Virus record (IMG/VR): IMGVR_UViG_3300017991_001587
Location: 1-50,031 of that record
Reading direction: 5' to 3' (one strand)
Source: a virus
Taxonomy: Duplodnaviria > Caudoviricetes
Length of the DNA stretch: 50,031 nt
Shown: positions 1 to 50,031 of the stretch, piece by piece
Layout: each line of letters starts with the position of its first letter
How positions within the stretch are numbered: the stretch's first letter is position 1
Translations under genes and position numbers: made by a program
The notes under the pieces: generated by a model
Database searches by the model: none
Told to the model about the DNA's origin: nothing
The model's input: the letters and a program-made list of their open reading frames with translations, nothing else

Positions 1-20
1 AAGGGGGCGTTGCCCGAACC

Positions 21-1025
21 ATGTTCGCGCTCGGGCAAGACCTTCGCGAATCGCTCGGAATCGAATGGACGAGCGGTGTTCGAGAAGTGTTTGAAGGGAA
101 GCGCACCGTTGCGGGTGCGGCGAAGTCGTCGGTTCGGATCGATCAATTGAAGCTTGCTCACCGAATCGATGGTGAATCTAACGTGAGCCTGACAAGCGTT
201 CGCGGGAAGATCGAACGCACCGGATCGGGAATGACCTACACCGATCCGGTTGTCGTCGTTCGGAAGGGCGGCGAGATGTTCGTGATCATGGGAGCCGACG
301 AAGTTGCCGCGCAACGCTTGCTCGGTCGCTTCAAGGTCGATGCGATCGTGATCGACTATGAAGCAACCGCGCTCGCGAAAGAACGAGCGAAGGCGGCGAA
401 GGTTGTGATGGGGTTGACCGAGCTTCCGAAGGCGACTCGGGTTGCGCTCGGGCACCGATTGGAAGTGCAAGATCGCGACACGCCGCTTGTTCGCGAGCGA
501 TTGCAGGACATCGGACAGATCCCGACTATTGTATTCGAGCGGCTTGCCGAAACGAATTGGGCGGGCATCCGACTCGGGAACAAGGGCATGGGAAAGTTGT
601 TCCCTTGGCTATCGGGAAAGCAACCGCGCGGTTGGGAAGCGGGTTCGACGTGGGATGAAGTCGCGGGCGTTTATTCGGGGTCGCGGCGTATGGTCGGCAT
701 CGGTGCGGGAAGGGGAGCGGGTGCGGGATCGAAGCGCGGGGTCGCGGCGCACGAAGTCGGGCATGCAATCGGTGATCGACTCGGGTTCGATGATCATGCG
801 ACAACCCGCAAAGCGCACCGCCGCTTGTATAAGGCGGGCAAGCTCACAAGCTACGAAAAGCAGGAAGGTCCGGGCGGGCAAGCGGGGCGACAAGAGTTCT
901 TCGCGGAAACGATCGGATGGATCTCGACGCGAGGTTATGCGGTCGCGGTTGCGCGGTATGATAGCGAATGGATCGACTTCGTTGTTCGCGAAGTGTTCGG
1001 CGGGAAGGGAAACGTGAAGCCATGA
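21..1025 (+). CDS. Head-module protein with degenerate ParB-like domain plus zincin metallopeptidase (ATLF/MPTase-like) domain; possibly 5'-truncated by the window edge
   Basis: HEVGH zinc motif with downstream QEFFAE. The segment PVVVVRKGGEMFVIMGADEVAAQRLLG..VDAIVID is ParB-like. The frame is open to the window start. Lies upstream of scaffold/capsid, where MuF-type fusions usually sit. Confidence 0.6.
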   Translation: MFALGQDLRESLGIEWTSGVREVFEGKRTVAGAAKSSVRIDQLKLAHRIDGESNVSLTSVRGKIERTGSGMTYTDPVVVVRKGGEMFVIMGADEVAAQRLLGRFKVDAIVIDYEATALAKERAKAAKVVMGLTELPKATRVALGHRLEVQDRDTPLVRERLQDIGQIPTIVFERLAETNWAGIRLGNKGMGKLFPWLSGKQPRGWEAGSTWDEVAGVYSGSRRMVGIGAGRGAGAGSKRGVAAHEVGHAIGDRLGFDDHATTRKAHRRLYKAGKLTSYEKQEGPGGQAGRQEFFAETIGWISTRGYAVAVARYDSEWIDFVVREVFGGKGNVKP

Positions 1026-1219
1026 CACCGCAACGCTTGGATGGAGATCGGTTGCTTGTTCCGCAACGCGGCGAGATCGTCGACGGCGAAGATGCGGGAA
1101 CGTTGACGGATTCGATGATCGAGATCGGACCCGACCATCCCGACTACGCCGAATGGCTTGCCGAAGTCGAACGTGAAGAAGCGTTCGAGATCATGGTTGC
1201 CGAAACGATCGGGCGATAG
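1022..1219 (+). CDS. Small acidic hypothetical protein
   Basis: ATGA overlap with the upstream stop; typical codon usage. Confidence 0.6.
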   Translation: MTPQRLDGDRLLVPQRGEIVDGEDAGTLTDSMIEIGPDHPDYAEWLAEVEREEAFEIMVAETIGR

Positions 1220-1225
1220 CGCGGT

Positions 1226-1263
1226 TTGCCCGTCGAGCGGCTTCACGGTACGCTCGACGCATG
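1226..1263 (+). promoter_or_regulatory. Sigma70-like leaderless promoter TTGCCC-N17-TACGCT-N6-ATG
   Basis: Exact spacing. Shares CGTCGAGC-N5-CACGGTACGCTCGACGCATGGCC with the element at 23367-23404. Confidence 0.65.
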
Positions 1264-1518
1264 GCCAAGCCCTTCAAGCTCGCAACGTCGACGCCGCCCC
1301 GCGATTCGTCGGGGCGCTTCACCCAACCGATACCGCCCGCACCGCCGCAAGTTGCCGACGAAGCACGTCGCGACGGAACATCCGCCGACGTCGCCGCGAA
1401 CGAAGTTGCGGTCGCGGATCACCCGACGCCCGGAAGCGCGAAGCGCGGGGAAGAGATCCCATGGCCGAAAGCTGGACCCGTCAACGACGCGGGAAACAAG
1501 CCGATGCGGGTATCGTGA
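1261..1518 (+). CDS. Small disordered protein with PRDSSGRF motif (putative head-associated)
   Basis: ORF directly after the leaderless promoter; RDxxGRF motif also present in 21766-22239. Confidence 0.6.
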   Translation: MAKPFKLATSTPPRDSSGRFTQPIPPAPPQVADEARRDGTSADVAANEVAVADHPTPGSAKRGEEIPWPKAGPVNDAGNKPMRVS

Positions 1519-1528
1519 GATCGTCGCG

Positions 1529-1558
1529 TTGACGATCGAGCGGCGCGCACGTTAGCCT
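1529..1558 (+). promoter_or_regulatory. Sigma70-like promoter TTGACG-N18-TAGCCT
   Basis: Intergenic, upstream of a GGAG RBS and ATG 1581. Confidence 0.5.
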
Positions 1559-1580
1559 TCACGACGAAACGGAGTTGAAC

Positions 1581-1841
1581 ATGGCAAGCGGAACGAAGAG
1601 CCCTTTCGGGAACGGCAACGGCGGCATGAACGAAGGTCGAGCCGCCCCGAACAACTTCTTGCAGAACCCCGGCGGCAATGCGGGAAGCAAGGGGCGTGAC
1701 GTCATGGCGACGCAAGGCGAGCCCGCCACGACCGGCGAGCCCGAGAACGCCGAATCGGTTCCGGCGGGCGGCAAGATCCCGATCGTCGAGTCGCCCGAAG
1801 CAAACCGTTCGATGCCGTTCAAGCTCGGTGGCGGCGAATAA
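1581..1841 (+). CDS. Small Gly/Asn/Pro-rich hypothetical protein
   Basis: GGAG RBS; C-terminal PFKL motif shared with the 1261 protein. Confidence 0.65.
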   Translation: MASGTKSPFGNGNGGMNEGRAAPNNFLQNPGGNAGSKGRDVMATQGEPATTGEPENAESVPAGGKIPIVESPEANRSMPFKLGGGE

Positions 1842-1850
1842 GGGGAACCC

Positions 1851-2258
1851 ATGGGACAGATCGACCTACAAGGCGCGTTGATCGGTGGACCGCCGAGCGG
1901 CGGCGACACGTTCCCCGCTTCGACGTTCTCGGTTCCCCTTCGCATGCGCACGACCCCGAAGGGGTTCGGTGTTGCAACCGGCGTCTTGACGCGGCTTGTC
2001 GCTTCGCCCGCCGCATTCGTCGCGCTCTCGGGCGTCGGGTCGGGCGACACCGTGACGCAAGCGGATGTTCTGTACTTCAAGCCGAGCGGTCCGGTCGATC
2101 TTCGGCTCACGACCGACGATGGGGTCGGCGGCAACGTTGTCGCGGTCGTGCCCATCGACGGGATCACGATGCTCGAATTCCCGACGTCGAAGTTCTTGAA
2201 GTTGCTCGAAGTACAAGGGAGCGCAACGGTCGAATACTTCGCGAGCGGTCAACGCTAG
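1851..2258 (+). CDS. Hypothetical virion structural protein
   Basis: AGGGG RBS, beta-rich sequence, head module position. Confidence 0.65.
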   Translation: MGQIDLQGALIGGPPSGGDTFPASTFSVPLRMRTTPKGFGVATGVLTRLVASPAAFVALSGVGSGDTVTQADVLYFKPSGPVDLRLTTDDGVGGNVVAVVPIDGITMLEFPTSKFLKLLEVQGSATVEYFASGQR

Positions 2259-2292
2259 CGCGATCAAACGGTACGAGTAGGGAGATCAGAAC

Positions 2293-2994
2293 ATGACGAT
2301 GAAAGCTTCTTTCAACCGGGCGAACCCGAACACGTTGGCCGACTTGTTCCGCAAGATCGGGCTGGGCGACTTGCTTCGGGGTCAGATCAACCAGTCGCTT
2401 CGGATGGCCGAACCCGCCGCCGACGTGAGCCAGCTTGCGACGCTCGAAAGCTTCGGGCTCGCGGCGAAGAACACCGCCGCCGCCGAGATCACCCGAGCCT
2501 ATGCCCGAGCGACGAACGCGGCGGGTACGCTCGGTGAGCTTGCGATCCAAGCGCCGAACGCAACGCCCGCCGACGCGCAGATCGCGGTTGCACCCAACGG
2601 CGACATCGTTGTTCTCGCGGCGTCGGACTATGTCGACGTCGACGTCGAGTATGTTCCCGCGCGCGGCGAAGTTGTCACGCTCGAAGATCAAGTCGTCGTC
2701 GCGAACGTGTTCGCGATTCCCGCCGAATACGCCGATCGCGGCGTCGTGTATCTCATGGCGGCAACGGGTCGCACGGTCGCGGGCGTCGCGACCGACAAGA
2801 TCATCGTCGCGCCCGGTGCGCCCGCCGCGACGCAAGCGGCGCTCGACGTGCCGAAGGCGAACGTCAACTTCAACGCCGCCGATGCGGTCGTGTCGTGCGA
2901 CGTGACGTTGCTCGTGTCGCCTTCCCGCGACATCGACGACGAACCCGTCGATCTCGACACCGCGCTCGAAGACACTTCCGACTTGATCATGTAG
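2293..2994 (+). CDS. Putative head decoration/structural protein
   Basis: GGAG RBS, Ala/Val/Asp-rich beta sequence, upstream of scaffold. Confidence 0.55.
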   Translation: MTMKASFNRANPNTLADLFRKIGLGDLLRGQINQSLRMAEPAADVSQLATLESFGLAAKNTAAAEITRAYARATNAAGTLGELAIQAPNATPADAQIAVAPNGDIVVLAASDYVDVDVEYVPARGEVVTLEDQVVVANVFAIPAEYADRGVVYLMAATGRTVAGVATDKIIVAPGAPAATQAALDVPKANVNFNAADAVVSCDVTLLVSPSRDIDDEPVDLDTALEDTSDLIM

Positions 2995-3036
2995 GTCGAC
3001 GCCCGTCGATCGAAGCGCGCACGAAAGGGAGGATAG

Positions 3037-3987
3037 ATGCCAGGAACCGATCCAAGGGGCGGCGCGACGGCGCAACCCCGCACAAGTCAACCGTTCACGG
3101 GTTCGTCGACGGGCGAACCCGTGTCGACCGAACCCGCCGCAACGCCCGACGACGGGGCGCAACCGCCCGCACAAGCGACGACCGGCGAACCGGCGGGTGC
3201 GAACCCGCCGACGACCGGCGAGCCCGCCGAAGGGGCGGCAAGCGGCGGCGAAGGTGAGCCCGAAGGCAAGGCGAAGATCACGTTGACCGAAGAAGCGTTC
3301 GCGTCGCGGCTCGACCGCGCGAAGCGGCAAGCCGAACGCGATGCTCGGGCGGCGGTTCTTCGCGAGCTTGGGATCGAAGATCCGAAGTCGCTCGAAACGG
3401 AACGCGCCGAGCTTCGAGCACTTCGTGAAGCTCGCGAGAAAGCCGAACGTGAGAAGCTCACGAAAGAACAGAAGCTCGAAGCGGATCTCGAAGCCGAACG
3501 GCAGAAGCGCGAAGCGCTCGAAACGCAACTTCGGCAAGTCAAGACCGAAAGCGTGTACGACAAGCAAGACGCGATGATCCAAGGGATCGGCGCTCGACAC
3601 ATCGACCCCGGATTCTGGAAGTACGCCCGGAACGATTTCGTCGAATATGTGTCGGGATTGACGCCCGCCCAAACCGCAAGGTTGACCGAAAAGGACATCG
3701 ACCGATGGTTCGCGAAGTTCGCTCGCGAGAAGCCCGCGTTCGCATTGCGTCAACCCGAACCGCCGAAGGAAGGCGACGCCGCCGAGCCGCCGAAGCCGCG
3801 ACGTCGACCGATCACGACGACGACGCCCGCCGCTCGTGTCGCGACACCGCCGAACCCGCGCGGCGGTCAATCGGCGGATCCGAGCTTGTCGCCCGAAGGC
3901 AAGACCTTCCGACCGGGGCAACCCAACAGCATGACGCGAGCCGAAGCCCGTGCCGAGTTGAAGCGACGCGGCATTCGTGGCTGGTAG
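3037..3987 (+). CDS. Capsid scaffolding protein
   Basis: GGAGG RBS; disordered N-terminus plus charged coiled coil (EKLTKEQKLEADLE); immediately upstream of the major capsid gene. Confidence 0.7.
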   Translation: MPGTDPRGGATAQPRTSQPFTGSSTGEPVSTEPAATPDDGAQPPAQATTGEPAGANPPTTGEPAEGAASGGEGEPEGKAKITLTEEAFASRLDRAKRQAERDARAAVLRELGIEDPKSLETERAELRALREAREKAEREKLTKEQKLEADLEAERQKREALETQLRQVKTESVYDKQDAMIQGIGARHIDPGFWKYARNDFVEYVSGLTPAQTARLTEKDIDRWFAKFAREKPAFALRQPEPPKEGDAAEPPKPRRRPITTTTPAARVATPPNPRGGQSADPSLSPEGKTFRPGQPNSMTRAEARAELKRRGIRGW

Positions 3988-4057
3988 AACGCCCGAGAAC
4001 GCGTCGACTCACGGCGACGACCCCAACCCCGATCCGCCCCCCTTCAAGCCCTTCTCG
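3985..4057. repeat. Bipartite element copy 1: CCCGAGAA-N52-TTCTCG
   Basis: CCCGAGAA 3992-3999, interior 4000-4051 (CGCGTC...TCAAGCCC), TTCTCG 4052-4057. Confidence 0.7.
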
Positions 4058-4102
4058 CCCCCTTCCCGCCCGAGCACGCCCGCTTTCGAGCGAGCCGCCG
4101 GA

Positions 4103-4131
4103 TTGACCGGCGGTCCGACGCATGGCACGCT
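4103..4131 (+). promoter_or_regulatory. Major capsid promoter TTGACC-N17-CACGCT (TGG-extended)
   Basis: Exact 17-nt spacer; the -35 lies within the inverted repeat CCGCCGG-ATTGA-CCGGCGG. Confidence 0.6.
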
Positions 4132-4240
4132 CGGGATCGGAAGCGCACGGTCAACACGCGGCACGCCAGCGGTCAATCGGTGGAATCGACACACGTTGCG
4201 CGAAGCTCGAAACGATGTCGAACCATAGGGAGAACCGATC

Positions 4241-5626
4241 ATGTCTCTAGTTCTTGGCGTACCGCCCGCCGTGTTGAAGCTCGTTCAAGAAGGCTTGCTC
4301 GAACGAGCCTTTCACGATGGCTTGTTCCCCGCTCTCATGTATCGCGCCGAAGCGATCTCAGAGGAATGGGCGGCGAACACCGGAACCGAAATCTTCATGT
4401 CGCGACCGGGCTTGCTCGCACCGCAAGTGAAGCCGATCGCACCGGGCGTCGACCCGACCCCGCAAGCGTTGAGCTTCGAGCAATGGGTCGCTCGGCTCGA
4501 ACGCTACGCCGGAACGATCGACACGCACATTCCGACGTCGGTCGTGTCGAACGCCGACTTGTTCCTTCGGAACATCCACCAGCTTGGATTGCAAGCTGGA
4601 CAGTCGTTGAACCGGATCCCGCGCAATTCGCTCTTCAAGGCGTACCTTTCGGGGCACACGCTTTCGATCGCGGCGGCGGGTGCGGCGGCGACGACGGTGC
4701 GCGTCGCGGCGTTGAACGGCTTCACGGATGTCGTGCTCACGGGTTCGCAGGTTCGGCCCGCCCCGGTGTCGGCGGCAACCCCGCTCGCGGTTACGATCAC
4801 CGGCATCGGCACTCGAAACGTGATCGGGTACACGCCCGACAACCCCGACGACCCGTTCGGTCCGGGCACGATCCTTCTCGACGCGGCGCTCGGCGGCGCG
4901 GGCATCGCGGCTCGCACGCCGATCGTCTCTTCGCAAGCACCGCAAGTGATCCGCTCGGGCGGCGGTGCTTCCGTCGACGCGATCGGTGCCGCCGACGTGT
5001 TCGTGTTGCAGGACTTGATCAACGCGGTGAATCGGCTTCGCAAGAACAACGTGCAACCGCACGAAGATGGGTACTACCACGCGCACATCTCGACGGACGG
5101 CAATTCGCAGGTCTTCGCGGATGCTGCCTTCCAGCGCTTGAACACGGCGCTTCCCAACGGGTCGTACTATCAGGAAGCGTTCATCGGAACGATCGCGGGC
5201 GCGTCGAGCTACCTGAACAACGAAGCGCCCGACTTCCAGAATGCGGGCGCTCGCGTCGCGACGGGCGTGAACGCGTTCTATTCGGAAGACATCGGCGCGG
5301 AAACGACGAACGAGACCGGGATCAACATCGGTCGGATCGTTGTCACCGGGCGCGGCGCTTTGGTCGAGAAGTATCTCGACGAAAAGGCGTACGTGACCGA
5401 AGCGGGCGTGACCGGCAAGGTCGGGGAATTCACGATCGTGAACGCGGGGATCGAAGTGCAGACCGAGCGGATTCGGTTGATCCTTCGCGCCCCGTTGAAT
5501 CGCCTTCAAGACGTCGTTGCGGCTTCGTGGTCCTGCACAACGTCGTTCCCCGTTCCGAGCGACGTGTCGAGCGGCGGACCCGAGCGGTACAAGCGCGCCA
5601 TCGTGATCGAACACGCGCTCGATTGA
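4241..5626 (+). CDS. Major capsid protein
   Basis: 461 aa after the scaffold, GGGAG RBS, own promoter, followed by a strong hairpin. Confidence 0.75.
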   Translation: MSLVLGVPPAVLKLVQEGLLERAFHDGLFPALMYRAEAISEEWAANTGTEIFMSRPGLLAPQVKPIAPGVDPTPQALSFEQWVARLERYAGTIDTHIPTSVVSNADLFLRNIHQLGLQAGQSLNRIPRNSLFKAYLSGHTLSIAAAGAAATTVRVAALNGFTDVVLTGSQVRPAPVSAATPLAVTITGIGTRNVIGYTPDNPDDPFGPGTILLDAALGGAGIAARTPIVSSQAPQVIRSGGGASVDAIGAADVFVLQDLINAVNRLRKNNVQPHEDGYYHAHISTDGNSQVFADAAFQRLNTALPNGSYYQEAFIGTIAGASSYLNNEAPDFQNAGARVATGVNAFYSEDIGAETTNETGINIGRIVVTGRGALVEKYLDEKAYVTEAGVTGKVGEFTIVNAGIEVQTERIRLILRAPLNRLQDVVAASWSCTTSFPVPSDVSSGGPERYKRAIVIEHALD

Positions 5627-5633
5627 TCAACTT

Positions 5634-5690
5634 GAACGCGGGGCGGGTCGATCCCGCCCCCCCGGTTGCCCGCCCCGCGTTCCCCTTCTT
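5634..5690 (+). terminator. GC-rich hairpin after the capsid gene (putative terminator/stabiliser)
   Basis: 14-bp stem GAACGCGGGGCGGG / CCCGCCCCGCGTTC followed by CCCTTCTT. Confidence 0.6.
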
Positions 5691-5763
5691 CGTTGCAAGC
5701 CATGCGCAAGAGCGCCGTCGTCGAGCAACCGGCGGCGGCGCTCGCTTGTGGTAGGCTCGACGA

Positions 5764-6354
5764 ATGGATCCCTTGAAGGCATGGGCGAACGTAGCATCGG
5801 GTCGCGGTGTCGCGGTTCCCGATGTCGCGCAATCGACGAAGTACACTTGCGGACCGGCGACGCTCGCGGGCGTGCTTCGGTACTTCGGGAAGCCGACCCC
5901 GACCGAAGGCGAGCTTGCGGCGTTGCTTTGCACGACACCGGGCGAAGGCACGACGTACGACCGGATGGCCGAAGGGGCGCGGGCGTTCGGGCTCGACGCC
6001 GAGATCGTCGAAGGTGCGTCGGTCGGGTATCTCGCCGCGTCGCTCGAAGTCGGAGAGCTTCCGGTCGTGCCGCTTCAAGCGTGGTCGGAAAGCAAGCCGC
6101 CGAGCGGCGGATACAAGGGGCGATGGGACAACGCACACTTCGCGATCGTCGTCGCGATCGACGACGAAGGGATCTTGTTTGAAGATCCCGCGCTCGAAGG
6201 GGCGCGAGCATACTTGACGACCCCCGAATTCGAGTCGCGATGGCACGTCGTTCGGAACGGCAAGCCCGTCGAAGGGCTCGTGATCATCATGCGCGGCGAT
6301 GGACCGGGCGCGCTTCGCTCGCCCCCCCTTGCCGCGCCGAAGTCGATGCCTTGA
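5764..6354 (+). CDS. Peptidase C39-like cysteine protease
   Basis: QSTKYTCGPATLAGVL (QxxxxxCGPA), HFAIVV and EDP motifs; leaderless TAGGCT-N6-ATG. Confidence 0.8.
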   Translation: MDPLKAWANVASGRGVAVPDVAQSTKYTCGPATLAGVLRYFGKPTPTEGELAALLCTTPGEGTTYDRMAEGARAFGLDAEIVEGASVGYLAASLEVGELPVVPLQAWSESKPPSGGYKGRWDNAHFAIVVAIDDEGILFEDPALEGARAYLTTPEFESRWHVVRNGKPVEGLVIIMRGDGPGALRSPPLAAPKSMP

Positions 6355-6379
6355 CGGAACATCGGGGCGTCGACACAAT
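6351..6379 (+). promoter_or_regulatory. Sigma70-like promoter TTGACG-N17-CACAAT
   Basis: Near-consensus with exact spacing, upstream of an AGGAGG RBS. Confidence 0.6.
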
Positions 6380-6399
6380 GCCCGAAGGAGGCATCAAAC

Positions 6400-6738
6400 A
6401 TGCGAACGAAGAAGGAAGAAGAAAAGGTCGAAACGCTCGACGCCGGACCCGTCAAGGATCGGAAGCTCGCACCCGTCGAAGAGCAAGATGCGGCGGCGAC
6501 GACCCCGAAAGGAAGTGCCGTCAAGCCGAGCGACGACGAACCCGAAGGTCCACGCGTGCGATATTTCACGGTGGTCCGTGGCGGTGTCGCGCAAGTCAAC
6601 GGCTTTCGCACCCGCTTGAAGGAAGGCAAGGAAATCGACACGCTCAATTACAACATCCGGGCGTTGCAACGGCAGGGGATCCGCCTTGCCGAGATCGACC
6701 CGACGAAGCGCGACGAACCGATCGAAGAATTGCTATAG
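6400..6738 (+). CDS. Hypothetical protein
   Basis: Strong AGGAGG RBS. Confidence 0.7.
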   Translation: MRTKKEEEKVETLDAGPVKDRKLAPVEEQDAAATTPKGSAVKPSDDEPEGPRVRYFTVVRGGVAQVNGFRTRLKEGKEIDTLNYNIRALQRQGIRLAEIDPTKRDEPIEELL

Positions 6739-6754
6739 CGAAATGGGCGATGGC

Positions 6755-7414
6755 ATGGCCCGCAAGTTGATCGAGATCGAGCGTGACGTGACCGGCAAGA
6801 TCGTCGGGCTCCGATGCACGAGTTGCGGGTCGATGCTGTCACACGGGCGGCGGATGCCGTGCAAGGCTTGTCGCCGCCCGTTGCATGCGGCGGGGGAACG
6901 GAAGCGCCGGGAAGCCCCCGAATATGCCAGGGCAAGCCGCGAAGCAACCAAGCGATGGCGTGAACGAACCCCTGAATACGAACGCGAACGGTCGAAGCGC
7001 CGATGGAGGACCGATCCGGCACACCGTCGTCGCGTGAAGGCGGCGGCGAAGCGATACGCGGAAGCGCACCCCGAATACTACGCGAACGCGGCGCACAAGC
7101 GGCGGGCTCGGGATAAGGCGGTGGGATTCGTGCTCTCGGTCGACGACATCAACACGATCTTCGAAGCACACGGGAACGCTTGTATCTATTGCGGGCGCAC
7201 GGATGCGAAGCTCACGATCGAGCACTTGGTTCCGCCGCCCGAAGGGTCGCATGACTTCGGGAACGTCGTTCCCGCTTGCAAGGCTTGTAATTCGAGCAAG
7301 CGGGATCGCCCGCTCGAAGCCTTCTTGAAGCGGCGGGGGGTCGGCGTCGAATTCCACAAGCGTCGGGCGCTCGGGATCATCCGCTTGTGGGTGGGAGTAA
7401 CGTCATGCCATTGA
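6755..7414 (+). CDS. HNH endonuclease (start uncertain, 6743 or 6755)
   Basis: CIYCG..LTIEHLVP..G.H..GNVVPACKACNSSK HNH signature plus N-terminal CxxC pairs. Confidence 0.85.
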   Translation: MARKLIEIERDVTGKIVGLRCTSCGSMLSHGRRMPCKACRRPLHAAGERKRREAPEYARASREATKRWRERTPEYERERSKRRWRTDPAHRRRVKAAAKRYAEAHPEYYANAAHKRRARDKAVGFVLSVDDINTIFEAHGNACIYCGRTDAKLTIEHLVPPPEGSHDFGNVVPACKACNSSKRDRPLEAFLKRRGVGVEFHKRRALGIIRLWVGVTSCH

Positions 7415-7794
7415 CCGAACAAGAGAAGATCAAGTGCCGTCACCATTTGGGTTTTCTGAACGTTGCCGAAGCGTCGACCTTCGTGCTCGGAACCCCGGCG
7501 GCGGTCGAGACGCAATTCGTGATCGAAGGGGCGATGAATCGGGTTCTCGAAGCGGCGTTGCCCGAGCTTCGTCGGCAATTGCAGATCCTTGACTCGATCG
7601 AAGAACAGATGGTCGCGGATCACGAGCTTCTCGCGGTCGAAAAGATCGGTGAGATCACGTTGCGAAAGGACGAACAAGAAGCCCTTGTGCGCGTGTACGA
7701 CCGATGGCGCGAAAGCCTTGCGAACCTTCTCGGCGTGTACCCGAACCCATGGGACAAGCGCGGCGGCGGGATCAATGTTCCCGTCGTTCACTAG
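7405..7794 (+). CDS. Putative head-tail adaptor
   Basis: Helical protein of about 130 aa downstream of capsid; GGGAG RBS; synteny. Confidence 0.55.
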   Translation: MPLTEQEKIKCRHHLGFLNVAEASTFVLGTPAAVETQFVIEGAMNRVLEAALPELRRQLQILDSIEEQMVADHELLAVEKIGEITLRKDEQEALVRVYDRWRESLANLLGVYPNPWDKRGGGINVPVVH

Positions 7795-7809
7795 ACCGCC
7801 CCGCGCCCG

Positions 7810-7883
7810 CCCGAGAACGCCCCTAGAAGGGCTCGACCGCCCGGTCGACACCCCGAACCCTTCCCCGATACAATCGAGCCCTT
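7810..7883. repeat. Bipartite element copy 2: CCCGAGAACGC-CCCTAGAA-GGGCTCGAC...TCGAGCCC-TT (53-nt interior), containing TCGACA-N18-TACAAT
   Basis: 7808-7838 matches the reverse complement of 21151-21181 with one mismatch. Confidence 0.7.
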
Positions 7884-7892
7884 GGAGGCACC

Positions 7893-8495
7893 ATGCCGAA
7901 GCCGCGCGCCCTATCATCCGCCGAAGCGAGCCGAACCCTTGCCAACCGACTTGGCGTTCGGCTCGCCCCGCGCTTGCGACAACTTGCGACCCGCTTCGGG
8001 ATCCGCTCGAACCGCGTGTTCTTGGTCTGGACACGATGGACCGGCGAGTATCGCGGTGAAGGCGACGAAAAGGTGATCGCTCGGGTCGAGCTACTTCCGA
8101 CGCCCGACGTGTCGCCCGAAACCGCCGTTCAAGGGCAACCATATTCGGCGGGCAAGCTTCCGGTCGGGCAATTGACGATCAACTTGATCTCGCTTCGGTA
8201 CACGAAAGAGATGCTTCAAGGGCGGATCATTCCGTCGACCGACGAAGGCGGCAACCCGATCGTCGCCCCGAAACGAGCAAGCGACGACGTGCGCACCGAG
8301 CCGACAGACTTCTTCTGGGAAGTCGTCGAAGACGGGCGCGGCGACAACCCGCCCGAGCGCGATCGGTATCGCTTGCTCGGTGAGCCCTATCGCAACGAAG
8401 GCAACGTGTGCTGGCAATGCACGATCGAGCGAGCAAGCGAAGACTTCACGCGAGCGGGGCGCACGAAGGTCGGACCCGACCCTTCCGAGTTCTGA
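7893..8495 (+). CDS. Putative head closure/stopper protein
   Basis: GGAGG RBS; beta-rich; synteny. Confidence 0.5.
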   Translation: MPKPRALSSAEASRTLANRLGVRLAPRLRQLATRFGIRSNRVFLVWTRWTGEYRGEGDEKVIARVELLPTPDVSPETAVQGQPYSAGKLPVGQLTINLISLRYTKEMLQGRIIPSTDEGGNPIVAPKRASDDVRTEPTDFFWEVVEDGRGDNPPERDRYRLLGEPYRNEGNVCWQCTIERASEDFTRAGRTKVGPDPSEF

Positions 8496-8501
8496 GTCGA
8501 G

Positions 8502-8522
8502 ATGGATGATCGATCGTCCATG
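8502..8522. repeat. Palindromic element copy 1 (variant ATGGATGATCGATCGTCCATG)
   Basis: Direct reading; TGGATG sits 17 nt before CACGCT-N6-ATG(8538). Confidence 0.95.
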
Positions 8523-8537
8523 TGGCACGCTTGATCC

Positions 8538-9041
8538 ATGCCCGACAAGACGATCAAGCTCGAAGAAGCCGCCGCATGGATCGACGGCGAGTTGAAGCCC
8601 GACATGAAGGCGGCGGCGGTGCGCGGGCTCGTGTCGGCGGCGGCGGCGCTTGTGCAAGAGATCACGCTTCGGATCATTCCAACGAAGTCGCCGCAACCCG
8701 TCGACCGGGGCGTGTTCCGGGCGGGTTGGCGGTCGTACCCCGAAGCCGATGGAGCGACGATCGAGAACACCGAACCGCATGCGGCGTTCATTGAATGGGG
8801 CGTTCGCGGCGGTAGCGTGAAGGTCGGCTTCCCTTTGGTCAACGCGTTGACCGAATGGGTCCAGCGCAAGGGCATCGCATCGGGTGCCGAAGCGCGGTCG
8901 GCGGCGTACGGGATCGCGCTCGCCGCGCAACGTCGCGGGTTCTTCAACGGCGGCACGGGCTTTCGCATTCTCGAAGATGCAATGAAGCTCGCACCCGACA
9001 TCATTCGGCGCGAAGTGGAGAACGAGCTTCGTCGCGTGTAG
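8538..9041 (+). CDS. Neck/tail completion protein (HK97 gp10-like)
   Basis: PVDRGVFRAGW and NTEPHAAFIEWG motifs, typical of the PVDTG..LR.S / YA.YVEFG family. Confidence 0.7.
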   Translation: MPDKTIKLEEAAAWIDGELKPDMKAAAVRGLVSAAAALVQEITLRIIPTKSPQPVDRGVFRAGWRSYPEADGATIENTEPHAAFIEWGVRGGSVKVGFPLVNALTEWVQRKGIASGAEARSAAYGIALAAQRRGFFNGGTGFRILEDAMKLAPDIIRREVENELRRV

Positions 9042-9050
9042 GCTTGACGC

Positions 9051-9758
9051 ATGGTGAAGGCATCCGAATTGATCGACTCGCCTATCGGGCAAGTGTATCC
9101 GCCCCGACCCGAGCAACCGTTGCCCGACTTCGATGCCCGCACGCATGCACTTCGGCGGCTTCGCGAGTTCTTGTCGGTGCTCGACCTTCACCGCACGAAC
9201 ACGAAGGGCGCACCGCCGATCAAGTATCGGATCCCGATCGCGAACATCCATCTCGAACAACCCGACTCGGTTGTCGATCTCAAGTTTCCCGGCGTCGCGT
9301 TCCTTCCGGGGCGGGCGACGCATGAAGCGTACGGGCTCGGCGCGCCCGACATCTGCGAAGGCACGCTCGACGTGTACGGCGTCGGCACCGCGCTCGCGGT
9401 GCTCTCGGATCACGTCGAGCAATTCACGGTCGAGCTATGGGCGAGCGGGCGAGCCGAGCGGCGGTCGATGGTCGCGGGCATCTCGACCGCGATGCGTTCG
9501 AGCGCGACGTCGTATTCGATTCGGCTCACGTTGCCGAGCTACTTCAACCAAGTCGCGAGCTTCGCTCTCGACTCGACACAATACATCGACGATCCCGACG
9601 TCGTTCGCGGTCGTCGTCGTGCGCATCTTCTGGTCACGATGTCGGTGCCCGAAGTCGCGCTTGTGAACGTCGAGCGACTTCACCCGTTGCTCGCGGTAGA
9701 AGTGACCGAAGGCGCGTTGCCGACCATGGTCGCGACCGTCAAGGCATGGGACGACTAG
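9051..9758 (+). CDS. Putative tail terminator
   Basis: Position just before the sheath; leaderless TAGGCT-N6-ATG. Confidence 0.55.
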   Translation: MVKASELIDSPIGQVYPPRPEQPLPDFDARTHALRRLREFLSVLDLHRTNTKGAPPIKYRIPIANIHLEQPDSVVDLKFPGVAFLPGRATHEAYGLGAPDICEGTLDVYGVGTALAVLSDHVEQFTVELWASGRAERRSMVAGISTAMRSSATSYSIRLTLPSYFNQVASFALDSTQYIDDPDVVRGRRRAHLLVTMSVPEVALVNVERLHPLLAVEVTEGALPTMVATVKAWDD

Positions 9759-9784
9759 ACGATGGCAAGCGGGCAAGCTACCCT
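9756..9784 (+). promoter_or_regulatory. Sheath promoter TAGACG-N17-TACCCT
   Basis: Exact spacing, upstream of a GGAGG RBS. Confidence 0.5.
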
Positions 9785-9832
9785 CGCGAGAACGAGAACC
9801 CGCCCGCATGATCGACGACTTGGAGGCTAACA

Positions 9833-12046
9833 ATGGCTGGATTCATCCGACGCTTCACCTTCGACCCCGGTCTTGAAGAGCTACTCGCGATCGAAGGGGT
9901 CGTGATCATTGACCGGGAACCGCCCGCCGCGTTGACGGGCGTCGGAAGCGGGCTCGTGACAATCGTCGGTGAATTCGACGACGGCGACTTCGACACTCCG
10001 TACGAAGTCGCGTCGAGCGCCGACTTCCTAGCGAATTGGGGCGGGTTCGGGTTCACATACGACGGGATCGTGTCGAACAACCCGTGCGCTCGGTCGCGAC
10101 TTGCCGATGGGGCGGTGTCGCCCGAGTTCTGGAATGGCAACGGGTTCGTCGCGCTTGCGAAGAAGAAGTTCCGTCAACTTGTCGTCGTGCGGGTCGACAC
10201 GAGCGTCGGTGAGATCCAGTTTCGGCGGCTTGCTTGCGTGAAGGGCAACCCCGACTTCACGTTCGATCTCGAACCCGCGCAAGCTCTTGTGTTCAACAAC
10301 GGCGGCGGCAACGCGACGGCAACCTTCACGGCGGCGGCGGCGTTGATCGCTTCCGGCGTCGGCGTGTACCCGACGCTCTTCGCGGGCGGCGAATCGATCA
10401 CGCTCGACTTCGACGGAACCGAAGTCACGGTCGTCTTTGAAGCGGCGGATCAATCGCAAGCTCAGATGATCACGCGAGTGAACACGACGCTCGGATATAC
10501 CGCGTTCGTCGATGCGGGCGGCGGCGTGACCAACTTCGTCGGGCGGCAACGTGGAACGGGCGGCTCGGTGCAAGTCGTCGCGATCGACGCAGCGGTCGCG
10601 GCGGCAACGGGCTTCGCGGCGGGCGCGGCGGTGCCCGGAACCGGCAACGTCGCGAACATCGACCAAGTGACCGAATCCGAAGTGTCGGCGCGTTGCATCG
10701 CGGCGGCGGCGGCGGCGGTGCCGCCGTTCGTCGTGCGGGTCGACCGCGACGAAAACGAGAAGCTTGCCTTGTGCGAGACGTCGACGCCCCTAACGGGCGT
10801 GATCAACATCGTGTCGAACACGGCGGTCGGGCTCGGCTTCGTTGCTGGTCAAACGGGCTCGGCGGCAAGCGGCGAAGACGGCACGATCCCGGCGGGCACA
10901 CGGGTTCGGAACGCGGGCGGAACCGAATGGGTCACGATGCAAACGATCGCGGTCACGGCGGCGAATGCCGGTCCCTACACCGCGCCGATCCGCCATGCGA
11001 CCGACGACACGACCGGGGCGGCGGCGCTCGCGGGCGCGATCAACGTGCTTCCCTTCGCGGTTCCGATCACGGGCATGTTCGCGGTGATCAACCCGCTTCC
11101 GACCACGGCGGCGTTGACCGACAATCAGATCGACGTGGCATATCAAGCGGCGCTCGACACGACGAAGAACCTTTCGAGCATCGTGAAGAAAACGAACATC
11201 GTCGTGTCGGCTCGGTCGTCGAACGCGATCCGAACGGCACTTCGCACGAACGCGATCGAAGCTTCGGGTGAAGGGGCATACGGGCGAATGGCGGTGATTC
11301 GCCCGCCCTTGAACACGCCCCGAGCAACGGCGAAGTCGACGACCGTTCAACCGGGCGTCGGGGCGTACCGTTCGCAACGCGTCGTGTACGCGTACCCCGG
11401 CGTCTCGGTCCAGATTCCGCAGATCGCTGCGGTAGGAACGAGCGGCGGCGCGGGCTTCACCGACGACGGCGTGATCGACGTCGGCTTCGACACATGGGTC
11501 GCGTCGGTCATGTCGCAACTTCCGCCCGAAGAAAACCCCGGTCAAGAGACCGACTTTATGACCGAGGTTCTCGGCGTCGAGTCGGGTAACGCCGACGTCC
11601 AGAACTTGACGATCGGTGACTATCGCGCCTTCAAGTCGAGCGGGATCGCCGCATACCGGAACGACGAAGGCACGTCGATCATTCAATCGGGGATCACGAG
11701 CGTCGACCCCGCGACGAACCCGAGCTTGAAGAACATTGCTCGGCAACGCATGGCTGACTTTATCACCGACACGCTCGCGATCCGGTTGAACACCTTCTCG
11801 AAGAAGCTCGCGACGCGAACGCGGCGGGCGCTCGTGATCGGTGAGATGGACGCCTTCATGCGGCAACTTGTCGACGACGAACGGATCGATAGCTTCTTGA
11901 TCGACGCGAAGTCGGGCAACACGACGACGACGCTCGCGGCGGGCTTGTTCCGCATCATCTTGAAGGTCAAGACGATCCCGTCGATGGACGTGATCGTGAT
12001 CGACGCGACGGTCGGTGAAACGGTCACGATCTCGCAAGCGGCGTAG
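9833..12046 (+). CDS. Contractile tail sheath protein
   Basis: 737 aa; C-terminal sheath-like region (IQSGITS..KNIARQRMADFI..IDSFLID); followed by a tube gene. Confidence 0.85.
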   Translation: MAGFIRRFTFDPGLEELLAIEGVVIIDREPPAALTGVGSGLVTIVGEFDDGDFDTPYEVASSADFLANWGGFGFTYDGIVSNNPCARSRLADGAVSPEFWNGNGFVALAKKKFRQLVVVRVDTSVGEIQFRRLACVKGNPDFTFDLEPAQALVFNNGGGNATATFTAAAALIASGVGVYPTLFAGGESITLDFDGTEVTVVFEAADQSQAQMITRVNTTLGYTAFVDAGGGVTNFVGRQRGTGGSVQVVAIDAAVAAATGFAAGAAVPGTGNVANIDQVTESEVSARCIAAAAAAVPPFVVRVDRDENEKLALCETSTPLTGVINIVSNTAVGLGFVAGQTGSAASGEDGTIPAGTRVRNAGGTEWVTMQTIAVTAANAGPYTAPIRHATDDTTGAAALAGAINVLPFAVPITGMFAVINPLPTTAALTDNQIDVAYQAALDTTKNLSSIVKKTNIVVSARSSNAIRTALRTNAIEASGEGAYGRMAVIRPPLNTPRATAKSTTVQPGVGAYRSQRVVYAYPGVSVQIPQIAAVGTSGGAGFTDDGVIDVGFDTWVASVMSQLPPEENPGQETDFMTEVLGVESGNADVQNLTIGDYRAFKSSGIAAYRNDEGTSIIQSGITSVDPATNPSLKNIARQRMADFITDTLAIRLNTFSKKLATRTRRALVIGEMDAFMRQLVDDERIDSFLIDAKSGNTTTTLAAGLFRIILKVKTIPSMDVIVIDATVGETVTISQAA

Positions 12047-12716
12047 GCTTCGGATGAATCGGCTCGCGATTCCTTTTCATCGGCGGCGTGAAGAGCGCAT
12101 CGCGCTCGGTCATGCCTTGCGCTCGCCTCCGATGATAGGTCGACCATGCGATCCCGCTTTCCGATATCCATTCCCCTATCCGTTTGGTCACGCCGTCGAT
12201 CGTGACGTATCGGTTTCCCCTTCGGTTCCGGTTTTGTTGGTGCGATGTCGTCCAACGAACGTTTCCCGGTTCGTACGCCCCTTCGTTGTCGATGCGGTCG
12301 ATCGAATGCTTCGGGGAAGGTCGACGTCCTACGTCGGCAAGGAAGTCTTCAAACGATTCTCGCCATCGGTCGCACACGGTGATCCCGCGCGCCCCGTAGT
12401 TTCGGAAATCTCGATGGTTCGGGTTGTGACAACGCGAGATCATCGAACCCCATGTTCGATATTCCGAGGAAGGCGGGGATTTGCTGTTGGCAGATTCCCC
12501 GTGTCGACGCGAGGCTTTACCGAGCTTCGCGCCAAGTTCGCGGCGAAGGCATCCGCACGACTTCGTTCGACCACTATTGAGCATCTCGGCAAGAACGATC
12601 GTCTCGTTCCCGCATTCACAACGACATCGCCAACGCGTGCGCTTGTCCGTCGATTGGTGTCGTGCGAGGATTGTCAAACGTCCAACAACTTGCCCTTGAA
12701 GGTTGTGCAATCTCAT
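12024..12716 (-). CDS. Free-standing HNH homing endonuclease, antisense insertion
   Basis: WRCRCECG..SCGC, YRTWGSMISRC, YGARGITVCDRW, SIDRIDNEGAYEPGNVRW motifs; more AT-rich than the flanks. Confidence 0.85.
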   Translation of the reverse strand: MRLHNLQGQVVGRLTILARHQSTDKRTRWRCRCECGNETIVLAEMLNSGRTKSCGCLRRELGAKLGKASRRHGESANSKSPPSSEYRTWGSMISRCHNPNHRDFRNYGARGITVCDRWRESFEDFLADVGRRPSPKHSIDRIDNEGAYEPGNVRWTTSHQQNRNRRGNRYVTIDGVTKRIGEWISESGIAWSTYHRRRAQGMTERDALFTPPMKRNREPIHPKPTPLARS

Positions 12717-12751
12717 GGGCCAATTGATGCACAGAATTGGATAGGTGACAA

Positions 12752-13198
12752 GTGGCAGATTCCCGCTTGAAGGGGCAAGAAGTCGAAGTTCGCGTGACGC
12801 GGGCGGGTTCGGTCGAGAACGCAATCGCGGCGATCGGAACGTTCAACGATCAAGTCATGCTCGAAACGAAGCAAGACGGCTTTCTCGGTGAGTTGACCGA
12901 CCGCTTCGACGACATCATGCGCGGGTATGGGTTCGATCTCGAATTCCAGGTCTCGGAAGCCGCATGGATCGACTTCCAAGAAGCGATGATCGCAAGGTCG
13001 CAACGCTTGACGCCCGATGTCGTGTTCAACGTGATCCGCACCGACTTCTACTCGAACGGCGACACGTTGATCATTACATACATGGACGTAAAGTTCGGCG
13101 CGCAACCGACGACGATCGCGTCGCGCGGCGACTTCGTGAAGGTGAAGCTCGAAGGCAAGTGCAGCCAGCGAAGCGTGCAAAAGAATTCGCTTCCGTGA
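12752..13198 (+). CDS. Tail tube protein
   Basis: 148 aa beta-rich protein after the sheath; GTG start with AGGTG RBS. Confidence 0.75.
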   Translation: MADSRLKGQEVEVRVTRAGSVENAIAAIGTFNDQVMLETKQDGFLGELTDRFDDIMRGYGFDLEFQVSEAAWIDFQEAMIARSQRLTPDVVFNVIRTDFYSNGDTLIITYMDVKFGAQPTTIASRGDFVKVKLEGKCSQRSVQKNSLP

Positions 13199-13297
13199 CG
13201 CGAAGCGGTTCGAGATGAGTCGCGCGGCGCGATGGCGCGCTCGACGGGGCGTGTCGCCTCCCTCGCGTTCGCGCGGCTCGCTTTCTAACGGGAGGAT

Positions 13298-13873
13298 ATG
13301 AACGTGAGCAACGACAACATGAACACCGAAGCCGAAGTGAACGAGCAACCGTTGACGGTCGACGACGAAGTTGATCCCGGTCGGCAAGCCGACGACGCGG
13401 CAACCGAAGCGAAGGCGAAGAAGGATAAAACCTTCGCCCCGCTTCCCGAAGCACGGGCGGGCGGTGCGCCCGCATGGGTGGAGATCCCGGCGAACTTCAA
13501 GTTCCCGCGCGGTCGACAAGTCGCCTTCGTGCGGTTCCGTGCATCGTGGACCGACACGCCCGAGAAGGGCGAGCGACAAGCGATCCTTTGGGCGTTGACC
13601 GACGCCGACGAAAAGGTCGCGCTCTCGCGTGCCATGGGCGACGTGAATCGAGCCGCGAACGAGCTTGCAAAGCAGATGGTTCGGGCGGTCGACGGGCACG
13701 TTGCCGATTGGTCGGGCGAGCCCGGACCCGCGAACATCGACCGTTGGTGGAACGAGATCGGCGCTCGGTGTCGCGGCATGCTCGTTCGGATCTTCACGCA
13801 ACTTCATGTCTTGAACGAGGAAGAGCGCAAGGATTTTTTCGAGTCTTGCATCGCGCTTCGCACGGCGGGCTAA
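13298..13873 (+). CDS. Tail assembly chaperone (gpG-like)
   Basis: Between tube and tape measure; GGAGG RBS; slippery site near the 3' end. Confidence 0.75.
   Translation: MNVSNDNMNTEAEVNEQPLTVDDEVDPGRQADDAATEAKAKKDKTFAPLPEARAGGAPAWVEIPANFKFPRGRQVAFVRFRASWTDTPEKGERQAILWALTDADEKVALSRAMGDVNRAANELAKQMVRAVDGHVADWSGEPGPANIDRWWNEIGARCRGMLVRIFTQLHVLNEEERKDFFESCIALRTAG
13834..13840 (+). other. Programmed -1 frameshift site T TTT TTC
   Basis: In-frame X XXY YYZ heptamer; the -1 frame stays open to 14175. Confidence 0.8.
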
Positions 13874-14175
13874 GGCTCGACGACGAAGGGTTGACGGTCG
13901 ATCCCGCCGAAGCGGGCAAGATGCTTCGGGTGCTCGGGTTGTTCACCGGAAGCGATGCGGACGGGGCGCGCTTCATGGCGCATACCGCGATCATGTTCGA
14001 CGCGCACAAGCTCGAAGCGTTGCGGCGATGGCGTGCCGCATACTTGGGGCGATACATGCACCAACAGATCACGACGATCGCGAACATCGAAGTCGTCGAG
14101 CTTTGGGCGTACGTTCGCGAGATCACCGAGTTGATCAAGACCGAGACGCCGACTGTCGGAATGAACGATCCATGA
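13840..14175 (+). CDS. Frameshift extension of the tail assembly chaperone (gpGT-like C-terminal part)
   Basis: The -1 frame ORF (RVLHRASHGG...RWRAAYLGRYMHQ...MNDP) ends just before the tape measure. Confidence 0.7.
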   Translation, partial: RVLHRASHGGLRLDDEGLTVDPAEAGKMLRVLGLFTGSDADGARFMAHTAIMFDAHKLEALRRWRAAYLGRYMHQQITTIANIEVVELWAYVREITELIKTETPTVGMNDP

Positions 14176-14180
14176 TCGAC

Positions 14181-14201
14181 ATGGATGATCGATCATCCAT
14201 G
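14181..14201. repeat. Palindromic element copy 2
   Basis: Perfect ATGGATGATCGATCATCCATG, just upstream of TTGCCG-N18-TACCCT-N6-ATG(14243). Confidence 0.95.
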
Positions 14202-14242
14202 GGCGCTTGCCGCAACCGTAGGTCGGGCGCTACCCTTGCGGC

Positions 14243-16204
14243 ATGACCGTTGAAGTCAAGGCGAAGCTAACGCTCGACGACGCCGCAAGCGCGGCGCTCG
14301 ACCGGATCAAGCGCGGCTTCTCCGATGCCGATGCAAGCTCGAAGGGCGCGTCGTCGAGCATGGGGTTCTTCAAGTCGACGCTCTCGACAATCGCGGCGGT
14401 CAACTTCGTTCCGGCGATCCAAGGGCTTGCCCGGTTCGCAACCGGATTCATTGAAGCGGCGGCGAACGCCCGAGATGCCGATCAAGCGATCGCGGGCATG
14501 ATCACGGCGGTCCAAGGGTTGCCATGGTCGGAAGCGCACGCGGGCGCAATGAAGATCGGAGATGAGATCGACGACATCGCGATCTCGATCGGCCAGAACA
14601 TCGGGGAAGTTCGGGCGGCGTTCGGTGACTTGCTGCTATTCACCGGGGCGACCGCCGAAGGTACCGCGAAGGCGCGAACGCAGATCGAGCAATTGACAAC
14701 GATCGCGAATGTGATGGGCATGGACACGCGTACGATCGCGATGGAATTCGGGGCCATGGGCGACGGCGTGCTCCGTACGCGCGGGAAGCTCTTTCAACTT
14801 CTGCAAACGACCGGGATCTTTTCGAGCGACGTCACGAAGGCATCCACTGAATGGGCGAAGCTCACGAACGAGCAACGGGCGACCGCGCTTGCGGGTGCGC
14901 TCGAAACGGTGTCGGGCAAGATGGGGAAAGCGGTTCCCACGTTCCACGACTTGACCAACACGCTCGGCAACTTGTGGGAAGTCACGAAGGAACGGTTCGC
15001 GGAACCGATCATTGACGTGTTGATCGACGAATTGCGTGTGATGATCCCGTTGATCAAGGACGGGTCGAAGGGGGTCGAGCAATTCGCGAAGTCGATGTCG
15101 GAAGATGTTCGCAAGTGGGTTCGCGATGCGGGCGTCGAGATCCGCAAGGGGTTCGAGTATCTCAAGACGCATAGTGAAGAGATCAAGGCGGCGATCGTCG
15201 ACGGTGCTAAGACCGCGAAGTCGGTCGTCGAATTCATCATTGCGAACCGCGAATTGATTGCGATCGCCTTCGGGGCCAAGATGGCGGCACCCGTTGTTTC
15301 GGCGGGCGCGAACGTCGCGTCGGGAGTCGTCGGGCTTGCGGCGAAGGGCGCACCGGGGATCGGCATGGCGGCGGGTGCGGCGGGTGCGGCGGGTGCGGTC
15401 GCGGCGCTTGCGGCATTCGCGGCGGCGATCGCGGCGGTCACGATCGCCTTGTGGCAATTCCAGAAGCTTATGGCCGAAACGGGCGGCGGGAAGTCGGAAG
15501 GCGAACGCGATCAACTTGCCCGCGAGCAATACTTCAAGGATCTCGCCGCGAAACAGAGCTATGCGCCGATGTCGAAGGAAGAGCTTGCGGGCTTCGATCA
15601 CATTCGGAAGCAATACGTCGACACCGCCGTCGCGCTCGGCAAGTCGGGTCGGGCGGCGGGTGAATTCGCAGACAAGGCATGGGAAGCGCACCGGGCGCTT
15701 CGTTCACAAGTGATCCAATACGAGCAAGCGGCGAACGCGATCAAGAAGATCGAAGATACCGGGCAAGGGGATCTCGGTGCGCAACAATTGGCTTCGACCG
15801 TGGCATTGCTCGAACAAGGTTGGACACAAGCCATGGCCGAAGGTCGTACGGGCGCGGCGAAGTACATCGCGAGCTTGATCGCGGGCTCGGCAAACCTTCG
15901 CGAAGCCTTCGGGGAATCGGCAAACTTGACCGCCGAAGGCTTCACCGCGCTCGCGGATCAAGTGAAGTCGCAAAGCGAAGACTTCGCGAACCGATTGAAG
16001 GAACGCGGGGCGGAAGCCGCGCCGAAGACCGAAGCCAAGACGCCGAAGCCCGGTGTTCACATGTCGGGCGGGCAAACATTCAACATCAAGCAAGACTTCC
16101 GAGATCAAGATCCCGATCGCGTCGCGATCGTGTTCGAGCGTGACATCGTGCGGGCGGCGGAATCGCGGCTTCAAGCGGTCACGTCGACACCGTTCGGCAC
16201 GTAG
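14243..16204 (+). CDS. Tape measure protein
   Basis: Ala-rich helical 653 aa with an N-terminal KLTLDDAASAALDRI motif and hydrophobic segments; follows the chaperone pair. Confidence 0.85.
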   Translation: MTVEVKAKLTLDDAASAALDRIKRGFSDADASSKGASSSMGFFKSTLSTIAAVNFVPAIQGLARFATGFIEAAANARDADQAIAGMITAVQGLPWSEAHAGAMKIGDEIDDIAISIGQNIGEVRAAFGDLLLFTGATAEGTAKARTQIEQLTTIANVMGMDTRTIAMEFGAMGDGVLRTRGKLFQLLQTTGIFSSDVTKASTEWAKLTNEQRATALAGALETVSGKMGKAVPTFHDLTNTLGNLWEVTKERFAEPIIDVLIDELRVMIPLIKDGSKGVEQFAKSMSEDVRKWVRDAGVEIRKGFEYLKTHSEEIKAAIVDGAKTAKSVVEFIIANRELIAIAFGAKMAAPVVSAGANVASGVVGLAAKGAPGIGMAAGAAGAAGAVAALAAFAAAIAAVTIALWQFQKLMAETGGGKSEGERDQLAREQYFKDLAAKQSYAPMSKEELAGFDHIRKQYVDTAVALGKSGRAAGEFADKAWEAHRALRSQVIQYEQAANAIKKIEDTGQGDLGAQQLASTVALLEQGWTQAMAEGRTGAAKYIASLIAGSANLREAFGESANLTAEGFTALADQVKSQSEDFANRLKERGAEAAPKTEAKTPKPGVHMSGGQTFNIKQDFRDQDPDRVAIVFERDIVRAAESRLQAVTSTPFGT

Positions 16205-16260
16205 CTCGCGAGCGCACCGGATCAATGGTAGCTTCAACGAAACGACGCGAGGTAAGAACG

Positions 16261-17013
16261 ATGGCGATGCCGATTCTGAAAGGGCTTGTTGGTTCCGACG
16301 CGGCGGGCATGGAGCCCGAAGGTTCCGCACCGCCGCCCGTCGACGAAGGCGTCGAGATGCTTTCGATCGACGACTTGACGCCCGAAGAGCTTGCGGCGCT
16401 CGAAGCCGCCGCGAAGGAAGCTCTCGACGCGGGGTTGCTCGACGGGATCGAGCTACCCGAGCCCGAAGGGGAAGGCACCGAAGAAGGCACCGAAGGGGCG
16501 GGCGCGGCGGAACCGCCCGATGCCGCCCCGGAACCGGGCAAGGAAGCCGCCGACGCCGAGCCCGAAGGGGAAGGCGAAGGGGAAGCCGCCGAAGGCGAAG
16601 AAGGCGAGCTTGCGGCGGGCACGGGCGATCTCACGTCGACAACCGAATTCGTCGAAGCCGCCGCCGCCATGGTCGAGACGCTCGACGCCGACGTGAAGGC
16701 GATCGAAGAAGCCGCGAAGTCGCTCGAAGATCCGAAGCTTGCCGACCCCTTGATCGATCAAGCTTGGGATCTTGTCGACGAAGCCGAGAAGGTCGCGAAG
16801 GAAGCGAAGAAGGCGATCAAGAAAGACGACATCGACGCCGCATACGCCGCGCACGAAGCGGTGAAGGAAGCGAAGGCGGCGATTGCCGACTTGCTCGAAC
16901 AAGTCACGAGCGGCGCGGTCGCGGTGAAGGCACCCGAAGAGCCCGACCCCGAAGAGAACCCGCTTGCGACATGGGCGAGCATGGCGGGCGCGAAGGGTTG
17001 CGGTAGCAAGTAA
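16261..17013 (+). CDS. Highly acidic helical hypothetical protein
   Basis: GAGG RBS; E/D/A-rich; C-terminal NPLATWA motif. Confidence 0.7.
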   Translation: MAMPILKGLVGSDAAGMEPEGSAPPPVDEGVEMLSIDDLTPEELAALEAAAKEALDAGLLDGIELPEPEGEGTEEGTEGAGAAEPPDAAPEPGKEAADAEPEGEGEGEAAEGEEGELAAGTGDLTSTTEFVEAAAAMVETLDADVKAIEEAAKSLEDPKLADPLIDQAWDLVDEAEKVAKEAKKAIKKDDIDAAYAAHEAVKEAKAAIADLLEQVTSGAVAVKAPEEPDPEENPLATWASMAGAKGCGSK

Positions 17014-17037
17014 CCAACCGAAAGGCGGGCTCGTTCC

Positions 17038-18288
17038 GTGGCGGCACCGACGTCGACGATTGTGATCGAAGAGTTGACCGGCGAGAAGCGCAAGGTCGAG
17101 CTTCGCGGCGGCGGGTTGCCCTTCCAAGGGTCGGCGGCATGGTCGACCCAGCTTCGCCTTTCGTCGACGTGGAACGCGGGCAATTCGACCGAAGCAACGC
17201 AACACATACTCGGTCCGATCGAGCTTCCGAGCGAATGGGAAGGCGAGTGGAATTCGACCCGCATGATCTCGTTCCCCTGTTACTACTTCGACGGGGAATC
17301 CGCTTCCGGGCTCGCGATCGTGCGGGCGTCGACCCTTCGCGACGTGCTCGACGGGATCTTCTATGTCGGTTCGCTTCTTCGCGTGACTTGGATCACGGGC
17401 GAGATGGGCGAAGGGCTTTACAAGGCACCCGAACGGCGTGTGTCGCGCATCGGTCGGGCAACCCTTTGGAAGTTCTCGCCCCTTCGAGCCGACGACATCC
17501 CATGGTCGATCACGTTCGACTGGTCGACGCGGGGCAAGCGGGCGCAACGGGTCGTCGCGTTCCGAAGCGAGAACATGCAAGCCGACATCCGTGCGGCGTT
17601 GATCGCGCTCGGGGAACTAACGGCGGCGGTCGATCAATCGAAGATCGTCGCGAGCAAGCGCACGATCCAGAAGAGCGCCGACACGTTCACGCTCGGGGAT
17701 CTCGAAGCACTTGCCGATGGACCCAGCCAGTTGCTTCGCGACTTCGGTCGCCTTGCTTACTCGGTCACGGATCGGTTGAATCGGGTCGGCGGGCTCGTGT
17801 TGAAAGTGCGCGGGTTGACTGCCGAGCTAGCGGGGCAAGCGATCGACATCGCGACGAACGCGATTGCGGTGTCGAATCAATTCGTCGACGCGATGTCGCG
17901 ACCCGCGCCCGAAACGTTGTCGACGCAGAACAAGGTCTCGAACATGCTTCAAGCGTCGTCGTATTACGACGACGCAACGACGCAAGCCGAAGCGGTTGCC
18001 GACGCGAACGTGAAGCTCGCACGAACCCTTCGACGACATCGCAACGCCCAAACGACGACGGCGACAAGCGGCACCGCCGCCGAGACGGGCGACGTGCTCG
18101 CGGTCCATATCGCCCGCGACGGTGACACGTTCGCGTCGATCTCCGCGAAGTATTACGACACGCCCGACCATGGCGAAGCGATCGCGGTGAACAACGGCTT
18201 CGCGGCGTATCAGATCGACGTGGATCGCGGCTCGGTGATCATCGTGCCCAACCTCTCGGCAATCGAACGGATCGAAGCTACGATCTGA
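17038..18288 (+). CDS. Tail tube initiator/baseplate protein with C-terminal LysM-like domain
   Basis: HIARDGDTFASISAKYYDTPDHGEAIAVNNG..GSVIIVP LysM/tail-X pattern. Confidence 0.7.
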   Translation: MAAPTSTIVIEELTGEKRKVELRGGGLPFQGSAAWSTQLRLSSTWNAGNSTEATQHILGPIELPSEWEGEWNSTRMISFPCYYFDGESASGLAIVRASTLRDVLDGIFYVGSLLRVTWITGEMGEGLYKAPERRVSRIGRATLWKFSPLRADDIPWSITFDWSTRGKRAQRVVAFRSENMQADIRAALIALGELTAAVDQSKIVASKRTIQKSADTFTLGDLEALADGPSQLLRDFGRLAYSVTDRLNRVGGLVLKVRGLTAELAGQAIDIATNAIAVSNQFVDAMSRPAPETLSTQNKVSNMLQASSYYDDATTQAEAVADANVKLARTLRRHRNAQTTTATSGTAAETGDVLAVHIARDGDTFASISAKYYDTPDHGEAIAVNNGFAAYQIDVDRGSVIIVPNLSAIERIEATI

Positions 18289-18292
18289 CATC

Positions 18293-20020
18293 ATGCCGAC
18301 CGCCGAACAACCGAGACAAGTCTACTTCCCGAGCGGGAAGATCCGATTGACCGTGCGCTTCGAAGACTTCGGCGTCGATCTTGTCGAGCCGAAGACCTTG
18401 AAGCCGCCGCAACTTCGCAAGGGCACGGGCAACGCCGAGCTTGACATCGAAAACGTCGACGGTCGGCTTGTGCTTCGCCCGAAGGGAAGCGACGCGAACG
18501 TTCACGGAAGCCCGCAAGAACAGACCAAGAGCGACGACGACTATACATTCGAGATCGGCGGTATCATCCCGAAGTATGCGACGATCTCCTTGAACGGCAT
18601 CCGCACCGCGTCGACCCTTTCGTGCGAGCTTCGCTACATCGACTGTCCAATCGACCCGCGTGTCGTGCGGGCATGCGCCGTCGAATTCTTTCTCGGCACG
18701 ATCTCGGAAGCCGACTTTCAACGCGGGGTCGACGGCGGTCGGCGGGAAGCTTCGGAAGGTTCGACCGGCGAGCCCTTGAATCTAATCCCCGACACGTATG
18801 TCGATGAATATGGGCGACCGCGAACGAACCTTCGTTTTCAAGGTTGGGTCGACGACTGGGAGATCGAATGGTCGAAGGAAGGCGAACCGATCGTTCGGCT
18901 CGAATGCACCGACAACACGCGAATGTTGATCGATCAACCCGCACCGCCGAAGCTTGTCGTCGGCACGAAGGATCCGCTCGACCGGGCGATCGCGACCTAC
19001 CTTGCGAACTTCCCGCAGTTTCGCGGGCTCGGTGTCCGATACATGCCGCCCGGTGTCGAGCCGCCGACGCTCGGTGCGTCGCTTGCTCGAACCGCTTTCA
19101 AGCCGTCGCTTGGACCGGCGGCGGGCGGGTCGTCGAAGCTTTCGATCTGGGATTACTTGACCGATGTTTGCGGATCGGTCGGGCACACGATCCGATTCGT
19201 CGGCGTCGACGTGATCATCCAACGGGCTCGCACGTTGTATTCGGGCGCGTTCGCTGGTCGCCCCGACGACCCATTCACGGGGCGGATCCTTCCTAGCGGG
19301 CGCGAGCTAAAGCAACGCTTGTATGTGTACGGGCGCAACGTCGATTCGTTGTCGTTCCGGCGGCGCTTCACGACGTCGGCACCGACGAACATCGAAGTTC
19401 GGTGCTACAACGGCAAGCGCAAGAAGACGCTTGTCGCACGCTACCCGTTGAAGAAGGATCGCGTGCTTCGCGCACCGCCCGGAAACGACGTAAACGACAA
19501 GTGGCTTGTCGTGCGCGTGTCGGGCATTGAAGACGAAAAGGTGCTTCGCGTGATCGCACAAGGCGTGTACGAAACGATCGGGCGGCGAGAGATCGAAGTC
19601 TCGCTTGCGACGAAGAACCTTGCGACCTTCGGCGGCGGGAATCTCGACCCCGACGCGATGGACGTGCAACCGGGCGATGCGGTCGACGTCGAGATCAACC
19701 GCGATCTCGACGCGGCGACTATCACCGCGATCGAAGACAAGGTGACAACGCAAGCGGCGGAATTCTTGAAGTCGCTCGGGTATTCGCCCGCCTTCGCAAA
19801 GGCATACGAGCGGGCGGCGACGAATCTCGGGGTTCCAACGACGTTTCGGGTGCGTCGTGTCACGTTCGACTGGGATGTCGAAGAAGGGATCACGATCAAC
19901 TTCGAGCTTGTGAATTACATCGAAGTGCGAGCCGACAAGCAACTTCCCGAAGGCGAAGAGATCAAGCCCGACGACACGCTCGGCGTCGAGCCCGTAACCG
20001 TGAAGGTCGACGACGAATGA
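18293..20020 (+). CDS. Baseplate hub (gp27/gpD-like)
   Basis: FQGWVDDWEIEW..VRLECTD pattern; synteny. Confidence 0.7.
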   Translation: MPTAEQPRQVYFPSGKIRLTVRFEDFGVDLVEPKTLKPPQLRKGTGNAELDIENVDGRLVLRPKGSDANVHGSPQEQTKSDDDYTFEIGGIIPKYATISLNGIRTASTLSCELRYIDCPIDPRVVRACAVEFFLGTISEADFQRGVDGGRREASEGSTGEPLNLIPDTYVDEYGRPRTNLRFQGWVDDWEIEWSKEGEPIVRLECTDNTRMLIDQPAPPKLVVGTKDPLDRAIATYLANFPQFRGLGVRYMPPGVEPPTLGASLARTAFKPSLGPAAGGSSKLSIWDYLTDVCGSVGHTIRFVGVDVIIQRARTLYSGAFAGRPDDPFTGRILPSGRELKQRLYVYGRNVDSLSFRRRFTTSAPTNIEVRCYNGKRKKTLVARYPLKKDRVLRAPPGNDVNDKWLVVRVSGIEDEKVLRVIAQGVYETIGRREIEVSLATKNLATFGGGNLDPDAMDVQPGDAVDVEINRDLDAATITAIEDKVTTQAAEFLKSLGYSPAFAKAYERAATNLGVPTTFRVRRVTFDWDVEEGITINFELVNYIEVRADKQLPEGEEIKPDDTLGVEPVTVKVDDE

Positions 20021-21078
20021 AGTACATCCGCAAAGCGCAACGACGGCGGTCGAATCGCGCCATGGATGCGCGCACCATGGGCGAGACCTTCTCGTTCCCC
20101 GGAATCGACCCGCGACAATGGTTCTCGTATGGCGTCGTCGACGACATGACCGACGACGATCCCGAGCCGAGCGTCGTGTTCGACGAAGAGTATGGACCGC
20201 TCGTGAAAGTCACGCTTCACCCGAGCATGACGCCCGCGAATTGTCGCGTTGCGGGGTCGGTCGCGGGCAACGGCGAAGGGGAATATCACCCATTCGTCGC
20301 GGGCGACGAAGTGCTCGTGTTGATCCCCGAAGGGAACGAGAAGGGCGATTGCGTGATCATCGGTCGCATGAACAACGCGATCGACAAGTTCCCGAGCGAT
20401 TCGGTCGCGGGGCAAGATCCGACGACGAACACGTTCGGATTCAAGCGGTGTCGAACGCCCGTCGTTCACGAGTATGCGGGTCCGTACACGTTGCGCTCGG
20501 CGTTGACGGGCGCACTTCTCGCCTTCGACGAAACGGGCTCGCTTACGGTGCGCGACGGCGAAGGCTCGGGATTCCAGATCGGACCCGACGCGATCGGGCT
20601 CTTGTCGAGCGACGGCAAGTTCTTGATCCAACTTGACTTGACCGGGAAGCACGCGTTGATCCAAGCCGACGACGCGATCATCTCGATCTCGGGCACGGGC
20701 GCGAACCCCGAACAGAACATGATCGCGGTGCCCGGTCCGATCGCGATCGGTGCGAGCGGCAACGCACCGGGCGAGCATGCGATCTCGACCGAAGCCGCCG
20801 CGCACATGATGCAATGGGTGCTCCAACTTGTCGGGGCGGCGATCGGGCTTGCGAACCCCGGACCGATCACGGGCGCGACGCTCGCGACGCAACTTGCGAT
20901 TCCGGCAACGACGCCGAGCTTCGCGGGCGCGATGGCATCGGCGGCGGGCGCACCGATTGCACCGCCGGTCCTTGCGGCGATCGTCGGTGCGTTCGCGGTG
21001 CAACCGCAAAAGACCGTCGCACCGCCGACCGGGCAACCGATACCGGGGATCGGGTGCTCGGGCACTTTCATCGGTTGA
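20017..21078 (+). CDS. Baseplate spike (gp5/gpV-like)
   Basis: OB-fold pattern GEYHPFVAGDEVLVLIPEGN...IIGRM followed by beta-repeats. Confidence 0.75.
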   Translation: MKYIRKAQRRRSNRAMDARTMGETFSFPGIDPRQWFSYGVVDDMTDDDPEPSVVFDEEYGPLVKVTLHPSMTPANCRVAGSVAGNGEGEYHPFVAGDEVLVLIPEGNEKGDCVIIGRMNNAIDKFPSDSVAGQDPTTNTFGFKRCRTPVVHEYAGPYTLRSALTGALLAFDETGSLTVRDGEGSGFQIGPDAIGLLSSDGKFLIQLDLTGKHALIQADDAIISISGTGANPEQNMIAVPGPIAIGASGNAPGEHAISTEAAAHMMQWVLQLVGAAIGLANPGPITGATLATQLAIPATTPSFAGAMASAAGAPIAPPVLAAIVGAFAVQPQKTVAPPTGQPIPGIGCSGTFIG

Positions 21079-21089
21079 CCCGATGCCGC

Positions 21090-21183
21090 CCCGGAACCGC
21101 CCCGAGAACGCATCGGCGGGCATGGGGTCGACCCGAAGGGCATCGGGGAAGGTCGAGCCCTTCTCGGGGCGTTCTCGGGCGAC
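21090..21183. repeat. Bipartite element copy 3: CCCGGAACCGC-CCCGAGAA-N52-TTCTCGGGGCGTTCTCGGGCGAC
   Basis: Interior 21109-21160 is 52 nt; lies between convergent genes. Confidence 0.85.
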
Positions 21184-21185
21184 CC

Positions 21186-21389
21186 CTACGGGATCGGGTT
21201 GATCGCAACGGGATCACGTTCCGGGTACAGAACCGCCCCGAGAACGCGTCGGATCAACCGATCGGCGGTTCCCGCGCCGATCTTGCCTTCCGAGCGATAG
21301 CAAGTGCGGGCGCACCGTTCGAGATGTTCGAGCAACGCTTCGGGCGGCGGTGCCCATTCGATGTTGAAGCTGGGTTCGACGATTCGCAT
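21186..21389 (-). pseudogene. thyX: Truncated N-terminal fragment of flavin-dependent thymidylate synthase
   Basis: MRIVEPSFNI...LEHLERCARTCYRSEGKI..GTADRLIRR resembles the ThyX N-terminus. GGAG RBS. Similarity ends before the GHxSxxEH motif, at a half copy of the CCCGAGAACGC element. Confidence 0.7.
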
Positions 21390-21432
21390 TGTGTCTCCAT
21401 GGTTCGGGGTTGGAAGCATCATGCCGCGACGG

Positions 21433-21453
21433 ATGGATGATCGATCATCCATG
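21433..21453. repeat. Palindromic element copy 3, between divergent promoters
   Basis: Perfect copy; TGGATG-N17-TATGTT-N7-ATG(21470) on +, and CGCGGCATGAT on -. Confidence 0.95.
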
Positions 21454-21469
21454 CGGTATGTTGTGGGGC

Positions 21470-21763
21470 ATGGGAGCCGCACCGCCACCCGACGCACCGA
21501 CCCCGGCAGAACAAGCCGCCGTTTCCGCCGACGCATCGTTCGAGCCTTCACCGGGCGGTGCGAGCTTGTGCGGGTTCGCGTTGCCGAGCTTCACCTTCTC
21601 GCTCGCGTTCAACTTCAAGTTCCCGCCCTTCGACTTTCCGCCGACGTTCAACTTCGCGATCGGGCTCAATTGCGACTTGTCGAACCCGATCGACGCGAGC
21701 TTCTCGTTCGGCGGCGGGCGCGTCGCGACAAGCGACCCCGACCCCTTTGAAGAGGATTTGTGA
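21470..21763 (+). CDS. Small Phe/Pro-rich hypothetical protein
   Basis: ORF with a leaderless-type start; F-x-F repeats. Confidence 0.55.
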   Translation: MGAAPPPDAPTPAEQAAVSADASFEPSPGGASLCGFALPSFTFSLAFNFKFPPFDFPPTFNFAIGLNCDLSNPIDASFSFGGGRVATSDPDPFEEDL

Positions 21764-21765
21764 CC

Positions 21766-22239
21766 ATGAAGGATCAACCGGCGTTGACGGTATGGGCGAA
21801 GGTCGCGAAGGGCGGCAAGGGCTCGCCCGATCAAGAGCGCGACGACTCGGGGCGGTTCGGCTCGGGCTCGGGCAAGTCGAAGAAGGAAGCCGCGCCGAAA
21901 GCTTCGGAAGCGACAAGTGCGGATGATGTCGACGACACGACGCTGGGCGAAACGCTATCCGAACGCGGTGTCACGAGCGAGACGGGGCGAATGGATCGGC
22001 TTGGCGTGATCCGCGAAGCGTTCCCGAAGATGGGTATGAGCGATCACATGCGGTTGAATCGCCGCGCGACCGAAGCGCTCGGCGGCGTCGAAGAAAAACG
22101 AGCATGGGAAGTCGGGCGCGAGCAACGCGGCGGGCATCCGGGCGGTGTCGCCCCGGTCGGTGAGATCGGAACACGGGCGAGCAACCGGGCGAGCCGAACG
22201 GCGGCGCGGGCGGGCATGCGCAAGGGTCGTCGGCGGTAG
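21766..22239 (+). CDS. Hypothetical protein with PALTVWA and RDDSGRF motifs
   Basis: GAGG RBS; motifs shared with other small proteins. Confidence 0.65.
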   Translation: MKDQPALTVWAKVAKGGKGSPDQERDDSGRFGSGSGKSKKEAAPKASEATSADDVDDTTLGETLSERGVTSETGRMDRLGVIREAFPKMGMSDHMRLNRRATEALGGVEEKRAWEVGREQRGGHPGGVAPVGEIGTRASNRASRTAARAGMRKGRRR

Positions 22240-22240
22240 C

Positions 22241-23362
22241 ATGCGCACCTTGAAGCACCGAGAGCCCGAGCCGCTCGACGCCGCGTTCTTCGACCCGACC
22301 CTTCGCGCCCCCTTCCCGTGGTACGGCGGCAAGTCGAAAGCCGCGCCGATCATCTGGAAGGCAATGGGCGACGTGAAGAACTATGTCGAGCCCTTCGCGG
22401 GCTCGCTCGCGACGCTTCTCGCCCGACCGCACGCACCGAAGATCGAAACGATCAACGACAAGGATGCTTGGGTTGCGAACTTCTGGCGGGCGGTGCAAGC
22501 CGACCCCGATGCCGTTGCGGGCTTCGCAAACTGGCCGATCAACGAAGCCGACCTTTCGGCTCGGCACGTTTGGCTTGTGAACAAGCGAGCCGAGATCGCG
22601 GAACGCGTGACCGTCGACCCCGACTTCTTCGATCCGAAGGTCGCGGGCTGGTGGGTTTGGGGCGTGTGCATCTGGATCGGTGCGGGTTGGTGCGACGGGC
22701 GCGGTCCGTGGAACACCGACGACGGCAAGACATGGGTGAAGCGCCCGATCAACGGAAGCGATGCGCGGGGCATCAAGCATTCGATGCCGATGCTACAGAT
22801 CCCCGGTGGCGTGCATCGGTACACCGACAAGGGGTTGAACGATCGCGGGATCACGAAGGGCTTGCCCGATCTGATCAACCCGCGCGGCGTTCACCGACGC
22901 ACCGATCGCGGCGTGTCGCGGCAACTTCCCGAGCTTGGCAACTTCGGGCGCGGTGCCGCTCGCGACATGACAACCGAAACGCTTCACGCGTGGTTCTCGA
23001 CGTTGCGCGTGACTTGCGGCGATTGGAGTCGCGTGCTTTGCAAGACCGCAACCGTCGTTCATGGCACGACCGGCATCTTGCTCGACCCGCCGTACGATCA
23101 ACACGAAGGCACCGAAGGCTTGTATGCCGAGAAGGACATCGAAGGGTTGTCGGAAGCGGTCGGGGAATGGGCGATCGAGCATGGCGACGACAAGCGGCTT
23201 CGGATCGTGTTGTGCGGGTACGACGGAACCTTCGACCCGCCGCCCGGTTGGCGCACCATGCCATGGTTCAACGGGTCGTCGGTCGGTCGCGGTTCCGAGA
23301 AGGCATTGAAGGGTCGGCTTCGCGAACGACTTTGGATGTCGCCGCATTGCTTCGTCGTGTAG
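22241..23362 (+). CDS. DNA adenine methyltransferase (Dam/D12 class)
   Basis: PFPWYGGKS, YVEPFAGS, INDKD and LDPPY motifs. Confidence 0.9.
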   Translation: MRTLKHREPEPLDAAFFDPTLRAPFPWYGGKSKAAPIIWKAMGDVKNYVEPFAGSLATLLARPHAPKIETINDKDAWVANFWRAVQADPDAVAGFANWPINEADLSARHVWLVNKRAEIAERVTVDPDFFDPKVAGWWVWGVCIWIGAGWCDGRGPWNTDDGKTWVKRPINGSDARGIKHSMPMLQIPGGVHRYTDKGLNDRGITKGLPDLINPRGVHRRTDRGVSRQLPELGNFGRGAARDMTTETLHAWFSTLRVTCGDWSRVLCKTATVVHGTTGILLDPPYDQHEGTEGLYAEKDIEGLSEAVGEWAIEHGDDKRLRIVLCGYDGTFDPPPGWRTMPWFNGSSVGRGSEKALKGRLRERLWMSPHCFVV

Positions 23363-23366
23363 CGCG

Positions 23367-23404
23367 TCGACACGTCGAGCCGCACACGGTACGCTCGACG
23401 CATG
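23367..23404 (+). promoter_or_regulatory. Leaderless promoter TCGACA-N17-TACGCT-N6-ATG
   Basis: Near-duplicate of 1226-1263. Confidence 0.65.
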
Positions 23405-24175
23405 GCCGTCCAGATCACGATCGATCAAGGTGTGCTTCCGCCGGGAACACCGGGGAAGGCACGCGAAGACCTTTCCCTATGGACCCCGGTCGTTCTCACG
23501 TCGAGCGGCGGTCCGTTCGCGGCGTACCTATGGCGGATCCTTCACGGGGCGGTCGACATCGACAACGGCGTGAAGTCGTCGGCAATCCTGACAACGCCGA
23601 CCGCCCCGTCGACGCAAGTGAATCCGGTCGATGTCGAAGGCACATACTTGATCGAGCTTGTCGTCGATTCGGGCAACGGGCTCGGCGCTTCCGAAGATGA
23701 CATCGCCCGGATCACGTTCTACGTGGGCACCGCGCTTGCTTCGGATCCATGGGATCTTCCGCGACGGGTGATCGCGTTCAAGGAAACGACCGAGCACAAC
23801 GTGAACGACGCGCTCGACCCGACCGGCAACCCGGAAGGGTACGCCCGCGAGATGGAGCGATGGTTCTCGGTGATCCGACAGAATTATCGCGGCAAGTCAT
23901 GGGCGCATGCGCGGGTCGACATGTTGGGCGGGTTCGGCTTTCCGGTGCGGTCGTTCAACTTGTTCACGTCGCGGCTCGGCGTCGGATGGTGTCAAGCCTT
24001 CTTCAACGTTCCGATGCCGAACGCCGACTATTCGGTGATCGGTTCGCCCCGGAACACGCCCGGTTCGGTTGTCGTCGCGAACGAAACGACGAACGGCTTC
24101 GACGTGTACCGCTTCGATTCGGCGGGCTTGCTTGTCGACGACGACTTCTCGATCGACGTGAAGCTGGGTGAATGA
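23402..24175 (+). CDS. Putative tail/baseplate structural protein (Ig/PKD-like N-terminus, fibre-like C-terminus)
   Basis: DVEGTYLIELVV PKD-like strand; FNVPMPNADYSV..TTNGFDV fibre-tip pattern. Confidence 0.55.
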   Translation: MAVQITIDQGVLPPGTPGKAREDLSLWTPVVLTSSGGPFAAYLWRILHGAVDIDNGVKSSAILTTPTAPSTQVNPVDVEGTYLIELVVDSGNGLGASEDDIARITFYVGTALASDPWDLPRRVIAFKETTEHNVNDALDPTGNPEGYAREMERWFSVIRQNYRGKSWAHARVDMLGGFGFPVRSFNLFTSRLGVGWCQAFFNVPMPNADYSVIGSPRNTPGSVVVANETTNGFDVYRFDSAGLLVDDDFSIDVKLGE

Positions 24176-25065
24176 CAATGGGTTGGGGATTCGGATCGTT
24201 CGGGTTGACGCCATGGGGCGCGAAAGGCGTTTCGTCGCTTCAACTTCTCGCCGCGCTCGCGATCCGCGAGAACGTCGTTCGGCTCACGTTCAACACGAGC
24301 GTTCAATTCACCGGGATCTTGAACGCGGGCGACGGCGCGAACGTGAAGCGGTATTCGGTCGCGGTCGTCGAAGGAACGGTCGGGCTCGACGGCGAAGCGG
24401 TGCGCCCGGTGCGACCCGCCGTCGTCAAGCAAGCGTCGATCCCCGAGACCTTCGGAAGCGTGATCGATCTCACGGTCGACCGCCCCTTCACTGCATACCC
24501 GTCGCGCTATCGCGTTTCGGTGCAAGGCGTGAACGCGGCATCGGGCGTGCTTCTCGACCCGACCGCGACGTCGCTCGAATTCGTCGGGCTTCGACGCGAC
24601 CGACCCCGACCCCGGATCGACCTTGTATCGGCTTCGCGCGACATCGCGAACCCGCAAGTCGGTTCGGCGCTTCTCGACCCGTTGCCGAACACGACGGACC
24701 CGTTGATCCTTGGAACCTTCCCGACCGATTCGTCGGGCGACATCGCCTTCGACGAAGGGATCGACGGGTATCGCAAGCGCGTGTTCCGGCGGTGCTACAC
24801 GCGCAAGGGAGCATTCTCTTGGATGCCCGAATACGGGGTCGGGCTTCCCGGTCAAGTCAAGCGCTTGTCGCGACGTGGAACCCGCGACGCGATTGCCGCC
24901 GATGCCGAAACGCAGATCGCGGAAGAGCCCGAGACCGTCGAAGTACAATGCCGCTTCGAGCAAGACACGCGCTCGCCCGATCTGTTCTGGCTTCGGATCC
25001 GAGCCCGAACCGTTTTCTCGCCAACGCCGATCGAGCTTGGCGTTCCGTTCTCACCGCCCGGATAA
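24172..25065 (+). CDS. Baseplate wedge/sheath initiator (gp25-like C-terminus)
   Basis: TRKGAFSWMPEYGVGL matches the gp25/gpW T..GE....PxYG motif; directly upstream of baseplate J. Confidence 0.75.
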   Translation: MTMGWGFGSFGLTPWGAKGVSSLQLLAALAIRENVVRLTFNTSVQFTGILNAGDGANVKRYSVAVVEGTVGLDGEAVRPVRPAVVKQASIPETFGSVIDLTVDRPFTAYPSRYRVSVQGVNAASGVLLDPTATSLEFVGLRRDRPRPRIDLVSASRDIANPQVGSALLDPLPNTTDPLILGTFPTDSSGDIAFDEGIDGYRKRVFRRCYTRKGAFSWMPEYGVGLPGQVKRLSRRGTRDAIAADAETQIAEEPETVEVQCRFEQDTRSPDLFWLRIRARTVFSPTPIELGVPFSPPG

Positions 25066-25074
25066 GGGATCGCC

Positions 25075-26178
25075 ATGGAGCTACTTTCACGACTTGATTA
25101 TCACCAGATCGGGCGACGATACGTGTCGACGCGATCGCAAAAGGTCGACGCGTCGCTTGTCGACGTCGAAGGTTCCGACGTCAACTTGTTCGTTGGGTCG
25201 TCGTCTTACATGGCTTATGCGGTCACGCGGCAACTTGCCGACCGGATCCGCGTGTTGCTGTTGAACGGTGCGAACGGCGAAGACCTTGATCGGTACGCGT
25301 TCGACCGATACCAATTGACACGCAAGGGCGCGGCGGCGGCGGTCGGTGAAGTGCGGTTCTACCGAACTAGCACGGCGGGCGGCGGCGGTGCGATCCCGGT
25401 CGGAACGGTTCTCAAGTCCTTGACCGGGATCGAGTATGTGACAACGACGGCGGCGAACTTCTCGGCAATCGCGACCGAAGCGACGGCGAACGTTCGGGCG
25501 GTGCAAGCGGGAAAGAACTTCCAAGTCGGGGCAAACCAGATCCGCCGCTTCGACAACGTGTCGACGCTCTTCGATCCGTCGATGCAAGTGAACAACGACG
25601 AAAAGATGGGCGGCGGCGAGAACGCCGAGCTTGACGATCCGTTCCGCAACCGGATCCGCGACTTCTGGAATGCGGCGAGACGTGGCACGAAGGGCGCGAT
25701 CGAATTCGGTGCTCGGGCGGTCGCTGGCGTCGAATCGGCAAGCGCCGAAGAAGTGCTCTTCGGCGGGCTTCCGGTGCGGGTTGTCAATCTATACCTTGCC
25801 GATTCGAGCGGCGTCGCATCGGTTGCGCTCGGGGCGACGGTGCGAACCGCGCTCGACGAATGGCGCGCTTGCGGCATCGCGGTGATCACTTCGACGTCGA
25901 TTCCCGAGATCGTCGACATCGTGTTGAAGCTTTCCTTCGTGACGGGCGTCGACACGACGACGATCACGGAAGCGATCCGCAACTCAATGGCCGAATACGT
26001 CAATTCGTTGTCGGTGAACGCGACACTTCTTCGAGCCGCGCTCTTCTCGGTGCTTCAACGCTTCCGACTCGACGGGCTTGTCGTCGACGAATCGTCGGTG
26101 GTTGAGCCGACCGGCGACGTGATCCCGACACCGGGGCGAACCATCCGAACGACACTTGCGAACGTGTCGGTGCAATAG
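25075..26178 (+). CDS. Baseplate J-like protein
   Basis: ANGEDLDRYA..LTRKGA.AA.GEV, GGGENAELDDPFRNRI and RGTKGAIEF motifs. Confidence 0.9.
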   Translation: MELLSRLDYHQIGRRYVSTRSQKVDASLVDVEGSDVNLFVGSSSYMAYAVTRQLADRIRVLLLNGANGEDLDRYAFDRYQLTRKGAAAAVGEVRFYRTSTAGGGGAIPVGTVLKSLTGIEYVTTTAANFSAIATEATANVRAVQAGKNFQVGANQIRRFDNVSTLFDPSMQVNNDEKMGGGENAELDDPFRNRIRDFWNAARRGTKGAIEFGARAVAGVESASAEEVLFGGLPVRVVNLYLADSSGVASVALGATVRTALDEWRACGIAVITSTSIPEIVDIVLKLSFVTGVDTTTITEAIRNSMAEYVNSLSVNATLLRAALFSVLQRFRLDGLVVDESSVVEPTGDVIPTPGRTIRTTLANVSVQ

Positions 26179-26186
26179 GGGAACGC

Positions 26187-27818
26187 ATGGCTTCGACGCG
26201 CAAGACCGGGGCGTTGACTTCGACCGAGTTGATCTCGCTTTGGAAGTCGGTTGTCGACGCGGGGTATTCCCGACCGTTCCTTGAAGGGGAAGCCGAAGGT
26301 CGCGACACGGGATTTCAAGCGTCGTACGGGCAAGCCGCCGAACAACTTGCTCGGGCGAGCGAGATGGTCAACCGCTCGACGCAAGCTATGTATGTGCTCC
26401 CGTGGTCGGGGCAAACCGACGAACCGGCGGCGGGTGCGAGCAACGCCGAAGTCGACTTGACGTTGACGCGCACGACTCAATTCACGATCCCGATCTCGAT
26501 CATCGAAGGTCAAGTCGTGTTCGTCGAGAACGTCGACGACATGGGGCAAGACGGGGCGCAAGTCGTGCAAAGCGGTCGACGGTTCGTTGCCGCCGAGACG
26601 CGCACCTTCGCGCCCGGTGAAGCTGGACCGATCACGATCCGGGCGCGAGCCGAACGACCGGGCTTCGGGTATAACATGTCGCCGCCCGGATCGATCAACG
26701 AAGTCGCGCAAGTCGGGGCGAACTTCGCGCATGATCTGGCGCAAGTCGTCGCGGGCGTCGAGTCGCATCGGTTGATCGTGCGACCTTCGCCCGACGTCGT
26801 GATCCCCGAGCACGTCGGATGCTTCGTGCTCTTCACGAGCGGGGCGAACGCGGGGCAAGTGCGGCGGATCATCGGGTATGAACGACCGTCGTTGACCTAT
26901 CCGCACGGCGGCGTCGCGACGCTTGCCGCGACGGGCGTGTTCATTGTATCGGCGGTCGGCGGCACCTTCCTTGAAGGCGAAGAGATCACGCAAACGATCG
27001 CGGGCACGATCGTCGCGAAGGGGTTGTTCCGGCGCTTGTACGGGGATCGCATGGTGTTCGAGCGCACCTTCGGGGCGTTCGTGCCCGGAAGCCCGATCGC
27101 GGGCACCTTGACGGCTTCAAGCGCGACCATCGACTCGATCGACATCTCGCCCGACATGACATCGGAACAACCCGACAACCCGCCCGGTGCGCCCGGTGCG
27201 TCATGGGTGATCGTTTCGTGGGAAACGCTTGGGATCGAAGTCACGAACGACGAAAGCCCGAGCGGCGGCATCGCACCTATGCTCGACGAATTGGGCGAAG
27301 AGCGCGGGATCTATCGCTCGCCCGGTGAGAACGACGACTCGTATCGCGAGCGGGTCGCGACGGTTGCCGACACCGTGAGCCCGAATGCGATCCGTCGCAT
27401 CTCGAATCGCGTGTTTGCCGAATACGGGGCGTCGGCTTGCCTTCGCGAGATCGGGCAAGCGAACTTTCGCGGGTTCTTCTTCGACGGCGACCCTTCGAGC
27501 AACGACCCCGCGATCGCGTTCGCATACGATCTCGACTTCACGATCCGCCCGCAAGACCGACACAAGTTGATCGTCGATTACACCGAGATGCGGGCGTTCT
27601 TCTTGATCGGCGTTCCGCCGATGCCGTTGCCCGAATTCGGGTTCGCGTTCGACGAAGGGCTCGTGAACGCGTTCGATTCGAGCCCGCACTATACGTTCTT
27701 CGACGGCTTCCCGATCACGACCGCGATTCTCTACCGCACCGCATGGCAAGCGGTCGAGAAAGCTCGGGCGTACGGGGTCGGCTTCGATCTGTACCTTGAA
27801 GACGTCGGGTGCATCTAG
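26187..27818 (+). CDS. Baseplate wedge protein (gpI-like region with J-like insert)
   Basis: LDELGEERGIYRSPGENDDSYRERV motif; follows J. Confidence 0.65.
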   Translation: MASTRKTGALTSTELISLWKSVVDAGYSRPFLEGEAEGRDTGFQASYGQAAEQLARASEMVNRSTQAMYVLPWSGQTDEPAAGASNAEVDLTLTRTTQFTIPISIIEGQVVFVENVDDMGQDGAQVVQSGRRFVAAETRTFAPGEAGPITIRARAERPGFGYNMSPPGSINEVAQVGANFAHDLAQVVAGVESHRLIVRPSPDVVIPEHVGCFVLFTSGANAGQVRRIIGYERPSLTYPHGGVATLAATGVFIVSAVGGTFLEGEEITQTIAGTIVAKGLFRRLYGDRMVFERTFGAFVPGSPIAGTLTASSATIDSIDISPDMTSEQPDNPPGAPGASWVIVSWETLGIEVTNDESPSGGIAPMLDELGEERGIYRSPGENDDSYRERVATVADTVSPNAIRRISNRVFAEYGASACLREIGQANFRGFFFDGDPSSNDPAIAFAYDLDFTIRPQDRHKLIVDYTEMRAFFLIGVPPMPLPEFGFAFDEGLVNAFDSSPHYTFFDGFPITTAILYRTAWQAVEKARAYGVGFDLYLEDVGCI

Positions 27819-27823
27819 CGCCG

Positions 27824-27844
27824 ATGGATGATCGATCATCCATG
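27824..27844. repeat. Palindromic element copy 4
   Basis: Perfect copy 5 nt after a stop codon, upstream of TATCGT-N6-ATG(27892). Confidence 0.95.
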
Positions 27845-27891
27845 TCGCGGGGCGGCTCGCCTTGCGGGTTGGCGTGCGGTATCGTCGGGGT

Positions 27892-29508
27892 ATGTCAAGC
27901 GGCAACCGACGACTGGTTATGAACACGCGCGAGCGTGCGATCTCGGATGACATCCGGCGGATGCAAGCCTTCGCGGCGGCGGATCGCTCGGCTTGGAATC
28001 GTCGCATGCTCGACGACTTGTATGTCTTCGATGTCAACGCGGGGTATGGATACCCGACGACTTCGATCACGACACCGCTAACCGCCGACGTGATCGGCGG
28101 GCTCATGGTGCAACCCGTGATCGGTTCGTCGAGCTTGATCGTGATGCCCGGTGTTCTCGGAACGTACTTCCCCGATGCGGTGCCTTCGACCGACGACGAC
28201 CCGTACAAGGTGATCTCGGATCCGGGCGTGCAAACGTTGGGGATCTTGACGATCGCCGCGAACGCTGGACCGGGGATCCGCATCGACGTGATCGAGTGTC
28301 AACCCGTCGACACGACCGAAGAGCAGGACAACCGCGACATCTTCGACCCCGCGACCGGGCTCTTCACCGCCGCGCTTGTCGACAAGGTTGTCGCGGGTCG
28401 GCTTGCGTACCGTGTTCGGCAAGGCGCGGCGGGTGCGGGCTTCCCCGGAACCGTCAACGGGTGGTTGCCGCTTGCGGTCGCGAGCGTGCCGAGCGGCGGC
28501 GGTGCGTCGACCGATGATGTCACGTTCTGGGATGTTCGCCCGCTCGTTCCCGACCGTTGGGAACCGCCCGTTCGCGGCGGTCCGCTTCTCGTTCGTCGAC
28601 CCCGGATGAACGTGACCGCCGACGAATTCGCCGTTCCCGGCGAGCTTCGCGTGTTCGGCAACGTCGAAGGCAACTGGGGTCCATACAAGATGGGCGGCAC
28701 GCTCGCGAAGGGCACGCCGACGACGCCGATGGGGTCGGGTGACGTACCATGGGTCGACGCCTTGAATCCCGAGAACTGGGAACCGGGCTTGCTACCCGTC
28801 GCGAACTTCCCCGCGTATCTTTGGGCGTTGTACCCGTTCGGGCTTCACCGATGGGTTCGCTACACCGAGAACGACTTTCTCGGGCAAGGGCGCGTTCCGG
28901 GCGGCATGCGCGGGATCCCGACGTTCTCCATGGTCGGTCCATCGGGCTTCGGCGGCGGGAACCCCGCGCTCGCGATCGGGCTTCCTACTTCGACCGGGCT
29001 CGGCGGCTCGACTCAGAACGCGGCGATGCTCGCTTCGACCTATGTCGATTCGGTGCCCGCCCCGCGCGGATTCATCGTCGACGGGCTCACAACCTACTTG
29101 ACCGGCGGCGGCATCGCTTGGCTTCCGTTCCTTTCCGACAACCTTCACGACGAATACTTGTTCAACGGCAACTTCTCGCATCCGGCGAACGCCCGAGCGA
29201 TCCTTGTCGAGTTCTTTTGCTCCATGACCGGGGCGGCGGGCTTGGACGGGTACTATGATCGACGCGTCGAAGTGTACGACGCCGCCGGAACGAGCGTGAT
29301 CGCCCAACCCATGTATCAGGAAAAGCCCGCGACGATGCCGCTTGCAGCGTTCTTCAACGAACGGTTCGTCGTCGAGATCCCGTTGCCGACGATATGGCCC
29401 GCAACCGGAACCTTCGCGACGCGGGTCGACGTGACATACAACCCGGCGGCGGGATTCACACGCAACCCCGGAAGCGCAACCGTGATCGGGTGGCGGCTCG
29501 CACCATAG
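27892..29508 (+). CDS. Putative tail fibre/baseplate-attached protein
   Basis: NAGPGIRIDVIEC (N....PRIDxI) fibre N-terminal pattern; Gly/Pro beta-rich; synteny. Confidence 0.6.
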   Translation: MSSGNRRLVMNTRERAISDDIRRMQAFAAADRSAWNRRMLDDLYVFDVNAGYGYPTTSITTPLTADVIGGLMVQPVIGSSSLIVMPGVLGTYFPDAVPSTDDDPYKVISDPGVQTLGILTIAANAGPGIRIDVIECQPVDTTEEQDNRDIFDPATGLFTAALVDKVVAGRLAYRVRQGAAGAGFPGTVNGWLPLAVASVPSGGGASTDDVTFWDVRPLVPDRWEPPVRGGPLLVRRPRMNVTADEFAVPGELRVFGNVEGNWGPYKMGGTLAKGTPTTPMGSGDVPWVDALNPENWEPGLLPVANFPAYLWALYPFGLHRWVRYTENDFLGQGRVPGGMRGIPTFSMVGPSGFGGGNPALAIGLPTSTGLGGSTQNAAMLASTYVDSVPAPRGFIVDGLTTYLTGGGIAWLPFLSDNLHDEYLFNGNFSHPANARAILVEFFCSMTGAAGLDGYYDRRVEVYDAAGTSVIAQPMYQEKPATMPLAAFFNERFVVEIPLPTIWPATGTFATRVDVTYNPAAGFTRNPGSATVIGWRLAP

Positions 29509-29516
29509 GGGGTCCG

Positions 29517-31067
29517 ATGTCGCTCACATCGTTGATCATCGCGAACGGTTCGACGCTCGAAGAGACCGTCGCGGCGCTCGGGATCTCGGGATACTTGATC
29601 GAGCGGATCGAAGCGGGTCGACAACCGTTGCCCTTCGAGCTTGCCGAGCAACTTGCGGCGCATCTCGGTGTCGAGGTTGGCGACGTCGTTGCCGAAGTCG
29701 ACCGCGTGTCGACGACGGGTGCTCGGGCGGGCTTCAACGCGGTGCCCGCCGACCTTGTTCGCGGCGATCGCTTGCCGCCCGTGTTGCTTCACCCGCTCGA
29801 AGAAGTCGTGCTTCCCGAGCGCCCGGAAGTCGAAGGCGAATGGGTATGGATCACGAGCAACGGGTCGCCTTCGATGTCGTTCACGGACGATTATCTGTAC
29901 GTCGTCGACGTCGTGAACGAGAACCTTGTCGCGGCGATCGACCTAACCCCGTTGTGGTGGTTCGGCATCATCCGGGCGAGCGGGCTTGCGTACGACGCGA
30001 CGAACGGGCGTGTGATCTGTTTGGGACACGACCAGTATGAAGGTTGGATGATCACCCGCTTCGACGCGGCGACCGCGACCTTCGTCGACTTGTCGTTCGG
30101 CGGCGACTACGGCGATCAATGGGGTTGCGATTGGAACGCGACCGAAGGCTTGTGGAAGGATTCATACTTCTCGGGATGGATCTCGGGCGTCGTTCAACTA
30201 GACGAAACGTCGCCGCCGAGCATGCCCGTCGTCGGCGGATGGCCGTTCACCGATTCGCCCGCCGCCGAAGGGATCTCGCTCAACTTGTACGAGAACGGGT
30301 TCGCCTATGCGATGGCATGGGATCCAACCTTGGCGGTGTTGACTTGGCGGCGCGTCAAGTTGTCGGATGGATCCAACGTGACCGGGGCGACCAACTTGTT
30401 CCCGGCGGGCGTCGGCGGAACGACGCAACCCGTGATCGACTCCATGGACATCGGTGACGGTTCCGACGAAGTGTACGGCGTGACGGTCGCCCGCATCGAC
30501 GACGCCTTGTATGTCGCGCAAGCGGGCAACCCTTTCTTCCCCTTCCCGCCGCCGATTCCGATCTATGCGACCGACATGAACACGCTTGCGACGACGCCCG
30601 TATTCCCGGTCGGTCCGGTGCTTCCGGGTTATTGGATGGGCGGTTCGGTTGCCGACGACGACGGCAACTTGTGGATCACGACGTGTCGGATCGATCTCGA
30701 AACGAGCGAATGGATCACGTTCTTTTTGCACAAGGTCGACCCTTCGACCGGCAACGTGCTCGCGTGGTATCGCATGCCGAACGGTGTCGGTCCGGGCGTC
30801 ACCGAATACACGGCGCATCTCGGGATCGCGATCCTTGCGGCGGGCGCAATATGGGCGGTAGCTCGGGTCGAAGATTGGATGTCGGAAACGACAGAGCTTC
30901 GGCTCGTGAAGTTCGATCTCGACACCGCCGATCTTCTTTCGTGGGTTGTGCTTCACGAAGCGGTGTTCAACCCGCGAGCGGGCTTCGACATCATTGCAAC
31001 CGATGTCGGTCCGACGACCCCGGTCCCGCCGCCCGGTGGTCGACCGCCGAAGCCACCCGTGAAGTGA
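29517..31067 (+). CDS. XRE-like HTH fused to a predicted beta-propeller domain
   Basis: TLEETVAALGISGYLIERIEAGRQPLPFELAEQLAAHLGV is HTH_3-like; repeated blade-like segments follow. Confidence 0.6.
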   Translation: MSLTSLIIANGSTLEETVAALGISGYLIERIEAGRQPLPFELAEQLAAHLGVEVGDVVAEVDRVSTTGARAGFNAVPADLVRGDRLPPVLLHPLEEVVLPERPEVEGEWVWITSNGSPSMSFTDDYLYVVDVVNENLVAAIDLTPLWWFGIIRASGLAYDATNGRVICLGHDQYEGWMITRFDAATATFVDLSFGGDYGDQWGCDWNATEGLWKDSYFSGWISGVVQLDETSPPSMPVVGGWPFTDSPAAEGISLNLYENGFAYAMAWDPTLAVLTWRRVKLSDGSNVTGATNLFPAGVGGTTQPVIDSMDIGDGSDEVYGVTVARIDDALYVAQAGNPFFPFPPPIPIYATDMNTLATTPVFPVGPVLPGYWMGGSVADDDGNLWITTCRIDLETSEWITFFLHKVDPSTGNVLAWYRMPNGVGPGVTEYTAHLGIAILAAGAIWAVARVEDWMSETTELRLVKFDLDTADLLSWVVLHEAVFNPRAGFDIIATDVGPTTPVPPPGGRPPKPPVK

Positions 31068-31076
31068 AAGGGAACC

Positions 31077-31319
31077 ATGGACGCCATTCTCGAACCGCTT
31101 ATGAATCTCGGGCTTCCGGGGATCATCATTGCCGCGTTGCTGCTATGGGTGTCGCGGCTTCATGCGGCGCTCGAACGCTTGCATGCCGAACGCATTGCCG
31201 ACGCGAAGGCATTCACCGAGCGAGCCCTTGCGCTTCAAGAGGGGGCGCACCAGTCGATCAAGAAGCTCGAAACGCTTGCCGACTTGATCGTGCGCGGAGG
31301 TTCGATCCATGAAGACTGA
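31077..31319 (+). CDS. Small membrane protein (holin/antiholin-like)
   Basis: One N-terminal TM helix plus coiled coil; lysis region. Confidence 0.55.
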   Translation: MDAILEPLMNLGLPGIIIAALLLWVSRLHAALERLHAERIADAKAFTERALALQEGAHQSIKKLETLADLIVRGGSIHED

Positions 31320-31494
31320 CCAGAAGAAAACAGCGGTTGAAGTGCTAGCGCGCTTCCGCGAACAACTTGCGAACCTTCGTGTCGTCGAGACCGAAGTCGT
31401 CGCACCGTTCACGAAGCGCGTTCAATGCATGGTCGACAAGCGGTTGTCGACCCGCCCGCCGGGTTCGCCGTACGGGGAAGGTGCCACGACATGA
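31309..31494 (+). CDS. Small hypothetical protein
   Basis: GGAGG RBS, overlaps both neighbours. Confidence 0.5.
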   Translation: MKTDQKKTAVEVLARFREQLANLRVVETEVVAPFTKRVQCMVDKRLSTRPPGSPYGEGATT

Positions 31495-31760
31495 CAACGA
31501 AGAACGAAGATGGAATCTTCGGGGCGGTCGCGGGGTTGCTCGCGTCGCGAAAGGCGATCATCGTGATCGTCGCGATCGGCGTCGTTGCCGCGCTCGGCTT
31601 CACGCACAACATCGAAGGCGACAAGGTGATCGAATTCGTGAAGTGGGTCGTCGTGTCATGGCTTGGCGCGCAAGCGTACGAAGACGCGAAGATCAAGTCG
31701 GCGGCGTTGTTCACGCCGCCAAGCCCGCCGAACAACGGTTCGACGACGGATGATCCATGA
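31491..31760 (+). CDS. Putative holin (2 TM)
   Basis: SRK followed by two hydrophobic helices and QAYED; ATGA overlap. Confidence 0.6.
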   Translation: MTTKNEDGIFGAVAGLLASRKAIIVIVAIGVVAALGFTHNIEGDKVIEFVKWVVVSWLGAQAYEDAKIKSAALFTPPSPPNNGSTTDDP

Positions 31761-32314
31761 CGCAACCGGGCTTTCTCGACGCAAGGTACGTTCGCGAAGG
31801 GGTCGCGAACCGGCAAGGGGTCGGTCGCCCCGCACCGTGGAACAAGTCGCTCGGCGGGTATCGGTTGCCGCTTGTGCTCGACGAAGAAGTGTCGCCCGGA
31901 TTCTTCGACTTCGTGCTTCCCTTCGGCACCGCCGACGACTTCCCAGAGCTTGCGCCATGGCTTGCGCCGACGCGGTTCGAGCCGCGCGAGATCGAGATCG
32001 TGACGCATGCCGACATGACCGACGATCCCGGTGTCGCCTTCATGCTCGACCGGGAAGCAACGGTGCTTTGCAAGGGCGGCGCTTCGGGTCCGTCCTACGT
32101 CGCGCCGAGCCGAGCGACGCGCACCGGACCGGGCGGCACCTATCGCGCCGAGCTTCGGGCGCGATTGCAGTGCCCGACCGTGATCGGGTTGTGCCCGCTC
32201 GTGTTGCGTGTCGGATGGACAACGGTTCCCGGCATCGACATCGCGCACCGGGGCGCGTCGATCATCGCATACCGCGACGCGGGCTTCGGGTGGGAGATCC
32301 CGCCCGCGTTCTAG
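31757..32314 (+). CDS. Hypothetical protein
   Basis: ATGA overlap; typical codon usage. Confidence 0.6.
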   Translation: MTQPGFLDARYVREGVANRQGVGRPAPWNKSLGGYRLPLVLDEEVSPGFFDFVLPFGTADDFPELAPWLAPTRFEPREIEIVTHADMTDDPGVAFMLDREATVLCKGGASGPSYVAPSRATRTGPGGTYRAELRARLQCPTVIGLCPLVLRVGWTTVPGIDIAHRGASIIAYRDAGFGWEIPPAF

Positions 32315-32408
32315 CCCGGAACCGGCCCGAGAAGGGCTCGACGCCTTCCGCCCTACCGCGAACCCCTATCCGACGCCCCGACGCGTTCTCGGGGCGTTCT
32401 CGGGCGAC
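32315..32408. repeat. Bipartite element copy 4 (same outer arms as copy 3, interior end-boxes in opposite orientation)
   Basis: CCCGGAACCGG-CCCGAGAA | 32334-32385 (52 nt) | TTCTCGGGGCGTTCTCGGGCGAC; fills the whole convergent intergenic gap. Confidence 0.85.
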
Positions 32409-33199
32409 TATGGGGCGGGCGTGAAGTAGGGCTCGAAGTAGGGGTTGTCCGTGGGAACGCCGAATGGGAAGCCTTCGGGCACAAGGGCGGCGTCGAGCCC
32501 GGAACACGAGCCTTCGCCATGGCGATCGGCGGCGACAAGGGCGGCGAAGGTGTCGAGCCGACCGGCAAGGGGGCGACCGGGCGGCGACTTCCCGAACGCC
32601 CATGTGCGCCCGTCGACGCCCCGTCGAAGTGTTTTCGTCGTTCCCCTTCCGCCATGGCGGGCGATCCCATCGGACCCGACGAAGAAGCCGCCATAGTCGA
32701 ACGATCGAACGACGTTGCCTTCGATCGACTCGATCACGAAGACGTGTTCGAGCCCGTATTCACCGATCATCCAAACGTCGCCCGGTCGCGTGTCGGCAAC
32801 GACCGAATCTCCCTTGCGATGCTTCGTCCAAGCCGATCCCGTCTCGGCGTGAAGCTTGATCAAGTTCCAACCTTGTTGCCAGCCCCATGCTTCCTTGCGG
32901 TTGATCCATCGAAGCGACTTGCGAACGTGCGCGTCGTCGTACAACACCGCCCCGCAAGCAAGCCAAGCCGCGAAGTGCGGAAGGTCGCCACACGACGAAT
33001 AGCAACGCCGCTTCCCGTTGATCAACCAGCAACCTTGCCGACCTTCGGTCACGCGCTCGAAGATCGGGTCGCCCTTTTGCCGCCCCTTCGACCCGTTGCA
33101 TGCGAAGCGGGCAAGCTCGACGAAGGCGGCACGAACGGCTTCTTCGTCGAGCGGTCCATCCAACGACTTCCGAAGGTGAACGCGGGTCAAGTTGATCAT
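32408..33199 (-). CDS. CHAP/NlpC-P60-like cysteine hydrolase, putative endolysin
   Basis: SSCGDLPHF...RPGDVWMIG...EHVFVIESIEG..VRSFDYG (Cys...PGD...His) pattern; adjacent to holin-like genes; leaderless TAGGCT-N6-ATG. Confidence 0.55.
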   Translation of the reverse strand: MINLTRVHLRKSLDGPLDEEAVRAAFVELARFACNGSKGRQKGDPIFERVTEGRQGCWLINGKRRCYSSCGDLPHFAAWLACGAVLYDDAHVRKSLRWINRKEAWGWQQGWNLIKLHAETGSAWTKHRKGDSVVADTRPGDVWMIGEYGLEHVFVIESIEGNVVRSFDYGGFFVGSDGIARHGGRGTTKTLRRGVDGRTWAFGKSPPGRPLAGRLDTFAALVAADRHGEGSCSGLDAALVPEGFPFGVPTDNPYFEPYFTPAP

Positions 33200-33347
33200 G
33201 GATCGAGCCTACCGCGTTCGTCGTATACAGACCAACGCCCCCCCTTCCGCCCGTATCATGCCGCGATCGATCTCGATCGAAGAAAGAATTATTCTTCAAG
33301 CGTTGCGCACCGCTTCGCGGTGCGTGCCGCCGAAGGCGGCGCGAGCG

Positions 33348-33368
33348 ATGGATGATCGATCGTCCATG
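33348..33368. repeat. Palindromic element copy 5 (variant ...GATCGTCCATG)
   Basis: In a divergent intergenic region directly before CATGAT-N6-ATG(33386). Confidence 0.95.
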
Positions 33369-33385
33369 CGCGGCATGATGCGACC

Positions 33386-34900
33386 ATGGACCGGACACCG
33401 ATCACCGTCGTCGTCGATTCGCGCTTGCGGATGCGAGCAAGCGATCTCGAAGCCGAAGTCGTCGAGCGGCTTCGCGAAGACTTCACGCACACGAACCCGC
33501 AAAGGATCATGCTCGAACGGATGGGCGTGCATCCGAACGCGTTGCGAAAGGAACCGTTGGAGATCCCGACTTGGCGGCTCGACGGCGACGACTTCTCGAT
33601 CCCGCGCGGCGGTGTCGGTCGCATGCGCGAAGCCTTCGCGGATCATGGCGTGCGGTATCGGGTGATCGACAACCGGACCGAAGGCAACGGACCGAAGGGG
33701 ATCCCCGAGCACCGATTGACGCTTCGCGACTTCCAAGAAGAGATGGTCGAAGCGGGCATGCGAATCGAGAACGCGTTGCTTCGGGCACCGACCGGAAGCG
33801 GCAAGACCACGGCGGCGCTTGCGCTCGCGGCGGCGATCGACTTGCCGACGCTCGTGATCGTGTGGACCGGCAACTTGTTCGATCAATGGGTGCGTCGAGC
33901 GAGCGTCGAGCTTGGCATTCCGAAGGGGGAAGTCGGGATCATTCGCGGGTCGAAGCGCGTCGTGAAGCCGATCACGATCGCGATGCAACAGACGCTTGTG
34001 AATTGCGCGGGCGACTATGCCGACGCGTTCGGGGCGGTGATCTGCGACGAAGTACAACGCTTCGCCGCACGGACCTTCATGGCGGTGATCGATCGGTTCC
34101 CCGCACGGTATCGCATCGGGATCTCGGCAGACGAACGACGCAAGGATCGGAAGGAGTTCTTGCTTTACGACGTGTTCGGGAACATCGCCGTCGACGTCAA
34201 GCAAAGCGACTTGATCGAACGCGGGTTCGTTCACGACGTCGCGGTCGACATCGTGCCGACCGACTTCGATGCGCCATGGCATGCCGAGCTATTCAAGCAC
34301 GACGACAACCCAAGTCGGGCGAAGGTGCGGGCGCGGCTTCAAGCGTTCAACCGGATCGTCGAAGACATGGCGGTCGACGCCGACCGCAACGCGCTCGCGG
34401 TTCGCATGGCGGTCGAATACGTCAAGCGGGGCGAGCGGGTCGTGATCATGTCGCACCGCCGCGAGCATTGCATGACGCTCGACGCCGACGTGTCGTCGCT
34501 CGGCTTCAAGTGCGGTCGCATGCTCGGCACCGACGAAGATGGACCCGAATTCGAGGCGACCCGAGAAGGTCTCGCGACGGGCGACTTGCGGGTCGCGACG
34601 GGCACGTTCCAAGCAATCGGCACGGGCTTGGACATGCCTTCGGTGTCGGTCGGTGTCGTCGCGACCCCGATTGCCAATTCGCGCGACGGTCGGTCGTTCT
34701 TCGGCCAAGTGCGCGGGCGGTTCTGTCGTACGAGCGACGACGGCAAGACCGGGGCGCGGCTCGTGTACCTATGGGATCGCAAAGTGTACGGGTTGAAGCC
34801 CGTCGAGAACCTTTGCCGTTGGAATCGTACGGTTCGCGTGTTCGACGGCGGCATGATGGCGGATGCACGCGAGTTCTTGAAAAGGGAGCGCAACCGATGA
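33386..34900 (+). CDS. Superfamily 2 (DEAD/ResIII-like) helicase
   Basis: LRDFQ, APTGSGKT, DEVQ, GISA, GTGLDMP and QVRGRFCR motifs. Confidence 0.92.
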   Translation: MDRTPITVVVDSRLRMRASDLEAEVVERLREDFTHTNPQRIMLERMGVHPNALRKEPLEIPTWRLDGDDFSIPRGGVGRMREAFADHGVRYRVIDNRTEGNGPKGIPEHRLTLRDFQEEMVEAGMRIENALLRAPTGSGKTTAALALAAAIDLPTLVIVWTGNLFDQWVRRASVELGIPKGEVGIIRGSKRVVKPITIAMQQTLVNCAGDYADAFGAVICDEVQRFAARTFMAVIDRFPARYRIGISADERRKDRKEFLLYDVFGNIAVDVKQSDLIERGFVHDVAVDIVPTDFDAPWHAELFKHDDNPSRAKVRARLQAFNRIVEDMAVDADRNALAVRMAVEYVKRGERVVIMSHRREHCMTLDADVSSLGFKCGRMLGTDEDGPEFEATREGLATGDLRVATGTFQAIGTGLDMPSVSVGVVATPIANSRDGRSFFGQVRGRFCRTSDDGKTGARLVYLWDRKVYGLKPVENLCRWNRTVRVFDGGMMADAREFLKRERNR

Positions 34901-35379
34901 GACGTCGAAGTCAAGCTAAGCCGAAGGTGAATCGTTGCCCGGATTGCGGAGAGCCGCAATTCCACGCACCGGGGTCGGGTTGGACGTGCGAGAACGGGCA
35001 TGGATACGGCGAACCGAACGGACCCGAAGAGAACGCGGCACCGACGCCGCCGAGCTTGCTTCGCTCGGCACCGAAGTCGAACGACAACGACTTCGACGTC
35101 GATGCGTTGCTCGACGAAGGCGACACGATCACCGTGACTTGGGGCGGTGAAAGCTTCTCGCCCATCCGGTTCTTCAACGCCGAAGTCGGTCCGTTCACCG
35201 CGACGGTTCGCATTCGACCGGGCGAGAAGCCGAGCGAAGCCCGAGCCCGAGCGACCGCGTTCGTCGAAGCGACGGCGGCGCTTGCGTGGCAATCGAAGAT
35301 CGAAGGGCATCTCGGGCGCGTTCGCGACTCGCACAAGCTGGTTGAAGCCGTGAAGGAAGCCGCGAAGGGGAAGGGTTGA
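34897..35379 (+). CDS. Hypothetical protein with N-terminal zinc ribbon
   Basis: ATGA overlap, GGGAG RBS; CPDCG...CENGH. Confidence 0.7.
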   Translation: MRRRSQAKPKVNRCPDCGEPQFHAPGSGWTCENGHGYGEPNGPEENAAPTPPSLLRSAPKSNDNDFDVDALLDEGDTITVTWGGESFSPIRFFNAEVGPFTATVRIRPGEKPSEARARATAFVEATAALAWQSKIEGHLGRVRDSHKLVEAVKEAAKGKG

Positions 35380-35382
35380 TCC

Positions 35383-35868
35383 ATGCGTCGTTTGAAGTAC
35401 CCGCCGAAGCCGAACCCGGAACCGACACAAGCCGCGCTTGCGCTCGAAACAGCGGTTGCCGCCATGGGAACGAAGCGCAAGCGCAAGCCAAGCTCGAAGG
35501 CGATGCTCGACGGGGCGCTCGGTGAAGCCGAATTGTTCCGGTCGACGGGCGACTGGTCGACGGCGAAGGGCAAGCACTTCGTCGCGTTGTACGCTTGGCT
35601 CCATTCGTCGATCTATGAGACCGAAGCGGTCGACTTGCTCGACGGGAAGTCGATGCTCGCGGCGTCGAACGCCGCCGACAAGATGTTTCGGGTCGACTTC
35701 GGCGGCGACGGCAAGCGGTTCGTCGAATTCATCGCATGGTGTTGGGCTCGCGAGCGGCAAGCAGTGAAGAAGGGAACCGGGGCGCGTCGGTTGTCGTGGC
35801 GGTTGCAATTCGCTTCCCGACACTTGCTTGTCGACTATCGGGTCGACCTTATGCGGTGCGGGCGATGA
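35383..35868 (+). CDS. Hypothetical protein (replication module)
   Basis: Closely coupled to neighbours. Confidence 0.7.
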   Translation: MRRLKYPPKPNPEPTQAALALETAVAAMGTKRKRKPSSKAMLDGALGEAELFRSTGDWSTAKGKHFVALYAWLHSSIYETEAVDLLDGKSMLAASNAADKMFRVDFGGDGKRFVEFIAWCWARERQAVKKGTGARRLSWRLQFASRHLLVDYRVDLMRCGR

Positions 35869-37379
35869 AACGACGGCGAAGCCAAGCGAACAAGCCACCC
35901 GAGAAGCCCGCCATGGATGATCGATCATCCATGAAGCCGAAGCCGAAGGTGAAGTTGAAGCCCGACAAGGGCGAGTCGGTCGATCTTCGGATCCCGCACG
36001 ACATCGTGAACGAACAAGTGATTCTCGCGGCGGCGATCGTCGACGTCGAAACATGCGATCGGTTGCTTCGACGGATTCCCGCTGATTCGCTCTTCGGGAA
36101 GGGTCACGCCGAAGCTTGGTCGATGCTTGCCGAGCTTCGGCGGCGCGGGCTCACCTACGACCCCGCGACCGTGCGCCAACTTTCCGGCGGTGCGATCGAC
36201 GTCGAGTATCTCGACGCGCTTGTCGTCGACCGACCCGCCGTGCCGCCGAACCTTTCGCACCATGTCGACGCGCTCGAATGGGATCGGGCTCGCATCGAAG
36301 CCGCGCGCGGTCCGCTCGGTTCGCTTCTCGACGCGGTTCGTGATCCGAGCGCCGACCCCGAACGCGTGCGGGCGCTCGCGGCGCAAGTGTCGAAGGCGTT
36401 CGACCGCACGGACCTTCGCTACCTTCGCGATCCCGATGAATTGGTCCGGTCGCAGATTGCCGAGATCCGCAAGCGGCAAAGCGGGGTTGCCCGGTTCTCG
36501 TACGGGGTCGAAGGGCTCGACGACTTCGACGACGGAACCCCGCGAATGATTCCGGGCACCGCGCCGAAGCAAGTCACGGTGATCACCGGGCTCTCGGGCG
36601 GCGGCAAGACAACCTTCACTGCACACGTTGCGCTCGGGCTAGCGAACGAAGGTCGAAAGGTGTTGTTCGGGGCATGGGAACAAGGAAGCGGGCTCACGTT
36701 GGAATTGATCGCGACGATCTCGCTCGGGTTGTCGCGGACAAGCTTGACGGTCGGTGACGTCGACGACTTGATGATCGACGATCTCGAAGCCGAGATGCGA
36801 CGGTTGTCGGAATGGATCCGGTTCTTCGAGATCCCCTTCGGGCGCAAGCAAGGCGAGAAGCGGTTGAACGATCGGGCGCTCGACACGATTCACGCATACA
36901 TTGTCGAGTCGGGTTGCGACGTGTTCATTGCCGACTTGTGGCGGCGGGCGCTTCGACAATTCGACCCCGACGAAGAAGAAGCGGCGTTGTACCGTCAACA
37001 ATCAATTGCGCAAGAGACGAACACGCATCACATATTGATTCACCAACAACGCTTGAAGGATGTCGAGACGCGAAGCGACAAGCAACCGACGCGGGAAGGG
37101 TTGAAGGGCTCGGGCGCATGGGTGGAGATGCCCGACACGATTCTCGGCATCCATCGCCCCGCGCTTTGGAAAGCGGTTGCCGACGATTCGATCCTTGCGC
37201 TTGTGTTGAAGCAACGACACGGGCAATGGCCACTAGCGGTTGAATTCGATTGGGTGCCGACGCACGGAACGATCCGGGGCGGTCGCGAGATCGAATACAC
37301 GCAACCCGGAAGCGAAGGCGAAGTCGACTCGTTCCTTGCCGAAGCGACAGTGAACAAGGGAAGGCGGCGAAGGCGATGA
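35865..37379 (+). CDS. dnaB: DnaB-like replicative helicase
   Basis: PHDIVNEQVILAA N-domain, GLSGGGKT Walker A, FIADL, GLKGSGAWVEMPD and VLKQRHG motifs. Confidence 0.9.
   Translation: MKRRRSQANKPPEKPAMDDRSSMKPKPKVKLKPDKGESVDLRIPHDIVNEQVILAAAIVDVETCDRLLRRIPADSLFGKGHAEAWSMLAELRRRGLTYDPATVRQLSGGAIDVEYLDALVVDRPAVPPNLSHHVDALEWDRARIEAARGPLGSLLDAVRDPSADPERVRALAAQVSKAFDRTDLRYLRDPDELVRSQIAEIRKRQSGVARFSYGVEGLDDFDDGTPRMIPGTAPKQVTVITGLSGGGKTTFTAHVALGLANEGRKVLFGAWEQGSGLTLELIATISLGLSRTSLTVGDVDDLMIDDLEAEMRRLSEWIRFFEIPFGRKQGEKRLNDRALDTIHAYIVESGCDVFIADLWRRALRQFDPDEEEAALYRQQSIAQETNTHHILIHQQRLKDVETRSDKQPTREGLKGSGAWVEMPDTILGIHRPALWKAVADDSILALVLKQRHGQWPLAVEFDWVPTHGTIRGGREIEYTQPGSEGEVDSFLAEATVNKGRRRRR
35913..35933. 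repeat. Palindromic element copy 6, in-frame (MDDRSSM) in the helicase N-terminal extension
   Basis: Direct reading. Confidence 0.95.
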
Positions 37380-37564
37380 TCATTCGACGGTTGATCCTAT
37401 GGGTGAAGTATCACAATCGGGTGCGCATTCGACCCGCCTATGAAGGCACCGAATACCGCTTCACGATCGACGGCGTTGTCGAATATCAAGGAAGCGCCGA
37501 AGATTGTGTTCGTGTTGCGAAGTCGATCTTCGGCTTCGCGCCGAAGGTGGAACATACCCGATGA
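37376..37564 (+). CDS. Small hypothetical protein
   Basis: ATGA overlaps at both ends. Confidence 0.55.
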   Translation: MIIRRLILWVKYHNRVRIRPAYEGTEYRFTIDGVVEYQGSAEDCVRVAKSIFGFAPKVEHTR

Positions 37565-38607
37565 TGCGCGGCATGGATCTCGACGACTTCGTGTCGCATC
37601 GCGGGTCGGGCTCGGCTTCGCGGCATGCGGGCGGCAAGCTCGCCGCCCGAATCGACGTGCCGAAGTTGCTCGACGCGCTCGGGCTCGAACACCGACCGCC
37701 GCGCGGTTCCGAGATATGGCTTCCGTGCCCGTTCCATGAAGAAAGGGAGCCGAGCTTCCAGATCAAGCACGCCCCGCAATCGCCCGAGAATGGCTTGTGG
37801 CGGTGCTTCGGGTGCAAGGCGACCGGCAATGCGATCGGGCTCGTGAAAGAGCTTCTCGGGGTCGATTGGGCGGAAGCGCGGCGGCTTCTCGACGAAGGCG
37901 GCGTGATAGGGAAGCCGCCGCCGCTTCCGACGACGATCTCGGTCGAGATCGTCAACCGGCGGATCGGGTTCGCGTTGCCGATCGGGATCACGTTCGCACC
38001 GCTCGCCCGATGGGTGACGCCGCCCCGACGCTACGCCGAGAAGCGCGGGATCACGCCCGAGCAAGTCGTTCGATGGAGCATCGGATACTCGATCGAAGGT
38101 CGGCTTCGCGGGCGGATCGTGTTGCCGCTTCTCGACCGACGCACCGGCAAGCCGATCGGGTATACGGCGCGGGCGTTCGACGGCAACCCGAAGCGGTATC
38201 TCGAACCCGACCGGAAGGAACGGGCGACAAGCGGCGCGGTGTTCGGTGAACGACACTGGCCCGAGCCCGCCGAGCGCGACGTGTGCATCGTGACCGAAGG
38301 CGGGTTGAACGGACTTGCGGTCGAGCGTGCCGTCGAGCTTCTCGATCTCGACACGAGCTTCGGCGCGGTGCGTGGATCCAACCTTTTGCCCGGTCACGTT
38401 GCCCGCTTGTCGACCTTCCGGCGGGTGCTTGTGGCTTCCGACCCCGACGCGGCGGGCGACGGCTTGTTCGGGGCGTTGCGGGGCGCGCTCGGTCGATGGA
38501 CCGACGTCGTTCGTGTCACAATGCCGAAGGATCGGGATTGCAATGATCTCGATCCGAGCGACCTTGCCCAACGGATTTTCGATGCCCTATCGGTCAACCG
38601 AACTTGA
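37561..38607 (+). CDS. dnaG: DnaG-like primase (CHC2 zinc finger + TOPRIM)
   Basis: CPFHEEREPSF..WRCFGC, RGRIVLP, VTEG and DPDAAG motifs. Confidence 0.92.
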   Translation: MMRGMDLDDFVSHRGSGSASRHAGGKLAARIDVPKLLDALGLEHRPPRGSEIWLPCPFHEEREPSFQIKHAPQSPENGLWRCFGCKATGNAIGLVKELLGVDWAEARRLLDEGGVIGKPPPLPTTISVEIVNRRIGFALPIGITFAPLARWVTPPRRYAEKRGITPEQVVRWSIGYSIEGRLRGRIVLPLLDRRTGKPIGYTARAFDGNPKRYLEPDRKERATSGAVFGERHWPEPAERDVCIVTEGGLNGLAVERAVELLDLDTSFGAVRGSNLLPGHVARLSTFRRVLVASDPDAAGDGLFGALRGALGRWTDVVRVTMPKDRDCNDLDPSDLAQRIFDALSVNRT

Positions 38608-38911
38608 TCTCCTTCGACGCCGCGACCCCGACAAGTGGCGGGAAGTGATCCGTCAAGTGCTCGTTCGCGAGCGCGGGTCCGTTCGTCGCGCATGTCGATG
38701 GTTCGGTGTCACGCGGCGGCACATGTATCGGATCGTTGCTCGCGCCGATCTTTGGGATGTCATCCATGATGCCCGCCGGAAGGGACCGGGCATACCGGGC
38801 GGGAACCCGAATTGGAAGCGGCACCGATTGCCGCCCGACGATGATTCGGGCAAGCTTGCGGTGTCAGAAGACGACGACTGGATCGCTAGAACACGAAAGG
38901 CATTGCAATGA
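38582..38911 (+). CDS. Fis-like HTH protein
   Basis: VLVRERGSVRRACRWFGVTRRHMYRIV resembles HTH_8. Confidence 0.65.
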   Translation: MPYRSTELDLLRRRDPDKWREVIRQVLVRERGSVRRACRWFGVTRRHMYRIVARADLWDVIHDARRKGPGIPGGNPNWKRHRLPPDDDSGKLAVSEDDDWIARTRKALQ

Positions 38912-39066
38912 ACGACGAAGTGAAAGCCGCCTTGATCGCATGGTGCGACACCATGAAGCCCGAAGAGATCGCCGCCGCCGTTCGAGCTTCCCCGAACGCC
39001 GAGCTTCTCGGTGATCCCGACACGGTTGCGAAGTACCTTGTCGCCATGGCGACCGGGGTCGTATAG
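38908..39066 (+). CDS. Small hypothetical protein (52 aa, MNDEVKAALIAW...)
   Basis: ATGA overlap, AAGG RBS; below the ORF-track cutoff. Confidence 0.5.
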   Translation: MNDEVKAALIAWCDTMKPEEIAAAVRASPNAELLGDPDTVAKYLVAMATGVV

Positions 39067-39085
39067 CCCGCGCCATGATGCGAGC

Positions 39086-39382
39086 ATGACCTATCGTCCA
39101 CACGAGATCGGATCCATGATCCGAACGCGTCCGAAGGAAGCCGCCCGACGTGTGCTCGCGATCGTTCGCAGGAACAACGGCAACGTCGCCGCATGCGCCG
39201 ACGAAGCGGGCACCGATCGGCGTACCTTCCAACGATGGATCGCCGCGCTCGACGACGAAGGCTTCGAGCTTCGCATCGCGGTCGAGCAAGCTCGGGCGGA
39301 AGCCCGCAACCGGGCGGGCAAGGGGGCGGGCTGGTATCGTAAGGCTTCGCCCCGTTCGACGACCGATTCACCCGTCGATTGA
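39086..39382 (+). CDS. Fis-like HTH protein (paralog of 38582)
   Basis: RRNNGNVAACADEAGTDRRTFQRWI; leaderless CATGAT-N6-ATG. Confidence 0.7.
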   Translation: MTYRPHEIGSMIRTRPKEAARRVLAIVRRNNGNVAACADEAGTDRRTFQRWIAALDDEGFELRIAVEQARAEARNRAGKGAGWYRKASPRSTTDSPVD

Positions 39383-39433
39383 CCCGAGAAAACAAGGGGG
39401 TTAGAGAAAACGACATCGGGCGTCGCTTCGGGG

Positions 39434-39475
39434 TTGATTGTGCGGCTTGCTTGCCCCACAATTCTAGTCCACGCT
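39434..39475 (+). promoter_or_regulatory. Tandem sigma70-like promoters TTGATT-N17-CACAAT and TTGCTT-N17-CACGCT
   Basis: Exact spacing in a relatively AT-rich intergenic region. Confidence 0.55.
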
Positions 39476-39529
39476 CGAAACACAACGCACACGACGGAAC
39501 ACGGACGAAGGAACGAAAGGAACACGACG

Positions 39530-41185
39530 ATGAATAACACGATGCCCGCTTCGACCCGCCCCGCGAACGCAACCCACATTGCCCGTCTCGGTGACGCCGC
39601 CCGTTGGATCACGACCGACCCCGGAAGCTACGAGACCGCATGCAACGAACTTCGTGAAGCGAACGGCGGCTCGGGAATCCCGAAGTTCGAGAAGCTCGAC
39701 GCCCCGAAGCCCGCCGCCCCCCCTTCCGCCCCGAAGCCCGCCGCCGCCGCGCTTGTGACCGCCCCGACCCCGACGACCGCCCCGGTCGTGCGCGGCTCGA
39801 CCGTTTCCGCCGAAGGCAAGGCGCGATCGCAAGCCGACTTCGACGCCGCCGTTGCCGCCGGGTTCGCGCCCGCCGCGTCGTTGTACGAGCGGGGCACGAT
39901 GGTCGTCGACGCCGGGGTCGACAACGCCCGCCGCGCCCGTGTCGAATACGATGCCCTTCCGCTGGTCGTCGACTATTGCCGCGACTTCGAGAACCAGATC
40001 GCCGCAGAAGAGCGCCGCGACGTGAAGTACCCGCTCGGTAAAGTGCGGATGTCGGCGTCGGGGAAGTTCGCGCTCGGGCGCGGTCGCTTCTTGGTCGAAG
40101 ACCGGGCGTTGTCGGGGATCATGACGCGCTTTGGCGTCGGCGGCGGCTCGTACCTTCGCGACGGGTGCAACGCCGAGCTTCGGGCGATCAACGTCAACCG
40201 GCAAGCGGTCGCCTTCGCGGAACGCGAGAGCAAGGCGTACGAGAACGCCAAGCTCGCCGCCGAGATGGCGGGCGAAAAGATTGCCGACTTCCAGCCCGAG
40301 AACGTCGTGTTGCGCACCCGCAAGGTTCTCGGCACCGAACACCGCTCGACCTTCGCCGCCGTTTCCGAGACCTTCACCGCGTTCGACGTCGACAAGATCG
40401 CCCAGTCGATCGGCATGGCGGTTCCGAAGGATGCACGCGGAACGGTGTCTTACGACGGCAAGCGCGCCCGCTTCGAGATCGTGTTTCACACGAACGTCCA
40501 GCCCGAGAAGTTCGTGTCGGGCGAATTCTTCAACGCCGCCGTGATCGTCGAAGCGAAGGATGACGGGTCGGGTTCGATCAAGGTGTCGGCGGCGGTTCGC
40601 CAGAACCTTTGCTTGAACTTGATCGTGATCGACGACGCCCGCTCGAAGGTCGGCAACATCCGACACGTCGGTTCGGTCGAGAAGCTTGCCGAGCGGTTCC
40701 GCACCGCGTTCGCGGAAGCCTTGAAGAAGGTCGGACCCTTCATGGAGCGATGGGGTTACGCGTGCGACGACAACGCGCTCGAAGCGGCGCTTGTGGCGGC
40801 GGGCGAGCGGGCGCACGACGACGAAGGTCCGGTGAACATTCGCGAAGCCCTTCCGGGCTTGTTCGACGCCATCATCGAACGTGAGCTTGTTCCGGTGCGG
40901 GCTCACGGTCGGAAGCGCGAAGAAGTCGTCGGTGATTTGATCGCGATGTATGAGAAGGACGAATCGAGCGCGACGGTCGGCGGCTTCGTGTCGCGCGCGG
41001 CGGTTGCGAACGCCTTCACGCGCTATGCGCACGAAGTCGAAGGTGCCCGGTTCGACCCGCTTGCCGAGACCGAGATCGAGCGTGCGGCGGGTGCGTTGAT
41101 CATGGGGAACACGAAGCGCCCGCTTCCGTGGCAAGAGCCCGCTTGGATGCCGAAGGCGTCGGATTCCGCCAACGCGAGCGCGTGA
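39530..41185 (+). CDS. DUF932-like protein
   Basis: AAVSETF, DDGSGSIKV..VRQNLCLN and IRHVG pattern; AAAGGAA RBS. Confidence 0.6.
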   Translation: MNNTMPASTRPANATHIARLGDAARWITTDPGSYETACNELREANGGSGIPKFEKLDAPKPAAPPSAPKPAAAALVTAPTPTTAPVVRGSTVSAEGKARSQADFDAAVAAGFAPAASLYERGTMVVDAGVDNARRARVEYDALPLVVDYCRDFENQIAAEERRDVKYPLGKVRMSASGKFALGRGRFLVEDRALSGIMTRFGVGGGSYLRDGCNAELRAINVNRQAVAFAERESKAYENAKLAAEMAGEKIADFQPENVVLRTRKVLGTEHRSTFAAVSETFTAFDVDKIAQSIGMAVPKDARGTVSYDGKRARFEIVFHTNVQPEKFVSGEFFNAAVIVEAKDDGSGSIKVSAAVRQNLCLNLIVIDDARSKVGNIRHVGSVEKLAERFRTAFAEALKKVGPFMERWGYACDDNALEAALVAAGERAHDDEGPVNIREALPGLFDAIIERELVPVRAHGRKREEVVGDLIAMYEKDESSATVGGFVSRAAVANAFTRYAHEVEGARFDPLAETEIERAAGALIMGNTKRPLPWQEPAWMPKASDSANASA

Positions 41186-41191
41186 CGGTAG

Positions 41192-41243
41192 GAAGGCGCG
41201 GGGAAGGTGCGGAGAGGCACCGCAACCTTCCCCGCGCGCCTTC
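41192..41243 (+). terminator. Long imperfect hairpin after the DUF932-like gene
   Basis: GAAGGCGCGGGGAAGGTGCGG / CCGCAACCTTCCCCGCGCGCCTTC; no U-tract. Confidence 0.5.
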
Positions 41244-41315
41244 GAGCCCGACAAGGCACCGTCGAGCCCGAAGGCGCGCGAAGGCGCGACACGCGACGAC
41301 GAAAGGAACCCAACG

Positions 41316-41960
41316 ATGCGACGCCGGAAGCACACGACGACAACCCTTGAAGTGCGGCTTCACGCCTTGCGCTCGGGTCGTGTGAGCTTCACCGAGTTCT
41401 CGCGCGAGACCGCCGCCGACTGGTCGCGGATCGCCCGATACGTGCTCGGTCGATGGCAAGTGCCCGATGCCGTTGAAGTGATCGACGTCGAGCAAGAGTT
41501 GATCATCGCGGCTTGGCGGGCGTGCTTGGAATGGGATCCTTCTCGCGGCGTGGCGATCGACGTTCATGTTCGATGGCGGGCGATCACGGCGGCGAAGAAG
41601 TGGTTGCATCGGCAACGCGGCGCGCTTCGGCTCGACGACCGAAGCCCTTCGCGACATCCGGTGAGCTTCACGGCGCTCGGAATGGATCGCGGCGGTATGG
41701 ATGATCGATCATCCATGGCGGAACAAGTCGAAGAAGTCGCTCGGCTTCGGCTTCTGGGATCAACGCTCGACAAGCTCGCCCCGCAAGATGCCGCTTGCGT
41801 GCTTGCACTTGTCGTCGCGTCGGGCGATGTCGCGGAAGCGGCGCGGTTGGTAAACGGCAACACGAAGTTGAAGCTTCGGCTTCGGCTTGGATCCGAACAC
41901 GATGCTCGGCGGGCGATCTGTCGGGTGCTCGAACAAGTCGCGCGGCATGGCGCGGCATGA
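41316..41960 (+). CDS. Phage-encoded sigma70-family factor (regions 2 and 4)
   Basis: DVEQELIIAAWRACLEWDPSRG (region 2) and LDKLAPQD...DVAEAARLV (region 4-like). Confidence 0.7.
   Translation: MRRRKHTTTTLEVRLHALRSGRVSFTEFSRETAADWSRIARYVLGRWQVPDAVEVIDVEQELIIAAWRACLEWDPSRGVAIDVHVRWRAITAAKKWLHRQRGALRLDDRSPSRHPVSFTALGMDRGGMDDRSSMAEQVEEVARLRLLGSTLDKLAPQDAACVLALVVASGDVAEAARLVNGNTKLKLRLRLGSEHDARRAICRVLEQVARHGAA
41697..41717. repeat. Palindromic element copy 7, in-frame (MDDRSSM) in the sigma factor linker
   Basis: Direct reading. Confidence 0.95.
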
Positions 41961-41977
41961 TGCGCATGGAGGAAAGC

Positions 41978-43390
41978 ATGGCAACTTCAACGACGACAAC
42001 GAAGGCAACGAAGGCGAACGACGGCAAGGTGTCGGGCGTGATCATGGCGGTCGTCGACCCGAAGATCGTCGACAAGTATCTCGAACGGTACAAGGTCGCG
42101 GTGCCTTCGGGCGCTTCGATCGACGACCGGGTTCGGTTGCTCGCACAAGCGAGCCGCGCGAACACGCCCCGCGAGAAGCTTGCCGACTGCGACAAGTGCA
42201 AGGGCGACTCGGATATCACGCTTCCCGAATGCCCGTATTGCGGCGAAGGCGGAACCGAAGAGATGCCGATGGGGAACGAACCGGCGGGAACGAGCGGCAA
42301 GTCGACGCCGAAGCCCGAGCCGAAGCCCGAGCCGAAGCCCGAGCCCGCGAAGCCCGCCAAGGGGTCGCAGAAGCCGAGCAAGGGCAAGAAGCGGTCGGAA
42401 GCGGCGAAGGGCAACGGCAAGTCGACGTCGGAAGCGACGCAAGCGCTGGCGAACAAGCTCGGCGTCGAAGTCGCCCCGGAACACGAGCCCGACGCCAAGG
42501 GGTCCAGCAAGCCCGAGAACGAGTCGAAGCCCGCCAAGGGGTCGAAGCCCGCCAAGGGGTCGAAGCCCGAGCCGAAGGCGACGAAGCCCGCCAAGGAGTC
42601 GCAGAAGCCGAGCAAGGGGGCGACGAAGCCCGAGTCGAAGGATGCCGAAGTGATCGACGCGACCGCCGAGATCGTCGTCGCGCAACCGACCGGGAAGATC
42701 ACGACGTCGGCGGATCTCGACGATGCGGTGTGTGGGGTCCACGAAGCCAAGCGCGCGGCGGTCGTGTCCCACTGGGTGCTCGGCAACGCGATCCTTCGGA
42801 CCTTCGAGAACGACGCTTGGAAGCAACGCCGCAACGACAAGGGCGCGCCCGTCTATCGCGGCTTCAAGCAATTCTGCGAAGCCGAGTTGAACATGTCGTC
42901 GGGGTACGCGTACAAGCTCATGGATATCGCGGCGAGCTTCTCGGCGGATGACGTCGCGAAGATCGGCGTCGCGAAGCTCGGGATTGTGCTTCGCCTTCCC
43001 GCCAAGCAACGCACCGATCTTCTTGACGAAGTGCGCGACGGCATGCCGCTTCGGGAAGTTGCCGACAAGGTGCGGGCGCTCGCGAACGGTTTGCCCCAAC
43101 GCGACGACGGGCAAGGGAGGCGCAAGAACGTCGGCGGCGGCAAGGGCAAGGGCTCGGGCACCGTGTCGACCCCTTCGACGCCCGCCGCCGTTCTCACAAC
43201 GACGCACAAGACGAAGCGCACGACGATCAAGCTCGTGAAGGCGGCGGATTCCGAGAAGCGCGCCCGCAAGATGGCCGACAAGCCGATCGGCGTCGAGATG
43301 ACGTTGAACGGGATCGAGATCCGATACACGCTCGGCACCGACGCGCAAGGCAACATGATCTTGATCGTCGACCGCTCGCGAGCGACGTGA
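41978..43390 (+). CDS. Putative DNA-binding protein: zinc ribbon, KPAKG/PE repeats, DUF3102-like helical domain
   Basis: GGAGG RBS; CDKC..CPYCG; WVLGNAIL...FKQFCEAELNMSSGYAYKLMDIA. Confidence 0.6.
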   Translation: MATSTTTTKATKANDGKVSGVIMAVVDPKIVDKYLERYKVAVPSGASIDDRVRLLAQASRANTPREKLADCDKCKGDSDITLPECPYCGEGGTEEMPMGNEPAGTSGKSTPKPEPKPEPKPEPAKPAKGSQKPSKGKKRSEAAKGNGKSTSEATQALANKLGVEVAPEHEPDAKGSSKPENESKPAKGSKPAKGSKPEPKATKPAKESQKPSKGATKPESKDAEVIDATAEIVVAQPTGKITTSADLDDAVCGVHEAKRAAVVSHWVLGNAILRTFENDAWKQRRNDKGAPVYRGFKQFCEAELNMSSGYAYKLMDIAASFSADDVAKIGVAKLGIVLRLPAKQRTDLLDEVRDGMPLREVADKVRALANGLPQRDDGQGRRKNVGGGKGKGSGTVSTPSTPAAVLTTTHKTKRTTIKLVKAADSEKRARKMADKPIGVEMTLNGIEIRYTLGTDAQGNMILIVDRSRAT

Positions 43391-43393
43391 TCC

Positions 43394-45907
43394 ATGCGGC
43401 GATACGTCAACGCCTTCTGGCGCGGCGGCTCGATTCTCGCCTATTCCCGCAACGACGAAGGCGAGATCGAGCGTCGTGCCTTTCCCGCCGAACATTCCTT
43501 CTTCGTTCGCACCGCCGATCTCGACCGCATCGGTCCGAACGGGCAATCGCTCGGTCGGGTGCTTCGGGCGTCGCGCTTGCTCGTAGGGATCTCGAATGAA
43601 GGCGAGTATTCGCGCATCCGTTGGAAGTACGAGCGGGCGCGGGGAAGCCGCGAACCGAATCACCTTCTCGCGGCGAAGTGGGTCGAGCGCGAATTCGAGA
43701 TCACGACCTATGAAGCCGACATCGGTCCGCTTCGCCGTTGGGCGACCGACCACAAGATCGAGATCGACAAGCCGACCCGAGCCTTCTTCGACATCGAAAC
43801 GGATTCCCGCGTTCCGTTTTCGCGCAAGACCGATGCCCGGATACTTGCCTTCGCGGTCGTCGGTGAGAACGGCGAAGTCGACAAGGGGGTCTTGACCGAA
43901 GAGACCGACGAAGCCGAACGCGAGCTTCTCGTTCACATGTGGAAAGCGATCGCTAAGTACGAGTCGATCCTTGCGTGGAACGGCGACCGCTTCGACTTCC
44001 CGATGATCGAAGCCCGCACCGCGAACGCCGGATTGCGGGTCGAGATGCGTCGGTGGCTATGGCTTGATCACTTGTCCGTCTATCGGCGGTTGAACGTCGC
44101 CGCCGCATCGGGCGATGAAAAGCAATCCATGGCGCTCGACTCGGTTGCGTTCAACGTGCTCGGTGAAGGCAAGCTCGCGGGCATGACGGGCGAAAAGTCG
44201 TACGACGAATGGCGGGCGAACCCGAAGCGGCTTCTCGAATACTGCGTTCGAGACGCCGACCTTATGCGGCGCATTGAAGAGAAAACGGGCTTCGTCGCGT
44301 TGCTTCAATCGTTGTGCGAAGCGTGCCACGTATTCCCCGACTCGCATGGATTGCACCCTACCGCGCAAGTCGAAGGCTTCCTAATGCGGCTCGGTCTCGA
44401 ACGCGAACACCGCTTCCCGACGTGGCATGGATTCGAGGATTCCGAGGAGTTCAAGGGCGCATTCGTGCTCGACCCCAAGACACGCGGGATCGAGCGGAAC
44501 GTTCACGTTGCCGACTTCTCGAAGTTGTACCCGTCGATCATTCTTACGTGGAACATGAGCCCGGAAACGTATCGCCCGAACGTGCGGCTTGTCGAAGACA
44601 TCGGCTTTCGCCCGAGCTACTTGTCGCACCTTCCGCCCAAGACCTTTCCCCTTCCCGAAGGGCATTGCGTCGCGGCATACACCGACGCGGTATTCGCGAA
44701 CGAGCCGCGCGGGTTGCTCGCGGTCGCGCTCGAAGAGATGATTCGGCTTCGCAAACATTGGAACAAGCGCAAGGCGAGCTTGCCGCCGGGAACGCCGGAA
44801 TGGGTCGAAGCCGACCGGAAGTCGACCGCGTACAAGGTCGCCGCGAATTCGTTTTATGGCGTGGTCGGGTCGCCCTTCTCGCGGTTCTTCGTGCGCGACG
44901 TTGCCGAAGCGGTCACGCAATGCGGGCAATGGTTGATCAAGGAAACGATCAAGGCGGCGGAAGCTCGCGACATGCGCGTCGTGTACGGCGACACCGATTC
45001 GATCTTCGTCGTCGGGGCGAGCCGCACCGACTTCGCCGCCTTCGTCGACTGGTGCAACGCCGAGCTATACCCGAGCTTGATCCGGTCGAAGTCGTGTTCG
45101 CGCAACGAAGTCGAGCTTGCATACGAGAAGGCGTTCGAGCGCGTTGTGATGACAAGCGCGAAGCGGTATGCGGGGCGGTATCTCCACTATAAGGGAACCG
45201 AAGCAACGGAGGATTCCGAGCCCGAGATCAAAGGGCTCGAATACAAGCGCGGCGACGTGCCGAAGCTCGCCCGTGCGTTGCAATATGAAGCGATCAAGCT
45301 CTTGCTCGCGGGCGACGACCCGCCCGGAATCGAACCCTTCGTCGAGCTTCTCGACGCTTGGAAGAGCAAGGTGCTCGAAGGCGACATCGACGCCGACGCG
45401 GTGATCCAGTCGAAGCGGTTGTCGAAGCCGCTTGCGCACTATGCCCGACGCAAGAAGAAAGACGGCGAGTATGCCGCCGAGCCGCCGCACGTTGCGGTTG
45501 CTCGGGTATTGAAGGAACGGGGCGAAGATGTCGGTGAAGGCGTCAAGATCGAGTATTACGTCGCAGACGCGAGCGGCGATGGGTTGCAATGCAAGCCCGC
45601 CGTCGACTGGACCGGCGACTTCGATCGCCATTACGTTTGGGAAGTGCTCGTGTTCCCGCCGACGCGGCGCTTCCTTGCGGCGGCGTACCCCGACGCCGAC
45701 TGGTCGCCATGGGAACGAACGCGCCCGAACCGGAAGTTCAACCCGGATCAAGCGACGCTCGGGCTTGACGCCCCGAAGGTCGCGTCGAAGCGGGTGAAGC
45801 GGTCGAAGGGGGCGGAACCGAAGCCCGCCAAGGGGCGGAAGAAGCGAAGTCAAGCGGTACAACCGACGTTGTTCGACATGGGAGGCAACGATGCGACGAC
45901 GAAGTGA
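43394..45907 (+). CDS. polB: Family B DNA polymerase with 3'-5' exonuclease
   Basis: FDIET, WNGDRFDFP, YCVRDA, DFSKLYPSII, KVAANSFYG, YGDTDS and KRYAG motifs. Confidence 0.97.
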   Translation: MRRYVNAFWRGGSILAYSRNDEGEIERRAFPAEHSFFVRTADLDRIGPNGQSLGRVLRASRLLVGISNEGEYSRIRWKYERARGSREPNHLLAAKWVEREFEITTYEADIGPLRRWATDHKIEIDKPTRAFFDIETDSRVPFSRKTDARILAFAVVGENGEVDKGVLTEETDEAERELLVHMWKAIAKYESILAWNGDRFDFPMIEARTANAGLRVEMRRWLWLDHLSVYRRLNVAAASGDEKQSMALDSVAFNVLGEGKLAGMTGEKSYDEWRANPKRLLEYCVRDADLMRRIEEKTGFVALLQSLCEACHVFPDSHGLHPTAQVEGFLMRLGLEREHRFPTWHGFEDSEEFKGAFVLDPKTRGIERNVHVADFSKLYPSIILTWNMSPETYRPNVRLVEDIGFRPSYLSHLPPKTFPLPEGHCVAAYTDAVFANEPRGLLAVALEEMIRLRKHWNKRKASLPPGTPEWVEADRKSTAYKVAANSFYGVVGSPFSRFFVRDVAEAVTQCGQWLIKETIKAAEARDMRVVYGDTDSIFVVGASRTDFAAFVDWCNAELYPSLIRSKSCSRNEVELAYEKAFERVVMTSAKRYAGRYLHYKGTEATEDSEPEIKGLEYKRGDVPKLARALQYEAIKLLLAGDDPPGIEPFVELLDAWKSKVLEGDIDADAVIQSKRLSKPLAHYARRKKKDGEYAAEPPHVAVARVLKERGEDVGEGVKIEYYVADASGDGLQCKPAVDWTGDFDRHYVWEVLVFPPTRRFLAAAYPDADWSPWERTRPNRKFNPDQATLGLDAPKVASKRVKRSKGAEPKPAKGRKKRSQAVQPTLFDMGGNDATTK

Positions 45908-46652
45908 AGTGAAGCAAGCAACGGCGGCGGCACAAGCGCCCGAGAACGAGCCCGAGCCAGTCAAGGCACCCGAACCCGAGCCCGAGCCCGCGAAGCCCGC
46001 CAAGGGGCGGAAACGGGGCGGCAACGGGGCGAAGGCGGCGGCACCGAAGCCCGAGCCCGCGAAGCCCGAGTCCGGTCGGGATACGATCTCGGCACCGCCG
46101 CCCGACATGGATGATCGATCATCCATGCTCGCCCGTCGACGGGCGCAAGTCGCCGCCGACTTGGAGAACCTTGTGCTTGCCGAAGGCACGTCGAAGATCG
46201 TCGAGCGGATCTTCGAGATCGACGTATGGTCGACATACGAGCGGCTTGAAGCCGAGCTTCGCATCGGGGAACCCGGCAACCGGGATCGGATCACGCTCGT
46301 GAACGCGCTCGACAACGCGCAAGAGAACGCCCGACAAGCACACGCGATCTTCGTGTCGGCAAAGGTTGCCGTCGACCGCTATGAAGCCGACGCGGTTGTT
46401 CTCGCGGTGAGCATGCGCGAACAAGCGAGCGCCGAGCTTGAAGCCGAAAAGGATCGGGGCGAGCGACGCAAGGCGATCACCGACGCCGACGTGACGTCGA
46501 AGATCGCGGCGCTCTTCCCCGACGAATGGCGGGCGCTCGAAGAGGAAAGGGCGAAGGCTCGGCGCACGGTCGCGAATCTCGAACGCTTTGCCGACTTGTG
46601 GAGCAAGCGGGTCCGAACGCTCGAAGTATTGCTCGAATCGGTGCGGGCATGA
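45891..46652 (+). CDS. Coiled-coil protein, possibly UvsY-like recombination mediator
   Basis: GGAGG RBS; KAITDADVTSKI...LWSKRVRTL pattern; clustered with SSB-like and RecA-like genes. Confidence 0.5.
   Translation: MRRRSEVKQATAAAQAPENEPEPVKAPEPEPEPAKPAKGRKRGGNGAKAAAPKPEPAKPESGRDTISAPPPDMDDRSSMLARRRAQVAADLENLVLAEGTSKIVERIFEIDVWSTYERLEAELRIGEPGNRDRITLVNALDNAQENARQAHAIFVSAKVAVDRYEADAVVLAVSMREQASAELEAEKDRGERRKAITDADVTSKIAALFPDEWRALEEERAKARRTVANLERFADLWSKRVRTLEVLLESVRA
46107..46127. repeat. Palindromic element copy 8, in-frame (MDDRSSM)
   Basis: Direct reading; at the boundary of the disordered and helical parts. Confidence 0.95.
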
Positions 46653-46921
46653 CCGGCAAGCCAGTCGAATTCGGGATCCTTGGCACCGAGCGATTCATCG
46701 GCGTCGGGCGAGTCGGTCGCGGCAAGCGTCTGGTGTTGTACGAAACGAAGCCCGGAATGATCACGGTGCTCGCGATCTTTCATGGCGACGAAGAAGCCGA
46801 AGCCGCGCGGTCGATGCTCGAAGCGCTCGCCTTCGCGTCGAGCGGCGTCGTTGTCGAAGATCCCGAAGGGAACAAGACCTTCCGACCGCCGCCGAGCGTT
46901 CGCGGCATGATGCACAAGTAA
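46649..46921 (+). CDS. Hypothetical protein
   Basis: ATGA overlap. Confidence 0.6.
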   Translation: MTGKPVEFGILGTERFIGVGRVGRGKRLVLYETKPGMITVLAIFHGDEEAEAARSMLEALAFASSGVVVEDPEGNKTFRPPPSVRGMMHK

Positions 46922-46963
46922 CCCCGACGTCGAACACGACGAACACACGAAAGGAACGAAGCA

Positions 46964-48394
<1,431 letters not shown>

Positions 48395-48397
48395 TCC

Positions 48398-49597
48398 ATG
48401 CGAAAGCCGAAGCAACTTTCGGCGGATGACATCGGGGCGAACCGCGACCGCTTGGCACAACTTGCCACGGTCGCGGAACGCTTCGATTCGTTCCGTCCAG
48501 CCATTGACGTTCTGACAACCGTTCGCGCGGTGCGAACGATCTTCCCGCAAGTCGACCTTGCAACGCGGGTCGGCGGTTGGCCGATCGAGCGGTTCGCGCT
48601 TGTGCATGGCCCGAGCAACGAAGGAAAGACCTTGTTCTTGATCGGGCTCGGGCTCTCGTTCTTGAAGCTCGGGCACTTCTTCCAATTCGTCGACGCCGAA
48701 TACACGACCCCTTCGACGTGGCTTCGGGCATACATGGGCGAAGCGTACCTTCGCCATCCGGGCTTCCGGGCGCTTCGACCCCGAACCTACGAGCAAACCG
48801 TCGACGCGGTGCGAGCGAGCGCCGAAGCGATCGGTGACGCGAAGGCGAAGGGCACGCTCGACCCCGACGTGTCTTGCTTGTATGTCGTCGACTCGCTTCG
48901 CAAGCTCGTTCCGAAGGCGTTGCTTGCGAAGATCATGAAGGAAGCCGCCGATGCCGCGCCCGCAAGGGGCAAAGGAAGGCGCGGCAAGGGATCAAGGGGC
49001 ATTGACGGGCTCGGCGGTCGGGCGGCGCAACACAAGGCGGCGTTGAACGCGCAATGGCTCGACGAATTGGTTCCGTTGCTCGCGCAAACCGGAACCGCAA
49101 TGGTCGTCGTCGCTCGCGAAGCCGAAGATCCCGACGCGGGAATCTTCGACGAAGGCTTCAAGGTCGGCGGCGGTCGGGCGGTCTATTACGACTCAAGTCT
49201 TGCGGCTCGGATCGTTCGTGCGGGCTTCATATCGGATGCGAACAACCGCGTGATCGGTGAACGGCACGAAGTACAGATCCGCAAGACGAAGGTCGGCAAG
49301 AAAGGCGATCAACGTCGACCCGTTGCGCACTTCTCGACGTCGAACGGCGTGCTTGTGCCCGAAGGCTTCGACGCGCCCCGCGACGTGATCGAACAAGCGC
49401 TCGACTTTGAAGTTGCGACGCTCGCGGGCTCGTATATCAAGTGGGGCAAGAAGACGCTCGGGCAAGGCTTCGACGCCGCCGTGAAGCGACTTCACGACGA
49501 CCCCGACCTTGCCGCCGACTTCGAGCGGGTCGTTCGGGCGAAGGCGGAAGCCGAATGGGCGGAAGCCGACGCCGGAAAGGTCGAAGTGACAGAATGA
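48398..49597 (+). CDS. recA: RecA/UvsX-like recombinase
   Basis: GGWP, HGPSNEGKT, FVDAE, VVDSL, GGGRAVYYDSS and KTKVG motifs. Confidence 0.9.
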   Translation: MRKPKQLSADDIGANRDRLAQLATVAERFDSFRPAIDVLTTVRAVRTIFPQVDLATRVGGWPIERFALVHGPSNEGKTLFLIGLGLSFLKLGHFFQFVDAEYTTPSTWLRAYMGEAYLRHPGFRALRPRTYEQTVDAVRASAEAIGDAKAKGTLDPDVSCLYVVDSLRKLVPKALLAKIMKEAADAAPARGKGRRGKGSRGIDGLGGRAAQHKAALNAQWLDELVPLLAQTGTAMVVVAREAEDPDAGIFDEGFKVGGGRAVYYDSSLAARIVRAGFISDANNRVIGERHEVQIRKTKVGKKGDQRRPVAHFSTSNGVLVPEGFDAPRDVIEQALDFEVATLAGSYIKWGKKTLGQGFDAAVKRLHDDPDLAADFERVVRAKAEAEWAEADAGKVEVTE

Positions 49598-50031
49598 AGG
49601 CGATCATCACAAGCGACTGGCATCTCGACGCATCGACCGCCGGAATGCCGAGATTCCTTGACGTGTTCGACGCGGTACAAGATGCGGTTCGACTTGCGGT
49701 CGACACGAAGGTCGACGCATTCATCTTCGTCGGTGACTTGACCGATCCCGACACGCAACGATCGCACGCGAGCGTCGGTGTCGCGGTCGAAGTCGCGGCG
49801 AATCTTTGGTTCGAGCATGGCATCGCGAGCCGATGGGTCGTCGGGAATCACGACGTGATCGAAGATGGATCGGGCTCGCACACGCTCGCGGCACTTCGCG
49901 GGCTCGAACAAGGGCTCGGCGGCAACGGGATTCGAGTGTACGACGCGCCGACGTGCGAGCTATTCGACGGCGTGTCGATCGTCGCATTGCCCTTCACCGC
50001 TCGATCCCATGCGTACGATCCCGCCGTGTTC
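49594..50031 (+). CDS. Mre11/SbcD-like metallophosphoesterase nuclease (partial, runs off window)
   Basis: MKAIITSDWHLD, FVGDL and VVGNHD motifs; ATGA overlap. Confidence 0.85.
   Translation, partial: MKAIITSDWHLDASTAGMPRFLDVFDAVQDAVRLAVDTKVDAFIFVGDLTDPDTQRSHASVGVAVEVAANLWFEHGIASRWVVGNHDVIEDGSGSHTLAALRGLEQGLGGNGIRVYDAPTCELFDGVSIVALPFTARSHAYDPAVF

What the first reader, a model, noticed from the sequence alone, without database searches (positions are those of the whole stretch)
8502..46127. Eight dispersed, same-polarity copies of a 21-nt palindromic element, both between and inside genes
Seen: ATGGATGATCGATCRTCCATG at 8502, 14181, 21433, 27824, 33348, 35913, 41697 and 46107 (gaps of about 5.7, 7.3, 6.4, 5.5, 2.6, 5.8 and 4.4 kb). 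The first 20 nt form a perfect palindrome. The trailing G is present in 8/8 copies but the symmetric leading C in only 3/8, so the element is oriented. Both variant copies carry the same A>G change, which keeps a U.G pair in a + strand hairpin (stem AUGGAUGA, loop UCGA). Five copies are intergenic next to promoter-like -10 boxes; at 8502 and 21433 its TGGATG is exactly 17 nt from the -10. Inference: a genome-wide cis system. It could be an operator/stoperator network, a parS-like genome-organising site, or an RNA/ssDNA hairpin signal. Candidate binders are the two Fis-like HTH proteins, the DUF3102-like protein and the ParB-like domain. It also contains overlapping GATC sites and inverted GGATG sites, so the phage Dam-like MTase could modulate it.
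Basis: partly seen in the sequence, partly recalled or inferred. Interest (0 to 1): 0.88.

Follow-up and report, generated by a model that had tools for sequence, protein, structure and literature searches.

The report
Evenly spaced phage DNA docking palindromes
An uncultured group of roughly 90-kb phages keeps one 20-letter DNA palindrome, different in each lineage, about every 5-6 kb along the genome and even inside genes, likely as docking sites for a phage-made ParB-type DNA-reading protein that would mark or organise the whole viral chromosome.

Summary
Real, and clade-wide. All eight copies are present (0.01 expected by chance). The window is about half of an uncultured ~90-kb myovirus. 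26 of 30 related records carry their own dispersed palindrome, each with a different sequence; 25 of 25 even-length ones centre on C-G. Spacing is more even than random in 23 of 24 records. Copies inside genes fill the large gaps (80 of 94, 47 expected), so selection acts on genome coverage. Polarity, RNA hairpin and Dam control are not supported, and there is no fixed distance to promoters. The best candidate reader is gene 41957-43390: its predicted middle domain resembles the ParB/KorB DNA-binding domain (Z 8.1), it lacks the CTP-clamp domain, and it tracks the site sequence best of 15 families (P=0.005). It also occurs in two site-less genomes, so binding is unproven. Works like KorB operators or Noc sites; not a ParABS member. 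This scan noted similar lattices in at least 16 other genomes; Cluster O mycobacteriophage repeats are a printed precedent.

The parts
8502..8521 (.). 20-bp palindromic site (one-base variant); covers the -35/spacer of a predicted leaderless promoter of gene 8538 (tail completion)
14181..14200 (.). 20-bp site, 42 nt upstream of the start of gene 14243 (likely tape measure, by position and size)
21433..21452 (.). 20-bp site over the -35/spacer of a predicted leaderless promoter (start 21470)
27824..27843 (.). 20-bp site 5 nt after a stop codon, 46 nt from centre to a predicted -10 box
33348..33367 (.). 20-bp site (same one-base variant) at the predicted promoter of the SF2 helicase gene that opens the replication block; the most conserved position in the clade (a copy within 1 kb upstream in 17 of 23 records)
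35913..35932 (.). 20-bp site overlapping the likely start codon (35931) of the DnaB gene
41697..41716 (.). 20-bp site in frame inside the sigma-70-region-2-like gene 41316-41960, in a poorly conserved linker; same position in G002 and G003 with their own sequences
46107..46126 (.). 20-bp site in frame inside gene 45891-46652, in its low-complexity N-terminal part
41957..43390 (+). Candidate reader (477 aa): N-terminal Cys-rich zinc-ribbon-like part, Lys/Pro/Ala-rich linker, ParB/KorB-like helical DNA-binding domain (DUF3102-like), C-terminal beta domain; no ParB CTPase domain
42755..43099 (+). Predicted ParB-type helix-turn-helix DNA-binding domain (protein residues about 267-381)
   Evidence: Z 8.1, rmsd 3.1, 97 aligned to 6s6h_B

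Best explanation
The eight copies belong to an evenly spaced, genome-wide lattice of one 20-bp palindrome that is likely read as double-stranded DNA by a two-fold symmetric phage protein, most likely the product of gene 41957-43390, and that would mark or organise the whole phage chromosome inside the infected cell. Shown: the lattice, its even spacing, gap-filling inside genes, and lineage-specific sequence around a fixed C-G centre. Predicted: the ParB/KorB-like fold of the candidate. Inferred: dimers dock on each site; the basic linker and zinc-ribbon part coat or bridge neighbouring DNA or recruit partners, so that no stretch lies more than about 5 kb from a bound protein; copies that overlap promoters (8502, 21433, 33348) would also repress locally, as a secondary use. 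Because the candidate lacks the CTP-binding domain, it would act as a fixed anchor, not a sliding clamp.
For: 26 of 30 records have a dispersed palindrome family, 5-34 copies, each lineage with a different sequence. Gap variation is below the random mean in 23 of 24 records and P<0.05 in 17; the window plus L003 has CV 0.34 against 0.85, P=0.0035. 105 of 368 copies lie in ORFs against 325 expected. 80 of 94 in-ORF copies lie farther from the nearest intergenic copy than the median coding position; null mean 47, reached in 0 of 2000 draws (G013 left out). 24 of 26 in-ORF copies in aligned core families sit in below-median-conservation stretches. Half-sites vary independently. The model of residues 249-477 has pLDDT 89.7; top matches are ParB-parS Z 8.1, Spo0J 6.9, KorB 6.1, SopB 4.6. 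The candidate is in all 25 site-positive records that include the replication block. It has the best partial correlation with site sequence of 15 families, r 0.21, P=0.005, and P=0.003-0.027 after dropping close pairs. Consensus parS and NBS also centre on C-G (PMC7383237, passages).
Against: No binding data. The candidate is also present in site-less G011 (97% complete) and G012 (fragment). The Mantel P is about 0.075 after correcting for 15 families. In a scan of 2806 eight-column windows the best was in the SSB-like protein; the candidate's best window had family-wise P=0.16. Its DNA-binding domain was matched or beaten by 10 of 129 equal-length windows of other core proteins. No residue-to-base code was visible. 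There is no conserved site just upstream of the candidate's gene (8 of 21 within 1 kb). Z 8.1 is borderline for a helical domain, Raf1 scores 7.2, and Foldseek gave only E=0.23. G013 is less even than random. The records are related, so the pooled P (2e-26) overstates independence. Gene calls are from my own codon-usage caller.
Confidence: 0.5

Rival explanations
1. A pure operator network: one phage repressor or activator controls many promoters, and in-gene copies act as transcription roadblocks (KorB-like, or like L5 stoperators, recalled).
For: 263 of 368 copies are intergenic. Gaps with a copy hold a leaderless -10 box more often than gaps without (54 of 255 against 133 of 1090, odds ratio 1.9, P=4e-4). 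A copy lies within 1 kb upstream of the SF2 helicase gene in 17 of 23 records. Two window copies cover a -35 position.
Against: Only 48 of 263 intergenic copies have a strict -10 box downstream, at distances of 8-76 nt with no value seen more than 4 times. The genes next to copies change between lineages. Density is similar in replication, structural and accessory regions, 1.7, 1.5 and 2.2 per 10 kb. Gap-filling by in-gene copies is not expected of operators.
Confidence: 0.2
2. The lattice is real but is read by another protein: an unrecognised phage protein, a host protein, or the stand-alone ParB-N protein found in many relatives.
For: The main candidate occurs without sites in 2 records and its co-variation is weak. 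About 45% of the phage's genome is missing from the window. The relatives' 220-aa protein has a ParB N-terminal fold and a small C-terminal domain.
Against: ParB-N is not detected in site-positive G006, G015 and G017 and is present in site-less G011. Phage ParBs that lack a DNA-binding domain are described as activators of DNA-modifying enzymes (PMC13229309, abstract). No family shared by 6 or more records is present in all positives and absent from G011. Rapid turnover of the site between close phages (window, G002, G003) fits a phage protein better than a host one (inference).
Confidence: 0.15
3. Packaging or DNA-entry signals read by the small terminase or an ejected protein.
For: Even spacing suits a ratchet. 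A copy follows the terminase-small-subunit-like gene in 8 records.
Against: The sites are shared with G015, G017, G018 and G019, which keep the replication block but not the virion genes or a detectable homologue of that small subunit. Partial correlation of site with the small subunit is -0.15 and with the large subunit -0.06.
Confidence: 0.06
4. Mobile promoter cassettes or recombination hot spots that shuffle accessory genes (PeSL-like).
For: L008 and L007 carry an extra copy after the capsid gene together with a different cargo gene and its own promoter, compared with L013 and L014.
Against: 45 of 105 in-ORF copies lie in families shared by 10 or more records, in tolerant loops. Flanks differ between copies. 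No tyrosine recombinase was found in 5 complete genomes.
Confidence: 0.05
5. RNA or single-stranded DNA hairpin signal (terminator, processing site, or substrate for the phage SbcCD-like nuclease).
For: Perfect symmetry. Both window variants keep a G.U pair. The phage encodes an SbcD-like protein.
Against: Clade-wide there are 48 G.U, 39 A.C and 99 other mismatches. The one-mismatch site of G025 occurs in both orientations, 10 against 7. A hairpin would not need an identical sequence in every copy. No Rfam match in the window.
Confidence: 0.04

Closest known systems
KorB and its OB operators on plasmid RK2 (PMC11790492, section Main and passages; PMC3597684, passages)
   Same: ParB-family DNA-binding fold; palindromic sites dispersed over the replicon, some next to promoters and some more than 1 kb away.
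   Different: Here a phage with no integrase or ParA found; a 20-bp site that changes by lineage; measurable gap-filling; a candidate without the CTP-clamp domain; no known KorA partner.
Noc and NBS of Firmicutes; ParB and parS (PMC7383237, passages)
   Same: Palindrome centred on C-G, read by a ParB-type domain; NBS is spread widely over the chromosome and serves a structural role.
   Different: parS and NBS specificity is conserved across species, whereas here every lineage has its own word; the site is 20 bp, not 16; parS clusters near the origin; no ParA.
17-bp repeat of Cluster O mycobacteriophages (PMC4351075, section 8 read)
   Same: Dozens of near-invariant palindromic copies in a phage, between and inside genes; the authors propose a dimeric binder and doubt a transcriptional role.
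   Different: That site has a variable 3-bp centre and is concentrated in one region; no even spacing, lineage turnover or ParB-type binder is reported in that section.
PeSL cassettes of T4-type phages (PMC2839356, PMC4122927, search listing only)
   Same: Repeated cis elements tied to gene gain and loss.
   Different: PeSLs are promoter-terminator cassettes in variable regions; the present sites also sit inside core genes and are evenly spread.
L5/Bxb1 stoperators (recalled, no call)
   Same: Many copies of one word across a phage genome, some inside genes.
   Different: Stoperators are asymmetric and oriented to transcription; these sites are symmetric, and their asymmetric variants occur in both orientations.

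Membership tests
ParABS partition system | ParA ATPase partner | tested here: not met
   No PF13614 match over the cut-off in 5 complete genomes; six loose Walker-A-like motifs among 3346 proteins, none in a shared ParA family.
ParABS partition system | Binder has an N-terminal ParB CTPase domain | tested here: not met
The candidate's N-terminus is a Cys-rich zinc-ribbon-like region; no ParB_N match in it or in the window.
ParABS partition system | Sites clustered near the origin | tested here: not met
   Sites are evenly spread.
ParB/KorB/Noc DNA-binding domain family | ParB-type helix-turn-helix fold | tested here: inconclusive
   Five ParB-family chains among the top 11 rows, best Z 8.1, rmsd 3.1, 97 aligned; Foldseek E=0.23; DUF3102 match in BFVD, E=5.6e-4. 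Favoured but borderline.
ParB/KorB/Noc DNA-binding domain family | Homodimer that binds the palindrome specifically | not testable with these tools
KorB-OB regulon | Dispersed palindromes both near and far from promoters | tested here: met
KorB-OB regulon | CTP-dependent sliding clamp locked by KorA | tested here: not met
   The candidate lacks the CTPase domain; a KorA-like partner was not searched for.
KorB-OB regulon | Repression of target promoters | not testable with these tools
   No expression data.
L5-type stoperators (features recalled) | Asymmetric site oriented to transcription | tested here: not met
   Symmetric core; G025 variant 10 against 7 in the two orientations.
Cluster O mycobacteriophage repeat | 7-bp arms around a variable 3-bp centre | tested here: not met
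   10-bp arms, no spacer, fixed centre.
PeSL cassettes | Intergenic promoter plus stem-loop cassette confined to variable regions | tested here: not met
   105 of 368 copies in ORFs, spread over all modules.

The most novel reading that the evidence does not exclude
A clade of lytic phages writes a private 20-bp barcode at least every 10 kb or so and reads it with a clamp-less ParB-type protein. This labels the phage's own DNA as self during recombination-driven replication: scaffolding it, or shielding it from the phage's own SbcCD-like nuclease and from co-infecting relatives that carry a different barcode. Reader and all 5-34 copies are recoded together in each lineage.
Probability: 0.3. 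Interest if true: 0.85.

Novelty: new variant of a known kind. Interest (0 to 1): 0.62.

Why it matters
It gives quantitative evidence that a phage is under selection to keep a DNA signal at regular intervals, even at the cost of protein sequence. That points to chromosome-scale organisation or self-marking of viral DNA without a partition motor. With 26 natural site variants and matching candidate readers, cross-binding tests are simple. They would show how a protein and dozens of identical sites change specificity together, and could yield orthogonal 20-bp DNA-binding pairs. The candidate family is large (975 clusters at E up to 1e-10) and has no cultured member in the phage collection.

Tried and rejected
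Complex prediction of a homodimer: tool not available, no verdict. RNA evidence: no RNA holder listed. Host: no relative of the capsid or candidate protein in the GTDB genome scans; host unknown. Cultured relatives: none by DNA (first 25 kb only) or by the candidate protein; capsid 28-33% and polymerase up to 30% identity only. Locus scans with the sigma-like protein and the single candidate domain found nothing. Sequence searches of the PDB found nothing for the candidate. Window-level co-variation did not single out the recognition helix. Autoregulatory site upstream of the candidate: not seen. Fis-like, terminase-small-subunit-like and ParB-N proteins rejected as general readers. A sensitive dyad search found no site family in G011, G012 or G020; G016 has a different, odd-centred repeat with 7 copies near its ends. 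A higher-order Markov expectation for the window motif was not computed, so chance is judged from dinucleotide shuffles and a dyad test. Short joints were ignored as repeat matches. Literature searches found no paper on this clade or on evenly spaced phage palindromes read by a ParB-type domain; the library lacks most subscription papers, and no supplements were read.
Full report
Observation. The motif occurs 8 times at the stated places, against 0.01 expected in shuffles. The window is one 50,031-base virus record, 55% complete. It holds capsid, sheath, baseplate, SF2 helicase, DnaB, primase, family-B polymerase, RecA-like and SbcD-like genes. A near-identical contig, L003, extends it by 4,731 bases and adds a ninth copy. 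Independent contigs span five of the copies. A strain about 97% identical differs at five of the 13 bases left of copy 8502 and at none listed inside it (table cut).

Polarity is weak: the ninth copy ends in A, and G follows the same four bases in 59 of 90 other places on the + strand. The 17-nt spacing holds at two copies; the centre-to-minus-10 distances of the five promoter-near copies are 14, 40, 14, 46 and 16 nt. Many genes start 6-7 nt after a -10-like hexamer, which suggests leaderless messages (inference). Copy 35913 overlaps the likely DnaB start codon.

The clade. Capsid, candidate-domain and polymerase scans gave 40, 5 and 63 loci. I fetched 29 related records, chosen mainly for length; G017 and G024 only to base 100,000. 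With the extended window that makes 30. 26 of 30 carry a dispersed palindrome family. 24 have a 20-bp form (in G013 only a 10-16 bp core is conserved), G019 has one extra central base, and G014 has a 10-bp core in 8 copies. G011, G012 and G020 have none; G016 has a different repeat near its ends. Each lineage has a different word, yet all 25 even-length words centre on C-G (read by eye; shared ancestry makes these non-independent). The sites span the whole polymerase tree, and G011, G013 and G014 form one branch with lost or shortened sites. Among 33 more distant polymerase loci (L117-L149, 4-22 kb each) none had the candidate gene or such a family, apart from AT-rich noise in four.

Placement. 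In 24 records (G014 and G019 not included; 19 treated as circular) there are 368 copies, 5-34 per record. Gap variation is below the random mean in 23 of 24 and significant in 17; G013 is the exception. The largest gap is 7-13 kb in 16 of the 24 records. Only 105 copies lie in ORFs against 325 expected, and 102 of 262 intergenic copies begin within 10 nt of the previous stop codon. The in-ORF copies are the telling ones. 80 of 94 lie farther from the nearest intergenic copy than the median coding position, where the null gives 47 (G013's 11 loose matches left out). 24 of 26 scored copies sit in poorly conserved protein stretches. In the sigma-like gene the window, G002 and G003 each have their own site at the same linker, and the protein follows the DNA. 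So the phage uses free intergenic space where it can and recodes tolerant loops where it cannot. That is selection for coverage.

What reads it. Variants break pairing without regard to wobble (48 G.U, 39 A.C, 99 other), and asymmetric variants occur in both orientations. This favours recognition of two half-sites in duplex DNA over a hairpin. Promoter links exist but are loose (odds ratio 1.9; no fixed distance); the SF2 helicase promoter is the one conserved position (17 of 23). Sites go with the replication block, not the virion block, since G015, G017, G018 and G019 share only the former, plus sheath and large terminase. In that block, gene 41957-43390 is the only one I found with a fold known to read palindromes. 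Its model (residues 249-477, pLDDT 89.7) matches ParB-parS, Spo0J, KorB and SopB DNA-binding domains, best Z 8.1, and DUF3102 proteins. It ranks first of 15 families for tracking the site beyond phylogeny (r 0.21, P=0.005), and this survives removal of close pairs. Against it: it is present in site-less G011 and G012, the signal is not significant at window level or clearly confined to the domain, the fold score is borderline, and it has no conserved upstream site. Fis-like, small-terminase-like and ParB-N proteins track the sites worse.

Mechanism. I commit to a docking lattice for this clamp-less ParB-type protein that marks or organises intracellular phage DNA, with local repression as a side use (confidence 0.5). 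Spacing and gap-filling are shown; the fold is predicted; binding, dimer state and purpose are inferred. No ParA or tyrosine integrase was found in 5 complete genomes, so plasmid-style partition of a prophage is unlikely.

Comparison with what is known. It works like KorB on OB operators (PMC11790492, section Main and passages; PMC3597684, passages) and Noc on NBS (PMC7383237, passages), but fails membership of ParABS and of the KorB clamp system. The Cluster O mycobacteriophage repeat (PMC4351075, section 8) is a printed phage precedent for many palindromic copies of unknown role. Stand-alone phage ParB-N proteins have another described role (PMC13229309, abstract). PeSL papers were seen as listings only; stoperators are recalled. 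Searches found no paper on this system; supplements were not read and could bear on novelty. The scan's own notes list 19 similar findings in at least 16 other genomes, mostly assigned to partner-less ParB proteins. They are unchecked and not independent support; I took the word lattice from them. What this case adds is a 30-record comparison, the gap-filling test, a fixed C-G centre under full sequence turnover, and a candidate without the CTPase domain.

Verdict. Real; new variant of a known kind; interest 0.62.

Noticed in passing
window, whole: Strong avoidance of many six-base palindromes (for example 0 seen against 20-47 expected for several), while Dam-type tetramers are over-represented; suggests heavy restriction pressure from the host.
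   Followed up: no
window 5764, 8538, 9051, 14243, 23402, 33386: Start codons lie 6-7 nt after a -10-like hexamer with no ribosome-binding site: likely leaderless transcripts, also seen in relatives.
   Followed up: partly
window 21-1025 (C-terminal part of an 820-aa ORF in L003): Likely head-morphogenesis protein with a metallopeptidase-like domain that matches Pfam ATLF (E 1e-7).
   Followed up: no
window 41316-41960: Phage sigma-70-region-2-like protein (E 5e-5); fused to the candidate reader in G007.
   Followed up: partly
window 7808-7838, 21151-21181 and about 32379-32418: A second dispersed repeat of about 31 nt in three copies, in both orientations.
   Followed up: no
window 21881-22191 and 22241-23362: A close strain lacks 309 bases just before the D12-type methylase gene; the methylase has relatives in only 1 of 29 other records.
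   Followed up: partly
G002 L050:5335-6018 and homologues: Stand-alone ParB N-terminal-domain protein of about 220 aa with a small C-terminal domain, common in the clade but outside the window.
   Followed up: partly
G019, G013, G011, G016, G007: Second repeat families clustered in accessory regions, likely early-promoter or operator motifs.
   Followed up: no
G002 L049:17582-17872: Tad2-like anti-Thoeris domain (E 4e-26).
   Followed up: no
L102 (G026) and L110 (G030) polymerase genes: Polymerase ORFs of 1280 and 1155 aa, longer than the usual 830; possible inteins or inserts.
   Followed up: no
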